NCBI GenBank assembly: GCA_039589315.1
Contig: JBDHHQ010000042.1
Location: 1 to 64,000, forward strand
Source: Gemmatimonadota bacterium
Lineage (GTDB): Bacteria; Gemmatimonadota; Gemmatimonadetes; Longimicrobiales; Gaopeijiaceae
Length of the DNA stretch: 64,000 bases
Reading direction: 5' to 3'
Numbering within the stretch: the stretch's first letter is position 1; each line of letters begins with the position of its first letter. Shown piece by piece: positions 1-64,000 of the stretch. The notes under the pieces were generated by a model that saw only the letters and a program-made list of their open reading frames with translations, had not been told where the DNA came from and made no database searches. Position numbers and translations under genes: made by a program.

Positions 1-756
1 CCTGAATTGTGCTTCGTCCATCGAGCCCTCGAAATACAAAGACCCCGACGCCGAGTTCGTACTGGTGAACCGTACGACAAGGGTCATTGCCATTTCGAAG
101 TCCTCCGTTCCCCTGATCGGCTCCTGGCCAGGCCCTGCAAGTTCTTCCTCCAACCGCTCTTCGTATTCCTTGCACACCTCTTCGGTGATTGGGGGGTAGG
201 TCTTTTCGAAATCGAGGCCCGGATCGTCCTGGTTCTCACACAACATCAAGGTGTGAAGAAAGCCCGACCGTCTCTCCAATATGTTCTCAACGTTGACCGT
301 ACTCGCGTAGAAGTGGTTTGTCCCCGTCAGGGTGGGCAACGCATACCAGTCGCAGCTTGACGTCGATCCTTCTCCTTCTGGGGGCTCGCCAACGACCGCA
401 TTGGCTGCTGGCTCCTGCATCTCCGCGGTGGGAAACACGAGCATGTGCACTTCGCCGTCCGGACTCCGAGCGTCTATCACCCCGCGCAGAGGATCGTATT
501 TGAAGATGATTGTCCCGGCGGGCGGCGAGGGAAATGGAATGGAGGCAAGACCTTGCGTGGTTCCTCCTACTGCCCATCCTGCTCCGTGATCGACCGTCCA
601 CGATCCGTCTAGTGCTGCAAGCAGGTCCGTCGCGGCCAGGGTGCAGAATCCGTCCCCGGAGTCGCCCCCAGCTTGCTGGGCGTAGGCTGGAGAAGCCAGC
701 GCGCCTGAAAAGAGGAGGAGTGAAAGGATAGACACGTCCAGTGTGCGATCGCGCAT
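1..756 (-). CDS. Secreted hypothetical protein, runs off left edge (MRDRTLDVSILSLLLFSGALASPAYAQQ...)
   Basis: Manually translated open frame of 252 codons without a stop (absent from ORF track); AGGAGG SD upstream of ATG 756; signal peptide ending AYA-Q. Confidence 0.75.
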   Translation of the reverse strand, partial: MRDRTLDVSILSLLLFSGALASPAYAQQAGGDSGDGFCTLAATDLLAALDGSWTVDHGAGWAVGGTTQGLASIPFPSPPAGTIIFKYDPLRGVIDARSPDGEVHMLVFPTAEMQEPAANAVVGEPPEGEGSTSSCDWYALPTLTGTNHFYASTVNVENILERRSGFLHTLMLCENQDDPGLDFEKTYPPITEEVCKEYEERLEEELAGPGQEPIRGTEDFEMAMTLVVRFTSTNSASGSLYFEGSMDEAQFR

Positions 757-1199
757 GGACCGAGCCTCCTTACGGACTGCGCGTTGGCGAATCTGCATGA
801 TCCCACTTTCGGAGTTGGTCGAGTAGCTTCGCAGATCGGGGATGTAGGGACTTCGATCAGGAGCGGTGGACGTCTTCACCCTCTCAAGCGAAGGACCTGC
901 TCAACTCCCGCCATTAATCCGCGCGGGGGGACAACGACGTCTAAAGGTAGCTCCCTGCAATGCCGTGAGGGAGCCGGGGCGGCGGGGACCTGCCGGTAGC
1001 CAATCCAACGAACACCATGGCTCCCTGCATCAGCTCCGGGAATCAAAGTCCCTGAAGCCAGCTGTCTCGGCCCCTTCAGCGGCGCAGGATCATCCCCGGC
1101 GGGATGCCCTCGACTGTGAGCGTTCCGTCCTCGATCCTGATGGGCTGGCCACCCGCTCCGCCCTGGAAGACACCCTCGAACCGGCCTTCCAGCCGAATG

Positions 1200-1564
1200 G
1201 ACCCGTCGTCGGACGCCGCCCAGACGGGTTCGGTGCGTTCGAGGACCAGACGGTGGAGCGAATGCCCACCGTGTTCGACGTGACTCAGGATCTCGAGCTC
1301 GGTGACGTCGACCAGGATGGCGACCTCGACGTGGTGACGTCGAACCTGAGCTCTACACCGGGTGTTGCGGTGCCCGTCAGATGGAGAGTGTATCTCAACG
1401 ACGGTGCTGGATGGTTCGCGGAAGCAACGAGCGACGTCTTCCCCAACGGCGTTGTCGGATTCGGTTTCGATGTCGAAGCGGCCGATTTCAATGCAGATGG
1501 TCGATCTGATCTCTACCTTGCGAGCCGCGGTAGTGACGATCGCCTGCTGTTGGGGATCCGCTGA
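1200..1564 (+). pseudogene. C-terminal fragment of an FG-GAP/VCBS-repeat protein
   Basis: GDVDQDGDLDVV and ADFNADGRSDLY motifs in the last ~120 codons of ORF 866..1564; the upstream part of the ORF looks non-coding. Confidence 0.55.
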
Positions 1565-1642
1565 GCCAGAAGCGCGAGGAGTCGCTGTCGTAGCGCGCTC
1601 GGCTGGGCCGCCTCATCACGTTCGGCGCTGCGGCAGGCTGGC

Positions 1643-2809
1643 CTAGCGGTTCACGCGCTGCCGATCCAGACGCTCGACGTCGAGGGTGAAGGTCAGGGGA
1701 ACCGACACGGGCGTGAAACAGATCCGATCGTCGCAGGCCTGGTAGTCGAACGTGCCGCTGACCGTCAGCGCGTCCAGCTCACGCAGCGCTCGGCTGGCCT
1801 CCGGCGTGGCTTCGACGACCGCCTCCTGGAGGAGCCTGAACGGACGCTGATACACGGGCACCAGTTCGTCCAGCGGTTCGAAGTGATAGATCTCCGACTC
1901 GGGAAACCGGACATCCTCGAACCTGAGGTGAGGTGCTGGAGCCAGGTTCAGCGAAACGACCCGGTATCCCATCTCTTCGGCGCCCGGCGCGTACACGTGG
2001 ATGTTGGGCTCGGGCTCGACCTCGACCGCGACCGAGAAGCGGGTGCCCACTGTGACCGACGGATTGCTGGGGTAGGCGGTCAGCTTCAGATGGGCGGTCG
2101 ACCCTTCGACCGCCGTAACCGGGGCCAGGCCGGCCCCGAGCTTCAGCATCACGTTCGCCGTCGTGTTCCGTTCCCGGTAGAACTCCTCGAAGAAACGAGC
2201 AGTGACGCGGCCCTCGCGGTCCAGCATGAAGGTGCCCGGAAACGGTGTGCCCACCATCAACGAGTCAGCTCCGCTGACGGCGACGTACTTGGCCACGTCC
2301 GCCATGACCTCCGGATCGTCACCGTTCGGCCCCAGGCCCTCTTCGGCGACCGTGTTCAGGATGCCGAACTCCTCGATGACCCTGGAGTCGTGGTCCGACA
2401 GCAGTGGGAACGTGATGCCGCGACGCCCCGCGAAGTCGGCGAGCACGGCCTCGGAGTCATAGCTGATCGCCGCGACCCCGAGACCCTGAGAGCGAAGCCC
2501 GTCCAACTGGTCCTGCAACTCCACGAGTTGCGCTTTGCAGTAGGGTCACCAGTCAGCCGAGCGGTGAAAGAGCAGGATCGCCCCGTTGGGTCCCAGGATG
2601 GACTCCAGCGTGTGAACCTGACCGTTCTGATCGGGCAGGCCGAAGCCGGGCACACGTTGACCTACTTGCGGACCGAGCGAGGCGACGTCCACCGGTGTTC
2701 TGGGTTGCATGTTGTCGGACCCGGGTCCCTGTACCAGGACCACCGCGGTGATCCCGAGGGCGATCACCAGAGCGATCACCAGAGTGCTGCGTCCAGCTCG
2801 AGGATTCAT
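1643..2809 (-). CDS. Probable selenoprotein: AhpC/TSA (peroxiredoxin-like) redoxin with UxxC motif fused to a DsbD N-terminal-like domain; 388 aa with in-frame UGA at 2546-2548
   Basis: ORFs 2546..2809 and 1643..2524 are in frame; reading through gives FHRSADW-U-PYC-KAQLVELQ; hairpin follows the UGA; C-terminal YQACDDRIC motif. Confidence 0.8.
2515..2531 (-). promoter_or_regulatory. Putative bacterial SECIS hairpin
   Basis: GCAACTC-GTG-GAGTTGC perfect 7-bp stem starting 14 nt after the in-frame UGA. Confidence 0.65.
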
Positions 2810-2934
2810 AGTGAAGGCATCCTACGATCGGGCGGTCATGTGCACTAGGGGGAACCACAGGTGAGGACCCCTCTCGCTATCGCGATCTCGGCCGATCGCG
2901 ATAGCTGTCCGGAAGGCTTCGTCGAGACGTGGCC

Positions 2935-4338
2935 TCAGGGTACGATCCTGCGGATCGTTCCGTCGTGCTTGTTCAAGAGGAAGATCTGTCCATCAGGCCC
3001 CCCGTCGATGCGGAGGTCCGTTCGGCCAGCCGGCTCCCGGCCCTGCTCGCGATTCTTCTCCTGTAGGAGTTGGAGGAACGTCTTCTCCGCGCCTCCGTCT
3101 CGTAGAAGTACGCGCCGGAATCCCTGATTGCCCCCGTCCGGAGGGTCGTCGGCATCGAAGTGGAAGATCTCCCCGCTGGGGAAGTCGCCGAACAACACCC
3201 GGTCGGTGAGTTGTGGCACTGCGCTCGATCGGTAGACCAGCACGCCCGTGGCGGCGGCCCGGTTCGTGAGGAGTGGATCGCCGTGCGCGTACTCTGCGAC
3301 CGGGTACGTCATGGCCGGATCGCTGCGGACGGCAGACGCGTCCACGCCCTCACGACCGACGAACCGAAAGCTGCCCTCCCAGACGTTCCAGCCCAGGTTC
3401 GCGCCCGCGGCCACGGGGCTGATCTCCTCGATCGTGTTCTGACCGATGTCGGCCAGGAACATGCGCCGGGTATTCGGATCCCACCCGAAGCGCTGTGGAT
3501 TGCGAACCCCGTAAGCGTAGACCTCGCCGATCGCTCCGGGACGATCCACGAACGGATTGCTCGCGGGAATCCCGTATTGGCCGTTGGCCGAGCTCGCGCC
3601 GAGTGGGTCGATGCGAAAGACCTTTCCGAAACCGGACGACAGATCCTGGGACATGTTTTGCGGATCTCCCCCGCTTCCGCCGTCAGCCACTCCTATGTAC
3701 AGCAACCCGGACTCCGACCCGGACGTCGCGGTCGGGTCGAAGGCGAGGTGTCCGGCGTTGTGGTTGCCGTAGGGTTGCTGAAAGCGCATCAGCTCGCGGG
3801 GTGGGTCACCGTCGTACGCGTTGGCCGCCGGATCCTCGGCGGTCCACTCGAGCAGGACCGTGTCGTGTGAATCCCCCTCCCCGCGGGGGCCGAAGTCGGG
3901 TGGCGGGGCCGTGTCATCCGTGTCGGTCCAGGTGTAGAAATGACCGTATCCGGGAGTGCCGGGGTTCCCGAAGTCGGGATGGAACGCGAAGCTCTGGAAT
4001 CCCCGCTCACGACCGCTCGACTCGACGCTCACACCCCAACGCGGGTCGTCGATGTTCACGTACTCGACGACGCTGCGGCCGTCGTAGCTCACGCCGAAGA
4101 TCGCGCCACGCATCCCGTTGACGAACAGGCGAGCCGTGCCTGGCTCGTCGACGAGTCGCATCATGCGCACCGCGTTCCCCTGGACGTCAGGGAGAGACGC
4201 GAACTCGACCACACCGACGACTGTGGCGTCATCGGCGGTGATGGTGGCCGGAAGGGGGTCGCGGGTCGTCTGGGCGTTGAGCGGCAGCCCGATGATCGAG
4301 GCCGCGGTAGCGGCCATGGCGGCGTGCCTGATCGTCAC
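2935..4338 (-). CDS. PQQ-dependent glucose/sorbosone dehydrogenase family protein (secreted)
   Basis: Signal peptide; NHNAG, LYIGVADGGSGGDP, YAYGVRNP, DIGQNTIEE motifs. Confidence 0.85.
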   Translation of the reverse strand: MTIRHAAMAATAASIIGLPLNAQTTRDPLPATITADDATVVGVVEFASLPDVQGNAVRMMRLVDEPGTARLFVNGMRGAIFGVSYDGRSVVEYVNIDDPRWGVSVESSGRERGFQSFAFHPDFGNPGTPGYGHFYTWTDTDDTAPPPDFGPRGEGDSHDTVLLEWTAEDPAANAYDGDPPRELMRFQQPYGNHNAGHLAFDPTATSGSESGLLYIGVADGGSGGDPQNMSQDLSSGFGKVFRIDPLGASSANGQYGIPASNPFVDRPGAIGEVYAYGVRNPQRFGWDPNTRRMFLADIGQNTIEEISPVAAGANLGWNVWEGSFRFVGREGVDASAVRSDPAMTYPVAEYAHGDPLLTNRAAATGVLVYRSSAVPQLTDRVLFGDFPSGEIFHFDADDPPDGGNQGFRRVLLRDGGAEKTFLQLLQEKNREQGREPAGRTDLRIDGGPDGQIFLLNKHDGTIRRIVP

Positions 4339-4489
4339 GTCGGTCCTCCGGTGAGCGTGGGTCGTGTCCTCGTCACGCTACCCGGCCGCCGTGGAGCCAG
4401 GCAAGTCGGGGCGACCTGCCGCCTTGACAGCAGAGAGCGGCGTTCACCACCGTTTCGCTACGGCCACCCTACCAGCCCCGAGGTGTCGG

Positions 4490-5712
4490 ATGTCCCCGAA
4501 GCATCGCATGGTCGCCATTCTGCTGGCGTCGACCGGCGCGACTCTTCAGTCAGGTTGCCGGGAATCACCGGGCGAAGCTGTGCACCTCGTTGGACCGCAG
4601 GTTGCCATCGACCCCGGACCCTACGTTCCGGGCCAGTCCTACTTCGGCCGCAACGGCTACATCGAGTACGTGGCGGGTAATGCGCCCGTGATCCTGTCGG
4701 CCCCCCATGGTGGAGCCCTGGAGCCATCTGAGATCCCGTTCCGTACCGCGGGCGCGTGCGGGGGCTCCGCTACGACGACGACCGATCGCAACACGATCGA
4801 GCTGGCCCTGGCCGTGCGAGATGCATTCGTCGACCGGTTCGGGACCGTCCCGCACGTGATCCTCAACCACCTCGAGCGAAACCGGTTGGATGCCAATCGC
4901 GCGATCGAAGAAGCCGCCTGCGGCGATCCGGAGGCCGAGATCGCGTGGGGGGAGTTCCACGACTTCATCGAGGTCGCCAAGGCGGAGGTGCTCGCCACCC
5001 CGGGCAAGGGCTGGTACATGGATCTGCACGGTCACGGTCACGACATCCGACGCCTGGAGTTGGGGTATCTGCTCCGGGGATCGCAGTTGGATCTCTCCGA
5101 CGCGACGCTCGATGCAGCCTCTCAGTACCAGGAGAGCTGCTCAGAGGATCGCTCAGCCTGGGCACGCTCTACGCCGACAATGGTATCCGTGCGGTTCCCA
5201 GCTCTCCCGAGCCGGGTCCTGAAGGCAATCCGTACTTCCGAGGAGGCTACAACACGGTTCGCCACACGTGCACGGTGCGGGCGAGCGAGCACAGGGGAAT
5301 ACCGGGAGGCCAGATCTGTGGCGTCCAGGTGGAGGCTCACTACAAGGGTGTCCGTGACAGGCCCGCCAAGCGAGCCGCCTTCGGAGTCGCCACCGCCATC
5401 GCCCTGGAGGCGTTTCTCGGCGCCCACTGGGGCGTCTGGCTCGGTGGCGAACCTCCACCCCCTCCGCCCCCGGCGGGGATCGAGTTGCAGGCGACCGGCT
5501 ACAAAGCGAAGGGGAAGAAGATTGCCGATCTGGCGTGGTCGGGAGCGACGTCAGCCTCGGTCGACGTCTTCCGTAACGGCGCGCTCGTCGTCACCACGGT
5601 GAACGACGGCACCCACACGGACGAGTCCGGCCAACGCGGGGGAGGGTCCTTCACGTACCAGGTGTGCGAGGCCGCCACGGCCACGTGCTCGAACGAGGCG
5701 ACGGTCTTCTAG
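4490..5712 (+). pseudogene. N-formylglutamate amidohydrolase-like lipoprotein with small C-terminal beta-sandwich domain, frameshifted near 5135
   Basis: ILSAPHGG, DANR, DLHGHGH in frame of 4364..5602; continuation (ELLRGSLSLG...YFRGGYNT...VQVE) in frame of 4756..5712. Confidence 0.7.
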
Positions 5713-5741
5713 GGGCCCAACTCTCCAGGAGGGCTCCTCCA

Positions 5742-7160
5742 TCACACCGCGCTCGCGGCTCTGGGCGGAGGGGCGTTTGCCAGGAGGTCGGCAAGGACTG
5801 TCGCTGCCCCCACCAGCTCAGACCTGCCGGGCAGGGCGCCGATGCACACCCGAATCGCCGGCTCGACCGCGGATCGTGCGATCGCGAAGTCATCGCCCGG
5901 AGTGACGCTGATGCCCCGTTCCTCGGCGCACGCGACGAACTCGGACGTCTTCCACAAATGTGGCAGCGGGATCCAGATATGGGGGCTCATCGGATGACTC
6001 CCCGTAGCCCGTTCCGGCAGGACGGCACGAACCGCTTCCCCCCGGCTCCGGAGTCGCTCCGTCTTCCAGACCAACACCCGTTCTGCCAGGCCTGAGTCGA
6101 CGCTCTCGGCCACCACAGCCGCCGTCCAAGGAGCCGCCTGGAGGGTGGTTGCACCAATGGCGCCCTCCAGGCGCTGGGGCGACGCCCCGTGCGGCGCCAC
6201 GACCAACCCGATTCGGACGCCAGGCCAGAGGAGCTTGCCCATGCTCGCGATGTACGTGGTCAGCTCGGGAGCGAAGGTGCAGAGCGGAGGCGTGACGTCC
6301 AGAAAGCCATAGGCGTCGTCCTCTACGATGCGGAGCCCTCGCCTGTTCGCCACCTCGGCGATCTGCTTGCGCCGCGCCTCGGACATGACGAGTCCGAGGG
6401 GATTCTGCATCGTCGGCATCACGTAGAGAGCGGCGGGTGCTTCCTCGGCGCAGGCGTCGTCGAGGGCGTCCGGCAAGACACCTTCGTCGTCCATTGAGAC
6501 GCCGCGCAGTCGGAGACCGAGTTGTCGTGCCAGAGCCTGGATGCCGTAGCACGTGCGGTCTCCGGTCAGGACGAGGTTACCGGCACGTGCCAGACTGGAG
6601 ACGGCCACCGTCATCGCGTGCTGACCGCCCGCCGAGATCAGCACGCGGTCCCTCGGGACTTCAAAGCGGTGCGCCGTCAGCCAGCGTGCGCACGCGTCCC
6701 GATGCTGCGCCATGCCGCCAGCAGGCTGATAGTCGAAGAGGTCGGACAGCATGCGCGACTCCGACAGTCTCGACAGCAGCCGCTCCAGGTCGGACGCGAA
6801 CGCACGGGGCTCGAGCGAGTTCTGGGTGAGGTCCGCTCGCGCCGCGGATCCCCTCGCGCGCGACTCGCCTTCCGGGCTTCGAACGAACGTCCCTCGACCC
6901 ACTTGACCCGTCACCAGGCCCCGCTTCCGGGCCTCACGGTAGGCGCGAGTGACCGTCGTCACGGCGACGCCAAGGTGCTCGGCCAGCTCGCGGTGCGTCG
7001 GAAGCCGGCCCCCGGGCTCTAGCTCCCCGGCCTCGATGGCCCGATCCACGGTGTCGGCAATCGTTCGGTAGTCACCCGGACCTCCTTGTGAGACCGGGGC
7101 GATCCACCTGACGTCTTTCGGAGGGCGCGTCGGTCCAGGGCCGGAGGGTGGCTTTGCCAT
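5742..7160 (-). CDS. MocR/GntR-family PLP-dependent transcriptional regulator
   Basis: wHTH (RLPTHRELA...TVTRAY...GRGTFV) plus class I aminotransferase-like domain (PTMQNPLG, EDDAY, SMGK..PGVRIG). Confidence 0.92.
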   Translation of the reverse strand: MAKPPSGPGPTRPPKDVRWIAPVSQGGPGDYRTIADTVDRAIEAGELEPGGRLPTHRELAEHLGVAVTTVTRAYREARKRGLVTGQVGRGTFVRSPEGESRARGSAARADLTQNSLEPRAFASDLERLLSRLSESRMLSDLFDYQPAGGMAQHRDACARWLTAHRFEVPRDRVLISAGGQHAMTVAVSSLARAGNLVLTGDRTCYGIQALARQLGLRLRGVSMDDEGVLPDALDDACAEEAPAALYVMPTMQNPLGLVMSEARRKQIAEVANRRGLRIVEDDAYGFLDVTPPLCTFAPELTTYIASMGKLLWPGVRIGLVVAPHGASPQRLEGAIGATTLQAAPWTAAVVAESVDSGLAERVLVWKTERLRSRGEAVRAVLPERATGSHPMSPHIWIPLPHLWKTSEFVACAEERGISVTPGDDFAIARSAVEPAIRVCIGALPGRSELVGAATVLADLLANAPPPRAASAV

Positions 7161-7213
7161 GCAGTCTCAATCCGTTCTAGGCGCGTGATCGTCCCATTCG
7201 GTATCAAATGTAC

Positions 7214-7324
7214 TACATACAATCCTCTGGAGTCAAAATGATCGTATACTTGACTATTACTAGCAAAGGTTGAATTGTGAACGAATCGATCCATCGCATG
7301 GATGCCCATTGTATGTAATACAAT
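7214..7324. promoter_or_regulatory. AT-rich divergent promoter region with candidate MocR operator sites
   Basis: Palindrome ATTGTA-N5-TACAAT at 7308-7324; TACATACAAT at 7214-7223 is the reverse complement of 7308-7317. Confidence 0.6.
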
Positions 7325-7372
7325 AGGGTGAACGTGCGCGGGGATGGGAATTCAAGAGGAGGAGGAGGAACG

Positions 7373-7945
7373 ATGGATCTCTCGAAGAGCAGATCACTGT
7401 GGTTCGCGGTTGCGCTCGCGCTCACCGCGCCGGGCCTCACCCGGGCTGAGGCACAGTCCACCGACGACTACCAAGCCGCATGGGAGCAGCTCAAGAAGCT
7501 GTCGGGCACCTGGGATTCACACGTCGTCGGGCAGGAGGACCGTCAGGCCCTCATCAGCTACCACGTAACGAGTGGTGGGTCGGTCGTGTTCGAGGAGTTC
7601 ATCGGAGACACGCCGGACGGGGTCCGCGACATGGCGACCGCCTACCACATGGATGTCGATGACATGGTGGCCACCCACTACTGTGGCGCCGGCAATCAAC
7701 CCAGAATGCGGTCCGCGTCCTACGACCCGCACACAAGGGTCCTTCGATTCGACTTCTGGGACATCACCGACCTGCCGGATCCCCAGGCGTACTACACGAC
7801 CAACATCGAGCTCTACTTCGAGGACGACGACAACGTCGAGCTCCGCTTCCGGGGAGTGGAGGGTGCCGAGCAGGAGGACTGGCAGGTGCACCGCCTGAGT
7901 CGCCGGACAAGCCGACCGTACGAGAGGTCGAGCGGGGGTTCGTAA
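7373..7945 (+). CDS. Secreted hypothetical protein (beta-barrel-like, THYC.AGNQPRM motif)
   Basis: Strong GGAGG SD; signal peptide AEA-Q; divergent from the MocR gene. Confidence 0.8.
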   Translation: MDLSKSRSLWFAVALALTAPGLTRAEAQSTDDYQAAWEQLKKLSGTWDSHVVGQEDRQALISYHVTSGGSVVFEEFIGDTPDGVRDMATAYHMDVDDMVATHYCGAGNQPRMRSASYDPHTRVLRFDFWDITDLPDPQAYYTTNIELYFEDDDNVELRFRGVEGAEQEDWQVHRLSRRTSRPYERSSGGS

Positions 7946-8067
7946 GCGGGAGGGCGCAGACAGGACACGCGAGGCCGCTCCGCCGCCGGCGTTCGGCGGG
8001 GCGGCCCGTCCGGGGCCCTCCGCGCCGCGCATGCTCGTACGCGGCTCGGAGGGACCGCTCGGATCGT

Positions 8068-9939
8068 TTATCGGTCCGTCGTCGGGGCGGATCCCGGCAA
8101 GCCTTCCACGACCCAGACTTCCCCTCGCAGCTCGCCGGAATTGAATGCCACGCGGTTGCCGTCCGGATGGATGCGAAGCCGGTGCGGTAACTCCGGAGGA
8201 ATGCCGGTAATCCGCATCGGCTCTCCGCCCGCGACGCTGATTCTCCAAAGCTCCCGGATCGCCCCCTCGTCCCAGGTAGTGAAGAGCACGTGCGCTCCGT
8301 CGGACGTCCAGTCCATGACCGACAAACCGTCCGGAGCGTCGACTCGGTACAGCTCCTGGACGGCACCATCGGACACAGACACCACGATCAGGCGCGACAC
8401 TTCCGATTCCCGCTCCCAGGCCTCGACCATGAGGAATTGGCCATCCGGCGACGGTCGGATCTGCCCAGAGCCGTTGATCCTGGCGAGTTCCCGATCGGCT
8501 CCGGTCGCGAGATCCCGTGCCATGATACGGTTGTCGGAGCCACCCATCGGATCAGGCTGACGGAACAGGGTTCGTCCGTCCGGGGACAGGACGCTACGCA
8601 GGTTCTCGGACTCTTCGTGCCGATGGAGCGTCTCCCGCTCACCCGTCCGTAGATCGATGCGATAGAGGGCCCAGCGACCGTCCCCGAGCAGGGGTGCCCC
8701 GTCGACGACCAGGTTCCCATCGTTAAGCCACATGAGCTGACGGATTCGACCGTCGAAAGGGATGACCTGGCGTCCGTCTCCGGTGGTCGAGCGCACGACG
8801 ATGCTGGAACGGCGGACACCCGTTTCGTGGACGTATGCGAGGAATCGACCGTCCCCCGACCATTCGCCATTCCGCGTCCGGCCCGCCGACGGGCCCTCGA
8901 CCGCTGCGGGCGGAGTCGTCAGGCGGTTCGAGTTCAGATCGATCCCGGCCGTGTGCACCTGGGCCTGCTGGGTCGTGACTCCGTAGAAGTAGCGTCCGTC
9001 GGCGCCGAAGCCGATCGGTTCCGGACGCCAGACGTTCGATCTCACCAGGTAGGCGTCGCCCGCCGGTGTGGCTCCGGCCAAGGGGAGCCACCAGAACCCT
9101 TCGCTCAGCTCCCGGTCGCTGTGGAACAGAATCCCGCTTCCGTCGGGCGCCCATCCCATGAGACGGTCGTCCCCGGGGCCGTCCACCAGAGCGGACTCGC
9201 GCCCACCATCCACGGACACGACGAAGATGTCGTGGTCATCCGATTGCTTGCCTGGCGGTTTGTCGAACGCGACGAACCTGCCATCCGGTGACAGGGCCGT
9301 GAGCTGCGGCTCGTCCCAGTTCTCGAATTCTACGAGGGGCCTGACGGATCCGTCCCTCACGGATACCAGGGCGACATGATCACGACCCGCACCGTACCAC
9401 ATGCGTGCCAGGATGTGCTGTCCGTCGCCGGACCATGAATCCACCATGGAGTAGAACGAGCGGTCTGGACTCGGGAAGACCGTGCGTACCCCCGATCCGT
9501 CGAGTCCGATCGTCCGGATCTCGTAGCCCTCGTCGTCCTGGTTCCACCAATTGACAGCGATTTGGCGCCCGTCCGGTGAGAAGACCGACGCTTCCGCCCA
9601 TTCTACTGCCTCGCTCCAGGATCCCTTGTCCGTGACGCGCTGGAGAGCGCCCTCGTGCAGATCCAGGACCGCCAGGTCACCTGTGCTCCAGTCGGTTTCG
9701 GTGACGTAGCGGCCGTCGGGTGACACGTCTGCGCTCCAGAAATCGGGCTCGATGCCCTCCCAGAGCCGGCGGATGACGATCGACGACTCCTGGACCGGGT
9801 TCTTCGGGGTCGGAGCCTGCAGACCCAGGTCGGGCAGAGCCCCGACCAGAGCGGACGGGCCTTCTGGCGAAGAGAGCCAGAACGCCGGCACCAATAGGAG
9901 GGGCACGGAGAGGGCGAGGACGGTGCGTGCTTGCTTCAT
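8068..9939 (-). CDS. TolB-like/PD40 beta-propeller protein, secreted or membrane-anchored
   Basis: Many SPDG/WSGDG repeats; ATG 9939 with GGAGG SD; N-terminal hydrophobic segment. Confidence 0.85.
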   Translation of the reverse strand: MKQARTVLALSVPLLLVPAFWLSSPEGPSALVGALPDLGLQAPTPKNPVQESSIVIRRLWEGIEPDFWSADVSPDGRYVTETDWSTGDLAVLDLHEGALQRVTDKGSWSEAVEWAEASVFSPDGRQIAVNWWNQDDEGYEIRTIGLDGSGVRTVFPSPDRSFYSMVDSWSGDGQHILARMWYGAGRDHVALVSVRDGSVRPLVEFENWDEPQLTALSPDGRFVAFDKPPGKQSDDHDIFVVSVDGGRESALVDGPGDDRLMGWAPDGSGILFHSDRELSEGFWWLPLAGATPAGDAYLVRSNVWRPEPIGFGADGRYFYGVTTQQAQVHTAGIDLNSNRLTTPPAAVEGPSAGRTRNGEWSGDGRFLAYVHETGVRRSSIVVRSTTGDGRQVIPFDGRIRQLMWLNDGNLVVDGAPLLGDGRWALYRIDLRTGERETLHRHEESENLRSVLSPDGRTLFRQPDPMGGSDNRIMARDLATGADRELARINGSGQIRPSPDGQFLMVEAWERESEVSRLIVVSVSDGAVQELYRVDAPDGLSVMDWTSDGAHVLFTTWDEGAIRELWRISVAGGEPMRITGIPPELPHRLRIHPDGNRVAFNSGELRGEVWVVEGLPGSAPTTDR

Positions 9940-10148
9940 GACGTGCCTCCCGAGTCTGACGAGTGCCTTCGCGAGGCGGGCCGGCGGAATCGGCCCGGTG
10001 CCCCTCTCTTCAACAAGCGGCGGGCCAGGAGTCGGACATTCAGTGAAGTCGTTGACGCACAACCGATTGCGCCGCGGAGCCCGGGCGAGTCAGGCCCCTG
10101 GTTCTGTAACGCCGCCTTACATTCGTCCCTCGGGACGTGACAAGCAGC

Positions 10149-11792
10149 CTACTCCGACACAGGTGACGCGGACGCAGGGAGCCGGATGACGATCCGAGTC
10201 CCCCCCTCGGCCTGATTCTCCAGCCTGACGGATCCGCCGTGGGCGACGGCGATCCGTCGGGCTACCGTGAGGCCGAGACCGGTACCCTCCGGACGTGTGG
10301 TGAAGAGTGGCTCGAAGACCCGTTCCATCAGCTCGGGCCGGACGCCGGGACCGGTATCGGCGATCTCGACGGCCACGTCATCGCCTCGCTTGGACAGCGT
10401 GATCGCAGCCTCACCGCCGCCATCCAGAGCCTCGGCGGCGTTTTGCAGGAGGTTCAGGAAGAGCTGCTCCAGCGCCCCCGCATCTCCTGTGACAAGAGCG
10501 GGGCGGTCGCCGAGCTCGACGACCAGAGTCGCTCCTCTCTCCGAAAAGGCCGGCTCGGAGGCGTACACGGCGGCGCGAGCGGGTGCCCGAATGTCGACGA
10601 CAGCTTCAGGCGCAACGCCCGTTCGCGCCGACGCCAGAGCCGCCGACACCGTATTGTTGAGACGGGCGATCTCGCCGAGCGCACGCTCCTGCTCTTCGCG
10701 CAGGGCGAAGTCGGACGGGAGCGCCTCCTCGACCCGCTGAAGATCCAAGCGGATCGCGGTGAGAGGGTTCCGGACCTCGTGGGCGAGCGACGCCGCGAAC
10801 TCCCCCACCGCCGCCAGGGATTCCCGGCTGGAAAGGCGCTCGAGCGTGCGCTCCAGGCTTTCAGTCATGGTATTGAAGGCTTCGGCCACACGGCCGACCT
10901 CGTCGTCGGCGTCCACCTGCACGCGTCGCCCCAGCTCGCCGCGGGACACGGCCTCTGCCGCCTCGGACAGTCGGCTCAGCGACCGGGTCAGGCGGCCCGT
11001 CAGCAACGCCGCGCCGCCGAGAGCCGAGAGGGCCACCGCGAATAGCACCCAGGTGCCCTGTCGAGACGCCCGGGCGAACGGCTCCGCGAAGGGAGTGAGC
11101 GGCGCCGCGACGATGACTCGGAGCGGCGGATCCTCCAGCGTCCTGCCCGCTGTCAGCCAGTCGCCGCCCCCCCAGCGGAACCGTGCACCCTCGAGCAACG
11201 GTGGGTCCACCGGCGTGGGGAGCAGTGGGACCCCATCCGCGTCGAAGAGACCTACCACCATGCCGGCGGTCCCCGCGACTCCTCCGGGCGGAAGCAGCGC
11301 CTCTACCAACAGGTCGATGTCCAGCGTGCCCAGAATCCGCCCGGACGTTCGCTCGTGGATATCCAGCTGGACACCGAGCGTCGGTGCCGGGAAGGGTCGA
11401 TTGACCGAGCCGGCATCGACATCATCTCGCTCCAGGTGCCAGCGCTCGCTCCCGTCAACGTCGCGGACCCGCGCGCGGGGGACCCCGGACCCCAGGCCCT
11501 CGAATAAGTGCACCAGCTCCGGAGGCGGCTCAGGTTGGCCCGGTGCGGCCAGAGCGATCAGCGTGGTTGGCTCCTCCGTGAGGAAGAGTAGAGCCGAGCG
11601 CTGAGAGATCCACCTCGACACCAGCTGCGAAACGGTCTCCTCCAAAGCCCTATCCAGGCGGTCTCGGAGAAGCTCTTCCCCGGAACGCGCGGCGGAGCGC
11701 GTGAGCCACAGCCCCACCAATCCCAGTGGAACCACGGCCACGCCGAGCACGACTAGAAGAATGCGCGTTCGGAACGACGGCGAGCGAGCCAT
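10149..11792 (-). CDS. HAMP-domain sensor histidine kinase
   Basis: Two TM segments, HAMP, H-box AHEVRNPL, N-box NLLQNA, G boxes DTGPG and GTGLGL. Confidence 0.93.
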   Translation of the reverse strand: MARSPSFRTRILLVVLGVAVVPLGLVGLWLTRSAARSGEELLRDRLDRALEETVSQLVSRWISQRSALLFLTEEPTTLIALAAPGQPEPPPELVHLFEGLGSGVPRARVRDVDGSERWHLERDDVDAGSVNRPFPAPTLGVQLDIHERTSGRILGTLDIDLLVEALLPPGGVAGTAGMVVGLFDADGVPLLPTPVDPPLLEGARFRWGGGDWLTAGRTLEDPPLRVIVAAPLTPFAEPFARASRQGTWVLFAVALSALGGAALLTGRLTRSLSRLSEAAEAVSRGELGRRVQVDADDEVGRVAEAFNTMTESLERTLERLSSRESLAAVGEFAASLAHEVRNPLTAIRLDLQRVEEALPSDFALREEQERALGEIARLNNTVSAALASARTGVAPEAVVDIRAPARAAVYASEPAFSERGATLVVELGDRPALVTGDAGALEQLFLNLLQNAAEALDGGGEAAITLSKRGDDVAVEIADTGPGVRPELMERVFEPLFTTRPEGTGLGLTVARRIAVAHGGSVRLENQAEGGTRIVIRLPASASPVSE

Positions 11793-11802
11793 GAGACGCA
11801 GA

Positions 11803-13179
11803 CTACTCGGCAGGGTCGGAAGCGACGTCGCCGCCGGCGCGTCCGGGGGCGAGCTCCTCCAACCCGTACTTCCCGATCAGGCGGTCGAGCCGCGGCCGTG
11901 AAACGCCCAGAATCTCTGACGCTCTCGACTTGTGCCCTCGCGTGGCCGTGAGCACCTGTCGTACATGCTCCTGCTCGACCTGCTCCAAGCTCGCCAGCCG
12001 AGCCGGGGAGCCGGGAGACCGCCCTCCGAGGGCCACGTGCTCCGGGCGCACGACCCCACCGGAGGCCTGCACCACGGCCCGGGTCAGGCAATTCTCCAGC
12101 TCGCGGACGTTCCCGGGCCACCGGTGCGCCATCAGCGCGTCGAGGGTTTCGGATGCCAGGACGGGTGGCTCGCGCCCCACAGCCTCGCTGACCTTGCGGA
12201 CCAGGTGATCCGCCAGCGGAGGGATGTCCGCCAGCCGGTCCCTGAGCGGGGGGACCACGATCTCGACCACACGCAGCCGGTAGTAGAGATCCTGCCGGAA
12301 CTCACCCGCGGAGACCATCGTCTCCAAGTCTCGGTGCGTGGCGGCCACGACCCGGGCCCAGGTTCGTTCCGGCCGCTCGGCGCCTACCGGGTAGTACTCG
12401 TGCTCTTGGAGGACACGGAGCAGCTTGCTCTGGAAGTCCAGAGAGGTGTCGCCGATCTCGTCCAGGAAGATCGTGCCGTTGCCGGCGAGCGCGAAGCGCC
12501 CTCGCCGATCGCTGGCAGCTCCCGTGAAGGCCCCCTTCACGTGGCCGAACAGCTCGGACTCCAGCAACGTCGACGGCAGCGCCGTGCAGTTCACGGGGAC
12601 GAAGGGCTCTTGGCAGAACGATGAGCTCGAATGGATGGCTTGCGCGATGAGCTCCTTGCCCGTGCCGCTCTGGCCTCGGATGAGGACGTTCGCCCGCGTC
12701 GCCGCCACCTGACCCACGATCTTGAAGATCTCGATCATCCTCGGGTCGTGACCGATGAGCTCTTCTCCGAGCGCGTGCTCGTCGCCAGCGGGAGCAACCG
12801 CCGCGGCGCGCAACCGACGGTCCTCGAAGATCCTGCCCACGACGCTCCTGAGCGCGTGCAGATCCAACGGCTTCACGAGGAAGTCTTCGGCACCCTCTCG
12901 CATCGCAGTGGCGATGGTCTGCAGGTCGTCGTAAGCCGTCATGAGGACTACGGCCGTCTCCGGCGCTCTCTCCTTGATCAGACGCAAGAGCTCCAGGCCG
13001 TCCATCTCGGGCATGCGGACGTCGGTCAGGATCAGGTCGACCGGAGAGTCGGCGAGTGCGGACAGCGCCCGGGTCGCGTTTTCGGCCACGCGGATGTCCG
13101 TGCCGGACTCCCCGAGCGCTCGAGCCAGGGAAGTGCGAACCCGGGCATCGTCGTCGACGATGAGGACGGAAGGGGACAT
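11803..13179 (-). CDS. Sigma-54-dependent NtrC/AtoC-family response regulator
   Basis: Receiver domain, GQSGTGKE, GAFTGA, FLDEIG, WPGNVREL, Fis-type HTH. Confidence 0.95.
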   Translation of the reverse strand: MSPSVLIVDDDARVRTSLARALGESGTDIRVAENATRALSALADSPVDLILTDVRMPEMDGLELLRLIKERAPETAVVLMTAYDDLQTIATAMREGAEDFLVKPLDLHALRSVVGRIFEDRRLRAAAVAPAGDEHALGEELIGHDPRMIEIFKIVGQVAATRANVLIRGQSGTGKELIAQAIHSSSSFCQEPFVPVNCTALPSTLLESELFGHVKGAFTGAASDRRGRFALAGNGTIFLDEIGDTSLDFQSKLLRVLQEHEYYPVGAERPERTWARVVAATHRDLETMVSAGEFRQDLYYRLRVVEIVVPPLRDRLADIPPLADHLVRKVSEAVGREPPVLASETLDALMAHRWPGNVRELENCLTRAVVQASGGVVRPEHVALGGRSPGSPARLASLEQVEQEHVRQVLTATRGHKSRASEILGVSRPRLDRLIGKYGLEELAPGRAGGDVASDPAE

Positions 13180-13330
13180 GGCGCCAGCGCTGTTGACGGG
13201 AGCGGACGACTGAAGGTTTGCACCGAGGCACCCGGACCCGCAACGGTTCGACTTACGAGCGGGACCCGGGGTCTTCCTCCCACCCGGACTACCGGGGCTC
13301 TACGGGTTACGGTGGCGAGCACCGCGGGGG

Positions 13331-15659
13331 TCAGCGGGCTGGGGACAGCCGCTCGATTGCCTGGCGGGCCGCTTCGACACGGGGTTGCAGCTCCGGGTCC
13401 GCATCCCTCCACAGCTCGATGAGGGCATTGTGGAGGTCGATCGCTCGCTCCCGGTCCCCCCGCTCCTCGTACAGTCGAGCCAGCCGTTCGTAGACGTGGG
13501 CCAGGAACAATGCATCCCAGTCGAGCCCCTCCACCCATGGCGTCGCGATGAATCGCTCGTACGCCGCCAATGCCGAGTCGGGCTGGCCGGCCATCTCGTA
13601 CGTGCGCCCGATATCCGGGAGGCCACACGTGCGACAGTCGTCCTCGATACCCGTTCGCCAGATCTCGAGCTCTCCGAGGGCTTCCCTGGGTTGGCCCTCG
13701 ACGAGGGCTGCGACGCCCAGCGCCCAGTGGGACCACAGCTCGAGCACCTCGTCTTCACTGGCGCCGACGGCCTCGGATTCAGCGAGCACTCTCCGCGCTG
13801 CGACGGCATCGCCCGCGTGCGCGTAGACCGCGGCCTGCATCTGGGCCGCGGGCATTGAAGGGGGGATCGAATCCGGTGGGACTCCATCCAACGCAGCCTT
13901 CAGTCTGCGCACTCCCGCGGCCCCGTCGCGTCGGATCAGAACGTCGAGGAACGCCAACTCCCACACATCCGTCACGTACCACGGCAGCTCCCCATTCTTG
14001 CGACGTGCCAGTAACGCCGCCTCCAGGTACCGCTCCGCGTCGGTGAGCTTCCCTCGGATCATGGCGAGCCTTGCCAGCAGCTCGTCTACCTCTGGGTGGT
14101 CGAGCCCCCTGCCTTGCGCACGTATCTCGGCCGCCAGACGCTCAGCCCCCTCGTAGTCACGCCTCGCAACCGCGGGTGACACCGACGCCTGGTCCACCCG
14201 CAGATTCGCTCCTAGCCTGTCACGCATCTCCGCCAGCGCGGCTTCTGCCTCGCCGATCTTGCCCTGCTCGATTCGCGAAGAAACCAAGTTGCTCCATACG
14301 AGGCCCGGGTGGGGGTCGGCAGCGATCGCGCGGGTCAACAGGCTCTCGGCCTCCGCGTAGTCCTTCGACTCCATGTAGATGATGGCCAGGTTGTTCAGCG
14401 CCCTGTGGTCGTCGGGATAGGTATCAAGGAGCGTCGAACGCTTCCACGCCGCCGAGCGAGACCACCAGCTTCCGATACGCCATCGCGAACGTCGAATCCA
14501 GCGCCACCGCCTCGCGCAGCAGCGCAGCGCCTCTTTGCCGATCCGCGTCTCCCTCGATCGCCTTCACGCCCTGCGAGTATTTCCGCAGCGCCTCGAGAGA
14601 CGACGTGGTTACGCGTTCGAGCGGTTGTCCGGCTCGGATCGACACGAGGGACTCCCCGACCCGCTCACGGAGTCTGTTCGAAAGCCGATCGATGCCCTCT
14701 ATGATGTCTGCGGAGTCAGCAGACTCGCGGTGGGCCCAGAACACCTCGCCGGACTCGGCGGCCACGATTCGGCTCGACAGGACGAATCTCCCTCCGATTG
14801 CCGTCACCTCACCGGCGATCACGGCCTTGAGCCCCTCACGGAGGGCTACTTCCCTGGCGACCTCGAACGACAGGGGCAGCGTGGGATCGCGCTCCATCCG
14901 CTCGAGCGCGCGCACGACGTAGTCGGACTCCACTACCCTGACGACCGAAGAGCGGGAGAGATCGGTACGGAGCGCCTCGGTCGCTGCGAGAGCGAGGAGG
15001 GAGTCGCCGGCTTGGTCCTCGAAGTCCGCCAGGATGATGGGCTCCCGCGCCTCCAGGACGCCCTTGGCCACCAGCGAGCCCACAGGACCCACGCCCATCG
15101 CCCACATAGCCACGTACCCACCGGAGAGAACACCCAACACCACGAACGCTCCCGCAGCGGTAAGAAGGACGTTCCGCCACGTGAGAATGCTCTGCAGACC
15201 TTCGGACTTCAGGCTCTCGGCGCTGGGCGTCGGCCCGGGCTCGTCCTCCCGAGCGTCGCTGACGAGGGCCGTGCCGATCACGACGGGAAGCAGGGCGATC
15301 AGCAGAACACCTGCAAGAGGAGGAAACCACGCTGGAAGCCCGATCCAGGTGGCGATGAGTCCGATGAGCACGTAGCCGGCGTAGGCCGCCACGACATAGA
15401 TGACCAACACCAGCCAGAATGTGCCCCGACGCCGGCTGCCCGCGTCGCCCTCCTGGACGAACGCGGTGGCCATGACCACAGGGAGCAGGACGAGCAGCAC
15501 TCCCAGCGAGACCGGTGGGAGCCACGCTGGGAGCCCGAGGGCCGAGGTAAACGTGTCCACCACCTGCAGGACGGCCCAGCTGGCAAGGGCGTAGACACCC
15601 AGCACCTGCCACAGCGATCTGCGGTGGATCTCATGGACGAGGTTTCTGACGGGGTTCAC
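13331..15659 (-). pseudogene. Membrane-anchored TolB-N-like/TPR protein split by a frameshift near 14440
   Basis: GTG start 15659 (MNPVRNLVHEIHRRSLWQVL); frame ends at 14424 after ALDSTFAMAYRKL; TPR repeats resume in another frame (TLLDTYPDDHRALNNLA...) to 13331. Confidence 0.7.
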
Positions 15660-15954
15660 CTCGGCGGCTCCTTCTCGGCCTTTCCGGCTCGGCGAATATG
15701 CCTCTCGTGAGCCACTCCGAATAGGTCGCCGGCTGGCCACGCGAGGAAGTGCGTGCGAACACAATCCGGGCCCGCAGTCGCCGACTCCGGCCACCCCTCT
15801 GCCCCAGGGATGGTCGTCGTTCAGGCCGGCAAGACGGGCTTGGTCGACGCTTGCTCGCCTATGCGCCCTTGCCGCATACTTGCTGAGCCCGTCCCCAGCT
15901 TTGGTGCCGTCTGGCGAGCCCGGGGCCGAGTCGAGGCGGCGTACGGTGGACGTC

Positions 15955-18609
15955 ATGACCGTCGAGGCCGCGACCCTCTCCGAATCAGGACGGCAGTGCG
16001 TGGAAGAAGGGACTCGACAGCTCGCAGCCATCATGTTCGCCGACATGGTGGGGTACACTGCCCTCATGCAGGAGGACGAAGGGCGGGCCCATACCCAACG
16101 TGAGCGGCAGCGGGACGCACTCGCCGACATCGTCCCCCGACACAACGGAGAGATCCTCCAGCACTACGGCGACGGCACGCTGAGCGTGTTCCACAGCGCC
16201 GTCGAGGCTGTGGAGTGCGCCGTCGAGATCCAGTTGGAGATGCGGAGGGAACCTGCGGTCCCCCTCCGAATCGGGGTGCAAATCGGGGACATCGTGCATG
16301 ACCGGGACGGGGTCTATGGCGACAGCGTGAACGTCGCCGCGCGGATCGAGGCGCTGTCGGCCCCAGGCGGCGTCCTGATCACCAGCAAGGTCCTCGACGA
16401 GATCAAGAACCATCCGTCTCTCTCGACCGTGCCGTGTGGGGAGGTCAGGCTCAAGAACGTCCAGCAGCCCGTTCGAGTCTTTGCCATCACCAACGATGGG
16501 CTCAACGTTCCTACCGAAGCTCAGGTTCGGGCGAAGGCCGGTGGATCTGCCACGACGCCTACCCCGACGACCGAAGAGAGCGCCCAGGAGCTCGATCGTG
16601 AGTCCCGTGCCACAGCCGGTGCCGGAGAGGTCTTTCTCCAGAACATCAGGGAAAGGGCGCTCGTCCAGTGGTCACTGGTCTACCTGGCTACGGCGTGGGC
16701 GCTCGTGGAGATCGTTCAGTTCCTGAGCCGGCACTACGCTTGGCCGTCGGCGATCCCGGAGAGCTTTGCCTTGATCGCCTTCGCGGGCTTCTTCTTCGCG
16801 CTCGTGGTCACGTGGTTCCACGGTGAGAAGGGCCGCCAGCGCCTTCGGAGGAGCGAGGTCCTCATCTATCTGGCGCTGGTCCTCGCGACGGCTGGGGCAC
16901 TCACGATCTTGCCATCGCCGTCCCGGGTGGGGACACCCACCGATCCGGGCGTGCTCACCCCGGCGGCTGTCCTCGACGGCCGATCGTCGGTTGCCGTGCT
17001 CCCCTTCGAGAACCTCAGCGGGGACGAGGAGAACGCCTACTTCGCTTCGGGCCTGCATGACGAGGTCATGACACAGCTCCAGCGGGTCGCCGACCTTCGC
17101 GTCATCAGCCGCACCTCGGTAATGGAATACGCCGACCAGAGGCCGAACGTGCGTGTGATCGCTGCCAACCTCAGGGTGAACCATGTGACCGAAGGGACGG
17201 TCCAGCGGATCGGCGACCGCTTACGCGTGCACGTCCAGCTGATCGACGCGGCCACGGACGCTCAGGTCTGGTCCGAGCGTTACGATCGCGAGGTGGATGA
17301 TGCCTTCGACGTGCAAAGCAACATCGCCGAGATGATCGCGGACGCACTGGCGACCACACTGACCGAGGCGGAGCGGGGCGCGATCTCGCGGCCTCCCACC
17401 GCCGACCCGGAGGCGTATCGACTCTACCTCCAGGGTCGTGACTACCTACTGCGTCCCGGGTACCGTCGGGACAACTTCGAGTCTGCGGAGTTGCTCTACA
17501 GCCGCGCAGCTGCGGTCGACCCCGAGTTCGCACTGGTGCGCGCGGAGCTGTCGCGCGTTCACGGTCTGCTCTACTGGGAGAACTTCGACCCTTCCCCGAC
17601 GCGACTCGAGTGGCAGCGAGCCGAGGCCGAGGAGGCACTGCGTCTGGACCCGGACTTGCCTCAAGCTCATCGGGCCCTGGGTTGGGTCCACTATGTCGGG
17701 GGCGATTACGCGAGGGCCCTGGAAGAGTACAACATCGCTCTGGCGGGGCTGCCGAACGACGCCGAGATCGTCGCGTCCATCGGCTACACGCACCGGCGCC
17801 TGGGCGACTGGCCCGAGGTCTTCGCCGCGTTCGCGAAGGCCACGGCGCTCAGCCCACGCAACGCGAATCTGGTCTATGATCTGGGTGGGCACAGCTTCCT
17901 GGCCACCCGCCGGTACGCCGAGGCGGCACAGGCATACGAGAGGGCGGAAACCCTCGCGCCCGACCTCTACGACGCCGCCATCCACAAGGGCCATACGTAC
18001 GTGCACTGGCAGGGTCACCTCGACACGCTCGAGGCCGTAGTCGCACGTCTCCCTTTGGACCTTCACCTCCCGGAAATCGAACTGGTACGGGTCGATTTCG
18101 CGCTGTGGAGCCGAGATGCAACCGCTCTACTCGGATACCTTGAAGCGACGCCGGGACCGGCCTTCGAGACACAGATCGCCTACTTGCCGAAGTCGCTCTA
18201 CACTGCGTGGGCGCACCGGCTCCGGGGAGATCAGCCCGCAGCTCGCGCGGCCTTCGACTCGGCTCTGGTGTCGCTGGAGCGCCTGGTCCGAGAGAATCCA
18301 GACGACGTGCGCTTGCTAACGAGCCTGGGGTACGCCTACGCAGGTCTGGGCCGTAGCCAGGACGCGGCGGACAGCGCCGAACGGTTGATGGGATCCAGCC
18401 AGCGGGCCGGGCTCGAGATGTCCGAGGCGGCCGCGAGAATCCTCGCGCAGGCGAGCCTGCCCGATCTGGCCATCTCCTACCTGGAGACGCTGCTGGAGGC
18501 CGATTCGCCGGTCAGTGCGCAGACGCTGCGCCTGGATCCGCTTCTGGACCCCATCCGTGACCACCCGGCGTTCGAGTCTTTGATCGAGCGACACAGCGGG
18601 CGGAACTGA
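15955..18609 (+). CDS. Class III adenylate/guanylate cyclase - TM - TolB-N - TPR protein
   Basis: FADMVGYT, GDG, GDSVNVAARIE; SVAVLPFENLS; TPR repeats; start codon uncertain (15955 or 16000). Confidence 0.88.
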   Translation: MTVEAATLSESGRQCVEEGTRQLAAIMFADMVGYTALMQEDEGRAHTQRERQRDALADIVPRHNGEILQHYGDGTLSVFHSAVEAVECAVEIQLEMRREPAVPLRIGVQIGDIVHDRDGVYGDSVNVAARIEALSAPGGVLITSKVLDEIKNHPSLSTVPCGEVRLKNVQQPVRVFAITNDGLNVPTEAQVRAKAGGSATTPTPTTEESAQELDRESRATAGAGEVFLQNIRERALVQWSLVYLATAWALVEIVQFLSRHYAWPSAIPESFALIAFAGFFFALVVTWFHGEKGRQRLRRSEVLIYLALVLATAGALTILPSPSRVGTPTDPGVLTPAAVLDGRSSVAVLPFENLSGDEENAYFASGLHDEVMTQLQRVADLRVISRTSVMEYADQRPNVRVIAANLRVNHVTEGTVQRIGDRLRVHVQLIDAATDAQVWSERYDREVDDAFDVQSNIAEMIADALATTLTEAERGAISRPPTADPEAYRLYLQGRDYLLRPGYRRDNFESAELLYSRAAAVDPEFALVRAELSRVHGLLYWENFDPSPTRLEWQRAEAEEALRLDPDLPQAHRALGWVHYVGGDYARALEEYNIALAGLPNDAEIVASIGYTHRRLGDWPEVFAAFAKATALSPRNANLVYDLGGHSFLATRRYAEAAQAYERAETLAPDLYDAAIHKGHTYVHWQGHLDTLEAVVARLPLDLHLPEIELVRVDFALWSRDATALLGYLEATPGPAFETQIAYLPKSLYTAWAHRLRGDQPAARAAFDSALVSLERLVRENPDDVRLLTSLGYAYAGLGRSQDAADSAERLMGSSQRAGLEMSEAAARILAQASLPDLAISYLETLLEADSPVSAQTLRLDPLLDPIRDHPAFESLIERHSGRN

Positions 18610-18734
18610 CCCTGGTGGGCTGATCGCGGGCGGGGGCACAATACATGTCGAGAGGTTGGGCTGAGCCGGGGCCGACGCGTCGGCGCCGCGCAACCGAGCG
18701 GACCCAATGGGTTCGAGGCTAAAGGGGGTGGGAG

Positions 18735-19922
18735 ATGAGGGGTGCACCGCTCGAGCACGGACCGGCGGTCGGGATCGGGATTCTGTTGGGGTCATGGATT
18801 CTGATGGGCTTGGCCACCCAAGCAACCGCCCAGGTCCGGTTCACTGACGACTTTTCGGGCGATCTGTCCGGTTGGCACGTCCGGGGAGCTCGCGCCATCG
18901 AGATCCGCGAGTCAGGCGACCCGTCGCATGGTGCCGTACTGGTTTTGAACCCGGACGGGTGGGACGTCTACGCCCTGATCCGAGGGTCGGACCAATGGGG
19001 CACCGTTCGCATCGAAGGTGACGTGTTCTTCCCCGACGACGAGCACAACTATTTGGGTGTGCTCTACAACTTCACTCGCACCGGGTCGCGAACCGACTTC
19101 GGGAACATCTACATCAAGGGGAACGGCAGTTATCTCCGCATGAATCCCCACCGTGACGGGAACGTGTCTCGAATCCTCTACGAGGAGTTGAGAACCCCCC
19201 TCACCGGGGAGGCCGCCATTCGCATCGGAGAGTGGCAGCGTTTTGCCCTCGAGGTCATGGATAACGTGGCCCATTTCTACGTCGGGAACATGGATGTTCC
19301 TCAGGTCACGTTCGACCTCTTCGAGGGCTCCTCGGGCCTCGTGGGCTTTCAACCCCGTTCGGTCGGCGCGCCCGTCTGGATCGACAACATCCAGGTGACC
19401 TCGGTCGACGGGCTGAGTTACGACGGAGTCCCTGTCCCGGAGGGGGTCTCCTACGAGCCGGACGAGCTCCTCACGGACTGGGAGGTCATCGGACCCTTGA
19501 GCGAGCATGACGACGCGGTGGCGCGCGGAGAGCCCGGCACCGAACGAAGATGGCGCCCCTTCGATGTCGACGCCCGTGGGGCCGTAGTGACCGGCAGGGT
19601 GGTCGAGTACGCGGGTAGCCGCACGGTCGCGTACTTCAGAACGACACTGCATTCGGATCGGGAACAGGAGGTTCTCATCGGCTTCGGCTCCGCCGACAAC
19701 TTTGCCCTCTGGTTCAACGGAAGGTTTGCGGGCTTCGTGTCCAACACCGGCGGCTATGCTTGGTATGACTTCTGGAAGAACCCGGAACGCGAGCAACGTC
19801 GGGGTCGGTTCACGCTCCAGCCCGGTGAGAACCACGTCGTGGTGCGGGTTCAAGGCGGGCAATATGCCACCGGCGGCTTCTTCGCCCGTGTCGCAGAGCC
19901 GGAGGAGGGTGATGGGTCATGA
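18735..19922 (+). CDS. Secreted protein with DUF1080/lectin-like N-terminal domain
   Basis: Signal peptide ATA-Q, FTDDFSGDLSGW, second beta-sandwich domain. Confidence 0.65.
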   Translation: MRGAPLEHGPAVGIGILLGSWILMGLATQATAQVRFTDDFSGDLSGWHVRGARAIEIRESGDPSHGAVLVLNPDGWDVYALIRGSDQWGTVRIEGDVFFPDDEHNYLGVLYNFTRTGSRTDFGNIYIKGNGSYLRMNPHRDGNVSRILYEELRTPLTGEAAIRIGEWQRFALEVMDNVAHFYVGNMDVPQVTFDLFEGSSGLVGFQPRSVGAPVWIDNIQVTSVDGLSYDGVPVPEGVSYEPDELLTDWEVIGPLSEHDDAVARGEPGTERRWRPFDVDARGAVVTGRVVEYAGSRTVAYFRTTLHSDREQEVLIGFGSADNFALWFNGRFAGFVSNTGGYAWYDFWKNPEREQRRGRFTLQPGENHVVVRVQGGQYATGGFFARVAEPEEGDGS

Positions 19923-19977
19923 TGCGACGGCTACGCTGCTAGGCCGGCGGACGTCTCGCTCGCGCCTGCCGAAGGAC

Positions 19978-20160
19978 GCCACACACTGAGGGACGCACCG
20001 AATCGCCTCGGGACTACGCGCTCTTCCAGCGATCCCATTCTGAAGCGGCAGGCTCCCGAAGGAGCTCCGACGACTGCGCCGCTCCTCGGTAACGCGAGCC
20101 GTGCATTCAGGGCTGTGCCGCCCTATCCTGAAAGCGGTTTGGCTCGAGACCGAGGCCCCG
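19978..20160 (+). repeat. att-like element, distal half (promoter part) upstream of kinase 1
   Basis: Aligns with 62715-62892, including GTGCAT-N17-TATCCT. Confidence 0.75.
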
Positions 20161-22767
20161 ATGTCCGATCCCCTCACCCGCCTGAACGCTGCCCTCGAAG
20201 GCCGCTACCGTATCGAGCGTGAGCTCGGCGAGGGCGGCATGGCCAAGGTCTACGTCGCCAGCGACCTCAAACACGGGCGCAAGGTAGCCCTCAAGGTTCT
20301 GAAGCCCGAGCTCGCTGCGGTCGTGGGCGCAGAGCGCTTCCTGGCCGAGATCAGGACGACGGCCAACCTCCAGCACCCGCACATCCTACCGCTCTTCGAC
20401 TCGGGCGAAGCGGATTCGTTCCTCTTCTACGCCATGCCGTACGTCGAGGGAGAAAGCCTCAGGGAGAGGCTCCGCCAGGAGCGCCAGCTCCCTGTTGACG
20501 ATGCGGTGCAGATCGCGATCAACATCGCCGAGGCTCTCGATTACGCTCACCAGCGGGGTGTCGTCCATCGCGACATCAAGCCTGCGAACATCCTCCTGCA
20601 GGCTGGTCAGCCTGTGATTGCCGACTTCGGGATCGCACTCGCGGTTGGGGGTGCGGGAGAGGCTCGCCTCACCGAAACGGGGCTCAGTCTCGGCACGCCA
20701 CACTACATGAGTCCCGAGCAGGCGACGGGAGACCAGAGGGTCGGTGCCGCGACGGACATCTACGCACTCGGGTGCGTCCTCTACGAGATGCTCGTAGGAG
20801 AGCCGCCATATACGGGCAGTACGCCGCAGGCCATCCTGGGAAAGATCATCGCCAGCGACCCGGAGTCGGTCACGGCCCAGCGGCCGTCGGTTCCCGCGGC
20901 TGTGGACGCAGCGATCGCGAAGGCGCTCGAGGGCCTCGCAGCCGATCGATTTGCGACCGCTGGACGGTTTGCGGAGGCGCTCAGGGACCCCAACTTCCAA
21001 ACAGTCCCCCGCACAGCCGCCACGGCCAAGCGTGCCAGCTCGCCGGGACGCTGGGTGTGGCCGGCCGCGACGATCCTTGCGGCGGCCGTCGCTCTTTGGG
21101 GCTGGCTGCGCCCGGAGGCGCCGCGCCCGGTGGCTCGGACCCAGATCGCGCTGCTCGAGGGTCTGCGCGTGGGTTCGTCCTCGGGCAGCTATCCCCTGGC
21201 CATCACGCGCGACGGCCGTCGAGTGGCCTTCGTGGGCGAGGACGATGGCGGCTCGACTCTGTTCACACGCGCCCTCGACGAACGGGCTCCGACGGCGCTC
21301 GGGGGGACCGGAGGAGGCCGTCAACCGTTCTTCTCTCCCGACGGAGAATGGGTGGGATACTTCGCCGAGGGTCGCCTCAACCGTGTGTCGATCGTCGGTG
21401 GAGCGCCGATCGCGATCACCTCCCTGCCGTCCCGGTCGACGTATGGTGCCAGCTGGGGAGCCGATGGCACGATCGTCTTCAGCGCGGGACCGAGCCTCTA
21501 CCGCGTGTCCGCCGCGGGAGGGGACGCCGAGGCGTTCGCGCTGGCGTTGGAGGGCGATGGTCGGCGGGGCGCCGATTCGACTGCCAACGCGGGCAGCCCC
21601 CGTTGGCCCCACCACCTGCCGGACGGCCGGCACGTGCTGGTGAGTGTGCCAGAAGGCACTGCGGTCGTCGAGCTCGGCAGCGGGAATGCGCGTCTCCTGT
21701 TCCAGGGCACCCAGGCCCGCTTCGTCCCGCCCAGGTACCTCGTGTTCAACGCGGGGGAAGAGAGGCTCCGCGCGGTCGGTTTCGATCTCGGCCGAATCGA
21801 GGTAGTGGGCGCGGCAGTTCCGGCCGTGGAGGGTGTGTTTCGAGCTCCCGGAGGTGGTGCGGCTGCCTTCGCCGTGTCGGAGACAGGCACGCTCGTATTC
21901 GTGCCAGGGGGCTTCGACCGCTCCCTCTGGCTCGTGGACCAGGACGGTCGCGAAGAGCGAGTCCCAGTCGATCCCCGGGGCTATCGCTGGCCGCGGGTCT
22001 CGCCGGATGGCCTTCGTCTCGCAGTGGTCGTGGATCCGCGGCCCTCCCAACTCTGGCTCGTCGATCTCGAGCGAAGAACGTCCGAGCCGCTCACGAGCGA
22101 GGGGCATCACGTAAACCCGGCCTGGGCGCCCGACGCGGAGCGACTCGTGTTCTCGTTGGGGAATGACCTTCACGAGATGCCCTGGAGGTCCCCCGCGTCC
22201 CTGAGGCGAATCAGCGACCGCCCCCTGCCGCAGTACATGCCGTCGTGGTCGATCGATGACTTCGTGATCGTAAACGAGCCCAACCCTGAAAGCGGATGGG
22301 ATCTCATTTCGGTCGACGTTTCGGACGGGTCATCCAGCTCGTTCGAGGTCACGCCGGCGAACGAGATCGTTCCGATGTTTTCTCCCGATGGACGCTGGAT
22401 TGCCTATGCCTCCGACGCCTCCGGCAGATTCGAGGTCTATGTGAGGGCATTCCCCGGCCCGGGTCCGCGCCACACGGTCTCCCTGGACGGGGGATTGGAT
22501 CCCAAGTGGTCAGCAGCGGGTGACGTGATCTTCTACCGGAGCGTTGACCGGCTGTGGGCCGCGGACGTGAGGTCCTCAGCGGGCTTTTCGATCGACCCCC
22601 CACGAGAGCTTTTCGATCTTGCCGGATACGACTTCTCACAACCGAACAATTGGGACGTCACGCCCGACGGACGCTTCGTGATGGTGAAGAGCGATCCCTC
22701 GATGCTCCGCCGACTCGAGCTGGTGCAGAATCTCTCCGCCGACCTCAGGCAGCGAATGGGGAACTGA
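20161..22767 (+). CDS. Ser/Thr protein kinase - TM - TolB/PD40 propeller (paralog 1)
   Basis: VALK, HRDIKPAN, DFG, GTPHYMSPE; TM helix; SPDG repeats. Confidence 0.93.
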   Translation: MSDPLTRLNAALEGRYRIERELGEGGMAKVYVASDLKHGRKVALKVLKPELAAVVGAERFLAEIRTTANLQHPHILPLFDSGEADSFLFYAMPYVEGESLRERLRQERQLPVDDAVQIAINIAEALDYAHQRGVVHRDIKPANILLQAGQPVIADFGIALAVGGAGEARLTETGLSLGTPHYMSPEQATGDQRVGAATDIYALGCVLYEMLVGEPPYTGSTPQAILGKIIASDPESVTAQRPSVPAAVDAAIAKALEGLAADRFATAGRFAEALRDPNFQTVPRTAATAKRASSPGRWVWPAATILAAAVALWGWLRPEAPRPVARTQIALLEGLRVGSSSGSYPLAITRDGRRVAFVGEDDGGSTLFTRALDERAPTALGGTGGGRQPFFSPDGEWVGYFAEGRLNRVSIVGGAPIAITSLPSRSTYGASWGADGTIVFSAGPSLYRVSAAGGDAEAFALALEGDGRRGADSTANAGSPRWPHHLPDGRHVLVSVPEGTAVVELGSGNARLLFQGTQARFVPPRYLVFNAGEERLRAVGFDLGRIEVVGAAVPAVEGVFRAPGGGAAAFAVSETGTLVFVPGGFDRSLWLVDQDGREERVPVDPRGYRWPRVSPDGLRLAVVVDPRPSQLWLVDLERRTSEPLTSEGHHVNPAWAPDAERLVFSLGNDLHEMPWRSPASLRRISDRPLPQYMPSWSIDDFVIVNEPNPESGWDLISVDVSDGSSSSFEVTPANEIVPMFSPDGRWIAYASDASGRFEVYVRAFPGPGPRHTVSLDGGLDPKWSAAGDVIFYRSVDRLWAADVRSSAGFSIDPPRELFDLAGYDFSQPNNWDVTPDGRFVMVKSDPSMLRRLELVQNLSADLRQRMGN

Positions 22768-22808
22768 TGTGCGAGGCGTCTGGCGTGCGACGCTGACTCC
22801 GGCCGGGC

Positions 22809-22890
22809 CAGTTGAATCTCCCTCACCGCGTGACCCCATTCATGATTCCGGAGGGATCCCGATCGGGCGAGGCACACTTCTGGAAGCTTC
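22809..22890 (+). repeat. att-like element, internally deleted copy (degenerate core plus last GGCACAC)
   Basis: TGAATC...CGCGTGACCCCATTCA (core 22831-22842) then GGCACACTTCTG at 22871. Confidence 0.6.
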
Positions 22891-23049
22891 GACGGGTCAG
22901 CCCCAGGACGATCCGAACGGACACATTCGGAGCGCTACCCAGGGCCGCGGCGCGCGTTTCGTTGACGTAGACAAAGACTTACCCGTTGGCGCTATCTTCG
23001 CGGGCGCAAGAAGGGCGCCGTTCTGTGATTGTATCTTCCAACACGAGGC

Positions 23050-24021
23050 ATGCCGGTGACAACCGTACTCGAGCTCGACGAGATCAAGTCTCTTCTCGAC
23101 ACACCACAGCTGATCCAGGAGATCGAAACCGGGTTTGTTCTCTATTCCGAAGGCAGGGTGAACGTCCCTCCGGTTGGGTTCTTACACTTTGACGACCCTC
23201 CAGGCGACGTTCACATCAAGTACGGCTTCATATCCGGCGGCGAGTACTACGTCCTGAAGATGGCATCCGGGTTCTACAACAACCCCGAGCTCGACCTGCC
23301 CGTCGCTGACGGCGTGATCTTGGTCTTCAGTCAGAAGACCGGAGAGCTCGAGCTGATCCTGTTGGACAAATGCTGGCTCACCGACATGCGCACCGCTGCG
23401 GCGGGAGCGGTCGCAGCGAAGCACCTGGCGCCGAAGACCATACATCAGATCGGCATCGTCGGAACTGGCGTGCAGGCGAGGATGCAGCTGGAAATGCTGC
23501 GCACGGTCGTTGACTGCCGGAGCTGCCTCGTCTGGGGCAGGGATTCGACCAAAGTGCAGAGCATGCTCGACGATCTTCAAGCGAACGAGAGCATCCAGGC
23601 CTGGGGGTTGGATATCCAGGCGGCTGAGACCCTGGACGATCTGGTCGCGCAGTGCGATCTCATCGTCACGACGACCTCGGCCAAGAGTGCCTTGATCCGG
23701 GCCGATCAAGTGAGAAAGGGCACGCATATCACCGCGATGGGGTCCGACGATGACGGCAAGCAGGAGCTCGAAGCCGCGGTCTTGGCGAAGGCTGATCGAG
23801 TCGTCGCGGACAGCGTCTCACAGTGCAGCCGATACGGCGAGTGCGTTCATGCGATTCAAGCGGGGCTGATCGAGGAAGATGCCATTCTCGAGCTGGGCCA
23901 AGTGATCAAGAACCCCGAGATCGGACGAACCAGCGAGGACCAGATCACCGTAGCAGACCTGACCGGAGTCGCGGTCCAGGACATCCAAATCGCCAAGATG
24001 ATCGACCGCTACAGAGGGTAG
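23050..24021 (+). CDS. Ornithine cyclodeaminase/mu-crystallin family protein
   Basis: LTDMRTAAAG, GTGVQA, HITAMGSD, DLTGVAVQD. Confidence 0.92.
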   Translation: MPVTTVLELDEIKSLLDTPQLIQEIETGFVLYSEGRVNVPPVGFLHFDDPPGDVHIKYGFISGGEYYVLKMASGFYNNPELDLPVADGVILVFSQKTGELELILLDKCWLTDMRTAAAGAVAAKHLAPKTIHQIGIVGTGVQARMQLEMLRTVVDCRSCLVWGRDSTKVQSMLDDLQANESIQAWGLDIQAAETLDDLVAQCDLIVTTTSAKSALIRADQVRKGTHITAMGSDDDGKQELEAAVLAKADRVVADSVSQCSRYGECVHAIQAGLIEEDAILELGQVIKNPEIGRTSEDQITVADLTGVAVQDIQIAKMIDRYRG

Positions 24022-24044
24022 GATCAGCACGACCGAGGACACAT

Positions 24045-25022
24045 ATGACCATCCAGATTCAACAGCAGCTCGATGTCCCCCGGCTGGTTCTCGAGGCCAG
24101 CGAAAGGTGCAAGGACCACCTCTCGCCCACACCGCTCGAGTACTCGATGTATCTGAGCGAGCAGATCGACGGCGAAGTCTGGCTCAAGCTGGATTCGATG
24201 CAGCGAACCTCGTCGTTCAAGTTTCGTGGTGCGATCAACAAAGTCCTTTCGCTCGCGGAATCAGAGCTCGAGCGGGGCGTGGTCTCGGCGTCGACCGGGA
24301 ACTACGCCCTGGCGGTCGCAGAGGCGGTGAGAATCAGAGGACACCGCGCCACCATCTACGTAGCCGAGGACATGGATCCGTCGCGCCTGGCGCTGTTGAG
24401 GGCTCATGGACTGGACCTGGTGATCCATGGCGCCCTTGCCTGGGATGCCGAGAAGGAAGCGCGACGCGTGGCTGAGGAGGACGGCAAGATCTACGTGTCA
24501 CCCTACAACGATCCCCTCGTGGTTGGGGGACAGGGAACGTGCGGTCACGAGATCTCCAGGCAGCTTCCCGATCTGGACGCGGGCTTCTTCGCCTGCGGGG
24601 CCGGGGGACTGCTCACCGGGTCGGCAGGCTGGCTGAAGTCCCATAACCCCGACGTCGAGGCCTTCGGCGTCTCGCCGGAGAACTCCCCCGTCATGTACGA
24701 ATCCATGCGCGCCAACGAGATAGTCGAGATGGAGACGTACCCGACTCTGGCAGACACCTGTGCCGGCGGGGTGGATCTGGACAGCATCACTTTGGATCTG
24801 TGTCGACGCTACGTCGACGAGATCGTGTTGCTCACCGAGGCGGAGATCAGAGCATCCGTCCGACTGCTGTTCGAGCAGCATCGCCTCGTCGTGGAGGGCT
24901 CAGGAGCGTTGGCGGTCGGGGGTCTCCTGAAGCGGAAAGAGCAGTTCAGGGGCAAGAAGGTGGTCGCTGTCGTGTGCGGACGGAACATCGATCTGGAAGT
25001 GTTCAAAGAGATCATTCAGTAG
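24045..25022 (+). CDS. Threonine/serine dehydratase family PLP enzyme
   Basis: SFKFRGA PLP-lysine motif, STGN, GQGT, GAGGLL, EGSGA, VCGRN. Confidence 0.88.
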   Translation: MTIQIQQQLDVPRLVLEASERCKDHLSPTPLEYSMYLSEQIDGEVWLKLDSMQRTSSFKFRGAINKVLSLAESELERGVVSASTGNYALAVAEAVRIRGHRATIYVAEDMDPSRLALLRAHGLDLVIHGALAWDAEKEARRVAEEDGKIYVSPYNDPLVVGGQGTCGHEISRQLPDLDAGFFACGAGGLLTGSAGWLKSHNPDVEAFGVSPENSPVMYESMRANEIVEMETYPTLADTCAGGVDLDSITLDLCRRYVDEIVLLTEAEIRASVRLLFEQHRLVVEGSGALAVGGLLKRKEQFRGKKVVAVVCGRNIDLEVFKEIIQ

Positions 25023-25077
25023 GGGTGTCGGACGCGGAGGCCGTAATTCAGATCGACTCCCAAGTAGTGAGTCCCTT

Positions 25078-26118
25078 GTGAAGCGAGTCAGGTTGGCCTT
25101 GGTCGGCGTCGGCAACGTGGGACGCCGTGTGCTCGGCCTTCTCGCCGAGCACGACGACACGCTCAGAGCAGAATACGACGTCGCTTTCAGTGTCCACTGC
25201 GTCATGGACAGCAGCGGGGTCGCAATCAGTGACGGGTTCGATCTCAATCGCCTGTTGAAACACAAGCTGGCTGGGCGTAAGCTTCGCGAGTTACCGGAGT
25301 TTCGCGAGGGTCTCGCCCCGGTGAGGGCGCTCGACAGCGTCCAGTGCGACATCCTCTTGGAAGCGTCTCCGGTCAACCTCGAAACCGGCGAGCCGGGTCT
25401 CTCGCTTTGCCGCACCGCGCTCCAGCACGGGCTGCACGTTGCGTTGGCCAACAAGGCCCCGTTGGCGCTTGCCCACGAGGAGCTCGACCGTCTCGCGACC
25501 GCCGCGGGGGTGGGGATCCTCTACAGCGCGACGTTCTGTGGCGGGCTGCCCGTGCTGAACATCATCAGGCGCGACATGGTGTGCGGCAGGGTATTGGCCC
25601 TCCGAGGGATCTTCAACGGAACGACGAACTTCATTCTCGATGAAATGCTCAGTGGACGCGCCTACGCTGATGCGCTCCGCGAAGCACAGGAAAGAGGCAT
25701 TGCGGAAGCCGATCCGAGCATCGACGTGGGTGGCTGGGACACGGCGGCAAAGCTCGTCATCGCCGCCAATACGATCGGAGACACGATGATCACGCTCTCC
25801 GACGTGGATGTGACTGGCATCGAGGACGTGCAGGCCGATCGGCTGCAGGAGTGCCATCGGAGTGGGTCGGTACTCAAGCTGGTGGCTACTGCCGAACGTA
25901 TCGACGGCGAATGGCGTTTCCGGGTCGAACCGACGCCCGTGCCGAGCTCGAGCTTCCTTGGCGGATGCACCGGTTGGGAGATGGCAGTCGAGATCGAGAG
26001 TGATATCTACGGAAGGACCTTCCACAAACTGTGGGAGCGTGAACCCGTACCGACTGCCGCGTCCATGCTCAGAGACGCGGTGCACTTGGCTACGATGGGT
26101 CGCCAGGCTTCGCTCTAA
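25078..26118 (+). CDS. hom: Homoserine dehydrogenase (no ACT domain)
   Basis: GVGNVG, ANKAP, GGLP, GIFNGTTNFIL, AEADPSIDVGGWDTAAK. Confidence 0.85.
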   Translation: MKRVRLALVGVGNVGRRVLGLLAEHDDTLRAEYDVAFSVHCVMDSSGVAISDGFDLNRLLKHKLAGRKLRELPEFREGLAPVRALDSVQCDILLEASPVNLETGEPGLSLCRTALQHGLHVALANKAPLALAHEELDRLATAAGVGILYSATFCGGLPVLNIIRRDMVCGRVLALRGIFNGTTNFILDEMLSGRAYADALREAQERGIAEADPSIDVGGWDTAAKLVIAANTIGDTMITLSDVDVTGIEDVQADRLQECHRSGSVLKLVATAERIDGEWRFRVEPTPVPSSSFLGGCTGWEMAVEIESDIYGRTFHKLWEREPVPTAASMLRDAVHLATMGRQASL

Positions 26119-26228
26119 CTCCAATCAAGGCGCTCCGCAGGAGCAAGGATCTTCGGGAATGCGCCGAAACGGGATTCGGTGCGCGCGGAGCCGGCGTGCT
26201 GCGGGGCAACTCGCCCTAGACCGGGGGA

Positions 26229-29114
26229 TCAACGTGTAACCAGTGGGTCCTCCCGCACCCGCATCGTGCCCGTGTAGACGTCCGACCCCACCGTGAGGGT
26301 CAGCAGGTACGACCCGGCTCCCGCCATGGGAACGTCGAACTCGGGACCGAGGCCAAAGTCGAAGAAGGGGTTCCGAAGCACGGATGCCGCCATCCGCTCC
26401 TCGAGCGGGGTCGAGGCTGCCTCGAACCGGGCCTGGGCCGCCCGGATCCGGTTCGCGAAGAAGCTGCTGACGGTGATGGCGCGGTCGAACGCGGCGTTGA
26501 CCTGCGCCTTCTGCTCGGCCGTGAGCGGGTCCGGATCGAAGGCCAGGTCCCAGCGGGCACGATGTATTCCGGGGCTGCCATCCACCGTCAGAGTCCGGCG
26601 ATTCCGCCCGGAGACGTCCGCAATAGCCAGCGTCACGTCCTCCGCTCCATGGCCGATGTAGTACGACACGAGCGCTACGTTCCGGAACTCGGCCCGGGGC
26701 ACGCTGCTGGTGAGCTCGATGCTCGGAGGGTTTTCGCCCGCGAACCAGTGGTGCCCTCGCTGGCCGCCTCGGCTGGTGTTCTGCCACAACGTCGCCGGGC
26801 GCTGCCGGAACAGGTGCCCGGTCGACGCCATGACCGCGGGCGTGAGTTGCTGAAGCGGTCCGATGTCGTCCGCGATCCAGATACTGCGCCCGTGGGTCCC
26901 GGCCACCAGGTCCCCGTCCCGGGGGTGAATGACGAGATCCTGCGACGCCACCGTCGGCATGCCGTTCATGAACCCGTGCCAGCGCTGTCCGCCGTCGAGG
27001 GTGACGAACACGGCGAACTCGGTTCCCGCGAACAGGAGCTGCGGGTTCCTCGGGTCTTCGCGCACGACGTGGATCACCTGACCGTCGGGGATGTCGCCCG
27101 TGATATTCTCCCAATTGCGGCCGAAGTCCGTGGTCTTGAAGATCCAGGGTGTGAAGACGTCGCTCCGGTGACCGTCGAACGTGACATACGACGTGCCGCT
27201 ATCGAAGTGGGACGCCTCGACCCGTCCGACCCATATGCCATCCGGGACGTCAGGTACGTTGTCTCGCACGTTCGTCCACGTTGCACCGCCGTCCTGGGTG
27301 ACCTGGACATTGCCGTCGTCGGTCCCGGCCCAGATGACGGCGGGGTCGATGGGCGAGGGGGATACCGACGTGAGGCTCGCATGCGTCTCGGCCCCCGAGC
27401 CCTCCCGAGTCAGCCCTCCGTTCCCTTCGGTCGATATCTTCTCCGGATCCGCGTTGGAAAGGTCAGGGCTGATGATCGTCCAGGTCTCGCCTTTGTCTGT
27501 CGTCTTGAACAGGTAGTTCCCGCCGAGGAACAGGTTCGAAGGATCGTGGGGCGACATGACCAGGGGCGCCGACCAGTTGAAGCGGAACTCCCGGCCGGCA
27601 GCCCGCTCCTGGGTCGGGACCCGGTCCGTGTAGTTCGTGATGGTGCGTGGGTTGGGTCGGGACCCGGAGAACTCGTGAGTCTCCACGTTATACCGGCGGA
27701 AGCTCCCACCCTCGGCCTCCGTGTACAGCGTCCGCCAATCCGTAGGATCGACCTGGATATCCTGTCCATCGCCCCAGTGGAGCTTCCAGTTGGAGTCACT
27801 GAGGATGCCGCGGGCGTCCCGACTGAAGCTCGGGCCACCGTAGGTGCCGTTGTCCTGAAGTCCCCCGTACACGTAGTACGGGTCGCGCATGTCGACGCCG
27901 ATCCGGTAGTACTGGCCGAGGGCGATGTTGTCGAGGAACAGGAAGTTCTCGCCGTGGTCGTGCGTCAGGAACGCGCCCTTGTCCTGGCCGATGTAGTACC
28001 GGTCCCGGTTGCCGGGGTCCAGCCACATTGCGTGGAAGTCGCCGTGGATCTCCTCGTCTTCGCTGCCGTTTAGCAGGGTCGTCCCACCGTCCTCGGAAAC
28101 CATGAAGCGGGTGGTGAGCACATACACCCGCTGGTCGTCCTGGGGGTTGATCCGGATCTGCGAGTAGTAGAAGGGTCGGTTGTTGTACGTGTTCACGTAG
28201 GTCCATGACGCGCCGGCATCCTCGGACCGGTAGATGCCGGACCCGGGGCGATTCAGGTCGCCGGTCTGCTCCGCCTCGACGATCGCCATGAGGGTGGACG
28301 GATCCTGCCGGTAGATGGCCAGACCGATCCTGCCCGTCTCGCCTTCGGGGAGACCCCGCGTGAGCTTCGTCCAACTCGCTCCGCCGTCCGTCGACTTGAA
28401 GATCCCGCCGTTCGGACCCCCGCTGTCGAAGTGCCAGGGTTGGCGGATGCGCTCGTAGAACGCCACGTACAGCACGTCGGGGTCGGTGGGGTCCATGACG
28501 ATGTCCGTGGCCCCGGTTCGGCCGTCGTCCGGAAGACCGCCGGCGAGCTTGCTCCAGGCCCGACCGCCGTCGGTCGTCTTGAACAACCCACGGTCGCCGG
28601 AGAATCCCCACAAGTGCCCGACGGCCGCGACATAGGCCACGTCGGAGTCCGTTGGATGGGTCAGGACCCGGGCGATCTGATGGGTGTCCTCCAAGCCAAG
28701 GTGGCGGAAGGATGCGCCGCCGTCGTCGGATCGGTAGACGCCGTTGCCCCAGCTCACACTGTTCCGGTTGTTCGCCTCGCCCGTGCCGACCCACACGATG
28801 TCGGGGTCGGGCTGGAACACCGCGATGTCCCCGACGGAGACGACCGGGTAGTCGTCGAAGATCGGGGTCCACGACGTGCCCGCATTCGCGGATTTCCACA
28901 CTCCACCCGAGGCCGTGCCCAGGTAGACCTGCGTGAAGTCGTCGTTGACCGCTTCGATGTCCACGATGCGGCCGCCCATGTTTGCCGGTCCGATGTTCCG
29001 CCAGCGAAAGGACTGGAGGAGCTGTTCGGGGGACGCCTGAGCCCAGACCGGTTCAACAAACGCCAGGAGGGCGACGACGACGCCACAAACGGTTCGGAGC
29101 GGGTTCCGGCGCAT
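26229..29114 (-). CDS. BNR/Asp-box (VPS10/sialidase-like) secreted protein
   Basis: WRNIGPANMGGRI, repeated S/T-x-D-G-G-x-S/T-W Asp-boxes, GGLQDNG, THGRS. Confidence 0.9.
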   Translation of the reverse strand: MRRNPLRTVCGVVVALLAFVEPVWAQASPEQLLQSFRWRNIGPANMGGRIVDIEAVNDDFTQVYLGTASGGVWKSANAGTSWTPIFDDYPVVSVGDIAVFQPDPDIVWVGTGEANNRNSVSWGNGVYRSDDGGASFRHLGLEDTHQIARVLTHPTDSDVAYVAAVGHLWGFSGDRGLFKTTDGGRAWSKLAGGLPDDGRTGATDIVMDPTDPDVLYVAFYERIRQPWHFDSGGPNGGIFKSTDGGASWTKLTRGLPEGETGRIGLAIYRQDPSTLMAIVEAEQTGDLNRPGSGIYRSEDAGASWTYVNTYNNRPFYYSQIRINPQDDQRVYVLTTRFMVSEDGGTTLLNGSEDEEIHGDFHAMWLDPGNRDRYYIGQDKGAFLTHDHGENFLFLDNIALGQYYRIGVDMRDPYYVYGGLQDNGTYGGPSFSRDARGILSDSNWKLHWGDGQDIQVDPTDWRTLYTEAEGGSFRRYNVETHEFSGSRPNPRTITNYTDRVPTQERAAGREFRFNWSAPLVMSPHDPSNLFLGGNYLFKTTDKGETWTIISPDLSNADPEKISTEGNGGLTREGSGAETHASLTSVSPSPIDPAVIWAGTDDGNVQVTQDGGATWTNVRDNVPDVPDGIWVGRVEASHFDSGTSYVTFDGHRSDVFTPWIFKTTDFGRNWENITGDIPDGQVIHVVREDPRNPQLLFAGTEFAVFVTLDGGQRWHGFMNGMPTVASQDLVIHPRDGDLVAGTHGRSIWIADDIGPLQQLTPAVMASTGHLFRQRPATLWQNTSRGGQRGHHWFAGENPPSIELTSSVPRAEFRNVALVSYYIGHGAEDVTLAIADVSGRNRRTLTVDGSPGIHRARWDLAFDPDPLTAEQKAQVNAAFDRAITVSSFFANRIRAAQARFEAASTPLEERMAASVLRNPFFDFGLGPEFDVPMAGAGSYLLTLTVGSDVYTGTMRVREDPLVTR

Positions 29115-29228
29115 GACGCTACTCCACGGTTCGGGGGATGGGCCGATCTATGGAGTCGTCTCGCGAGGGTCAAGGGCGCGAGCATCGGACGACTTGGAGC
29201 TTGCCGACCGGAGAGGGGTCCCGGTCGA

Positions 29229-29335
29229 GAGCGGCACACTCCCGCGGCGGACCTGGTGATGACGACCGAGAGCTCGCAAAGGTAAGTCGTGCGTTCTGTG
29301 ATGCACTGCCCTATCGTGGAGACCGGTTTCCCTGC
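29229..29335 (+). repeat. att-like element, degenerate distal part upstream of the MDR gene
   Basis: GCGGCACACT...GACCT and GTGCGT-N17-TATCGT match the element's 3' part. Confidence 0.55.
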
Positions 29336-29381
29336 CCGCCCCGATCCATCGCTCCATTCCCCAGACCTGACGGACAAGCAA

Positions 29382-30386
29382 ATGAAGGCTGTTGGATACT
29401 ACGACTGCCTACCGACCGACGACCCGGGGGCGCTTGTTGACCTCGAGCTACCGCGACCGGAACCCCGACCGCGTGATCTGCTGGTCGAGGTGTGTGCCAC
29501 CTCGGTCAACCCGGTGGACGTCAAGACCCGCCTTGGGCGGCCCGGTGCGCCGAACGAACCGCGCGTGCTGGGTTGGGATGTCTGTGGCAAAGTGGTCGGG
29601 ACTGGATCTTCAGTCAGTGCATTCACGATCGGTGACCGTGTCTGGTTCGCAGGTCAAATCGATCGCCCAGGAAGCAACGCAGAATTCGTTTGCGTGGATG
29701 AACGAATCGCAGCCCTCGCCCCGGCCAGCCTGACCGACGCGCAGGCTGCGGCACTCCCGTTGACCGGCCTGACCGCGTGGGAATGCCTGTTCGAGCGACT
29801 CGGCTATGAGACCGCGCCGGGCGATTCGAATGAGCGCACGCCGCTTTTGTTGATCAACGGTGCCGGAGGATTGGGCTCGATGATTCTGCAGCTAGGTGGG
29901 GTTGCGGGGATTGCCGTTACAGCGACGGCGAGCCGAACGGTCAGCCAGAACTGGTGTCGACAGATGGGTGCGAATTCCGTCATTCCTCACGCGGCTCTTG
30001 CCGAGCTGGATGACGCGTCCTTTCCTCGCATCGTGTGTGCTCACGACACCGATCTCTACTTTTCTGAAATGACCCGCCTCGTAGCGCCACAGGGGCTGGT
30101 GTGTGCCGTTGCCAGCGCCAAGCAACTCCACGACCTGCAGCCCATGATGGCGAAGAGCGCCGGCTTCGTCTGGGAATTGATGTTCACGCGCAGCCTGTTC
30201 CAAACCGCGGACATGGCCGAGCAAGGAAACATCCTCACCCGTCTAGCAATGATGGTGGACAGCGGCCTTGTCCAGTCTACCCTGACCGAAACACTGCAGG
30301 GGCTGATGGCGAGCACCTTCCTCGAAGCACACCGCAATCTGGAACAGGGCGGAATGATCGGTAAGCTGGTGATCGCTTACGATTGA
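29382..30386 (+). CDS. Zinc-binding alcohol dehydrogenase/quinone oxidoreductase (MDR) family
   Basis: SVNPVDVK, LGWD, ALPLTGLTAWE, NGAGGLG, WELMFTRS, IGKLVI. Confidence 0.9.
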   Translation: MKAVGYYDCLPTDDPGALVDLELPRPEPRPRDLLVEVCATSVNPVDVKTRLGRPGAPNEPRVLGWDVCGKVVGTGSSVSAFTIGDRVWFAGQIDRPGSNAEFVCVDERIAALAPASLTDAQAAALPLTGLTAWECLFERLGYETAPGDSNERTPLLLINGAGGLGSMILQLGGVAGIAVTATASRTVSQNWCRQMGANSVIPHAALAELDDASFPRIVCAHDTDLYFSEMTRLVAPQGLVCAVASAKQLHDLQPMMAKSAGFVWELMFTRSLFQTADMAEQGNILTRLAMMVDSGLVQSTLTETLQGLMASTFLEAHRNLEQGGMIGKLVIAYD

Positions 30387-30459
30387 GTGGCGCCCGCCGA
30401 TGGGTCCACCGATTCCTGACGCTCGTGCTCGGCTCGCCGCCGAACGCCTCGCCCTCCGG

Positions 30460-33321
30460 CTACCTCAATTCGACTGAGCCGAGGTAGGTGTCGAACCAAT
30501 CAAGCGTCTCACGGATGACGTCGTTCCACGGTGGGACATGACCGGTTTCCAGCAAGACGAAACGCTTATCCTCGGCGGGCGCACCGAGGGCCTCGAAGAA
30601 GGGCACCTGTCCTGTCTCGTACGGGTGCTGGAAGTCGTATCGGCCGTTGATGAGAACCACGGGCGTGCGGATGCGCGGGACAAAATTCCAGGGGCTCGTT
30701 TCCGGGAGGCTGCCGGCGCTGGCGAGCCACTGCGCGTCGTAGGCGGCCCCGATGAGCGAGGCGGCCGAAAACCGAGGCTCCATCGCGAGCGGAATCCCCC
30801 ACTCGGCGCCGTAGCTCACCCCCATGTACCCAAGCTTGGTCTCATCCAGATCCGGCCGTTCCGTGATGTAGTCCACGGTCCGATTGAGGTCCTGGGTCGC
30901 CCATACCATGTATTCACGACGTGCGATGTCGCCCGGAGGGCGTTCGTAATTGCGCTCATATGTGTCCTTGTAGATCGGAAATACCAGGGCTCGTCCACTC
31001 TTTGGAATGAAGCTCAGGAGATGCCACGCTGCGAGGTTGTCGCTGGAAGTAAGGATGAGTCCATCGATACCGGACATATATACGACGCCTTGGTAGGGAG
31101 GGGTCACATTCCGCGGGAGAAAAACGTGAGCCAGAACACGCTCACCGCCGTAGGCGGCATTGAAGGTGACCGTCTCGCGCTGCCAGGACCCGAAGCTTTC
31201 AACTGATTCCACACGCGCATCGAGCGGGCCGGGATCATAGGCGTAGAAGTTGGTCAGGGTCTCGAACGTCGCGTCATCGACGGGCTCTACGTCGTTGAAA
31301 TCGAAGTAGGGGAGGTCGATCGACGCGAGAAGCGGCGACCCGGGCGGTAGGTCGTATGTCGCACACCGAAAACCATGGGTTTCGTCTCGTGTGAACGGGT
31401 CGCGAGCGTCCGGATCCTGAAACGTGTATTTCGGCTCGTTCCAGGCCCCCCCCAGCACGTAGCGGAGTCCACCGCGAGAGGCGTTCCATGTCCACTCCTT
31501 CACGTTCCCAGCCTGGTCGAACGCCCCGTACGGGCCGACTCCACCTGCTGAGCCGCCGGCGACCGGTCCCTCTCCGGAGAAGTTGCTGAACGCCAGCATG
31601 TCGTCGAAGATGTCGAGTCCGGCCGCGCGCCTCCAATGGTAGAAGGTCGGCAAGCGCTTGCCCGAGAACTGACAGTACGCCACGGCCTCGTACCAGCTGA
31701 CTCCGCGAACTGGGTGATCGGCCTCACCCTCCGGATACCGGCTCAGCTCCCAGGTCGCTGGTCCGGGACGTCCAGTCGCGTCCTCGAGCAGTGCGACGCC
31801 CTCCTCCCATGTGAGGGGTTGTCCGTCTCGCACGAGGGGCTCTGACCAATACTCGGCGCTCCGATAGCCGCCCCCGTCCACGAAGCGCTGATACGCGGCG
31901 TTCGTGACCTCGTACTTGTCGAGTAGGAAGCGGCCGAGCGGTATCGGTTCTGGCGTCGTGTAACTCCAGGTTCCGGGAGAAATCACTACCTGCGCCTCGG
32001 ACGGCTCCCGGCCCGGAGCCAACTCGACGTCGAGGCCGGACCAAGGGAAGAACGCGAGCTCGAGTGGTTCAAAGCCCTGCGTCTGGAGCCTCAGTCGCAG
32101 ATAGGCGTTGGGGAACGGGACCTCGACGAGGGGCGTGTGCCCTACGGAGTGCCACGTCGTGTCGGTCGCCGAGTACCCACGGTATGCAACGGCTACGCCG
32201 CTCGGTTCGGTGTCGCCCGATACGGGCACGGACGAAGCCTCCAGGAGCCGCACTACCGACGGGTCGTCGTGCGCCACCCGTTCGGCATCCCGAGCCACGT
32301 GGAAGGCCTCCACGACCGAGCCCGCCGCGAGCAGCCGTTCGATCTCCGGGATGGCGACCTGGCGGACCCACCGCTGATCCGAGCGCTCGCGGAGGAGCTT
32401 CACGCTCACGAACCCGAGTGCCAGCAGGACAAGCGCTCCGGCCCCAATCAGGGTTCTCGTGCGACCGGAGAAGCCGGGTTTCGGGGCGAGGCTCGACTCC
32501 ATCGAGTCCACGAGGTCGCCTCCGGAATCGAAGCGATCACTCGGTGACTTGGAGAGTCCCCTGACGATGGCCGCATTCACATCACGCGGTACGGATGCCC
32601 GAACGTCACGAATTCGCGGCGGAGGCTCCGTGACGATCCTGGCCAGCACGGCCTGCACGGTCTGTCCTGCGAAAGGCGGTTCGCCCGCCAGCATCTCGTA
32701 GAACACGCAGGCCAGCGCGTAAAGGTCGGAGGCAGGTGTGGCCTCCGAATCGCCGGTGGCCTGCTCCGGGCTCATGTAGGTCGGCGTCCCGAGGGATAGT
32801 CCTGTTGCGGTCAGCCGCTGCCCACCGGCCTCCGATACGGCGAGCGCGATCCCGAAATCCGCCACGATCGCCCCGCCTTCGCCGAGCAGGATGTTCTCTG
32901 GCTTGACGTCTCGGTGGATGACGCCGTGAGCGTGGGCGTGGTCGAGCGCTTCAGCTGCGTCCCGGACGATGGCGATGGCCTCGTTCACATCGAGCGAGCC
33001 TTCGCGATCGAGACGCTCCCGAAGCGTTTCGCCCTCGACGAAAGGCATCACGTAGTAGAGGACATCTTCCGCCTGCCCCGAATCGAACAGCGGAAGAATG
33101 TGCGGGTGTCGCAGCTTCGCGGTGGTCCTGATCTCGGCGAGGAAGCGCTCCGGACCGAGCACAGCGGCCAGCACCGGTTTGACGACCTTGATGGCCACTT
33201 GCCGGGTGTGTTTGAGGTCCTCGGCCAGATACACCGTAGCCATGCCGCCCTCCCCGAGCTCACGCACGATCGTGTAGCGCCCCGCGAGGGTTTCGTTGAG
33301 AAGCTCTATGAGGTTGGACAT
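30460..33321 (-). CDS. Ser/Thr kinase - TM - FGE-sulfatase (SUMF1) domain - alpha/beta hydrolase fusion
   Basis: Kinase motifs; YEVTN, HPVRGVSWYEA, GNVKEW, GFRC; GVSYG nucleophile elbow, GRYD, TGH. Confidence 0.9.
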   Translation of the reverse strand: MSNLIELLNETLAGRYTIVRELGEGGMATVYLAEDLKHTRQVAIKVVKPVLAAVLGPERFLAEIRTTAKLRHPHILPLFDSGQAEDVLYYVMPFVEGETLRERLDREGSLDVNEAIAIVRDAAEALDHAHAHGVIHRDVKPENILLGEGGAIVADFGIALAVSEAGGQRLTATGLSLGTPTYMSPEQATGDSEATPASDLYALACVFYEMLAGEPPFAGQTVQAVLARIVTEPPPRIRDVRASVPRDVNAAIVRGLSKSPSDRFDSGGDLVDSMESSLAPKPGFSGRTRTLIGAGALVLLALGFVSVKLLRERSDQRWVRQVAIPEIERLLAAGSVVEAFHVARDAERVAHDDPSVVRLLEASSVPVSGDTEPSGVAVAYRGYSATDTTWHSVGHTPLVEVPFPNAYLRLRLQTQGFEPLELAFFPWSGLDVELAPGREPSEAQVVISPGTWSYTTPEPIPLGRFLLDKYEVTNAAYQRFVDGGGYRSAEYWSEPLVRDGQPLTWEEGVALLEDATGRPGPATWELSRYPEGEADHPVRGVSWYEAVAYCQFSGKRLPTFYHWRRAAGLDIFDDMLAFSNFSGEGPVAGGSAGGVGPYGAFDQAGNVKEWTWNASRGGLRYVLGGAWNEPKYTFQDPDARDPFTRDETHGFRCATYDLPPGSPLLASIDLPYFDFNDVEPVDDATFETLTNFYAYDPGPLDARVESVESFGSWQRETVTFNAAYGGERVLAHVFLPRNVTPPYQGVVYMSGIDGLILTSSDNLAAWHLLSFIPKSGRALVFPIYKDTYERNYERPPGDIARREYMVWATQDLNRTVDYITERPDLDETKLGYMGVSYGAEWGIPLAMEPRFSAASLIGAAYDAQWLASAGSLPETSPWNFVPRIRTPVVLINGRYDFQHPYETGQVPFFEALGAPAEDKRFVLLETGHVPPWNDVIRETLDWFDTYLGSVELR

Positions 33322-33499
33322 GGTCAGAAGATGTGTGTTCGATGCGCTCTATGCCAAGCGACCCAGAAGGCCCTGCTCGCGGATCCACTCGGCAAAGCCT
33401 TGCGATCTTCGTCTGCGACGCATCATCCACGTCACTTCAGTCAGCTCCTCCGCGCGAACCAGGCATTCGACAGCGGTGAAGCCGACGGCTTGCTCTCCA

Positions 33500-33762
33500 C
33501 AGAGAAAGCACTTGGCACCACTCATTCCTCGGTCTTCCTCCTCTGCGTTCTTCCCCGTGCGGCCCAGTTGGCACACTGGGCGGCACACTGAGGGGCACGA
33601 CGAATTGCCCCGCGGACCGGCCCTCTTCCGACGATCCAGATCTTGAGTGGCACACTTCCGAAGCAGCTCCAACGGCTGCCCCGCTCCTCGGGAACGTGAG
33701 TCGTGCATTCAGAACCGCGGTGCCGTAACCTGAAGGCGGTTTCCCTCCCTGCAGAGGCACCG
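33500..33762 (+). repeat. att-like element lacking the core
   Basis: AAAGCACTTG, TGGCACACTGGGCGGCACAC, TGGCACACTT, GTGCAT leader. Confidence 0.8.
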
Positions 33763-36348
<2,586 letters not shown>

Positions 36349-36396
36349 CCGTTTGCACGCGCAACCGAAGAGGGTGAGTGGCCTTGGTCGGACATG

Positions 36397-36422
36397 AGCG
36401 GCACACTTCTGCGGGACCTCCG
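36397..36422 (+). repeat. Short fragment of the att-like element
   Basis: GAGCGGCACACTTCTGCGGGACCT closely matches 48159-48180. Confidence 0.45.
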
Positions 36423-36500
36423 AGGATGCCCGAGAGTTGCCAAACCGCATCCGACCAACTAGATGTTGTTTGCATATATGTGAATCACATCGAGAGAGCG

Positions 36501-36860
36501 ATGCCACTCAAGCCCGACACATTCTCGTTCCTGCCACTGAAGCCGCGTACTTTCCACGTGCTGCTGGTCCTTGGCGACGGACCACAGCACGGGTACGGGA
36601 TCAAGATGCGGGTCAAGGAGCAGACCACTGGTCGGATCGAGCTCGAGCCGGGAGGCCTGTACCGGCTGATCGCCCGGTTGGAGCAGGACGGTCTCGTCGA
36701 GCGGAGCGACCCGCCTGCAGATGCGCCCTCCACGGATCCCAGGCGTCGGTACTACGAGCTCACGCCCCTTGGCCGGACCGTGCTCGCCGAGGAGGCCAAG
36801 CGTCTGACCCGACTGGCCGCGTTGCCGGAAGTGGTCGCCATGGCTCGCTCCCGACGCTGA
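36501..36860 (+). CDS. PadR-family transcriptional regulator
   Basis: HGYGI, PGGLYRLIARL, RRRYYELT..GR. Confidence 0.92.
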   Translation: MPLKPDTFSFLPLKPRTFHVLLVLGDGPQHGYGIKMRVKEQTTGRIELEPGGLYRLIARLEQDGLVERSDPPADAPSTDPRRRYYELTPLGRTVLAEEAKRLTRLAALPEVVAMARSRR

Positions 36861-36861
36861 C

Positions 36862-39546
36862 ATGGGCGACCGCACCGCCTGGCCCGTCCGGTTCTACGCT
36901 GCGTGTCTGCGTCTGCTTCCGCGGGCCACACGGGACCGATTCGGCCGGGACATGGTGGACATGTTCGAGGACGGCTGGCAGGCGTCTTCGGCGCTGGAAC
37001 GGCTACGCCTCGCACTGCGAACGGCGATCGATCTGCTCGGCAGCGTCTTCGCATCGCGGCTCCCGAGCCGCAATGTGCCTGCGCCTCCGGGAGACGAGTG
37101 GACCCGGGGCGCCGCGCGGCCGTCCGCCCCACGCCTTCTCGAGGGACTGGCCGGAGACCTGCGGCTCGCCCAGCGCTCTCTTCTGAAGCGCCCCGGATTC
37201 ACAGGGGTGGTGGTGGCGACGCTGGCACTCGGTGTCGGCGTCAACTCGGCCATCTTCACGTTCGTGAACGGACTCCTGCTGCGTCCGCTCCCCTACGCGG
37301 AGCCCACGCAGCTGGTCCAGCTGAGCGAGACGTTTCCGGACATCGGCACCATGGACGTCTCCTTTCCCGACTTCCATCGGTGGCGAGCCGAGACTCAGGT
37401 GTTCGAGGGCATGTTCGCGTTCGACGACGGCTCGTTCCTCATCTCGGGAGCGGACGTTCCGCGCCTGGTGGAGGGTGCGGTAGTCTCGCCGGGCTTCCTG
37501 TCGGTCCTGGGCGTCGCCCCCTCGTTGGGACGGGGCTTCCTGCCGGACGAGGAGATGCCGGGGTCGGACGGCGTGGCGCTCATAAGCGAGGCGCTCTGGC
37601 GTGACGACTTCGGTGCCACGCCCGACGTCCTGGACCGGAGCGTTGTTCTGAACGGCCGCACGCGACGGATCGTCGGCGTTGCCGGGGCCGGATTCCACTT
37701 CCCTGAAGTCGCTCAGGTATGGGTTCCCCTCGCGCTCGATCCGGGCGTGGCGGACCCAGAGGACTACGGCTTCGACGTGGTGGCAAGGCTTCGACCGGAC
37801 CGGACGGTGCAGGACGCGCGCGCGGAGGGGGCGCGCGTCACCGCCGCGCTGGCTCGTGAGCATCCGGGAAGCAAGAAGGGAATCGGCGCGGACGCCTATT
37901 CGCTTCGTGCGGCCGACGTCCCCTGGGCTCTCGCGTTCTCGGCACTGTTGCTCCAGGGCGCCGTGTCTCTCGTGCTTCTGATCGCTTGCCTCAACGTGGC
38001 GAACCTCCTTCTGGCGCGGGGCGAGGATCGAGCGGCCGAGATGGCTCTCCGGAGGGCCCTGGGGGCGAGCCGCTCCCGCCTCGTTCGCCAAGTCCTGGTG
38101 GAAAGCGCGTTGTTGGCCACGGCGGGTGCTCTCGGCGCGCTCGCCCTGGCGTACTGGGCGGGCCCCATCTTTCTGGTGTTGCTCCCCGACGAAGTCCCAT
38201 TCTGGCTGACCTTCGACATGGACTGGCGGGTAGCATCGTGGACGGTTGCCACGGCCTCCTTGGCCTGTCTGGCCGTTGGCCTTCCGCCGGCCCTTCACGC
38301 GTCCCGCGGTTCCGGCGATGGCGGGGCCGGAATCCGGGTGGCCGGAAGCCGGTCCTTCGACCGCGGGCGGCAGAGCCTGATCGTCGCACAGGTCGCCCTG
38401 GCCACGATGTTGTTGGTCGCCGCAGGCCTGATGATCCGCGGGCTCGCCAATCTCGAAGCCACGGATCCAGGCATGGACCCGTCCCAGGTGCTCGTTCTTT
38501 CCGCCGTCTACCCGCCGTGGAGCCATCCTGAAGGCCCGGAGCGGACTCGGGCGCAGAGGGCGGTCGTGGAGCGCGTGGCGTCGATGGGTGGGGTCGAGTC
38601 GGCAGCCGCGGTGGCGTCCGTGCCCCTCCTCGGAAGCCCCGACGAGGTTGCGGTCGAGTCGGCCTCACCCTCTCAGACCCGGGTCGGGACCGTCAATCGC
38701 GTGAGCGGCGCCTACTTCTCCACCATGCGGATTCCCGTCGTCGCCGGACGCGGGCCGACACACGAGGAGGTGTGGTCGGGAGCGCCCGTGGCGGTGGTCA
38801 GCGAGTCGCTCGCCCGTGAGCTTTGGCCCGACGGCGACGCGCTCGGGCGCCGGGTGCGTCACGGCGTCCCTGGGAACCGGAGCCCCACGGTTTCGGACGA
38901 TCAGCCCTGGCTGGACATCGTCGGCGTCGTGGGCGACGTGCGGCAGGAGTCGCTGGGACGCCCGCCCCGGGGCTTGGTCTACGTGCCATTCGGCACGCGG
39001 GGGACCGGGCAGCTGACGCTGGTCGTTCGCACCGATCTTCCCCCGTTGGATCATGCGGGTGCGATCCAGGACCAGATCGCGGACGTCGACCCGCTGCTGG
39101 CCTTCCTGGAGCCCACTTCGATGCGCGAGGCGATGGCCTTCGCCACGTGGTCCGAGCGCCTGGCCTCGGGGCTGCTTTCCGCCTTCGCCGCTTTGGCCCT
39201 GGCGTTGTCGCTGGTCGGTATCTACGGAGTTGTGTCCTTCGTCACGGGCCGAAGGACGAACGAGATCGGCGTCCGCATGGCCATCGGCGCGACGCCCGGC
39301 TCGGTGGTCGCGCTCGTGGTGAGCGACAGTGGAAAGCTGGTGGCCGCGGGAGTAGGGATTGGCCTTGTCGGCGGTGCCCTCATCTCGAGGACGTTCTCGT
39401 CGATGCTCTACGGCGTCCGTCCGTTCGACCCGATGACCCTCGTTGCTACCGCCCTGCTCCTCGGTGTCGTGGGTCTCGCGGCGTCCTACGGTCCAGCCAG
39501 AAGGGCGGCGCGGATCGACGCGGTTCGCGCTCTCCGTGCGGAGTGA
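36862..39546 (+). CDS. ADOP-type (duplicated MacB/FtsX) ABC permease
   Basis: TLALGVGVNSAIF, LLIACLNVANLLL, EIGVRMAIGA, PARRAARID; coupled to PadR. Confidence 0.92.
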   Translation: MGDRTAWPVRFYAACLRLLPRATRDRFGRDMVDMFEDGWQASSALERLRLALRTAIDLLGSVFASRLPSRNVPAPPGDEWTRGAARPSAPRLLEGLAGDLRLAQRSLLKRPGFTGVVVATLALGVGVNSAIFTFVNGLLLRPLPYAEPTQLVQLSETFPDIGTMDVSFPDFHRWRAETQVFEGMFAFDDGSFLISGADVPRLVEGAVVSPGFLSVLGVAPSLGRGFLPDEEMPGSDGVALISEALWRDDFGATPDVLDRSVVLNGRTRRIVGVAGAGFHFPEVAQVWVPLALDPGVADPEDYGFDVVARLRPDRTVQDARAEGARVTAALAREHPGSKKGIGADAYSLRAADVPWALAFSALLLQGAVSLVLLIACLNVANLLLARGEDRAAEMALRRALGASRSRLVRQVLVESALLATAGALGALALAYWAGPIFLVLLPDEVPFWLTFDMDWRVASWTVATASLACLAVGLPPALHASRGSGDGGAGIRVAGSRSFDRGRQSLIVAQVALATMLLVAAGLMIRGLANLEATDPGMDPSQVLVLSAVYPPWSHPEGPERTRAQRAVVERVASMGGVESAAAVASVPLLGSPDEVAVESASPSQTRVGTVNRVSGAYFSTMRIPVVAGRGPTHEEVWSGAPVAVVSESLARELWPDGDALGRRVRHGVPGNRSPTVSDDQPWLDIVGVVGDVRQESLGRPPRGLVYVPFGTRGTGQLTLVVRTDLPPLDHAGAIQDQIADVDPLLAFLEPTSMREAMAFATWSERLASGLLSAFAALALALSLVGIYGVVSFVTGRRTNEIGVRMAIGATPGSVVALVVSDSGKLVAAGVGIGLVGGALISRTFSSMLYGVRPFDPMTLVATALLLGVVGLAASYGPARRAARIDAVRALRAE

Positions 39547-39556
39547 TATGACCACG

Positions 39557-39860
39557 ACCGGCGATCCCCGTGAACCCCATTCAGTATTCGGGGTTTCGAG
39601 GAGTTATGCTGGGTTGCCTTGAGGTCGCCTAGGGTGCTTTATGGCAACCACTTAGCACCCATATTTTGTCGGTCCTGTCCTCCTGCGCTTTCCTCAGTTC
39701 GTCCCAGTTGGCACACCAAGCGGCACACCAGAACGCTCTGCGAACCGGGGCTCTTCCCACGGTTCGGAATGGGAGACGCACACTTCGGCGGGGACCTGCC
39801 GAGGCTCGCAGGGTGCTCCTGAACGTCAGTCGTGCGTCCGGAACCGCGGTGCCCTATCGA
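39557..39860 (+). repeat. att-like element with degenerate tRNA-Pro-derived left flank; no downstream kinase
   Basis: ACCGGCGATCCCCG-TGAACCCCATTCA (core 39571-39583), CAACCACTTA, TGGCACACCAAGCGGCACAC, CCCTATCG. Confidence 0.85.
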
Positions 39861-40114
39861 GCGAGCACTACTTATTCGCCTAGGATTCTGCGGCCAGCAG
39901 CTTCCACTTCCTCCCTATCGGACCAGGGGGCCGCGGTGGATAGGCTTCGGTGTGTGTCGGCCCCACTTCCCTAAGTGCCTTAGGGAAGCCTAAGACGTCA
40001 AAGGGAGAGGGCCGGGCCCTCACCAGAGTGACTGGGAAGTAGTAAGGCCCCTACACCAGACCCGGCGGCCAAGTGGCTTCCCTGTTCGTGGAGAGGCCCG
40101 CGTGCACGCTGGAG

Positions 40115-41182
40115 CTAGATCCAGCCCTTCTTGCGGAACGCCTTCACCGTCTCCGCCCAGCGGTCCATCTCCTCCGGCAGGCCGAACGACAGCCGGTTGT
40201 ACTCGAGCATCGGCGGAAAATCGCGTCCGACCAGGAGGCCAGCCTCGGCCATCCGGGTTCTGTACGTCCCGAGATCACCCTTGATGCGATGCATGATGAA
40301 GTTGGTGTTCGTCGGGAGATACTCGAGGCCGAGCTCGTCGCACGTCTGGTGGACGATCGCCTTGGACTCCTCGTTCACCGCAATCGAGCGCTCTACCAGA
40401 CCCTCGTCCTTGAGCGAAGCAACGGCCGCCGCCCCGGAGAGGACGTTGGGGTTGTTCTGTACGGTGTGTTCGTCGAGCCGTCGAGCCGTGCTCGGGTGAG
40501 ACACGGCGTAGCCGACCCGTAGGCCCGCCATCGCGAAGATCTTCGAGAAGGTTCGGATCACGACGACGTTGGGCTTTTCGTCGATCCACTTGAGCGCCGG
40601 CCAAAAGCGGTCGTCGGTCACGTACTCGAGGTAGGCTTCGTCGAGCAAGAAGGTGGTCGTCTCGGGCGCGTCTGCGATCCAGGCATCGATATCGTTAGAC
40701 GAGGTTACCGTGCCGGTCGGGTTGTTCGGGTTGCAGATGTAGACCACGGACGGGCGCTTGGAAGCGGCCTCGCGCATGCGGCCGATGTCGTGCTGGAGAT
40801 CCGCGGTGAGCGGGATCGCCTCGACCTCGAACGGCATCGTGTCCTGGTAGTCCGAGATGTCCTCGAAGGTCGGCTGCGCGATGATCAGCGGCGTGTTGGG
40901 GCCCTGCAGCGCCTGCACGGCCAGCTCCTCCATGAGGGGGCCACGGTAGTTGCCCGGATAGCGGTTCGCGTCGACGATTGCCCCGACGACTGCCTCTCGT
41001 GCGGCCGGGGCGAGACCGAGAGGGTTCTCGTTCGAGCTGAGCCTGATGTCTCCGCTGGGAAGCGTTTTGCCCAACCCCCAACCGGGAGTCCGTTCCAGCA
41101 GCGCGTTCAGCGCGACGCCGGTCCCGCTGAGGCCGGCGAGGCCGGCAGCCATTCCCGAGGTTACGAATCCTCGACGATCCAT
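40115..41182 (-). CDS. HisC-like class I/II aminotransferase with Tat signal; apparent in-frame deletion
   Basis: MDRRGF, LSSNENP, CNPNNPTG, DEAY, RTFSKIFAMAGLRVGY; the segment between RYP and PTF is unusually short. Confidence 0.82.
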   Translation of the reverse strand: MDRRGFVTSGMAAGLAGLSGTGVALNALLERTPGWGLGKTLPSGDIRLSSNENPLGLAPAAREAVVGAIVDANRYPGNYRGPLMEELAVQALQGPNTPLIIAQPTFEDISDYQDTMPFEVEAIPLTADLQHDIGRMREAASKRPSVVYICNPNNPTGTVTSSNDIDAWIADAPETTTFLLDEAYLEYVTDDRFWPALKWIDEKPNVVVIRTFSKIFAMAGLRVGYAVSHPSTARRLDEHTVQNNPNVLSGAAAVASLKDEGLVERSIAVNEESKAIVHQTCDELGLEYLPTNTNFIMHRIKGDLGTYRTRMAEAGLLVGRDFPPMLEYNRLSFGLPEEMDRWAETVKAFRKKGWI

Positions 41183-41310
41183 GTGTCCTCCTCACGTCGT
41201 TCCAGCGCGGCTTTCGCACAATGTGCGTCAGGATCCGGTGGCTCGAAAGCCGGCGAGTTCGCAGACGCGCTCGCCGACCCCGGCTTCATGGCGCCGAACC
41301 GAGGCTTTCG

Positions 41311-41360
41311 TGACCCACTGAATTCCGGACAACGCGTGAACCCCATTCATGATTCGGGGT
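41311..41360 (+). repeat. att-like element, left arm plus core only
   Basis: TGACCCACTGAATTCCGGACAACGCG-TGAACCCCATTCA (core 41337-41349)-TGATTCGGGGT. Confidence 0.85.
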
Positions 41361-41805
41361 CGTCTGTGTCTCGCCCGAGCTGTGCGACGTCGGCGAGGTC
41401 TTGCGGGCGGCCCGCCTCACGCTTCGCGATGATGAGGTCCTCTTTGCCGATCACCGGCACCTCTATGCCCTCGACTTGGACCGTCACGCGCCGGGGCCAC
41501 GCGTCTTCGAACCGCAGACTGCCGATGTCCGTCAGGATGTCGATCCGGTTGGGCGACAAGCCGATCTGAAAGACCAAATCATCCGAGGTCAGGTCTTGGA
41601 GCTCTAGTTGGTGGAGCGGCGCTCCGAACTCCTCCAGGGCCGACCACACGCGGCCCGCGTTGTCGGGCGACGGCCGTACCCAGACATCCATGTCACCGGT
41701 CGCACGAGGCCGCGCGTGGACGGCGACAGCATGGGCGCCTATGACAAGGAACTCAGCGCCCGCGCCTAACAACGCGGACAACATCTCTGCGAAGTCGCGG
41801 TTCAT
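41347..41805 (-). CDS. Nucleotidyltransferase-fold protein (DUF6036-like; putative toxin-antitoxin component)
   Basis: VIGAHAV, PRATGDMD, LIIAK..AGRPQDLADV. Confidence 0.82.
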   Translation of the reverse strand: MNRDFAEMLSALLGAGAEFLVIGAHAVAVHARPRATGDMDVWVRPSPDNAGRVWSALEEFGAPLHQLELQDLTSDDLVFQIGLSPNRIDILTDIGSLRFEDAWPRRVTVQVEGIEVPVIGKEDLIIAKREAGRPQDLADVAQLGRDTDDPES

Positions 41806-41950
41806 GGTCGAGACCTTTGAATGCCCAGGCCTGAAGCGTCAGAGGCCAGACCATGGCAAGCCGCTCCGAGGGGTCGAGATGCGCCGTGTCGTCCGGCTGC
41901 GGTTCTCGGAGACTCGTCTTGCGCGTGAAGTACGTAGATCGGTCGGTCAA
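41753..41950 (-). CDS. Small protein overlapping the NTase start (putative partner/antitoxin)
   Basis: 65 aa, PSERLAMVWPLT..AW...PRL.R motif, overlaps the NTase gene. Confidence 0.6.
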   Translation of the reverse strand: MTDRSTYFTRKTSLREPQPDDTAHLDPSERLAMVWPLTLQAWAFKGLDHEPRLRRDVVRVVRRGR

Positions 41951-42017
41951 CGGCCTAGCGTGCGCGAAGTGTTTGTCGCCCTTAAAGATAACCGCGCTGA
42001 CAGCTCAGCCCAAGCCG

Positions 42018-42140
42018 TACGACGTGTCACCGGACGATCAGCGGTTCCTGATGATCCAACAGATCGGTACCGAGGCGGCTGGAGACGTGGTCTCGGCTCA
42101 GAACCTTTTCGAGTAGCTGAGGCGGCTGGTGCCAAGTCAA
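42018..42140 (+). pseudogene. 3' remnant of a kinase-TolB gene
   Basis: YDVSPDDQRFLMI...QNLFE*LRRLVP. Confidence 0.75.
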
Positions 42141-42143
42141 CCG

Positions 42144-42220
42144 CTAGTCCTCGAGGGCATTCGCCAGGTAGGCCCGTGCCATCCGCCAGTCCCGGTTCAC
42201 ACTGGCCAGTGACACACCCA
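42144..42220 (-). pseudogene. 3' remnant of the ECF sigma gene
   Basis: 72/77 nt identical to 63019-63095 (GVSLASVNRDWRMARAYLANALED*). Confidence 0.85.
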
Positions 42221-42280
42221 ATTTGAGGATGCGGACGGGCCAGTGCGCCAGGTTGTAGTGGTCAATTGCTTCGAAGAGCT

Positions 42281-42398
42281 AGCGGCACACCGCTGAAGGA
42301 CCTCCCGTTGAGGGCCGCCTGCTCAAGGACTTGAGTAGTGCGTTAGGAACCGTGGTGCCCTATCGTGATAGTCGTCTCCGTGTCCCGCCGAGTTACCG
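42281..42398 (+). repeat. att-like element, distal part
   Basis: AGCGGCACAC...GACCT and GTGCGT-N17-TATCGT before the kinase ATG. Confidence 0.65.
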
Positions 42399-45038
42399 AT
42401 GCCCGATCCCGTCGCCCGCCTGAACGCTGCCCTCGAGGGCCGCTACCGAATCGAGCGCGAGCTCGGTGAGGGCGGCATGGCGACCGTCTACCTGGCCGAC
42501 GACCTCAAGCACGAGCGCAAGGTGGCGCTGAAGGTCCTGAAGCCCGAATTGGCCGCGGTGGTCGGCGCCGACCGGTTCCTGGGCGAGATCAAGACCACGG
42601 CCAACCTGCAGCACCCGCACATCCTGGCGCTGTTCGACTCCGGCGAGGCGGACGGGTTCCTGTTCTATGTGATGCCCTACGTGGAAGGGGAGTCGCTGAG
42701 GGAGCGCCTCGACCGGGAGAAGCAGCTTCCGATAGGAGATGCGGTGAGGATCGCGACGGCCGTGTCCCATGCACTCCAGCACGCGCACGAACGGGGCGTG
42801 ATCCACCGCGACATCAAGCCCGCGAACATCTTGATGCAGGGCGGCGAGCCCGTAGTCGCGGACTTCGGCATCGCGTTAGCTGTAGGATCAGCGGAAGGTG
42901 GCCGGCTCACGGAGACCGGGCTGAGCGTGGGAACGCCCTACTACATGAGTCCGGAGCAGGCGGCCGGCGAGGGGCACCTCAGTGCGGCGAGCGATACCTA
43001 CTCGTTGGGCTCGGTGCTGTACGAGATGCTGGTCGGAGAACCGCCGTACAGTGGGAGCTCTGCTCAGGCGATTCTGAGCAAGATCATTACGGGGGAGCTG
43101 GTCGAACCGGCGCGGAAACGCCCGCTCATTCCGCGAAACGTCGATGCTGTGGTCCGACGCGCGCTCGAGAGACTCCCGGCGGATCGGTTCACTTCCGTCG
43201 GCGAGTTCGCCACCGCTCTCTCGGATCCCGGGTTTCGACACGGCACCGACACCGCCGCCCGGATCACTGCGGAGCGCCCTTGGAAAGCGCTGGCTGCGTT
43301 GGGGTGGGCGGCGGCGTTCGTGGCGGTGGCCGTGGCGGTTTGGTCCTCCGCCCGCACGTCGGCGCGCCCGGTTGTGCGGTCGCAGGTGCCGGTTTCGGAG
43401 GCGCAGGCGTGGCCCACGGGACTGGCTGGAGTCGGGCTGGCACTTTCCGCGGACGGTTCTACACTCGTCTGGCTTGGCGAGCGCCAGCTCTGGTCTCGGC
43501 GTCTGGATCAGATGGAGGTCGGCGCGATTCCGGGAACCGAATGGGCGCGAAATCCCGTGTTCTCCCCGGATGGGGCAGAGCTGGCATTCACGGCACAGGG
43601 CGGTGTCCACGTGGGCAGCCTCCAGGGAGGTCCGTCCACCGTCGTGGTTGGATCGGGTGCACCGGACACGGGTGGTCTCGACTGGGGCACGGACGGCATG
43701 CTCTACTTCGCCGACCCGCAGGGTCGCATTCAGCGCGTACCCGCGACGGGCGGAGAGCCCCTGTCAGTAGCAACCCCGGAGCCTGGACTGCTGTATGCGT
43801 GGCCCGATGCTCTGCCTGAGGGGCGGGGGCTCCTGTTCACCATCCGTGCCGGCGCGCCGGACCAGAGCAGAATCGCCGTGCTCGACCTGGAGTCGGGCGT
43901 GGTCAAGCCTCTGCTCGCTGGAGCGACGGCACGGTACTTGAGATCTGGTCACGTCGTCTATTCCAAGGCGGACAGCTCACTATCGGCCGCCCCCTTCGAT
44001 CTCCGTCGCCTGGAGGTAACGGGTCCCCCCGTCGTTCTGCCGGATCGCGCGGACGTGCACCCTGGCTCGGCGTCGCAGTTCGCCGTCTCCGACATGGGCA
44101 CGCTCGTCTACGTGCACGGCAGCGCAGAATTCGGTGTCATCCCGGTTCGCATAGATCGCTCCGGCAACGCGACCGACATCGATCCGGATTGGACGGTGTT
44201 CGGCGCAGAGGAGTTCACGAATCTCGCTCTTTCACCCGACGGGGATCGCGTGGCGTTCGCGAACGTGCAGGGCGGATTCCTGGACGTGTGGCTGAAGCCG
44301 ACGGGAATAGGGGCCCCGAGACCGGTTACCCGTGCGCGGGGCATCGACTACAGAGCGATCTGGTCTCCGGGCGGCGATTCACTGGTCTTCCTGTCCGATC
44401 GGGCCGGTCAATTCGACGTCTGGACCGCGAGACCCGACGGAGTCGGTGAACCGGAACAGGTGCTGGACGCTGAAGCTTCGATTGACGACATCGCTCTGTC
44501 TCCGGACGGACAATGGTTGGTCTATCGGACCATCGTAGGTACGACAGGCGATATCTTCGGGTCTCGATTGGATGAGACCCGACAGGTGGTTCCTCTCGTG
44601 ACTTCGGAATTCCGCGAGAGCGGACCCACGATTTCGCCGGACGGCCGCTGGCTGGCGTATGCGTCCGATGAGTCCGGGCGTGACGAGATCTACGTCGTAG
44701 CCTTTCCCGACCCGTCTGCGTCGTCTCGGGAGCTGATCTCCACGGATGGTGGCACGGAGCCCGTGTGGGCTCACAACGGCACCGAGCTGTTCTACCGTAG
44801 CGGACAGGACCAGCTCGCCGTCGTCGTTTTCGATGCCGACGAGGGGTTCGAGGTAAGGGACCGCAGGATCCTGTTCCCAATCGACCGGTACGTGTCCGGC
44901 CGGGGCCGCGCACAGTACGCCGTCAGCGGCGACGACCAGTCGTTCTGGATGTATCGGCCCCTCGACCCCGAGTCGACGTCTCGGTTGATACTGGTCCAGA
45001 ACCTTGTCGAGGACCTGGGGAGGCTGGTGCCGAACTGA
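42399..45038 (+). CDS. Ser/Thr kinase - TM - TolB/PD40 propeller (paralog 3)
   Basis: All kinase motifs; ends LVQNLVEDLGRLVPN. Confidence 0.93.
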   Translation: MPDPVARLNAALEGRYRIERELGEGGMATVYLADDLKHERKVALKVLKPELAAVVGADRFLGEIKTTANLQHPHILALFDSGEADGFLFYVMPYVEGESLRERLDREKQLPIGDAVRIATAVSHALQHAHERGVIHRDIKPANILMQGGEPVVADFGIALAVGSAEGGRLTETGLSVGTPYYMSPEQAAGEGHLSAASDTYSLGSVLYEMLVGEPPYSGSSAQAILSKIITGELVEPARKRPLIPRNVDAVVRRALERLPADRFTSVGEFATALSDPGFRHGTDTAARITAERPWKALAALGWAAAFVAVAVAVWSSARTSARPVVRSQVPVSEAQAWPTGLAGVGLALSADGSTLVWLGERQLWSRRLDQMEVGAIPGTEWARNPVFSPDGAELAFTAQGGVHVGSLQGGPSTVVVGSGAPDTGGLDWGTDGMLYFADPQGRIQRVPATGGEPLSVATPEPGLLYAWPDALPEGRGLLFTIRAGAPDQSRIAVLDLESGVVKPLLAGATARYLRSGHVVYSKADSSLSAAPFDLRRLEVTGPPVVLPDRADVHPGSASQFAVSDMGTLVYVHGSAEFGVIPVRIDRSGNATDIDPDWTVFGAEEFTNLALSPDGDRVAFANVQGGFLDVWLKPTGIGAPRPVTRARGIDYRAIWSPGGDSLVFLSDRAGQFDVWTARPDGVGEPEQVLDAEASIDDIALSPDGQWLVYRTIVGTTGDIFGSRLDETRQVVPLVTSEFRESGPTISPDGRWLAYASDESGRDEIYVVAFPDPSASSRELISTDGGTEPVWAHNGTELFYRSGQDQLAVVVFDADEGFEVRDRRILFPIDRYVSGRGRAQYAVSGDDQSFWMYRPLDPESTSRLILVQNLVEDLGRLVPN

Positions 45039-45197
45039 CCCACTGAATCCCCGACAACGGGTGAACCCCATTCATTATTCGGGGTGTTGCGGGGAGTCAG
45101 GCTGAGTTGGCTCTACGTGGGTCAGGGTGCTGTGGGTCAACCACTTAGCACCTCCTGCTCTTCGACTCTGTGTCTCCGAGTTTGTCCCCGTTCGGCC
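45036..45197 (+). repeat. att-like element, truncated before the GGCACAC repeats
   Basis: TGACCCACTGAATCCCCGACAAC, core 45062-45074, GTCAACCACTTA. Confidence 0.85.
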
Positions 45198-45467
45198 ATG
45201 GTCGCGTGGTCGTGTGGCGCTGATGCAGCATTGCGTATCGGCTACGGAATCGGAAATCATGGAGAGCGGAGCAACACGGACCAGCAATCGGGATCGCTTT
45301 GCAGGCTGCCCTTCCAAAGCTAGCCCGTGTTTCCGTTGCCTTCGGTTCGCTATCGCTGTTCCGACACTCTGCCGCGGTCCATCGGGTCGCTGCTCTGGTA
45401 GCGGCGGCATACTTCTCGGGCTTCTCTGGGCGGATCGAGGATGGATCTCCATGTATGAGGTAGGACC

Positions 45468-47306
45468 ATGCTAACCCCACGGACCTCTGTCTCTCTCTCG
45501 TCGCTCGTGTCGTGCCTCCTCGTCGCATCATGCGCCCTCGAGCCGGACCGTCACGCGTCTGCCGAGGGGCCCGTCGCGCCTGCCCTCGTGATTGCTGCAA
45601 TTGGCGAACTCCTCGTGCCTCTGGACTATTCGACGATCCAATCGGCGATCGACGCCGCGACGGCCGGGGACGTGATCGTCGTAGCGCCCGGGACCTATGA
45701 CGAAACGATCGATTTCACCGGAAAGGCGATCACGGTTCGCAGCTCCGGAGGCCCGCTCTCGACGATCATAGACGGAACCAGCTCGGGTGGGTCCGTCGTC
45801 ACAGCCGTCAGCGGCGAGGGGCCGACGACTGTTCTCGAGGGGTTTACCATCACCGGTGGCAACGCCCTGGAGGGCGGAGGGATGCGCAACGTGGGCAGCA
45901 GCCCGACCGTTCGGGACTGCATCTTCACCGCCAACAACGCGAGCGACCGTGGCGGAGGGATGTACAATCGCCTTGGCAGCCCAACGATCATCGGTACACG
46001 TTTCGAGCTCAACTCCGCCGGTGCGATGGGTGGTGGGGTGTTCAACATCGAGGCCAGCCCCACCATCATCAACGCCCGTTTCACGCAGAACACCGCCCAC
46101 AAGGGCGGTGGGATGCGGAGCTATCTGAACAGTCATCCCACCGTGACCGATTGCGTGTTCGAGTACAATCACGCAGAGGAAGAAGGGGGCGGGATGGATA
46201 ACCGGAAGAACAGCAACCCGGTCGTCACCAACTGCCTGTTTGTTGGCAACACGGCTCCTTCCGGGGGTGCCATGCACAACTACGTGGGTCGCGCCACACC
46301 GACTGGTAATCCGACTCTGATCAACGTCATCATGGTCGGCAACAGCGCCTCGAACGGTGGCGGGATGCGAAATAACGATCCTAGCCCTCTGATTCTCAAC
46401 TCGATCATCGCCTACAACACCGGGTCCGGCATCATCAGCCGCAACGGCAGCTCCCCCGTACTCCATAACACGGTGGTCTGGGGTAATATGGGCGGCTCGT
46501 TTTCCGGCAAGACCGCCAATACGTCCGTCGTCACCTTCAGCGACATCGAGGGTGGCTTTCCTGGCGTTGGCAACCTCGATGTCGATCCGATGTTCGTGGA
46601 TCCGGGCGGATATGATCTACACCTCAGCCCGATGTCACCGCTGATCGATGCGGGCGCCTTTCATGCCTCCCTCTCCGCCACTGATTACGAGGGGAATCCG
46701 CGCATCATGGGCAGTGAGGTCGACATTGGTGCGTACGAGTTCGATGGAGCTGGGAGCGGCGGGAATATCCCGCCGATCGCAACCTTCGCCGACCCGGATT
46801 GTAGCGGGCTGGAATGCCAGTTCACGGACACATCGGCGGACTACGACGGCACCGTGGTTTCCTGGACATGGGACTTCGGCGACGGCGGCACGTCGACCGC
46901 TCAGAACCCCAGCCACACCTTTGGAGCAGATGGCACTTACGCGGTCGCTTTGACCGTCACCGATGACGATGGCGACAGCGACGACGTGACCCGAAACACA
47001 TCGGTGAGTGAGTCGACGGTACCCCTGACCGTGAGCGCCATGCTACCGAATACGGCTCCGGTGCCCAGCGTGATCGACGTGACGATCACTGGAACCGGCT
47101 TTGGCCCCGACGCTCAGGTAGTCCTGAGCAACGGCAAGGGCCCCACGCCCGATGTGGGGAACGTAACGGTGGTCGACCCGACCACGATCAATGCAACGAT
47201 CACAGTCAATTCCGGCGGTCCGAGGCGGCCGCGGGTTTGGGACGTCACTGTCAGGTCCGGAGGATCCAGCGTGACCCTGGTCGGCGGCCTGACTGTACTG
47301 CCGTAG
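45468..47306 (+). CDS. Secreted/lipoprotein right-handed beta-helix protein with PKD and IPT/TIG-like domains
   Basis: TIQSAIDAA, repeated F..N.A..GGGM.N, VDIGAYE, WTWDFGDG, ITGTGF. Confidence 0.85.
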   Translation: MLTPRTSVSLSSLVSCLLVASCALEPDRHASAEGPVAPALVIAAIGELLVPLDYSTIQSAIDAATAGDVIVVAPGTYDETIDFTGKAITVRSSGGPLSTIIDGTSSGGSVVTAVSGEGPTTVLEGFTITGGNALEGGGMRNVGSSPTVRDCIFTANNASDRGGGMYNRLGSPTIIGTRFELNSAGAMGGGVFNIEASPTIINARFTQNTAHKGGGMRSYLNSHPTVTDCVFEYNHAEEEGGGMDNRKNSNPVVTNCLFVGNTAPSGGAMHNYVGRATPTGNPTLINVIMVGNSASNGGGMRNNDPSPLILNSIIAYNTGSGIISRNGSSPVLHNTVVWGNMGGSFSGKTANTSVVTFSDIEGGFPGVGNLDVDPMFVDPGGYDLHLSPMSPLIDAGAFHASLSATDYEGNPRIMGSEVDIGAYEFDGAGSGGNIPPIATFADPDCSGLECQFTDTSADYDGTVVSWTWDFGDGGTSTAQNPSHTFGADGTYAVALTVTDDDGDSDDVTRNTSVSESTVPLTVSAMLPNTAPVPSVIDVTITGTGFGPDAQVVLSNGKGPTPDVGNVTVVDPTTINATITVNSGGPRRPRVWDVTVRSGGSSVTLVGGLTVLP

Positions 47307-47909
47307 ACCGGCGGCTCAGGCCGCGTGGAGAGTTCCTTCCAGGAGCTCGATGCGGAGACCGGACGTTGAGCGTGAGATCTCTCCTTATTCGCACTGGGCC
47401 GGTGTTCAGGTGGTCGGCCGTGCCTACGTACGGCAGCGTCCGAACCCCATGATGCGGTCATACGTCTGCAGCGCTCCGTTCTAGCCCTCGGATCGTCCCT
47501 GGCTTTGCGCAAACGAAGTGCAGACGCTCCTGGTACCGAACTCTTTCGAGGAGCTGAAGTCGAGGAGGAGGCTTCCGGGAAAGGCCGGCTTTACTCCGAT
47601 TGGGACGGTTGCATTGATCTGAGTGCGGCCTTCGACCGTGCTCGATCGTGTCGCGGGTCAGCCAGATGACTCGCTTTGCTCGACACCAGGATGGCCGCTC
47701 GCCTCGAACCGACGACGGCTCTTTGCACTCGCCACGCCGGTTCTCACGCCGTCCCGCTCAGGGCCGGATGTAGAAGGGCCCAAAACCGTTTGGTTGTGGG
47801 GCCTGATCGGGACGGCCGGATTGATCTGCGGTCGCCTGCGGCGATCCTCGCTCGTCTCGCGGGTCAGCGCGGGGGCTCGCCTCGCTCGACAACGCTCTGG
47901 CCGCTCTGT

Positions 47910-47955
47910 TCGGGACGGCCGGATTCGAACCGGCGACCCCCTGAACCCCATTCAG
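47910..47955 (-). pseudogene. 3' half of tRNA-Pro(GGG), att-site-type fragment
   Basis: Minus strand CTGA-ATGGGGT-TCAGG-GGGTC-GCCGG-TTCGAAT-CCGGC-CGTCCCG-A: anticodon loop, variable loop, T arm, acceptor strand; D arm, 5' strand and CCA absent. Confidence 0.88.
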
Positions 47956-48275
47956 TATTCGGGGTGTTTCGGAGAGTTGCGCTGCGTTGTCTGGAGGTCG
48001 GCTAGAGTGCTTTGGGACAGGCACTTATGACCCTCGCTCTTCGCTTCTGTTCTTCTCCGTTTTTCCCCGTACGGCCTGGTTGGCACACCAATCGGCACAC
48101 TAACGCGCACACCCGATCGCGTTGGAACCACGCCCTCTTTCAGCGACCCCGATATGAAGCGGCACACTTCTGCGGACGTCTGAGCACTTGGCCAATCGCT
48201 CGCGAACGAAAGTCGTGCGATTGACGACCGGCCGTCCTATCGTGGAGCGGTTTTACTCCTCTCGCCGAGGCACCG
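47942..48275 (+). repeat. att-like element, full right side
   Basis: Core 47942-47954, GGCACTTA, TGGCACACCAATCGGCACAC, CGGCACACTT, TATCGT. Confidence 0.9.
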
Positions 48276-50954
48276 ATGTCCGATCTAGTCACCCGCCTGA
48301 ACACCGCCCTCGAAGGCCGCTACCACATCGAGCGCGAGCTCGGTGAGGGCGGGATGGCCACGGTCTACTTGGCCGATGATGTCAAACACGAGCGCAAGGT
48401 CGCCCTCAAGGTCCTGAAGCCCGAGCTGGCGGCTGTGGTCGGAGCCGAGCGTTTCCTGGCCGAGATAAAGACCACGGCCAGTCTGCAGCACCCGCACATC
48501 CTCCCACTCCACGATTCCGGGGAGGCTGACGGCTTCCTGTTCTACGTGATGCCCTACGTGGAGGGGGAGACGCTGCGCGACCGGATCGATCGCGAGAAAC
48601 AATTGCCAGTCGACGAGGCGTTGGGTATTGCCATCGCGGTTGCCGGTGCGCTCCAGACGGCACACGACGAGGGCATCGTCCATCGCGACGTCAAGCCCGC
48701 GAACATCCTTCTGAGTCGCGGAGAACCGCTCGTCGCCGACTTCGGCATCGCGCTGGCCGTGGGCGCTGCGGGTGGCAATCGGCTCACCGAGACCGGCCTC
48801 AGTGTCGGCACGCCGTACTACATGTCTCCCGAACAGGCCACGGGCGACCAGATTGTGGGGCCGGCCAGCGACACCTACGCGCTCGGATGTGTTCTCTATG
48901 AGCTGCTCGTAGGTGAGCCTCCGTACCTGGGGAACACCGCGCAGGCGGTGCTCGGGAAGATCATTCAGGGCGCTCCCGTGTCCGCCACCTCCGTCAGGAA
49001 GTCGATCCCACCCAACGTAGACGCAGCAATCCGGAAGGCGTTGGAGAGGATCCCGGCAGACCGCTTCACCAGTACTCGTGACTTCGCGAAAGCACTTGCC
49101 GATCCGGGCTTCCGTCATGGTGAGGTGGCTGGCGTCGGCGATTCGGGCAGTCCCTGGAACCGACTCACCAGGGGATTCGCCGCCACGACCGCTGTTCTGG
49201 CCACCGCCCTCGGGTGGGCGGTCCTGCAGCCGGATCCTCCGCCACTGCCGGCACCCATCGAGCGGTTCTCACTCGCCGTCGCGGAGGGGCAGACACCCGA
49301 CGAACAGCTGAACGTCTCGCCCGACGGATCGATGATGGTCTACCGCGCCATGAACGAAACTGGACGCCCCCAGCTGTACCTGAGGCAGTGGGATAATCTC
49401 GACCCGGTGCCGATTCCCGACACCGAGGGGGATCTGCACGACCCCGTCATCTCACCGGACGGCCAGGAGGTGGCCTACGTGCAGGATGGACTGCTCAAGG
49501 TAGCGCCCCTGCGCGGCGGGCTCGTCCGAACGCTGGCCGACCAAGCTGTGTGCTGCTCGCGATGGGGCGTTGACGGCTACCTGTACTTCTCACCGGTCGG
49601 ACGAACCATCCGCAGGGTCCCGATCGCGGGGGGGGAGGTAGAGCAGGTCACGGCGCGGGAAACGCCCGGGGACGGGCCTCACGGGTACTTCCAGGTGTTG
49701 CAGGGCGGTGAGGTCGGAGTCTTTACCGCTTGGAGCACACCGCGGCAGATCGAGGCCCTGAACATGACGACGGGCCAGCGCACCGTTCTGACGGAGGGCG
49801 TCCGATCATTCGTGACTTCGACCGGACATCTGGTCTTCGCTACGGCGGATGGGAGGATCCTGGCTGCTCCCTTCGACGCCGAGGCCCTGCAGCTCACTCG
49901 AGCTCCCGTTCCGCTCGTCGACGGGCTCGGCATCACGACCCAGACCGACGCGATGTAGAGCCTGTCGGCGAACGGCACGCTCCTGTATTGGTCGACCGCG
50001 ACCGGTTCCTCTGGCTTGATCGAACTCGTCTGGGTGACCCGTTCGGGCGACGCGACCCCCGTCGAGTCGGGTTGGGCGTTCGATCCGGGATCGGGATTTC
50101 TAGGGTGGAGTCTGTCGCCCAGCAGTGATCGCGTTGCGGTAAAGGAGCGGACCCCGGATGGCTCGGACATCTGGATCAAGGCCTTACCAGACGGCCCACA
50201 TTCCAGGCTCACATTCGACGAAGCGATTGACGCCAAACCGCGCTGGTCCCCGGACGGAGCATCGGTGACGTTCCTCTCGAACCGGTCGGGAAGCGCGAAC
50301 GTCTGGTCCAGGCGGGCTGACGGAACCGGAGAAGCGGAGTTGTTGTTCGCCTACCAACCCGTGTCGGGGGACGGATTCTGGAGTCCCGACGACGAGTGGC
50401 TCGTGCTTCGAACGGCAGGTGCACTTGGCGGAGGAGCGCGAGACATTCTCGCGGTCAGACCCTCCACCGACAGTGTGCCGTTGCCCTTGCTCGCTTCCCC
50501 AGATCACGCCGAACAGGGCCCGGCTCTCTCTCCGGACGGACGGTGGCTGGCGTATTCGTCGGACGAAACGGGCCGGCACGAGATCTTCGTGCGTCCGTTT
50601 CCCGACGTCGAGGCGGGGAAAACGCAAGTCTCGACGGACGGGGGTATCAAACCTATGTGGGGGCACAGCGGGCGTGAGCTGTTTTATGCGGGCGGGAGCG
50701 CGGCAGCGCCGAGCCTCATCTCCGCGTCGGTTCGGGCGGAGGTTGGGTTCACCGTCTTGGGTCGCGAAGTTCTATTCCCGATCGCGCCCGGGACGGTCAT
50801 CAGTCCCAACTGGGACTTCTACGATGTCGCGCCCGACGACCAGCGCTTCCTCATGGCGCGGTCGACGACTATGGGCGCGACGGAGGAGCAAACGCCCGAA
50901 CTCATCCTGGTCCAGAACTTCTTCCAGGAGCTGAAACGGCTGGTGCCGAACTGA
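48276..50954 (+). pseudogene. Ser/Thr kinase - TM - TolB propeller (paralog 4) with in-frame TAG at 49956-49958
   Basis: 48276..49958 and 50016..50954 share a frame; DAM*SLSANGTLLYW reads through as propeller sequence. Confidence 0.85.
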
Positions 50955-51306
50955 CCCACTGAATCCCCGACAAGTGAACCCCTTTCAGTATTCGGAGTGT
51001 TTGGGGGAGTTCGGATGAGTTGGTTGCAGGTCGGTTAGCGTGCTTCAGGACAAGCACTTACGATCATCGCTCTTCGCTTCAGTTGTCCTGTGTTTTCCCC
51101 GGTGTGGACCAGTTGGCACACCAAGCGGCACACTAGAACGCACACCGGATCGGCCCTAAGCTGCGCGCTTTTCAAGGGTGCAAAGATGAATCGGCACACT
51201 TCCGAGGGAGCTTCGGCGACTGCCGCGGTCCACTGTAACGCGAACCGTGCATTCCGGACGGTGCCGCCTTATCGTGAAGGCGATTTGGCTTTCAACCCTG
51301 GCTCCG
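50952..51306 (+). repeat. att-like element, full copy
   Basis: Left arm, core variant TGAACCCCTTTCA 50975-50987, ACAAGCACTTA, GGCACAC x3, GTGCAT-N17-TATCGT. Confidence 0.9.
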
Positions 51307-53967
51307 ATGTCTGATCCCGTCACCCGCCTGAATGAGGCCCTCGAAGGCCGTTACTCGATCGAGCGCGAGATCGGTCAGGGCGGAATGGCCACGGTCTACT
51401 TGGCCAAGGATCTGCGTCACGAACGCCAGGTCGCGCTCAAGGTCCTCAAGCCCGAGCTCGCGGCGGTCGTGGGAGGCGAACGGTTCCTCGCCGAGATCAA
51501 GACGACTGCCGGGCTCCAGCACCCGCACATCCTCCCCCTGCATGACTCAGGCGAGGCCGAAGGCTTCCTGTTCTTCGTCATGCCGTACATCGACGGGGAG
51601 ACGCTGCGCGACCGGATCGATCGCGAGAAGCAGCTCCCGGTCGACGAGGCGCTCGGTATTGCCACGGCGGTGGCGAACGCCCTACAGACTGCCCATGACC
51701 AGGGCATCGTCCACCGCGACATCAAGCCGGGCAACATCCTGCTCAGCCGCGGCGAACCGCTCGTGGCTGACTTCGGTATCGCGCTCGCGGTGGGCGCCGC
51801 GGGCGGTAGCCGGCTGACCGAGACGGGACTGAGCGTCGGCACGCCGTACTACATGAGCCCGGAGCAGGCGACGGGCGACCAAGCGATCGGCGCAGCCAGC
51901 GACACCTACTCGCTCGCGTGCGTGCTCTACGAGATGTTGGTGGGCGAACCACCCTATCCGGGCACCACAGCGCAAGCGGTGCTTGGCAAGATCATCCAAG
52001 GCCTCCCGGTCTCGGCCACCGCCACGCGCAAGTCGGTGCCATTCAACGTCGACGCGGCGATCCGGAAGGCGCTCGAGAAGCTGCCGGCCGATCGATTCCA
52101 GGGCGCGAACGAGTTCGCCAAGGCGCTCGCGGATCCGACCTTCCGGCACGGGGATACGCCGGGAGGTGTCGAGGTGCTTTCCGCCGGACCGTGGAACCGG
52201 CTGTCCGTTGGGCTGGCGTTGTCCACCGTCGTCCTGGCCGGGGCCCTGGGCTGGTCTCTCACCCGCACTCCCGCGCAACAGCCAACCGTCCGCCAGGTGA
52301 TCGCCCCCATGTGGAACGGGCAGGGCCGGAGCATCGGCGCCTACACGGCTTTGGCGCCGGACGGCTCGGGTATGGTCTTCGCTCGTCGAGGCGAAAGTGA
52401 AGACGAGTGGCAGCTCTGGTACAAATCGGCGGGCGCGGTCGAGCCCGTGGCGCTCGGCGGCACCGAGGGCGCCCGCAATGTCGTCTACGCTCCCGACAGT
52501 GAACGCATCGCCTTCGTCAGTGGCACCGACATCCGGACTCGGCCGATCGGCGATGGCGTCACGGTAACAGTTGCCGAGGACGCGAGCTCGAACATGGTTG
52601 GCCTGGCCTGGATGGACGATGGCACGCTCCTGTACGAGGGGGCGGGCCAGAGCATAATCAGGATCCCGGACGGAGGGGGTGCGGCGCAGACGCTGGCGGC
52701 ATGGGAAGAGGCTGCTCAACTGAGTTTTATCGGCCCACTCCCAGGATCCGCGGGTGCTCTGGTCAACGTGTGCCCGACCAACAACTGCGCGCAGATCTCG
52801 CAGCTGCACGTGCTCGACCTCGAGACCCTCGAGCCCAGGCTGCTGCTTGAGGGCGTCATCCGGGCATGGTACGTGCCTACCGGTCACGTCATGTACGTAC
52901 GCACCGACGGAGCGGTGTTCGCGGCGCCGTTCGACCTGGGGAACCTGTCTTTGACCGGAACCGGCGTCCCCCTGTTCGACGGAATCCGCCTGGCGTTAAC
53001 GAGTCCTCAGCTTGCGGTCGCGCACGACGGCACGGTCCTCCTCCAGCGGGGAGTAACACTGACGACCGGGCAACGAGAAGTCGTTTGGATGGACCGGGAC
53101 GGCACCGTCACGGCACTGGCGTCTGCTAATCTGCCGCCGGGTGCGTACATGGACCTCGCACTCTCACCGACCGACGACCGCCTTGCCATTTCCATCACCG
53201 AAGACGAGGAACCGCGTCTCTGGGTCAAGCAGCTTCCCGATGGGACGCTCACTCGCCTTACGACCGGGGACGAGCGGGGCTTCCGACCAGAATGGTCTGC
53301 GGATGGCCAGTCGATCGTGTATGTGGACGAAGGAGCCGCATGGAGAAGCAGGGCCGACGGAAGCGCGGAACGGGAGCTCCTGATTACCGAGCGCGATGTG
53401 CAGGAGGTCCAGCCGCTACCGGACGGGAGCGGAATCGTGGTACGTACGCGAGGCGGTCCCGACGCACGCATCGGTCTGTACGACTCCACCCCCGACTCCG
53501 TTGAGAGTCTGGGTTCGGAGTTCCGGGAACTCAATCCCCGGGTGTCCCATGACGGGCGTTGGATCGCCTACGTGTCGACCCAATCCGGCGACGCCGAGGT
53601 CTACGTGCGTCCGTTCCCGGACATGGACGCCCAAGTGCTCGTATCTACCAACGGCGGCAGCAGTCCCGTCTGGGCCCACAACGGCCGCGAGCTTTTATAC
53701 CTTGCCGGCAACTCGGACATCGTGGCCGCCACCTACGTGACGGAGCCGTCCTTCCAGGTAACGGACCGATCGGTCATCGCCAATGCCGCCGCCGCTGGTT
53801 TCTTCCGGTCGGGTCAGGGTTGGAAGGCATTCGATGTTTCAGCGGATGACGAGCGGCTCGTGACGTTACGGCTCGTGGGGGGTGGCGCGGACGGAGCCGC
53901 GCTGGAGGGTCCGGTCATCCTGGTCCGGCACTATTTCACCGAGTTGGAGGAGCGGCTGGGGAACTAG
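51307..53967 (+). CDS. Ser/Thr kinase - TM - TolB/PD40 propeller (paralog 5)
   Basis: All kinase motifs, TM, propeller repeats. Confidence 0.93.
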   Translation: MSDPVTRLNEALEGRYSIEREIGQGGMATVYLAKDLRHERQVALKVLKPELAAVVGGERFLAEIKTTAGLQHPHILPLHDSGEAEGFLFFVMPYIDGETLRDRIDREKQLPVDEALGIATAVANALQTAHDQGIVHRDIKPGNILLSRGEPLVADFGIALAVGAAGGSRLTETGLSVGTPYYMSPEQATGDQAIGAASDTYSLACVLYEMLVGEPPYPGTTAQAVLGKIIQGLPVSATATRKSVPFNVDAAIRKALEKLPADRFQGANEFAKALADPTFRHGDTPGGVEVLSAGPWNRLSVGLALSTVVLAGALGWSLTRTPAQQPTVRQVIAPMWNGQGRSIGAYTALAPDGSGMVFARRGESEDEWQLWYKSAGAVEPVALGGTEGARNVVYAPDSERIAFVSGTDIRTRPIGDGVTVTVAEDASSNMVGLAWMDDGTLLYEGAGQSIIRIPDGGGAAQTLAAWEEAAQLSFIGPLPGSAGALVNVCPTNNCAQISQLHVLDLETLEPRLLLEGVIRAWYVPTGHVMYVRTDGAVFAAPFDLGNLSLTGTGVPLFDGIRLALTSPQLAVAHDGTVLLQRGVTLTTGQREVVWMDRDGTVTALASANLPPGAYMDLALSPTDDRLAISITEDEEPRLWVKQLPDGTLTRLTTGDERGFRPEWSADGQSIVYVDEGAAWRSRADGSAERELLITERDVQEVQPLPDGSGIVVRTRGGPDARIGLYDSTPDSVESLGSEFRELNPRVSHDGRWIAYVSTQSGDAEVYVRPFPDMDAQVLVSTNGGSSPVWAHNGRELLYLAGNSDIVAATYVTEPSFQVTDRSVIANAAAAGFFRSGQGWKAFDVSADDERLVTLRLVGGGADGAALEGPVILVRHYFTELEERLGN

Positions 53968-54037
53968 CGATTCCCGACAGCGTGTCGCAGATGGAGTTCC
54001 TTGCGTCTACGCAGCGGCTCGGTGGATCTTGGGCTCC

Positions 54038-56731
54038 ATGTCCGATCCCGTCACCCGCCTGAACGAGGCCCTCGAAGGCCGCTACCACATCGAGCGAGAG
54101 CTTGGTGAGGGCGGCATGGCCACGGTGTACCTGGCCAAGGACCTCAAACACAATCGCCACGTTGCCCTCAAGGTCCTGAAGCCCGAGCTCGCCGCGGTGG
54201 TCGGAGCCGAGCGCTTTCTCGCCGAGATCGAGACCACCGCCAATCTGCAGCACCCGCACATCCTGCCGCTCTACGATTCCGGCGAAGCGGACTCGTTTCT
54301 CTTCTACGTGATGCCCTTCGTGGAAGGCGAGTCGTTGCGGGAGCGTCTCGATCGCGAGAAGCAGCTTCCCGTGGACGAGGCCGTGCGGATCGTTTCAGCG
54401 GTCTCAGGCGCGTTGGACTATGCGCATCGGCACGGGGTGGTTCACCGAGACATCAAGCCGGCCAACGTCCTGCTTCAGGATGACCAGCCCGTCGTGGCCG
54501 ATTTCGGGATCGCGCTCGCCGTCGGCGCGGCGGGCGGGGCCCGTCTAACAGAAACCGGTCTCAGTGTAGGGACTCCATACTACATGAGTCCCGAGCAGGC
54601 GACGGGTGACCAGCACGTGGGTCCGGCGAGCGACATCTACGCGGCGGCAGCCGTTCTCTACGAGCTCCTGACGGGAGAGCCCCCCTACATGGGCACGACG
54701 GCCCAGGCCGTGCTCGGGAAGATCCTGCAGGGCGATCCCGTGTCCGCGACCGCGCTCCGCAGGTCGGTGCCGACGAACGTGGACGCTGCAATTCGCCGTG
54801 GCCTCGAGAAGTTGCCGGCCGACCGATTCGGCTCGGCGCAGCAATTCTCGAACGCTCTGGCGGATCCCGTGTTCCGACACGGAACGGCCGAGCAGGCGAG
54901 CGTTGGGGTAGGGGAGCGTCGCTGGCGGACCATCGCGTTGACGGCCAGCGCGTTGGCCGTACTTGGGTTCACCCTAGCCGGGCTGGGTCGAACCGGCGGA
55001 TCGACCGGCGCCGGTCCCGGCGAGAGTGACCGCATTCCCATCCCGGCGTTCGGAGACGACCTGCTGCGCCCCATTGCGCGGCATTCGGCGTTGGCGCCCG
55101 ACGGCTCCTCCATGGTCTTCGGCGAATCGGCGGACGGGGGCGGGACGTGGCAGCTTTGGCTCAAGCCACGCTCGTCAGAGGCGGCCCGCCCCCTTCCGGG
55201 CACCGAGCAGGCGCAGAATGTGATCTACTCGCCCGACTCGCAATGGATCGCGTTCGTGGCGGAGGGCGAGCTGAAGAAGCTCCGGTTGGTCGACGGATTT
55301 GTGGTCACGATGGCTTCGGACTTGGCCGGCGGGAACATGATCGCCGTCGCCTGGCTCGACGACGGCTCGATCGTCTATGAGTTGCCGACGAACGTGCTGA
55401 TGCGCATACCGGACACGGGCTCCGAGGCGCCCGACACGCTCGTCGACTACGGAGGGCAGGGGTTCGGGCAGCTCGCGTTCGCCGGGCCGCTGCCCGGATC
55501 CGGCGGGGTGTTGGTGACGATCTGCAGACAGGTGCAGGGGGGGTGCGGCAGCGACATGTCTCTGGCCGTGTACGACGTGGCGGCGGATTCCACACGCCAG
55601 CTCCTGAAGGACGTGGCCCGCGGCTGGTATCTCCAGCCGGGAAGGCTCCTCTACGTGAACCGAGCCGGCGCCGTTTTCATCGCGCCGTTCGATCTGGATG
55701 CACTTCGACTCACGGGTCCGGGGGTCCCGCTGTTCGATGACGTCGCGGTGGCGATTTCCGCGCCCGAGATGGCGGTCAGTGCAGCTGGGAACATGCTGTA
55801 CGCCCGGGCCAGTAGTGCCCGACGGGTTAGAATCCGACGGTTCGTGTGGGTAGAGCGAGACGGAGCAGTCACTCCCGTAGCGGCGCCGGCGGCGGCGTAC
55901 GGCGACGCGTCCCTCGCCCTGGACGGAACCCGCTTGGTCACCTCCATCTATGAGTCCGAGCAGCGCACCAACCTTTGGATTTGGAGGCTGCCCGACGGGC
56001 CCTCGGTCCGGCTGACCACCGGTGAGGAATGGGCCCGTCGACCCATCTGGCTCTCGGATTCGCGGATCGGCTACGTGGTCACGGGAACCGCGGGAGGTAT
56101 TCGAGCGTTACCCGCGGACGGAAGCTCGGGGGGCGCCTTCGACCAGGTAGCGCAGCCCCCGAGCGTCTTTGAATTCGCACCCGTGCCGAACAGCAACGTG
56201 GCGGTTATCCGGCGTGGCAGCCCGGACGCCGCCCGTTCGGATATCGGCACGGTCGATCTCGAGACGGGGGACATCGCGGATCTGGTGGCCTCCGAGTTCG
56301 ACGAATACGCCGTCAACGTGTCTCCCGACGGTCGCTGGATTGCCTACGTTTCGAACGCAACGGGCGCACAACAGGTCGTGGTTCGGCCCTTCCCCGGTGC
56401 AGACGCTCAGATCCCGGTCTCCGGTCAGGGGAGCCTGAGCCCGGTCTGGGCTCGGAACGGACGGGAGCTCTTCTACATCGACGGCGACGGCTGGCTCGTG
56501 TCCGCCGAATACGAGGGGGACCCCGCGTTCGAGATCACCAACCGGACCAGCCTGTTCGACACGGGGCGTTTCACGTGGGAGGACTTCGGCTGGCGCGTGT
56601 TCGACGTCTCGCCCGACGACCAGCGGTTCCTGTTCCGAGAGTTGGCCCAGGACGAGGACGACGAGCCGGGTGCGGAGTTCGTCCTATGGCTCAACTTCGT
56701 GGCTGAGGTGGAGGCGCTCGTCGGTGGATAG
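54038..56731 (+). CDS. Ser/Thr kinase - TM - TolB/PD40 propeller (paralog 6)
   Basis: MSDPVTRLN start, all kinase motifs, propeller repeats. Confidence 0.93.
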   Translation: MSDPVTRLNEALEGRYHIERELGEGGMATVYLAKDLKHNRHVALKVLKPELAAVVGAERFLAEIETTANLQHPHILPLYDSGEADSFLFYVMPFVEGESLRERLDREKQLPVDEAVRIVSAVSGALDYAHRHGVVHRDIKPANVLLQDDQPVVADFGIALAVGAAGGARLTETGLSVGTPYYMSPEQATGDQHVGPASDIYAAAAVLYELLTGEPPYMGTTAQAVLGKILQGDPVSATALRRSVPTNVDAAIRRGLEKLPADRFGSAQQFSNALADPVFRHGTAEQASVGVGERRWRTIALTASALAVLGFTLAGLGRTGGSTGAGPGESDRIPIPAFGDDLLRPIARHSALAPDGSSMVFGESADGGGTWQLWLKPRSSEAARPLPGTEQAQNVIYSPDSQWIAFVAEGELKKLRLVDGFVVTMASDLAGGNMIAVAWLDDGSIVYELPTNVLMRIPDTGSEAPDTLVDYGGQGFGQLAFAGPLPGSGGVLVTICRQVQGGCGSDMSLAVYDVAADSTRQLLKDVARGWYLQPGRLLYVNRAGAVFIAPFDLDALRLTGPGVPLFDDVAVAISAPEMAVSAAGNMLYARASSARRVRIRRFVWVERDGAVTPVAAPAAAYGDASLALDGTRLVTSIYESEQRTNLWIWRLPDGPSVRLTTGEEWARRPIWLSDSRIGYVVTGTAGGIRALPADGSSGGAFDQVAQPPSVFEFAPVPNSNVAVIRRGSPDAARSDIGTVDLETGDIADLVASEFDEYAVNVSPDGRWIAYVSNATGAQQVVVRPFPGADAQIPVSGQGSLSPVWARNGRELFYIDGDGWLVSAEYEGDPAFEITNRTSLFDTGRFTWEDFGWRVFDVSPDDQRFLFRELAQDEDDEPGAEFVLWLNFVAEVEALVGG

Positions 56732-56781
56732 TCAGCGTGGCCTGATGGCCGAGCTACACTCGTGCCGCCGGCGAGGCGAAC

Positions 56782-59424
56782 ATGTCTGATCCCGTCAGCC
56801 GCCTGAACACGGCCCTCGAAGGCCGCTACCGCATCGAACGCGAGCTCGGTGAGGGCGGGATGGCAACCGTCTACCTGGCCAAGGACCTCAAGCACAACCG
56901 GAATGTCGCCCTCAAGGTTCTGAAGCCCGAGTTGGCCGCAGTCGTGGGGGCGGAGCGCTTCTTGGCCGAGATCGAGACGACGGCCAACCTGCAGCACCCC
57001 CACATCCTTCCGCTGTTCGACTCGGGGAAGGCAGGTTCATTCCTCTTCTACGTCATGCCGTACATCGAAGGGGAGACCCTCAGGGACCGCATCGATCGGG
57101 AGAAACAGTTGCCGGTCGATGAAGCCCTCGGCATCGCGACGGCTGTGGCCACTGCTCTTCACGCCGCTCACTCGCGCGGTGTTGTCCATCGGGACATCAA
57201 GCCGGGGAATATCCTGCTGAGTCAGGGGCAGCCGCTGGTTGCCGACTTCGGCATCGCACTCGCCGTCAGTGCAGGTGGGGCTGGGCGCCTCACCGAGACC
57301 GGTCTCTCGCTGGGAACGCCATACTACATGTCTCCGGAGCAGGCGACGGGAGATCAGGCGGTCGGCCCTGCCAGCGACACCTTCGCGCTTGCGTGCGTGC
57401 TGTACGAGATGCTGGTCGGTGAGCCGCCCTATCCTGGCAACACTGCGCAGGCCGTGTTGGGCAAGATCATCCAAGGCGAACCCGTGTCCGCGACGACGAT
57501 CCGACGATCGGTTCCAGCCAACGTGGACGCGGCAATAAGAAAGGCACTCGAAAGGTTGCCCGCCGATCGGTTCACGGGCGCACAGGGTTTTGCCAAGGCG
57601 CTTGCCGACCCCTCGTTCCGGCACGGTGACCACACAGTATCCGGGATCCGCGGGAGCGGAAGTCCGTGGAACCGGATTTCGATCGGCATGACCATCGTGT
57701 CTGCGCTCCTCGCATTGTCCACTGCATGGGCGTTTTTGCGTCCCGGACCTCCCGAGGCCCCAAGGCACGTCGAGCGTTTCGAGGCTCCGTTCCGGGAGGG
57801 GCAGGGGCCCACGACTCCTGGACCGACTGGTTTCGACCTCTCCCCCGACGGGACCATGGTCGTGTACCGCATCGCCGGCGGACGCCTTATGGTGCGGCGG
57901 TGGGACGATCCAACGGCGACGCTCATTCGAGAGACCGGCGCATCACGCTCACCGGCGGTGTCCCATGACGGGCTCGAAGTCGCTTTCGGCAGCGTCGACG
58001 GGGACATCCAGGTGGCCGCCTTTGCCGGAGGACCCGTGCGAACACTGACGGCCGGCTTCGCTCCCGAGTGGGGACGCGACGGCTTCGTGTACGCCACCAC
58101 AGACTCCGGCGCTGTTCGCATCCCCTCAACCGGTGGAGCGGTGGAGTACGTGTCTCGGCTCTCCGAAGGGGAGAGAGCACACTACGTGTACGACCTGCTT
58201 CCGGGTGACCGTGGGGCGTTGCTGATGGTCGACACGGACCAATCCTGGGAGGTCCGGACGCTGGATCTCGAATCCGGAGAGATGTCGCGGATCGTCGACG
58301 GACAGTACCCGAGGTATGCCCTCTCGGGGCATTTGGTCTACAGCGCGTTGGACGGCACCGTCATGGCCGCGACCTTCGACCCCGACCAGATGGAGATGTC
58401 AGGGGCCCCGATCCCAGTTATGGACGGCGTCTCTGCTTGGTCGATAGCCGAAGACGGGAAGTTCTTCTATAGCCGCGGCGGACCCAGTAGCTCCGCATCG
58501 GGACCGGTGCAGCAGCTCGCGTGGGTGACCCGAGGCGGGCAGGCAAGCCCTGTGGACCCGGATTGGGTCTACAACCGCGGTCCTGACTCGGAGGTGGGCC
58601 TGAGCCTTTCGCCCGACGGCTCGATGGTCGTTCTCCGGGAGTTTTCCCAAGGGGGGTACGACATTTGGGTGAAGCGCCTCGACGCCGGCGCTCACTCGCG
58701 GCTGACGTTCGACGAGGCGGCTGAGAAGATGCCGGTATGGGAGCCGGGCGGTCGAAACATCACCTTCCTGTCCAATCGGAACGGGAACTTCGATGTCTGG
58801 TCCAAGGCCGCGGACGGGACCGGAGAGCCCGAGTTGCTCCTGGACATCGAGGAAGACCTTCTCAGCGCACGGTGGAGTCCAGATGGGGAATGGTTGATCC
58901 TTTGGACCGCGGATGAGGACATCCTCGGCTACCGCCCCGGCGAAGACGCCGAACCGATTCCCCTGCTTGTCGGGGAGTATGACGCTCAGGATGCGGCAAT
59001 CTCACCCGACGGTCGTTGGGTCGCATACGCGTCAGACGAAACCGGTGTGAACCACGTCTACGTTCGACCATTCCCCGACGTGGACGCCGGACGGTGGCAG
59101 GTCTCGAGCAGTCCGGCGCGCTATCCCCGCTGGGCGCACGGTGGCAGCGAGCTCTACTTCCAGGACAACGGCGCGGCTCCGTCCATGTGGATGGTCGAGT
59201 ACGAAGCCACGGAAGGCTTCCGGTTCGAGACACCCATCAAGATGTTCGATTCCCCTGGCTGGGTCGGATCGGCTCAATTCGGAGAAGCCTTTGAAGTCGC
59301 GCCGGAGGACGATCGCTTTCTGATTCCCACATTGGCTCAGGGAGATGGCGATGGCAGTCAGGGGCCTCCGTTCATCCTGATAAACAACTTCTTCGAGGAG
59401 TTGAAGCGGCTGGTGCCGAACTGA
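56782..59424 (+). CDS. Ser/Thr kinase - TM - TolB/PD40 propeller (paralog 7)
   Basis: All kinase motifs; ends NNFFEELKRLVPN. Confidence 0.93.
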   Translation: MSDPVSRLNTALEGRYRIERELGEGGMATVYLAKDLKHNRNVALKVLKPELAAVVGAERFLAEIETTANLQHPHILPLFDSGKAGSFLFYVMPYIEGETLRDRIDREKQLPVDEALGIATAVATALHAAHSRGVVHRDIKPGNILLSQGQPLVADFGIALAVSAGGAGRLTETGLSLGTPYYMSPEQATGDQAVGPASDTFALACVLYEMLVGEPPYPGNTAQAVLGKIIQGEPVSATTIRRSVPANVDAAIRKALERLPADRFTGAQGFAKALADPSFRHGDHTVSGIRGSGSPWNRISIGMTIVSALLALSTAWAFLRPGPPEAPRHVERFEAPFREGQGPTTPGPTGFDLSPDGTMVVYRIAGGRLMVRRWDDPTATLIRETGASRSPAVSHDGLEVAFGSVDGDIQVAAFAGGPVRTLTAGFAPEWGRDGFVYATTDSGAVRIPSTGGAVEYVSRLSEGERAHYVYDLLPGDRGALLMVDTDQSWEVRTLDLESGEMSRIVDGQYPRYALSGHLVYSALDGTVMAATFDPDQMEMSGAPIPVMDGVSAWSIAEDGKFFYSRGGPSSSASGPVQQLAWVTRGGQASPVDPDWVYNRGPDSEVGLSLSPDGSMVVLREFSQGGYDIWVKRLDAGAHSRLTFDEAAEKMPVWEPGGRNITFLSNRNGNFDVWSKAADGTGEPELLLDIEEDLLSARWSPDGEWLILWTADEDILGYRPGEDAEPIPLLVGEYDAQDAAISPDGRWVAYASDETGVNHVYVRPFPDVDAGRWQVSSSPARYPRWAHGGSELYFQDNGAAPSMWMVEYEATEGFRFETPIKMFDSPGWVGSAQFGEAFEVAPEDDRFLIPTLAQGDGDGSQGPPFILINNFFEELKRLVPN

Positions 59425-59779
59425 CCCACTGAATCCCTGACAATGCGTGAATCCCATTCAGTATTCGGGGTGTTTCGGGGAATTTTGTTGCGTTGTCTTG
59501 AGGTCGGCTAGAGTGCTTTGGGACAAGCACTTAGAACCCTCTCTCTTCGCTTCTGTTCTTCTGCGTTTCCCCCAGTGCGGCCTGGTTGGCACACCAATCG
59601 GCACACTAGCTGGCACACCGGATCGCCTTGGGGCCATGCGCTCTTCCAGCGACCCCGATATGAAGCGGCACACTTCTGCGAAAGTCTGAACACCTAGCCA
59701 ATCGCCGCGAACGAAGGTCGTGCGATTGACGAGCCGGTGTCCTATCGTGAGAGCGATTTGCTTCTCTCGCCGAGGCACT
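59422..59779 (+). repeat. att-like element, full copy with four GGCACAC sites
   Basis: Core variant TGAATCCCATTCA 59448-59460; YGGCACAC at 59587, 59599, 59611 and 59666. Confidence 0.9.
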
Positions 59780-62436
59780 ATGTCCGATCCCGTCACCCGC
59801 CTGAACGCCGCCCTCGAAGGCCGCTACCGCATAGAGCACGAGCTCGGCGAGGGCGGAATGGCCATGGTCTACCTCGCCGATGACCTGCGCCACGAGAGGA
59901 AGGTAGCGCTCAAGGTACTCAAGCCTGAGCTAGCTGCAATCGTCGGGGCTGAGCGCTTCCTGGCCGAGATCAAGACGACTGCGAACCTCCAACATCCACA
60001 CATTCTCCCGCTTCACGATTCAGGCGAAGCGGACGGACTCCTGTTCTACATCATGCCCTTTGTGGAGGGCGAGACGCTGCGAGAGCGGATCGACCGCGAA
60101 AAACAACTTCCCGTCGAGGAGGCGGTCGGCATCGCCCGTGCGGTGGCTGGGGCGCTCCAGTCAGCGCACGAGCAAGGCGTTGTGCACAGAGACATCAAGC
60201 CGGCCAATGTGATCTTCATGCGTGGCCAGCCCCTGGTGGCGGACTTTGGGATCGCACTGGCGGTACAGGGGCCGGCGGCGGACGGCTCACTGAGACGGGA
60301 TTGAGCCTCGGCACCCCCTACTACATGAGTCCGGAGCAAGCCTCGGCCGACCGAGACCCGGACGCGCGATCTGACGTCTATAGCCTTGCTTCGGTGCTCT
60401 TCGAGATGCTGACCGGTGAGCCTCCTTTCTCCGGTGCGACGGCGCAGGCGGTCCTGAGCAAGATCCTCACGGCAGATCCGACCCGGCCCACGGAGCTCCG
60501 GAGGTCGATTCCGCCGCACGTGGAGGCAGCGCTCCTGAAGGGGCTGGAGCGTCTTCCGGCCGACCGTTTCGCGTCGGCGGCAGAGTTCGGAGCTGCGGTC
60601 GGTAATCCGGACTTCAGGCACGTTACGGGTGCGTACGGGGAGGTGGGCACCCGGGCAGCGGGGGTGCGCGGTGCGGACCGGCGCGTGCGCGTACTCTCGG
60701 CGCTGGCCGTCGTATTTGCCATGGCGTTCGTCGCCGCGTCTGTGTGGGCGCTGTCCCTCCGGCAGGGGAGTGGCCCGGTAGCGGCGGGGGCGGCAGTCGA
60801 GTTCGTCGTCCAACCTGACTCGACACATCAGATCGTCTCGGGGGTTCCGGCCTCCGTGGCCCTGAATCGGGAGGGAACCGCGGTCGCGTACGTCGGTCGC
60901 CGAACGGACGGCTCCCAGCAAGTCTATATACGTCGCTTCGAGCAGCGCAGCTCGATTCCGGTTCCGGCGTCCGAAGGCGCGGCCTCCGTGGTCTTCTCGC
61001 CGGACGGTGAGTGGGTAGCGTTCTCCACCGTCGACGACGGGGAGCTCCGCAAGGTCCGGACGGACGGTAGCGCTCTGACGACGGTCGCGCCGCTCTCGGG
61101 CGTCTCGTTGGGCGCCGCCTGGGGGGAAGATGACCACATCGTCTACGGCGTCGCGGGCCCGCCGGGCCTTATGCGCGTCTCGGCAGCCGGTGGCGACGCG
61201 GAGGAGATTCTCGCTCAGGAGGGCCCGGTCACCGGGGCCGCCGATCCGGTCCACCTTCCCGGATCCAACGATATTCTGTTCACCGTGATTGGAACCGGGC
61301 CCGAGATTGCCATCCTCGATTCCCAGACCCGGGGACTCACCAGGCTCAAAAGGGGCATGTCCCCCCGGTACGTCGAATCGGCCGCTGTCATGCTCTACGC
61401 CGAGCCCGGCGCGACCGATCAGAACGAGGGGGTGAACGCCGAAGGCTTCGATCTCGCTACTGCAAGTTTCACCGGGGAGCCGAGACGGATCATCGGAGCA
61501 ATCGACGGTTGGCTGACGCTGGCGGCGCTTTTCTCGACCTCCGACGCGGGCGCGATTGCATACCTGAGCGGTTCCCGGGGTGAGGGTGAGTTGCTACTGC
61601 TGGCGCGGGACCTGCGGCAGACGTCGTTCGAGGAGACGACCGGCGCGTCCACTCCAAGGGTTGCCCCCGACGGCGACCGGGTTGTTTACGCAACCCACCG
61701 GGGCGGGCAATCCGCGCTTCACGTCTTTTCGGTGTCCGAGCGAACCACTCGTAGCATCGTTGCGGGTGCGAGCTTCGCCAAGGACCGTATTGAAGCACCG
61801 TCGTGGTCTCCCAGTGGTGACAGCGTCGTCTTCGAGGCTCGCGACGAGGGGGATGGATCCGAGCTGTTCATCGTGTCGGTACGGGGCGGCGCGGTGCGTA
61901 GGCTCGACGCCGAGGGCCCGAACCTGCAGAGGCCCGCGTACACCTGGGACGGGGAGCACGTGGTGTTCACGGTGACCGCCGGAGTCTTCGACGTGCTCGC
62001 CGTGCCTGTGGTGGGCGGTGAGGCGATACCTGTCGCGACTGCTGAAGCCTGGGAGAGTCAGCCGGCGCCTTCACCAGTCGGGCCGTGGATCGCCTACACC
62101 TCCGACGCGACCGGCCGGAGTGAGGTGTACCTCACGCGCTTCCCGCCGGACGGCCGAACCGTATCGGTGTCGAACGAGGGCGGACTGTCGGCCGCCTGGT
62201 CGGCGACGGGCGACACGATCTTCTACTCGAACGGGCTAGAGCTGATCGCGGCGGCGCTCGACCTCGGGGACGAGCCGCGTGTCCTGTCCCGTTCGACGCT
62301 CATGCCGTGGGCCTTCGCGGAAGACCGTATCGCGGGCAGAAGCTACGATGTCCACGCGAACGGTTTCGTGGCTGTTGGAACCCGCGCGGTCGGGGCAGAG
62401 CTGATCGTTCGGACGAGGTTGCCGCTGGAGCGATGA
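59780..62436 (+). pseudogene. Ser/Thr kinase - TM - TolB propeller (paralog 8) with frameshift at G-run 60268-60271
   Basis: Adding one G restores DFGIALAVQGAGGGRLTETGLSLGTP. Confidence 0.85.
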
Positions 62437-62535
62437 GTCGTGCGCCCCACTGCTGCTGACATTGCCGCTTCGCCGAGTCGCTACTCGAAGCTGGTGTACG
62501 GCTCCGTCGATTCGATGTGCTCGACTCCTCGGAAC

Positions 62536-62892
62536 TGACCCACTGAATCCCCGGCAACGCGTGAACCCCATTCAGTATTCGGGGTGTTTCGGGGAGTTCG
62601 GGTGCGTTGTCTTGAGGTCGGCTAGGGTGTTTTAGGACAAGCACTTACAGCCCTCGCTCTTCGCTTCTGTTCTTCTGCGTTCCTGCCTGTGTGGCCCAGT
62701 TGGCACACCAGTCGGCACACTAATCCGCATGCCGAATCGCCCTGCGGCCATGCGCTTTCAGGGTTCCCAATATGAATCGGCACACTTCCGAAGGAGCTGC
62801 GACGGCTGCCGCGGTCCATTGTAACGCGAACCGTGCATTCAGGACGGTGCCGCCCTATCGTGAAAGCGGTTTGGCTTTCAACCGAGGTACCG
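62536..62892 (+). repeat. att-like element, full copy
   Basis: Left arm, core 62562-62574, ACAAGCACTTA, YGGCACAC at 62701, 62713, 62778, GTGCAT(62833)-N17-TATCGT(62856). Confidence 0.9.
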
Positions 62893-63015
62893 ATGTCCGA
62901 TCCCGTCACCCGCCTGAACACGGCCCTCGAAGGCCGCTACCGCATCGAGCGGGAGCTCGGTGAGGGCGAGATCCAGGACTTCTTCGACGAGCTGAAGCGG
63001 CTGGTGCCGAACTGA
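62893..63015 (+). pseudogene. 40-aa hollow kinase gene (N-terminus fused in frame to C-terminus)
   Basis: MSDPVTRLNTALEGRYRIERELGEG-EIQDFFDELKRLVPN*. Confidence 0.85.
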
Positions 63016-63018
63016 CCG

Positions 63019-63579
63019 CTAGTCTTCGAGGGCATTCGTCAGGTAAGCCCGCGCCATCCGCCAGTCCCGGTTCACACTGGCCAGGGACACACCCAGCACT
63101 TCGGCGATCTCTTCCTGTTTGAGGCCGCCGTAGAACCTGAGCTCGACCACCCTCTCTTGTCGCTCGTCGAGCTGTGCGAGCCTGGTCATGGCCTCTTCAA
63201 TCGTGAGGAGCGCGTCCAGGCCCGATTCCACGGTGGCGCTTTCCTCGCCGAGCGTGACGACGGGCACTCCTCCGCCTCGCTTCTGAGCGTTTCGCGCTGT
63301 CGCATAGTCGATCAGGATCCGGCGCATCGCCCGGGCCGCGATGGCGAAGAACTGTGCCCGATTCTTCCAATTCACCCGGTCCTGATTGACCAGCCTGAGG
63401 TAGGCTTCGTGCACCAGTGCAGTTGCGCTGAGCGTGTGACCGGCCCGCTCCGCTCGCAAGCGCGCGCCAGCCACGGCCCTCAGCTCGTCGTAGACCCTTG
63501 GAAAGAGCAGATCGACCGCCCTGTCGCGATCGTGATCCAGGTCGAGGAGAAGCTCGGTGATGTCTCCTGGATCGGTCAT
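63019..63579 (-). CDS. ECF sigma factor, TIGR02999-like (kinase-associated type)
   Basis: VYDELR..A, GHTLSATALVHEAYLRL, FFAIAARAMRRILID, VELRFYGGL, VNRDWRMARA. Confidence 0.93.
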   Translation of the reverse strand: MTDPGDITELLLDLDHDRDRAVDLLFPRVYDELRAVAGARLRAERAGHTLSATALVHEAYLRLVNQDRVNWKNRAQFFAIAARAMRRILIDYATARNAQKRGGGVPVVTLGEESATVESGLDALLTIEEAMTRLAQLDERQERVVELRFYGGLKQEEIAEVLGVSLASVNRDWRMARAYLTNALED

Positions 63580-63674
63580 CCTACCTCGTGATACGATTCG
63601 GTCGTGTTCTCCGCGTCTCCAGATGAACCGAACGAAACGGTCCGCACGGCGGGCCCAACAACGCGGAGAGAACG

Positions 63675-64000
63675 ATGGCTGCTCTGAAGACTTCGGCCCG
63701 CAAAGTAGGCGCTCTGACGATCCTCGGCACCTTGATGGCGTGCTCCGATCCGGCCGCTCCCGAGATGGTGACCCCGCCCCCCGATCCCGATCCCGAGTTC
63801 ACGAAGGTGTACGACCTCGACGTGGAGATCCGGTACATCGAGGTCCGGGGATCCTGCGACGAAGACGTCCTCGGCAACTCCACCCCCGGCGAGTTCCAGT
63901 ACAAGATCGTCGTGAGCGGTCACGGACAGACCCGCACGCACGAGAGCGACGGCTACAACACGGTGCTGGGGCAGGCCTTCCAGCGAAACAAGGGAACGAA
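63675..64000 (+). CDS. Lipoprotein, runs off right edge
   Basis: Manual translation MAALKTSARKVGALTILGTLMAC-SDPAAPE...; lipobox; GGAGAG SD; no stop before the edge. Confidence 0.7.
   Translation, partial: MAALKTSARKVGALTILGTLMACSDPAAPEMVTPPPDPDPEFTKVYDLDVEIRYIEVRGSCDEDVLGNSTPGEFQYKIVVSGHGQTRTHESDGYNTVLGQAFQRNKGT

Follow-up and report, generated by a model that had tools for sequence, protein, structure and literature searches.

Analysis of a 64,000-nt window (the whole stretch studied here, from contig C42 of assembly GCA_039589315.1, hereafter G000) reveals that its ~370-bp non-coding repeat, present in 13 full or partial copies of a single orientation, is the arm-bearing end of a family of integrative elements targeting tRNA-Pro(GGG). 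The copies punctuate an array of co-oriented units, mostly of one gene each, that contain neither integration nor transfer genes. The array is not an integron. It resembles known tandem tRNA-island arrays, except that no recombination enzyme is encoded in it. The evidence suggests a cassette-like way of gathering and swapping genes, whose present-day activity is unproven.

Layout of the array

A profile search recovered 11 copies of the element in the window, and the core at 22831 and the arm remnant at 36398 bring the total to the 13 co-oriented copies (of ~360 bp) described in the first-pass annotation. Scanning the genome and its relatives with the profile, a step proposed there, yielded 25 copies in G000 and further ones in relatives. 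Seven cores with at most one substitution lie on the plus strand (39571, 41337, 45062, 47942, 50975, 59448 and 62562), successive cores being separated by 1766, 3725, 2880, 3033, 8473 and 3114 bp; the eighth, at 22831, has a one-base deletion. These are the eight cores or one-base variants claimed earlier. In 100 shuffles of the window such cores occurred with a mean of 0.04 and a maximum of 1. The cargo blocks between cores also have the contents given before, with the additions that two blocks of one kinase are broken and that, past the core at 62562, the start and the end of a kinase are fused into a gene of 40 codons. The features are as follows (R denotes a short core-like motif).

19982..20163, +, right (promoter-side) part of an element, ahead of a kinase (profile match)
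20161..22767, +, Ser/Thr kinase with TM segment and PD40 beta-propeller (Pfam)
22831..22882, +, core lacking one base, joined to what remains of a last arm (sequence)
29216..29340, +, partial element (last arm and promoter side) ~25 bp upstream of a zinc dehydrogenase gene (profile match)
33505..33765, +, partial element, arm pair present, core absent (profile match)
33763..36348, +, Ser/Thr kinase-PD40 (Pfam)
36398..36411, +, remnant of a last arm, ahead of padR / ADOP permease
39539..39890, +, almost full element with a degenerate tRNA 3' fragment; core at 39571-39583, arm pair at 39708-39728 (profile match)
40115..41182, -, HisC-like PLP aminotransferase (scores below family cut-offs)
41312..41360, +, R motif and core (double core), arm lost (profile match)
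41347..41805, -, nucleotidyltransferase (DUF2204/DUF6036), small ORF upstream
42099..42220, +, remnant of a kinase 3' end and an ECF-sigma 3' end, 87% like 62974-63095
42268..42401, +, partial element (promoter side) (profile match)
42399..45038, +, Ser/Thr kinase-PD40 (Pfam)
45037..45199, +, R motif, core 45062 and IHF-like site; arm pair lost (profile match)
45468..47306, +, beta-helix / PKD protein (Pfam)
47585..47909, +, second small repeat, two ~105-bp copies beside tRNA 3' fragments
47910..47955, -, exact copy of the tRNA-Pro(GGG) 3' half, anticodon stem-loop included (46/46 identical to C68:21809-21883)
47942..48275, +, full element: core 47942-47954, IHF-like site 48016-48027, arm pair 48080-48100, last arm 48159-48172, kinase leader
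48276..50954, +, Ser/Thr kinase-PD40, in-frame TAG at 49956-49958 (Pfam)
50953..51306, +, full element and R motif; core 50975 (one substitution), arm pair 51113-51133 (profile match)
51307..59424, +, three Ser/Thr kinase-PD40 genes (51307-53967, 54038-56731, 56782-59424), no element between (Pfam)
59423..59779, +, full element and R motif; core 59448 (one substitution), arm pair 59586-59606 (profile match)
59780..62436, +, Ser/Thr kinase-PD40, frameshift near 60270 (Pfam)
62537..62892, +, full element and R motif; core 62562, arm pair 62700-62720 (profile match)
62893..63015, +, emptied kinase, first 26 codons joined in frame to last 14 (sequence)
63019..63579, -, ECF sigma factor (TIGR02999), convergent with the emptied kinase

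The zinc dehydrogenase gene after 29216..29340 has a different upstream region in a same-genus genome. The names leader and promoter for the right part of the element are inferred from position, and promoter calling gave no sigma-70 consensus in the element. None of the genome's ten PF00589 matches lies on C42, as had been stated for the window, and ARAGORN and Rfam found no tRNA and no relevant RNA in the window. An intact tRNA-Pro(GGG) and a tyrosine integrase were to be looked for past position 64000; neither a tRNA nor an integrase was found on the rest of C42 (64001-71780), and both exist elsewhere in the genome, adjoining each other on contig C68.

tRNA-Pro origin and att-like anatomy of the repeat

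Positions 47910-47955 match the intact tRNA-Pro(GGG) of C68 at 46/46 positions, the match ending 4 bases past the anticodon loop, which bears out the tRNA-Pro origin proposed for the repeated sites. Five junctions of G000 retain 26-46 bp of the tRNA 3' half; junctions formed from the 3' part of the target gene are those of tandem tRNA islands and CIMEs. The element combines a core from the tRNA-Pro(GGG) anticodon loop, an IHF-like site and GGCACAC arm repeats, and its sequence has the features of a lambda-type att site, namely a core with an inverted stem round a 7-bp overlap, a putative IHF site and direct-repeat arm sites; the att-like anatomy suggested before thus appears well founded. A CAA-N4-TTA core pattern is seen by eye in 7 of 13 aligned copies, and the core-to-arm distance is 136-139 bp in nine of the ten full copies. 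Each of the nine R motifs in G000 is joined to a core, and none is free. Together, R motif and core look like imperfect inverted TG..CA ends separated by 2-5 bp, as the terminal inverted repeats of an IS-derived MITE would, but joins to the tRNA share a single core. The tRNA-side arm is kept at no junction of G000; complete two-armed junctions are present in relatives (loci L052, L054 and L055).

Among the ten copies picked for full length, broken copies being excluded, the arm sites are 100%, the core 94% and the spacers 72, 59 and 51% alike, and the four-fold sites of the kinases 43% (saturation 36%). Core and arms are therefore far better conserved than the spacers, the contrary having been named in the first-pass annotation as refuting. 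The kinases are ancient paralogues, their outer domains being 21-47% alike (~30%), which rules out recent tandem duplication as the source of the array; the leaders are up to 96% alike.

Relatives and the proposed assembly of the array

Relatives have the same island end both at tRNA-Pro islands and, at trpE, in single units of element and kinase, and a second genus has undergone a separate expansion of the element (17 matches). Genome G304 contains a 12-kb tRNA-Pro island bounded on either side by GGCACAC arms, the only integrase within it being non-cognate, and in G010 three junctions of one orientation are spread over 99 kb below the tRNA-Pro. The array lies directly downstream of an intact tRNA-Pro in these two genomes, not at the trpE loci; in G000, array and tRNA-Pro are on different contigs. 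In G455, one element-kinase-R unit is located between exact 32-bp direct repeats ending in the core, and the layout at trpE in G010 and L055 is that of the G455 unit. The trpE site is empty in two genomes; the far ends of 5/5 inserts lack the core, and 3/5 inserts have no element in them. Chance resemblance of the native trpE end to the core was rejected as an explanation, both empty alleles being without the motif. Hybrids join either parent's overlap to the arm (L123 and L158 versus L104, L106 and L046), the same double-core block recurs at nine junctions and in three genera, and GGCACAC arms occur at the usual distance from fragments of other tRNAs. Breakpoints, with respect to a same-genus genome and in relatives, often fall at the right end of the element or in the first 35-150 bp of the kinase, and kinase stubs follow the element in other genomes (the automatic stub count misclassed L052, a 23-codon stub by eye, and includes two unrelated viral matches). 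The core is thus not the only joint, many cargo breakpoints lying in kinase ends, a result that the earlier reading had named as refuting. The same-genus genome G001 lacks both the element and synteny with G000, which precluded a comparison of strains at the level of the core; the unpublished genomes G037 (locus L031) and G056 are the basis of no claim.

On balance, we lean towards non-autonomous, CIME-like mini-islands accreted by a visiting tyrosine integrase and then refilled and shuffled by homologous or illegitimate recombination. A unit consists of core, IHF-like site, GGCACAC arms, promoter/leader and cargo, ended by the R motif. An integrase of the PF14659+PF22022+PF00589 type, brought in trans by a visiting element, would excise and insert units at cores, be they in tRNA-Pro, in other units or at secondary sites; this would cause head-to-tail accretion and keep the arms under selection. 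Homologous and illegitimate recombination in the element, in the conserved first ~40 kinase codons and in the kinase tail would swap the interior of units, thereby placing old kinase paralogues and unrelated genes under the element's leader, with 5' and 3' stubs of kinases and mosaic elements as by-products. The outcome would be cassette-array behaviour through island chemistry, not integron chemistry. The invariance of the arms, the G304, G455 and trpE layouts, the hybrids, the mosaic segments and the stubs speak for this model; the missing tRNA-side arm in G000, the R motif that is never free, the coreless far ends at trpE and the lack of an intact cognate integrase speak against it. So does the difference in sequence between the R and tRNA overlaps, since lambda-type integrases do not tolerate differing overlaps (PMC2817482).

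As for the helper, GGCACAC arms flank integrases of one family (the G304 tRNA-Ser locus L339, the viral attP L399, and also L180). No intact member associated with these arms was found in G000 or G400, G000 having a 60-residue relic on C72, and, of 23 genomes searched, two have a long close member, with different arm repeats on its upstream side. GGCACAC arms and an adjacent integrase were found together at no tRNA-Pro locus. The arm pair matched 24 viral contigs, mostly unrelated, one of them beside an integrase (profile), and no viral contig matched the tRNA-Pro half exactly. A pattern for an integrase end followed by an arm matched 46 of 314 genomes, the level of the control, and was discarded. 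Ongoing shuffling in trans, as envisaged in the first-pass annotation, is unsupported, because the integrase beside tRNA-Pro on C68 has other arm repeats and the assembly has no intact GGCACAC-associated member.

We put forward more tentatively a standing, integrase-free cassette system, in which reusable att-arm frames capture any of ~40 receptor-kinase paralogues or unrelated genes through kinase ends and a visiting integrase tolerant of mismatched overlaps moves them between cores, i.e. an analogue of the integron that is made of parts of tRNA islands and has expanded separately in two genera or more. If true, this would show how the decayed end of an island may turn into a frame used again and again to gather and trade signalling genes, by a route to cassette arrays separate from integrons, and would help to explain the large and variable Ser/Thr kinase repertoires of this lineage. 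The mechanism is directly testable, given the occupied and unoccupied trpE alleles of relatives and the candidate integrase family named above.

Alternative explanations and known systems

It appears unlikely that the element is a co-opted fossil, i.e. an island end that became a kinase leader and spread by RecA-type exchange or gene conversion among paralogues, its arms kept as operators for host regulators and no integrase acting now. Such an origin would accord with the 10 of 17 G000 copies reaching the arm region that lead into a kinase, the promoter side retained in partial copies, the mosaic elements (nearest neighbours differ by segment and do not track the kinase), the clustering of G000 copies in the tree, the breakpoints at kinase ends and the cognate integrase not found intact. 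On the other hand, core and flank are 94-96% conserved although 300 bp from the start codon, the same arms recur beside other tRNA fragments and integrases, most of the ~42 kinases of this type have no element, and the G455 junctions are exact direct repeats.

Slightly less probable again is a graveyard of ordinary tandem islands, once autonomous at tRNA-Pro, which lost integrase and tRNA-side arm and were not re-used. The model is the ssrA arrays of Dehalococcoides, where many co-oriented target-gene fragments separate tandem islands, all within 100 kb of ssrA, rdhA paralogues accumulate, and 15 islands lack an integration module and 16 have one (PMC3146451). Co-oriented target fragments, one amassed paralogue family and missing integration modules are common to both; the tRNA halves at five G000 junctions, the 99-kb series in G010 and the three kinases of the window that are broken or emptied point the same way. 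Here, however, no unit has an integrase, most units comprise a single gene, an arm of ~230 bp whose repeats are invariant and undecayed is retained at each junction, and units also occupy non-tRNA sites, in relatives far from the tRNA (trpE). Moreover, no integrase remnant exists in any C42 or C151 unit, and the same double-core block recurs at the nine junctions and in the three genera.

Accretion of mini-islands by a visiting integrase finds other partial counterparts. CIMEs of the ICESt1 family have no integration genes, keep their att ends and build up in tandem through incoming elements (PMC5704250); they retain attL and attR in short tandems, whereas here one arm and a short core-like motif are kept in 25 copies and cargo is exchanged through kinase ends. 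Prochlorococcus tycheposons are transient visitors that leave partial tRNAs and cargo in an island, but they encode their own integrase, which no unit here does, and their scattered partial tRNAs are degenerate remnants, unlike the conserved multicopy arm (10.1101/2020.12.28.424599). Tandem SXT/R391 elements likewise become mosaic by homologous recombination, but are large self-transmissible ICEs, unlike these units (PMC2786100). Literature searches turned up nothing specific to the present system, and PMC11316326 has no passage on it.

We consider very improbable an active integron-like platform with a resident enzyme, either the C68 integrase or the IntI on C97, an integron integrase scoring above the family cut-off. 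Integrons have recombination sites between co-oriented, mostly single-gene units, a layout shared by the array, as is a fixed site with variable cargo (trpE in relatives), and attC sites end in the RYYYAAC/GTTRRRY consensus. Here this pair was found within 80 bp at 0 of 8 cores, single-stranded hairpins clearly beat shuffles (z < -2.5) in just 2 of 10 strands, both of copy 45062, and the assembled contigs C42, C151, C156, C210 and C124 carry no PF00589 match, IntI being on an unlinked contig; moreover, the sites have arm and IHF-like motifs and the units their own leader. Of the integron-like or tandem mini-island system proposed initially, only the second description fits. The C68 integrase is intact (389 aa), adjoins tRNA-Pro and shares the core, the contig ending 540 bp past it. 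Its arm repeats, however, are ACTCACA, as beside a 77% identical homologue in G004, and the C68/C119-type family, carried by 138 of 314 genomes, has GGCACAC arms after the gene at 0 of 30 loci; this enzyme could use the cores as arm-less targets. An assembly artefact of the metagenome bin (288 contigs, 5% contamination) can be dismissed, as exact repeats of at least 61 bp involving the window number 0 and near-complete genomes have the same anatomy.

Element copies and their tRNA origin

The source assembly of the window (6.67 Mb, 288 contigs) was searched with a profile of the element derived from five copies, which yielded 23 copies, 11 of them in the window; with the remnants at 22831 and 36398 added, the window holds 13 copies and the genome 25. 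The copies are found on five contigs (C42, whose positions 1–64000 are the window, C151, C156, C210 and C124), in a single orientation within each, and C151 repeats the element and kinase pattern of C42. The eight cores located by the first-pass annotation (22831, 39571, 41337, 45062, 47942, 50975, 59448 and 62562) were recovered, seven with at most one substitution and the eighth with a deletion, shuffled windows containing 0.04 such cores per window; its description of the cargo also agrees with our annotation. An assembly artefact is unlikely, because no exact repeat of at least 61 bp involves the window. At C151:273–330, a kinase reading frame continues directly into a core and terminates within the element.

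The element has the anatomy of an att site and originates from a tRNA gene. Bases 47910–47955 are identical (46/46) to the 3′ half of the tRNA-Pro(GGG) gene of this genome, located on C68, the match stopping four bases beyond the anticodon loop, and four further copies retain 26–36 bp of this half. To the right of the core lies an IHF-like motif, CAA-N4-TTA, recognized by eye in 7 of 13 aligned copies. Also to the right are an arm pair, TTGGCACAC-N-GGCACAC, whose distance from the core is 136–139 bp in nine of ten copies, and, beyond the pair, an additional arm site, GCACACTTC. Of 314 genomes of the family, 25 contain the exact arm pair and none the reversed control; in many of the 25 the pair lies about 140 bp from a fragment of tRNA-Pro or, as judged by eye, of another tRNA or of tmRNA.

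In this order, tRNA-Pro(GGG) serves as a hot spot of integration (loci L017–L045), many of the sites showing direct-repeat pairs of differing sequence immediately downstream. An array of 18 tRNAs lies head to head with it on C68 (16206–18887) and in three other genomes, G304 (L066), G356 (L135) and G336 (L143). Widespread in the family is a second small repeat, about 50–110 bp long and present in tandem copies, which follows the 3′ ends of tRNAs or tmRNA at the T-arm and is possibly a separate miniature element:

Window, 47585–47909
Same genome, contigs C27, C32, C33, C68, C127, C142, C159, C176 and C184
Loci of the family, L021, L023, L027, L030, L107, L143 and L146

Units in relatives, proposed exchange at the core and exchange away from it

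At nine junctions of this genome a second block, GACCCACTGAAT..., lies 15–25 bp left of the core. A homologous block is present in G400, a genome of another genus, and in genus g10, where it can also form the right end of inserts by itself. Relatives hold filled and empty alleles: the block is joined at the trpE stop, with differing sequence to its left, at seven loci (G010, G452, G454, G455, G456, G457 and L055), and trpE abuts its own native neighbour in two genomes (G449 and G450); of four others queried at trpE, three were unclassified and one gave no match. The five measurable inserts span 1.5–25.6 kb. Units lacking an integrase occur: G455 has a single element-kinase-R unit, R being the block, flanked by 32-bp direct repeats ending in the TGAA of the core, G010 has the same layout, and in L055 three cores bound two units, of 0.6 and 3.5 kb, neither with an integrase.

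Arms are joined both to the tRNA-type and to the R-type overlap, as expected from exchange at the core. On the other hand, the core is absent from the far ends of the trpE inserts (5/5) and three of the five contain no element, both of which count against it, and many breakpoints fall in kinase ends or on the promoter side. The element is often followed by the first 35–150 bp of a kinase only, and then by unrelated cargo, sometimes in frame. Cases of breakpoints away from the core are:

Element, short kinase start, unrelated cargo: loci L052, L123, L125 and L126, and genome G304
Window, 62893–63015: emptied kinase
Window, 29216: promoter side of the element ahead of a dehydrogenase gene whose native upstream sequence, replaced here, is retained in the same-genus genome G001

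Among the 17 copies of this genome that reach the arm region, 10 lead to a kinase domain, one to a stub and six to neither. These stubs, the emptied kinase, the join at 29216 and the copies without kinase mean that cargo exchange also takes place away from the core; kinase tails precede R motifs in like manner. The reading that we hold to be somewhat better than an even bet is that a visiting integrase would insert and excise units at cores, that homologous or illegitimate recombination through element and kinase ends would refill them, and that the leader would serve for cargo expression.

Genes at 1641–2833 and 23038–29183 (thrC/hom, VPS10-like, dehydrogenase) are 77–92% alike in G001, scattered there over different contigs, and a kinase on C155 of the present genome occupies the thrC position of G001.

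Divergence of elements and kinases

The element copies are mosaic: nearest neighbours differ among the three segments, and the copies at 59448 and C151:13430 have identities of 73% and 96% in the first and last segments, respectively, and of 48% at kinase four-fold sites. Similarity in none of the segments parallels that of the kinase (rho -0.17 to 0.12; six copies, hence weak power), and adjacent segments correlate modestly (0.38 and 0.52). That the element is a fossil, co-opted and then spread through gene conversion, is improbable; we give this roughly one chance in five.

Core and arm motifs are conserved over the spacers. In the 10 full-length copies of this genome, truncated and arm-less copies being excluded, identity is 100% in the three main arm sites, 94% in the core and 96% in its flank, and 72, 59 and 51% in the spacers. 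That the array is a graveyard of decayed tandem islands seems slightly less probable than the co-opted fossil. Ten adjacent kinases are 43% identical at four-fold sites, saturation being 36%. The outer domains of the kinases are 21–47% identical, vs. 85% for their first 40 residues; the kinases are therefore old paralogues carrying young leaders and did not arise by recent tandem duplication.

In a tree of 36 arms, the 12 from this genome need two changes, a single clade not being rejected (p-AU 0.18), and the five from G400, which has 17 element matches over eight contigs, form one side of a branch. The element has thus expanded within lineages. The search of G001 gave no copies. Most of the approximately 42 kinases of the array type are without element; the kinase domain has 85 tblastn matches genome-wide, and a short upstream motif, CTTGCG...GGATCTT, is common to many kinase starts without element.

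Integrases and comparison with known systems

The integrase anticipated beside tRNA-Pro is present on C68 (389 residues, tyrosine type, convergent with the tRNA), but its arm repeats are ACTCACA, common to a 77% identical homologue in G004, and not GGCACAC; the far arm that matches it has another sequence, which was seen in G457. GGCACAC arms adjoin another integrase family (PF14659, PF22022, PF00589), a common one with 199 proteins at E ≤ 0.001, of which G304 has a frameshifted gene at tRNA-Ser and the viral locus L399 a member with a complete two-armed site. A long close member occurs in 2 of 23 genomes searched; this genome retains only 60 C-terminal residues (C72) and G400 only 54. GGCACAC lies on the tRNA side of tRNA-Pro in four genomes, in three of them (G304, G356 and G367) as a pair followed by cargo rather than integrase, the pair in G304 delimiting a 12-kb island with matching ends. 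No helper integrase for the tRNA-Pro lineage was thus found among the loci and genomes examined. An active platform run by a resident enzyme is very improbable.

Other arrangements were seen. At C119:1424–3887 an integrase is followed by an arm pair, a fragment of a tRNA, a second arm and a kinase; from arm to kinase the layout is that of the element, with a different tRNA and different arm repeats. In L132 a kinase follows the tRNA-side arm of tRNA-Sec. Loci L294–L323 hold a tyrosine-recombinase element, present in multiple copies, in which GGCGGGAAT repeats follow the stop codon; its family is represented in 138 of 314 genomes, often in at least six copies and mostly with no adjoining tRNA.

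The closest described cases are the ssrA arrays of Dehalococcoides, which carry rdhA paralogues and include 15 islands without integration module (PMC3146451), accretion of CIMEs (PMC5704250) and tycheposon-seeded islands (10.1101/2020.12.28.424599). The present array differs from these in its multicopy, undecayed single arm with double core, single-gene units, colonized non-tRNA sites and exchange via kinase ends; mosaics formed within tandem elements are described for SXT/R391 (PMC2786100). A literature search outside subscription journals yielded no description of this element-kinase array, which is real and a variant of tandem tRNA-island arrays not previously described in the literature searched. 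The earlier integron-like interpretation holds insofar as the array works in the manner of cassettes, but the tests for an integron were negative. An integron integrase exceeding the TIGR02249 cut-off is encoded elsewhere in the genome, at C97:388–1353.
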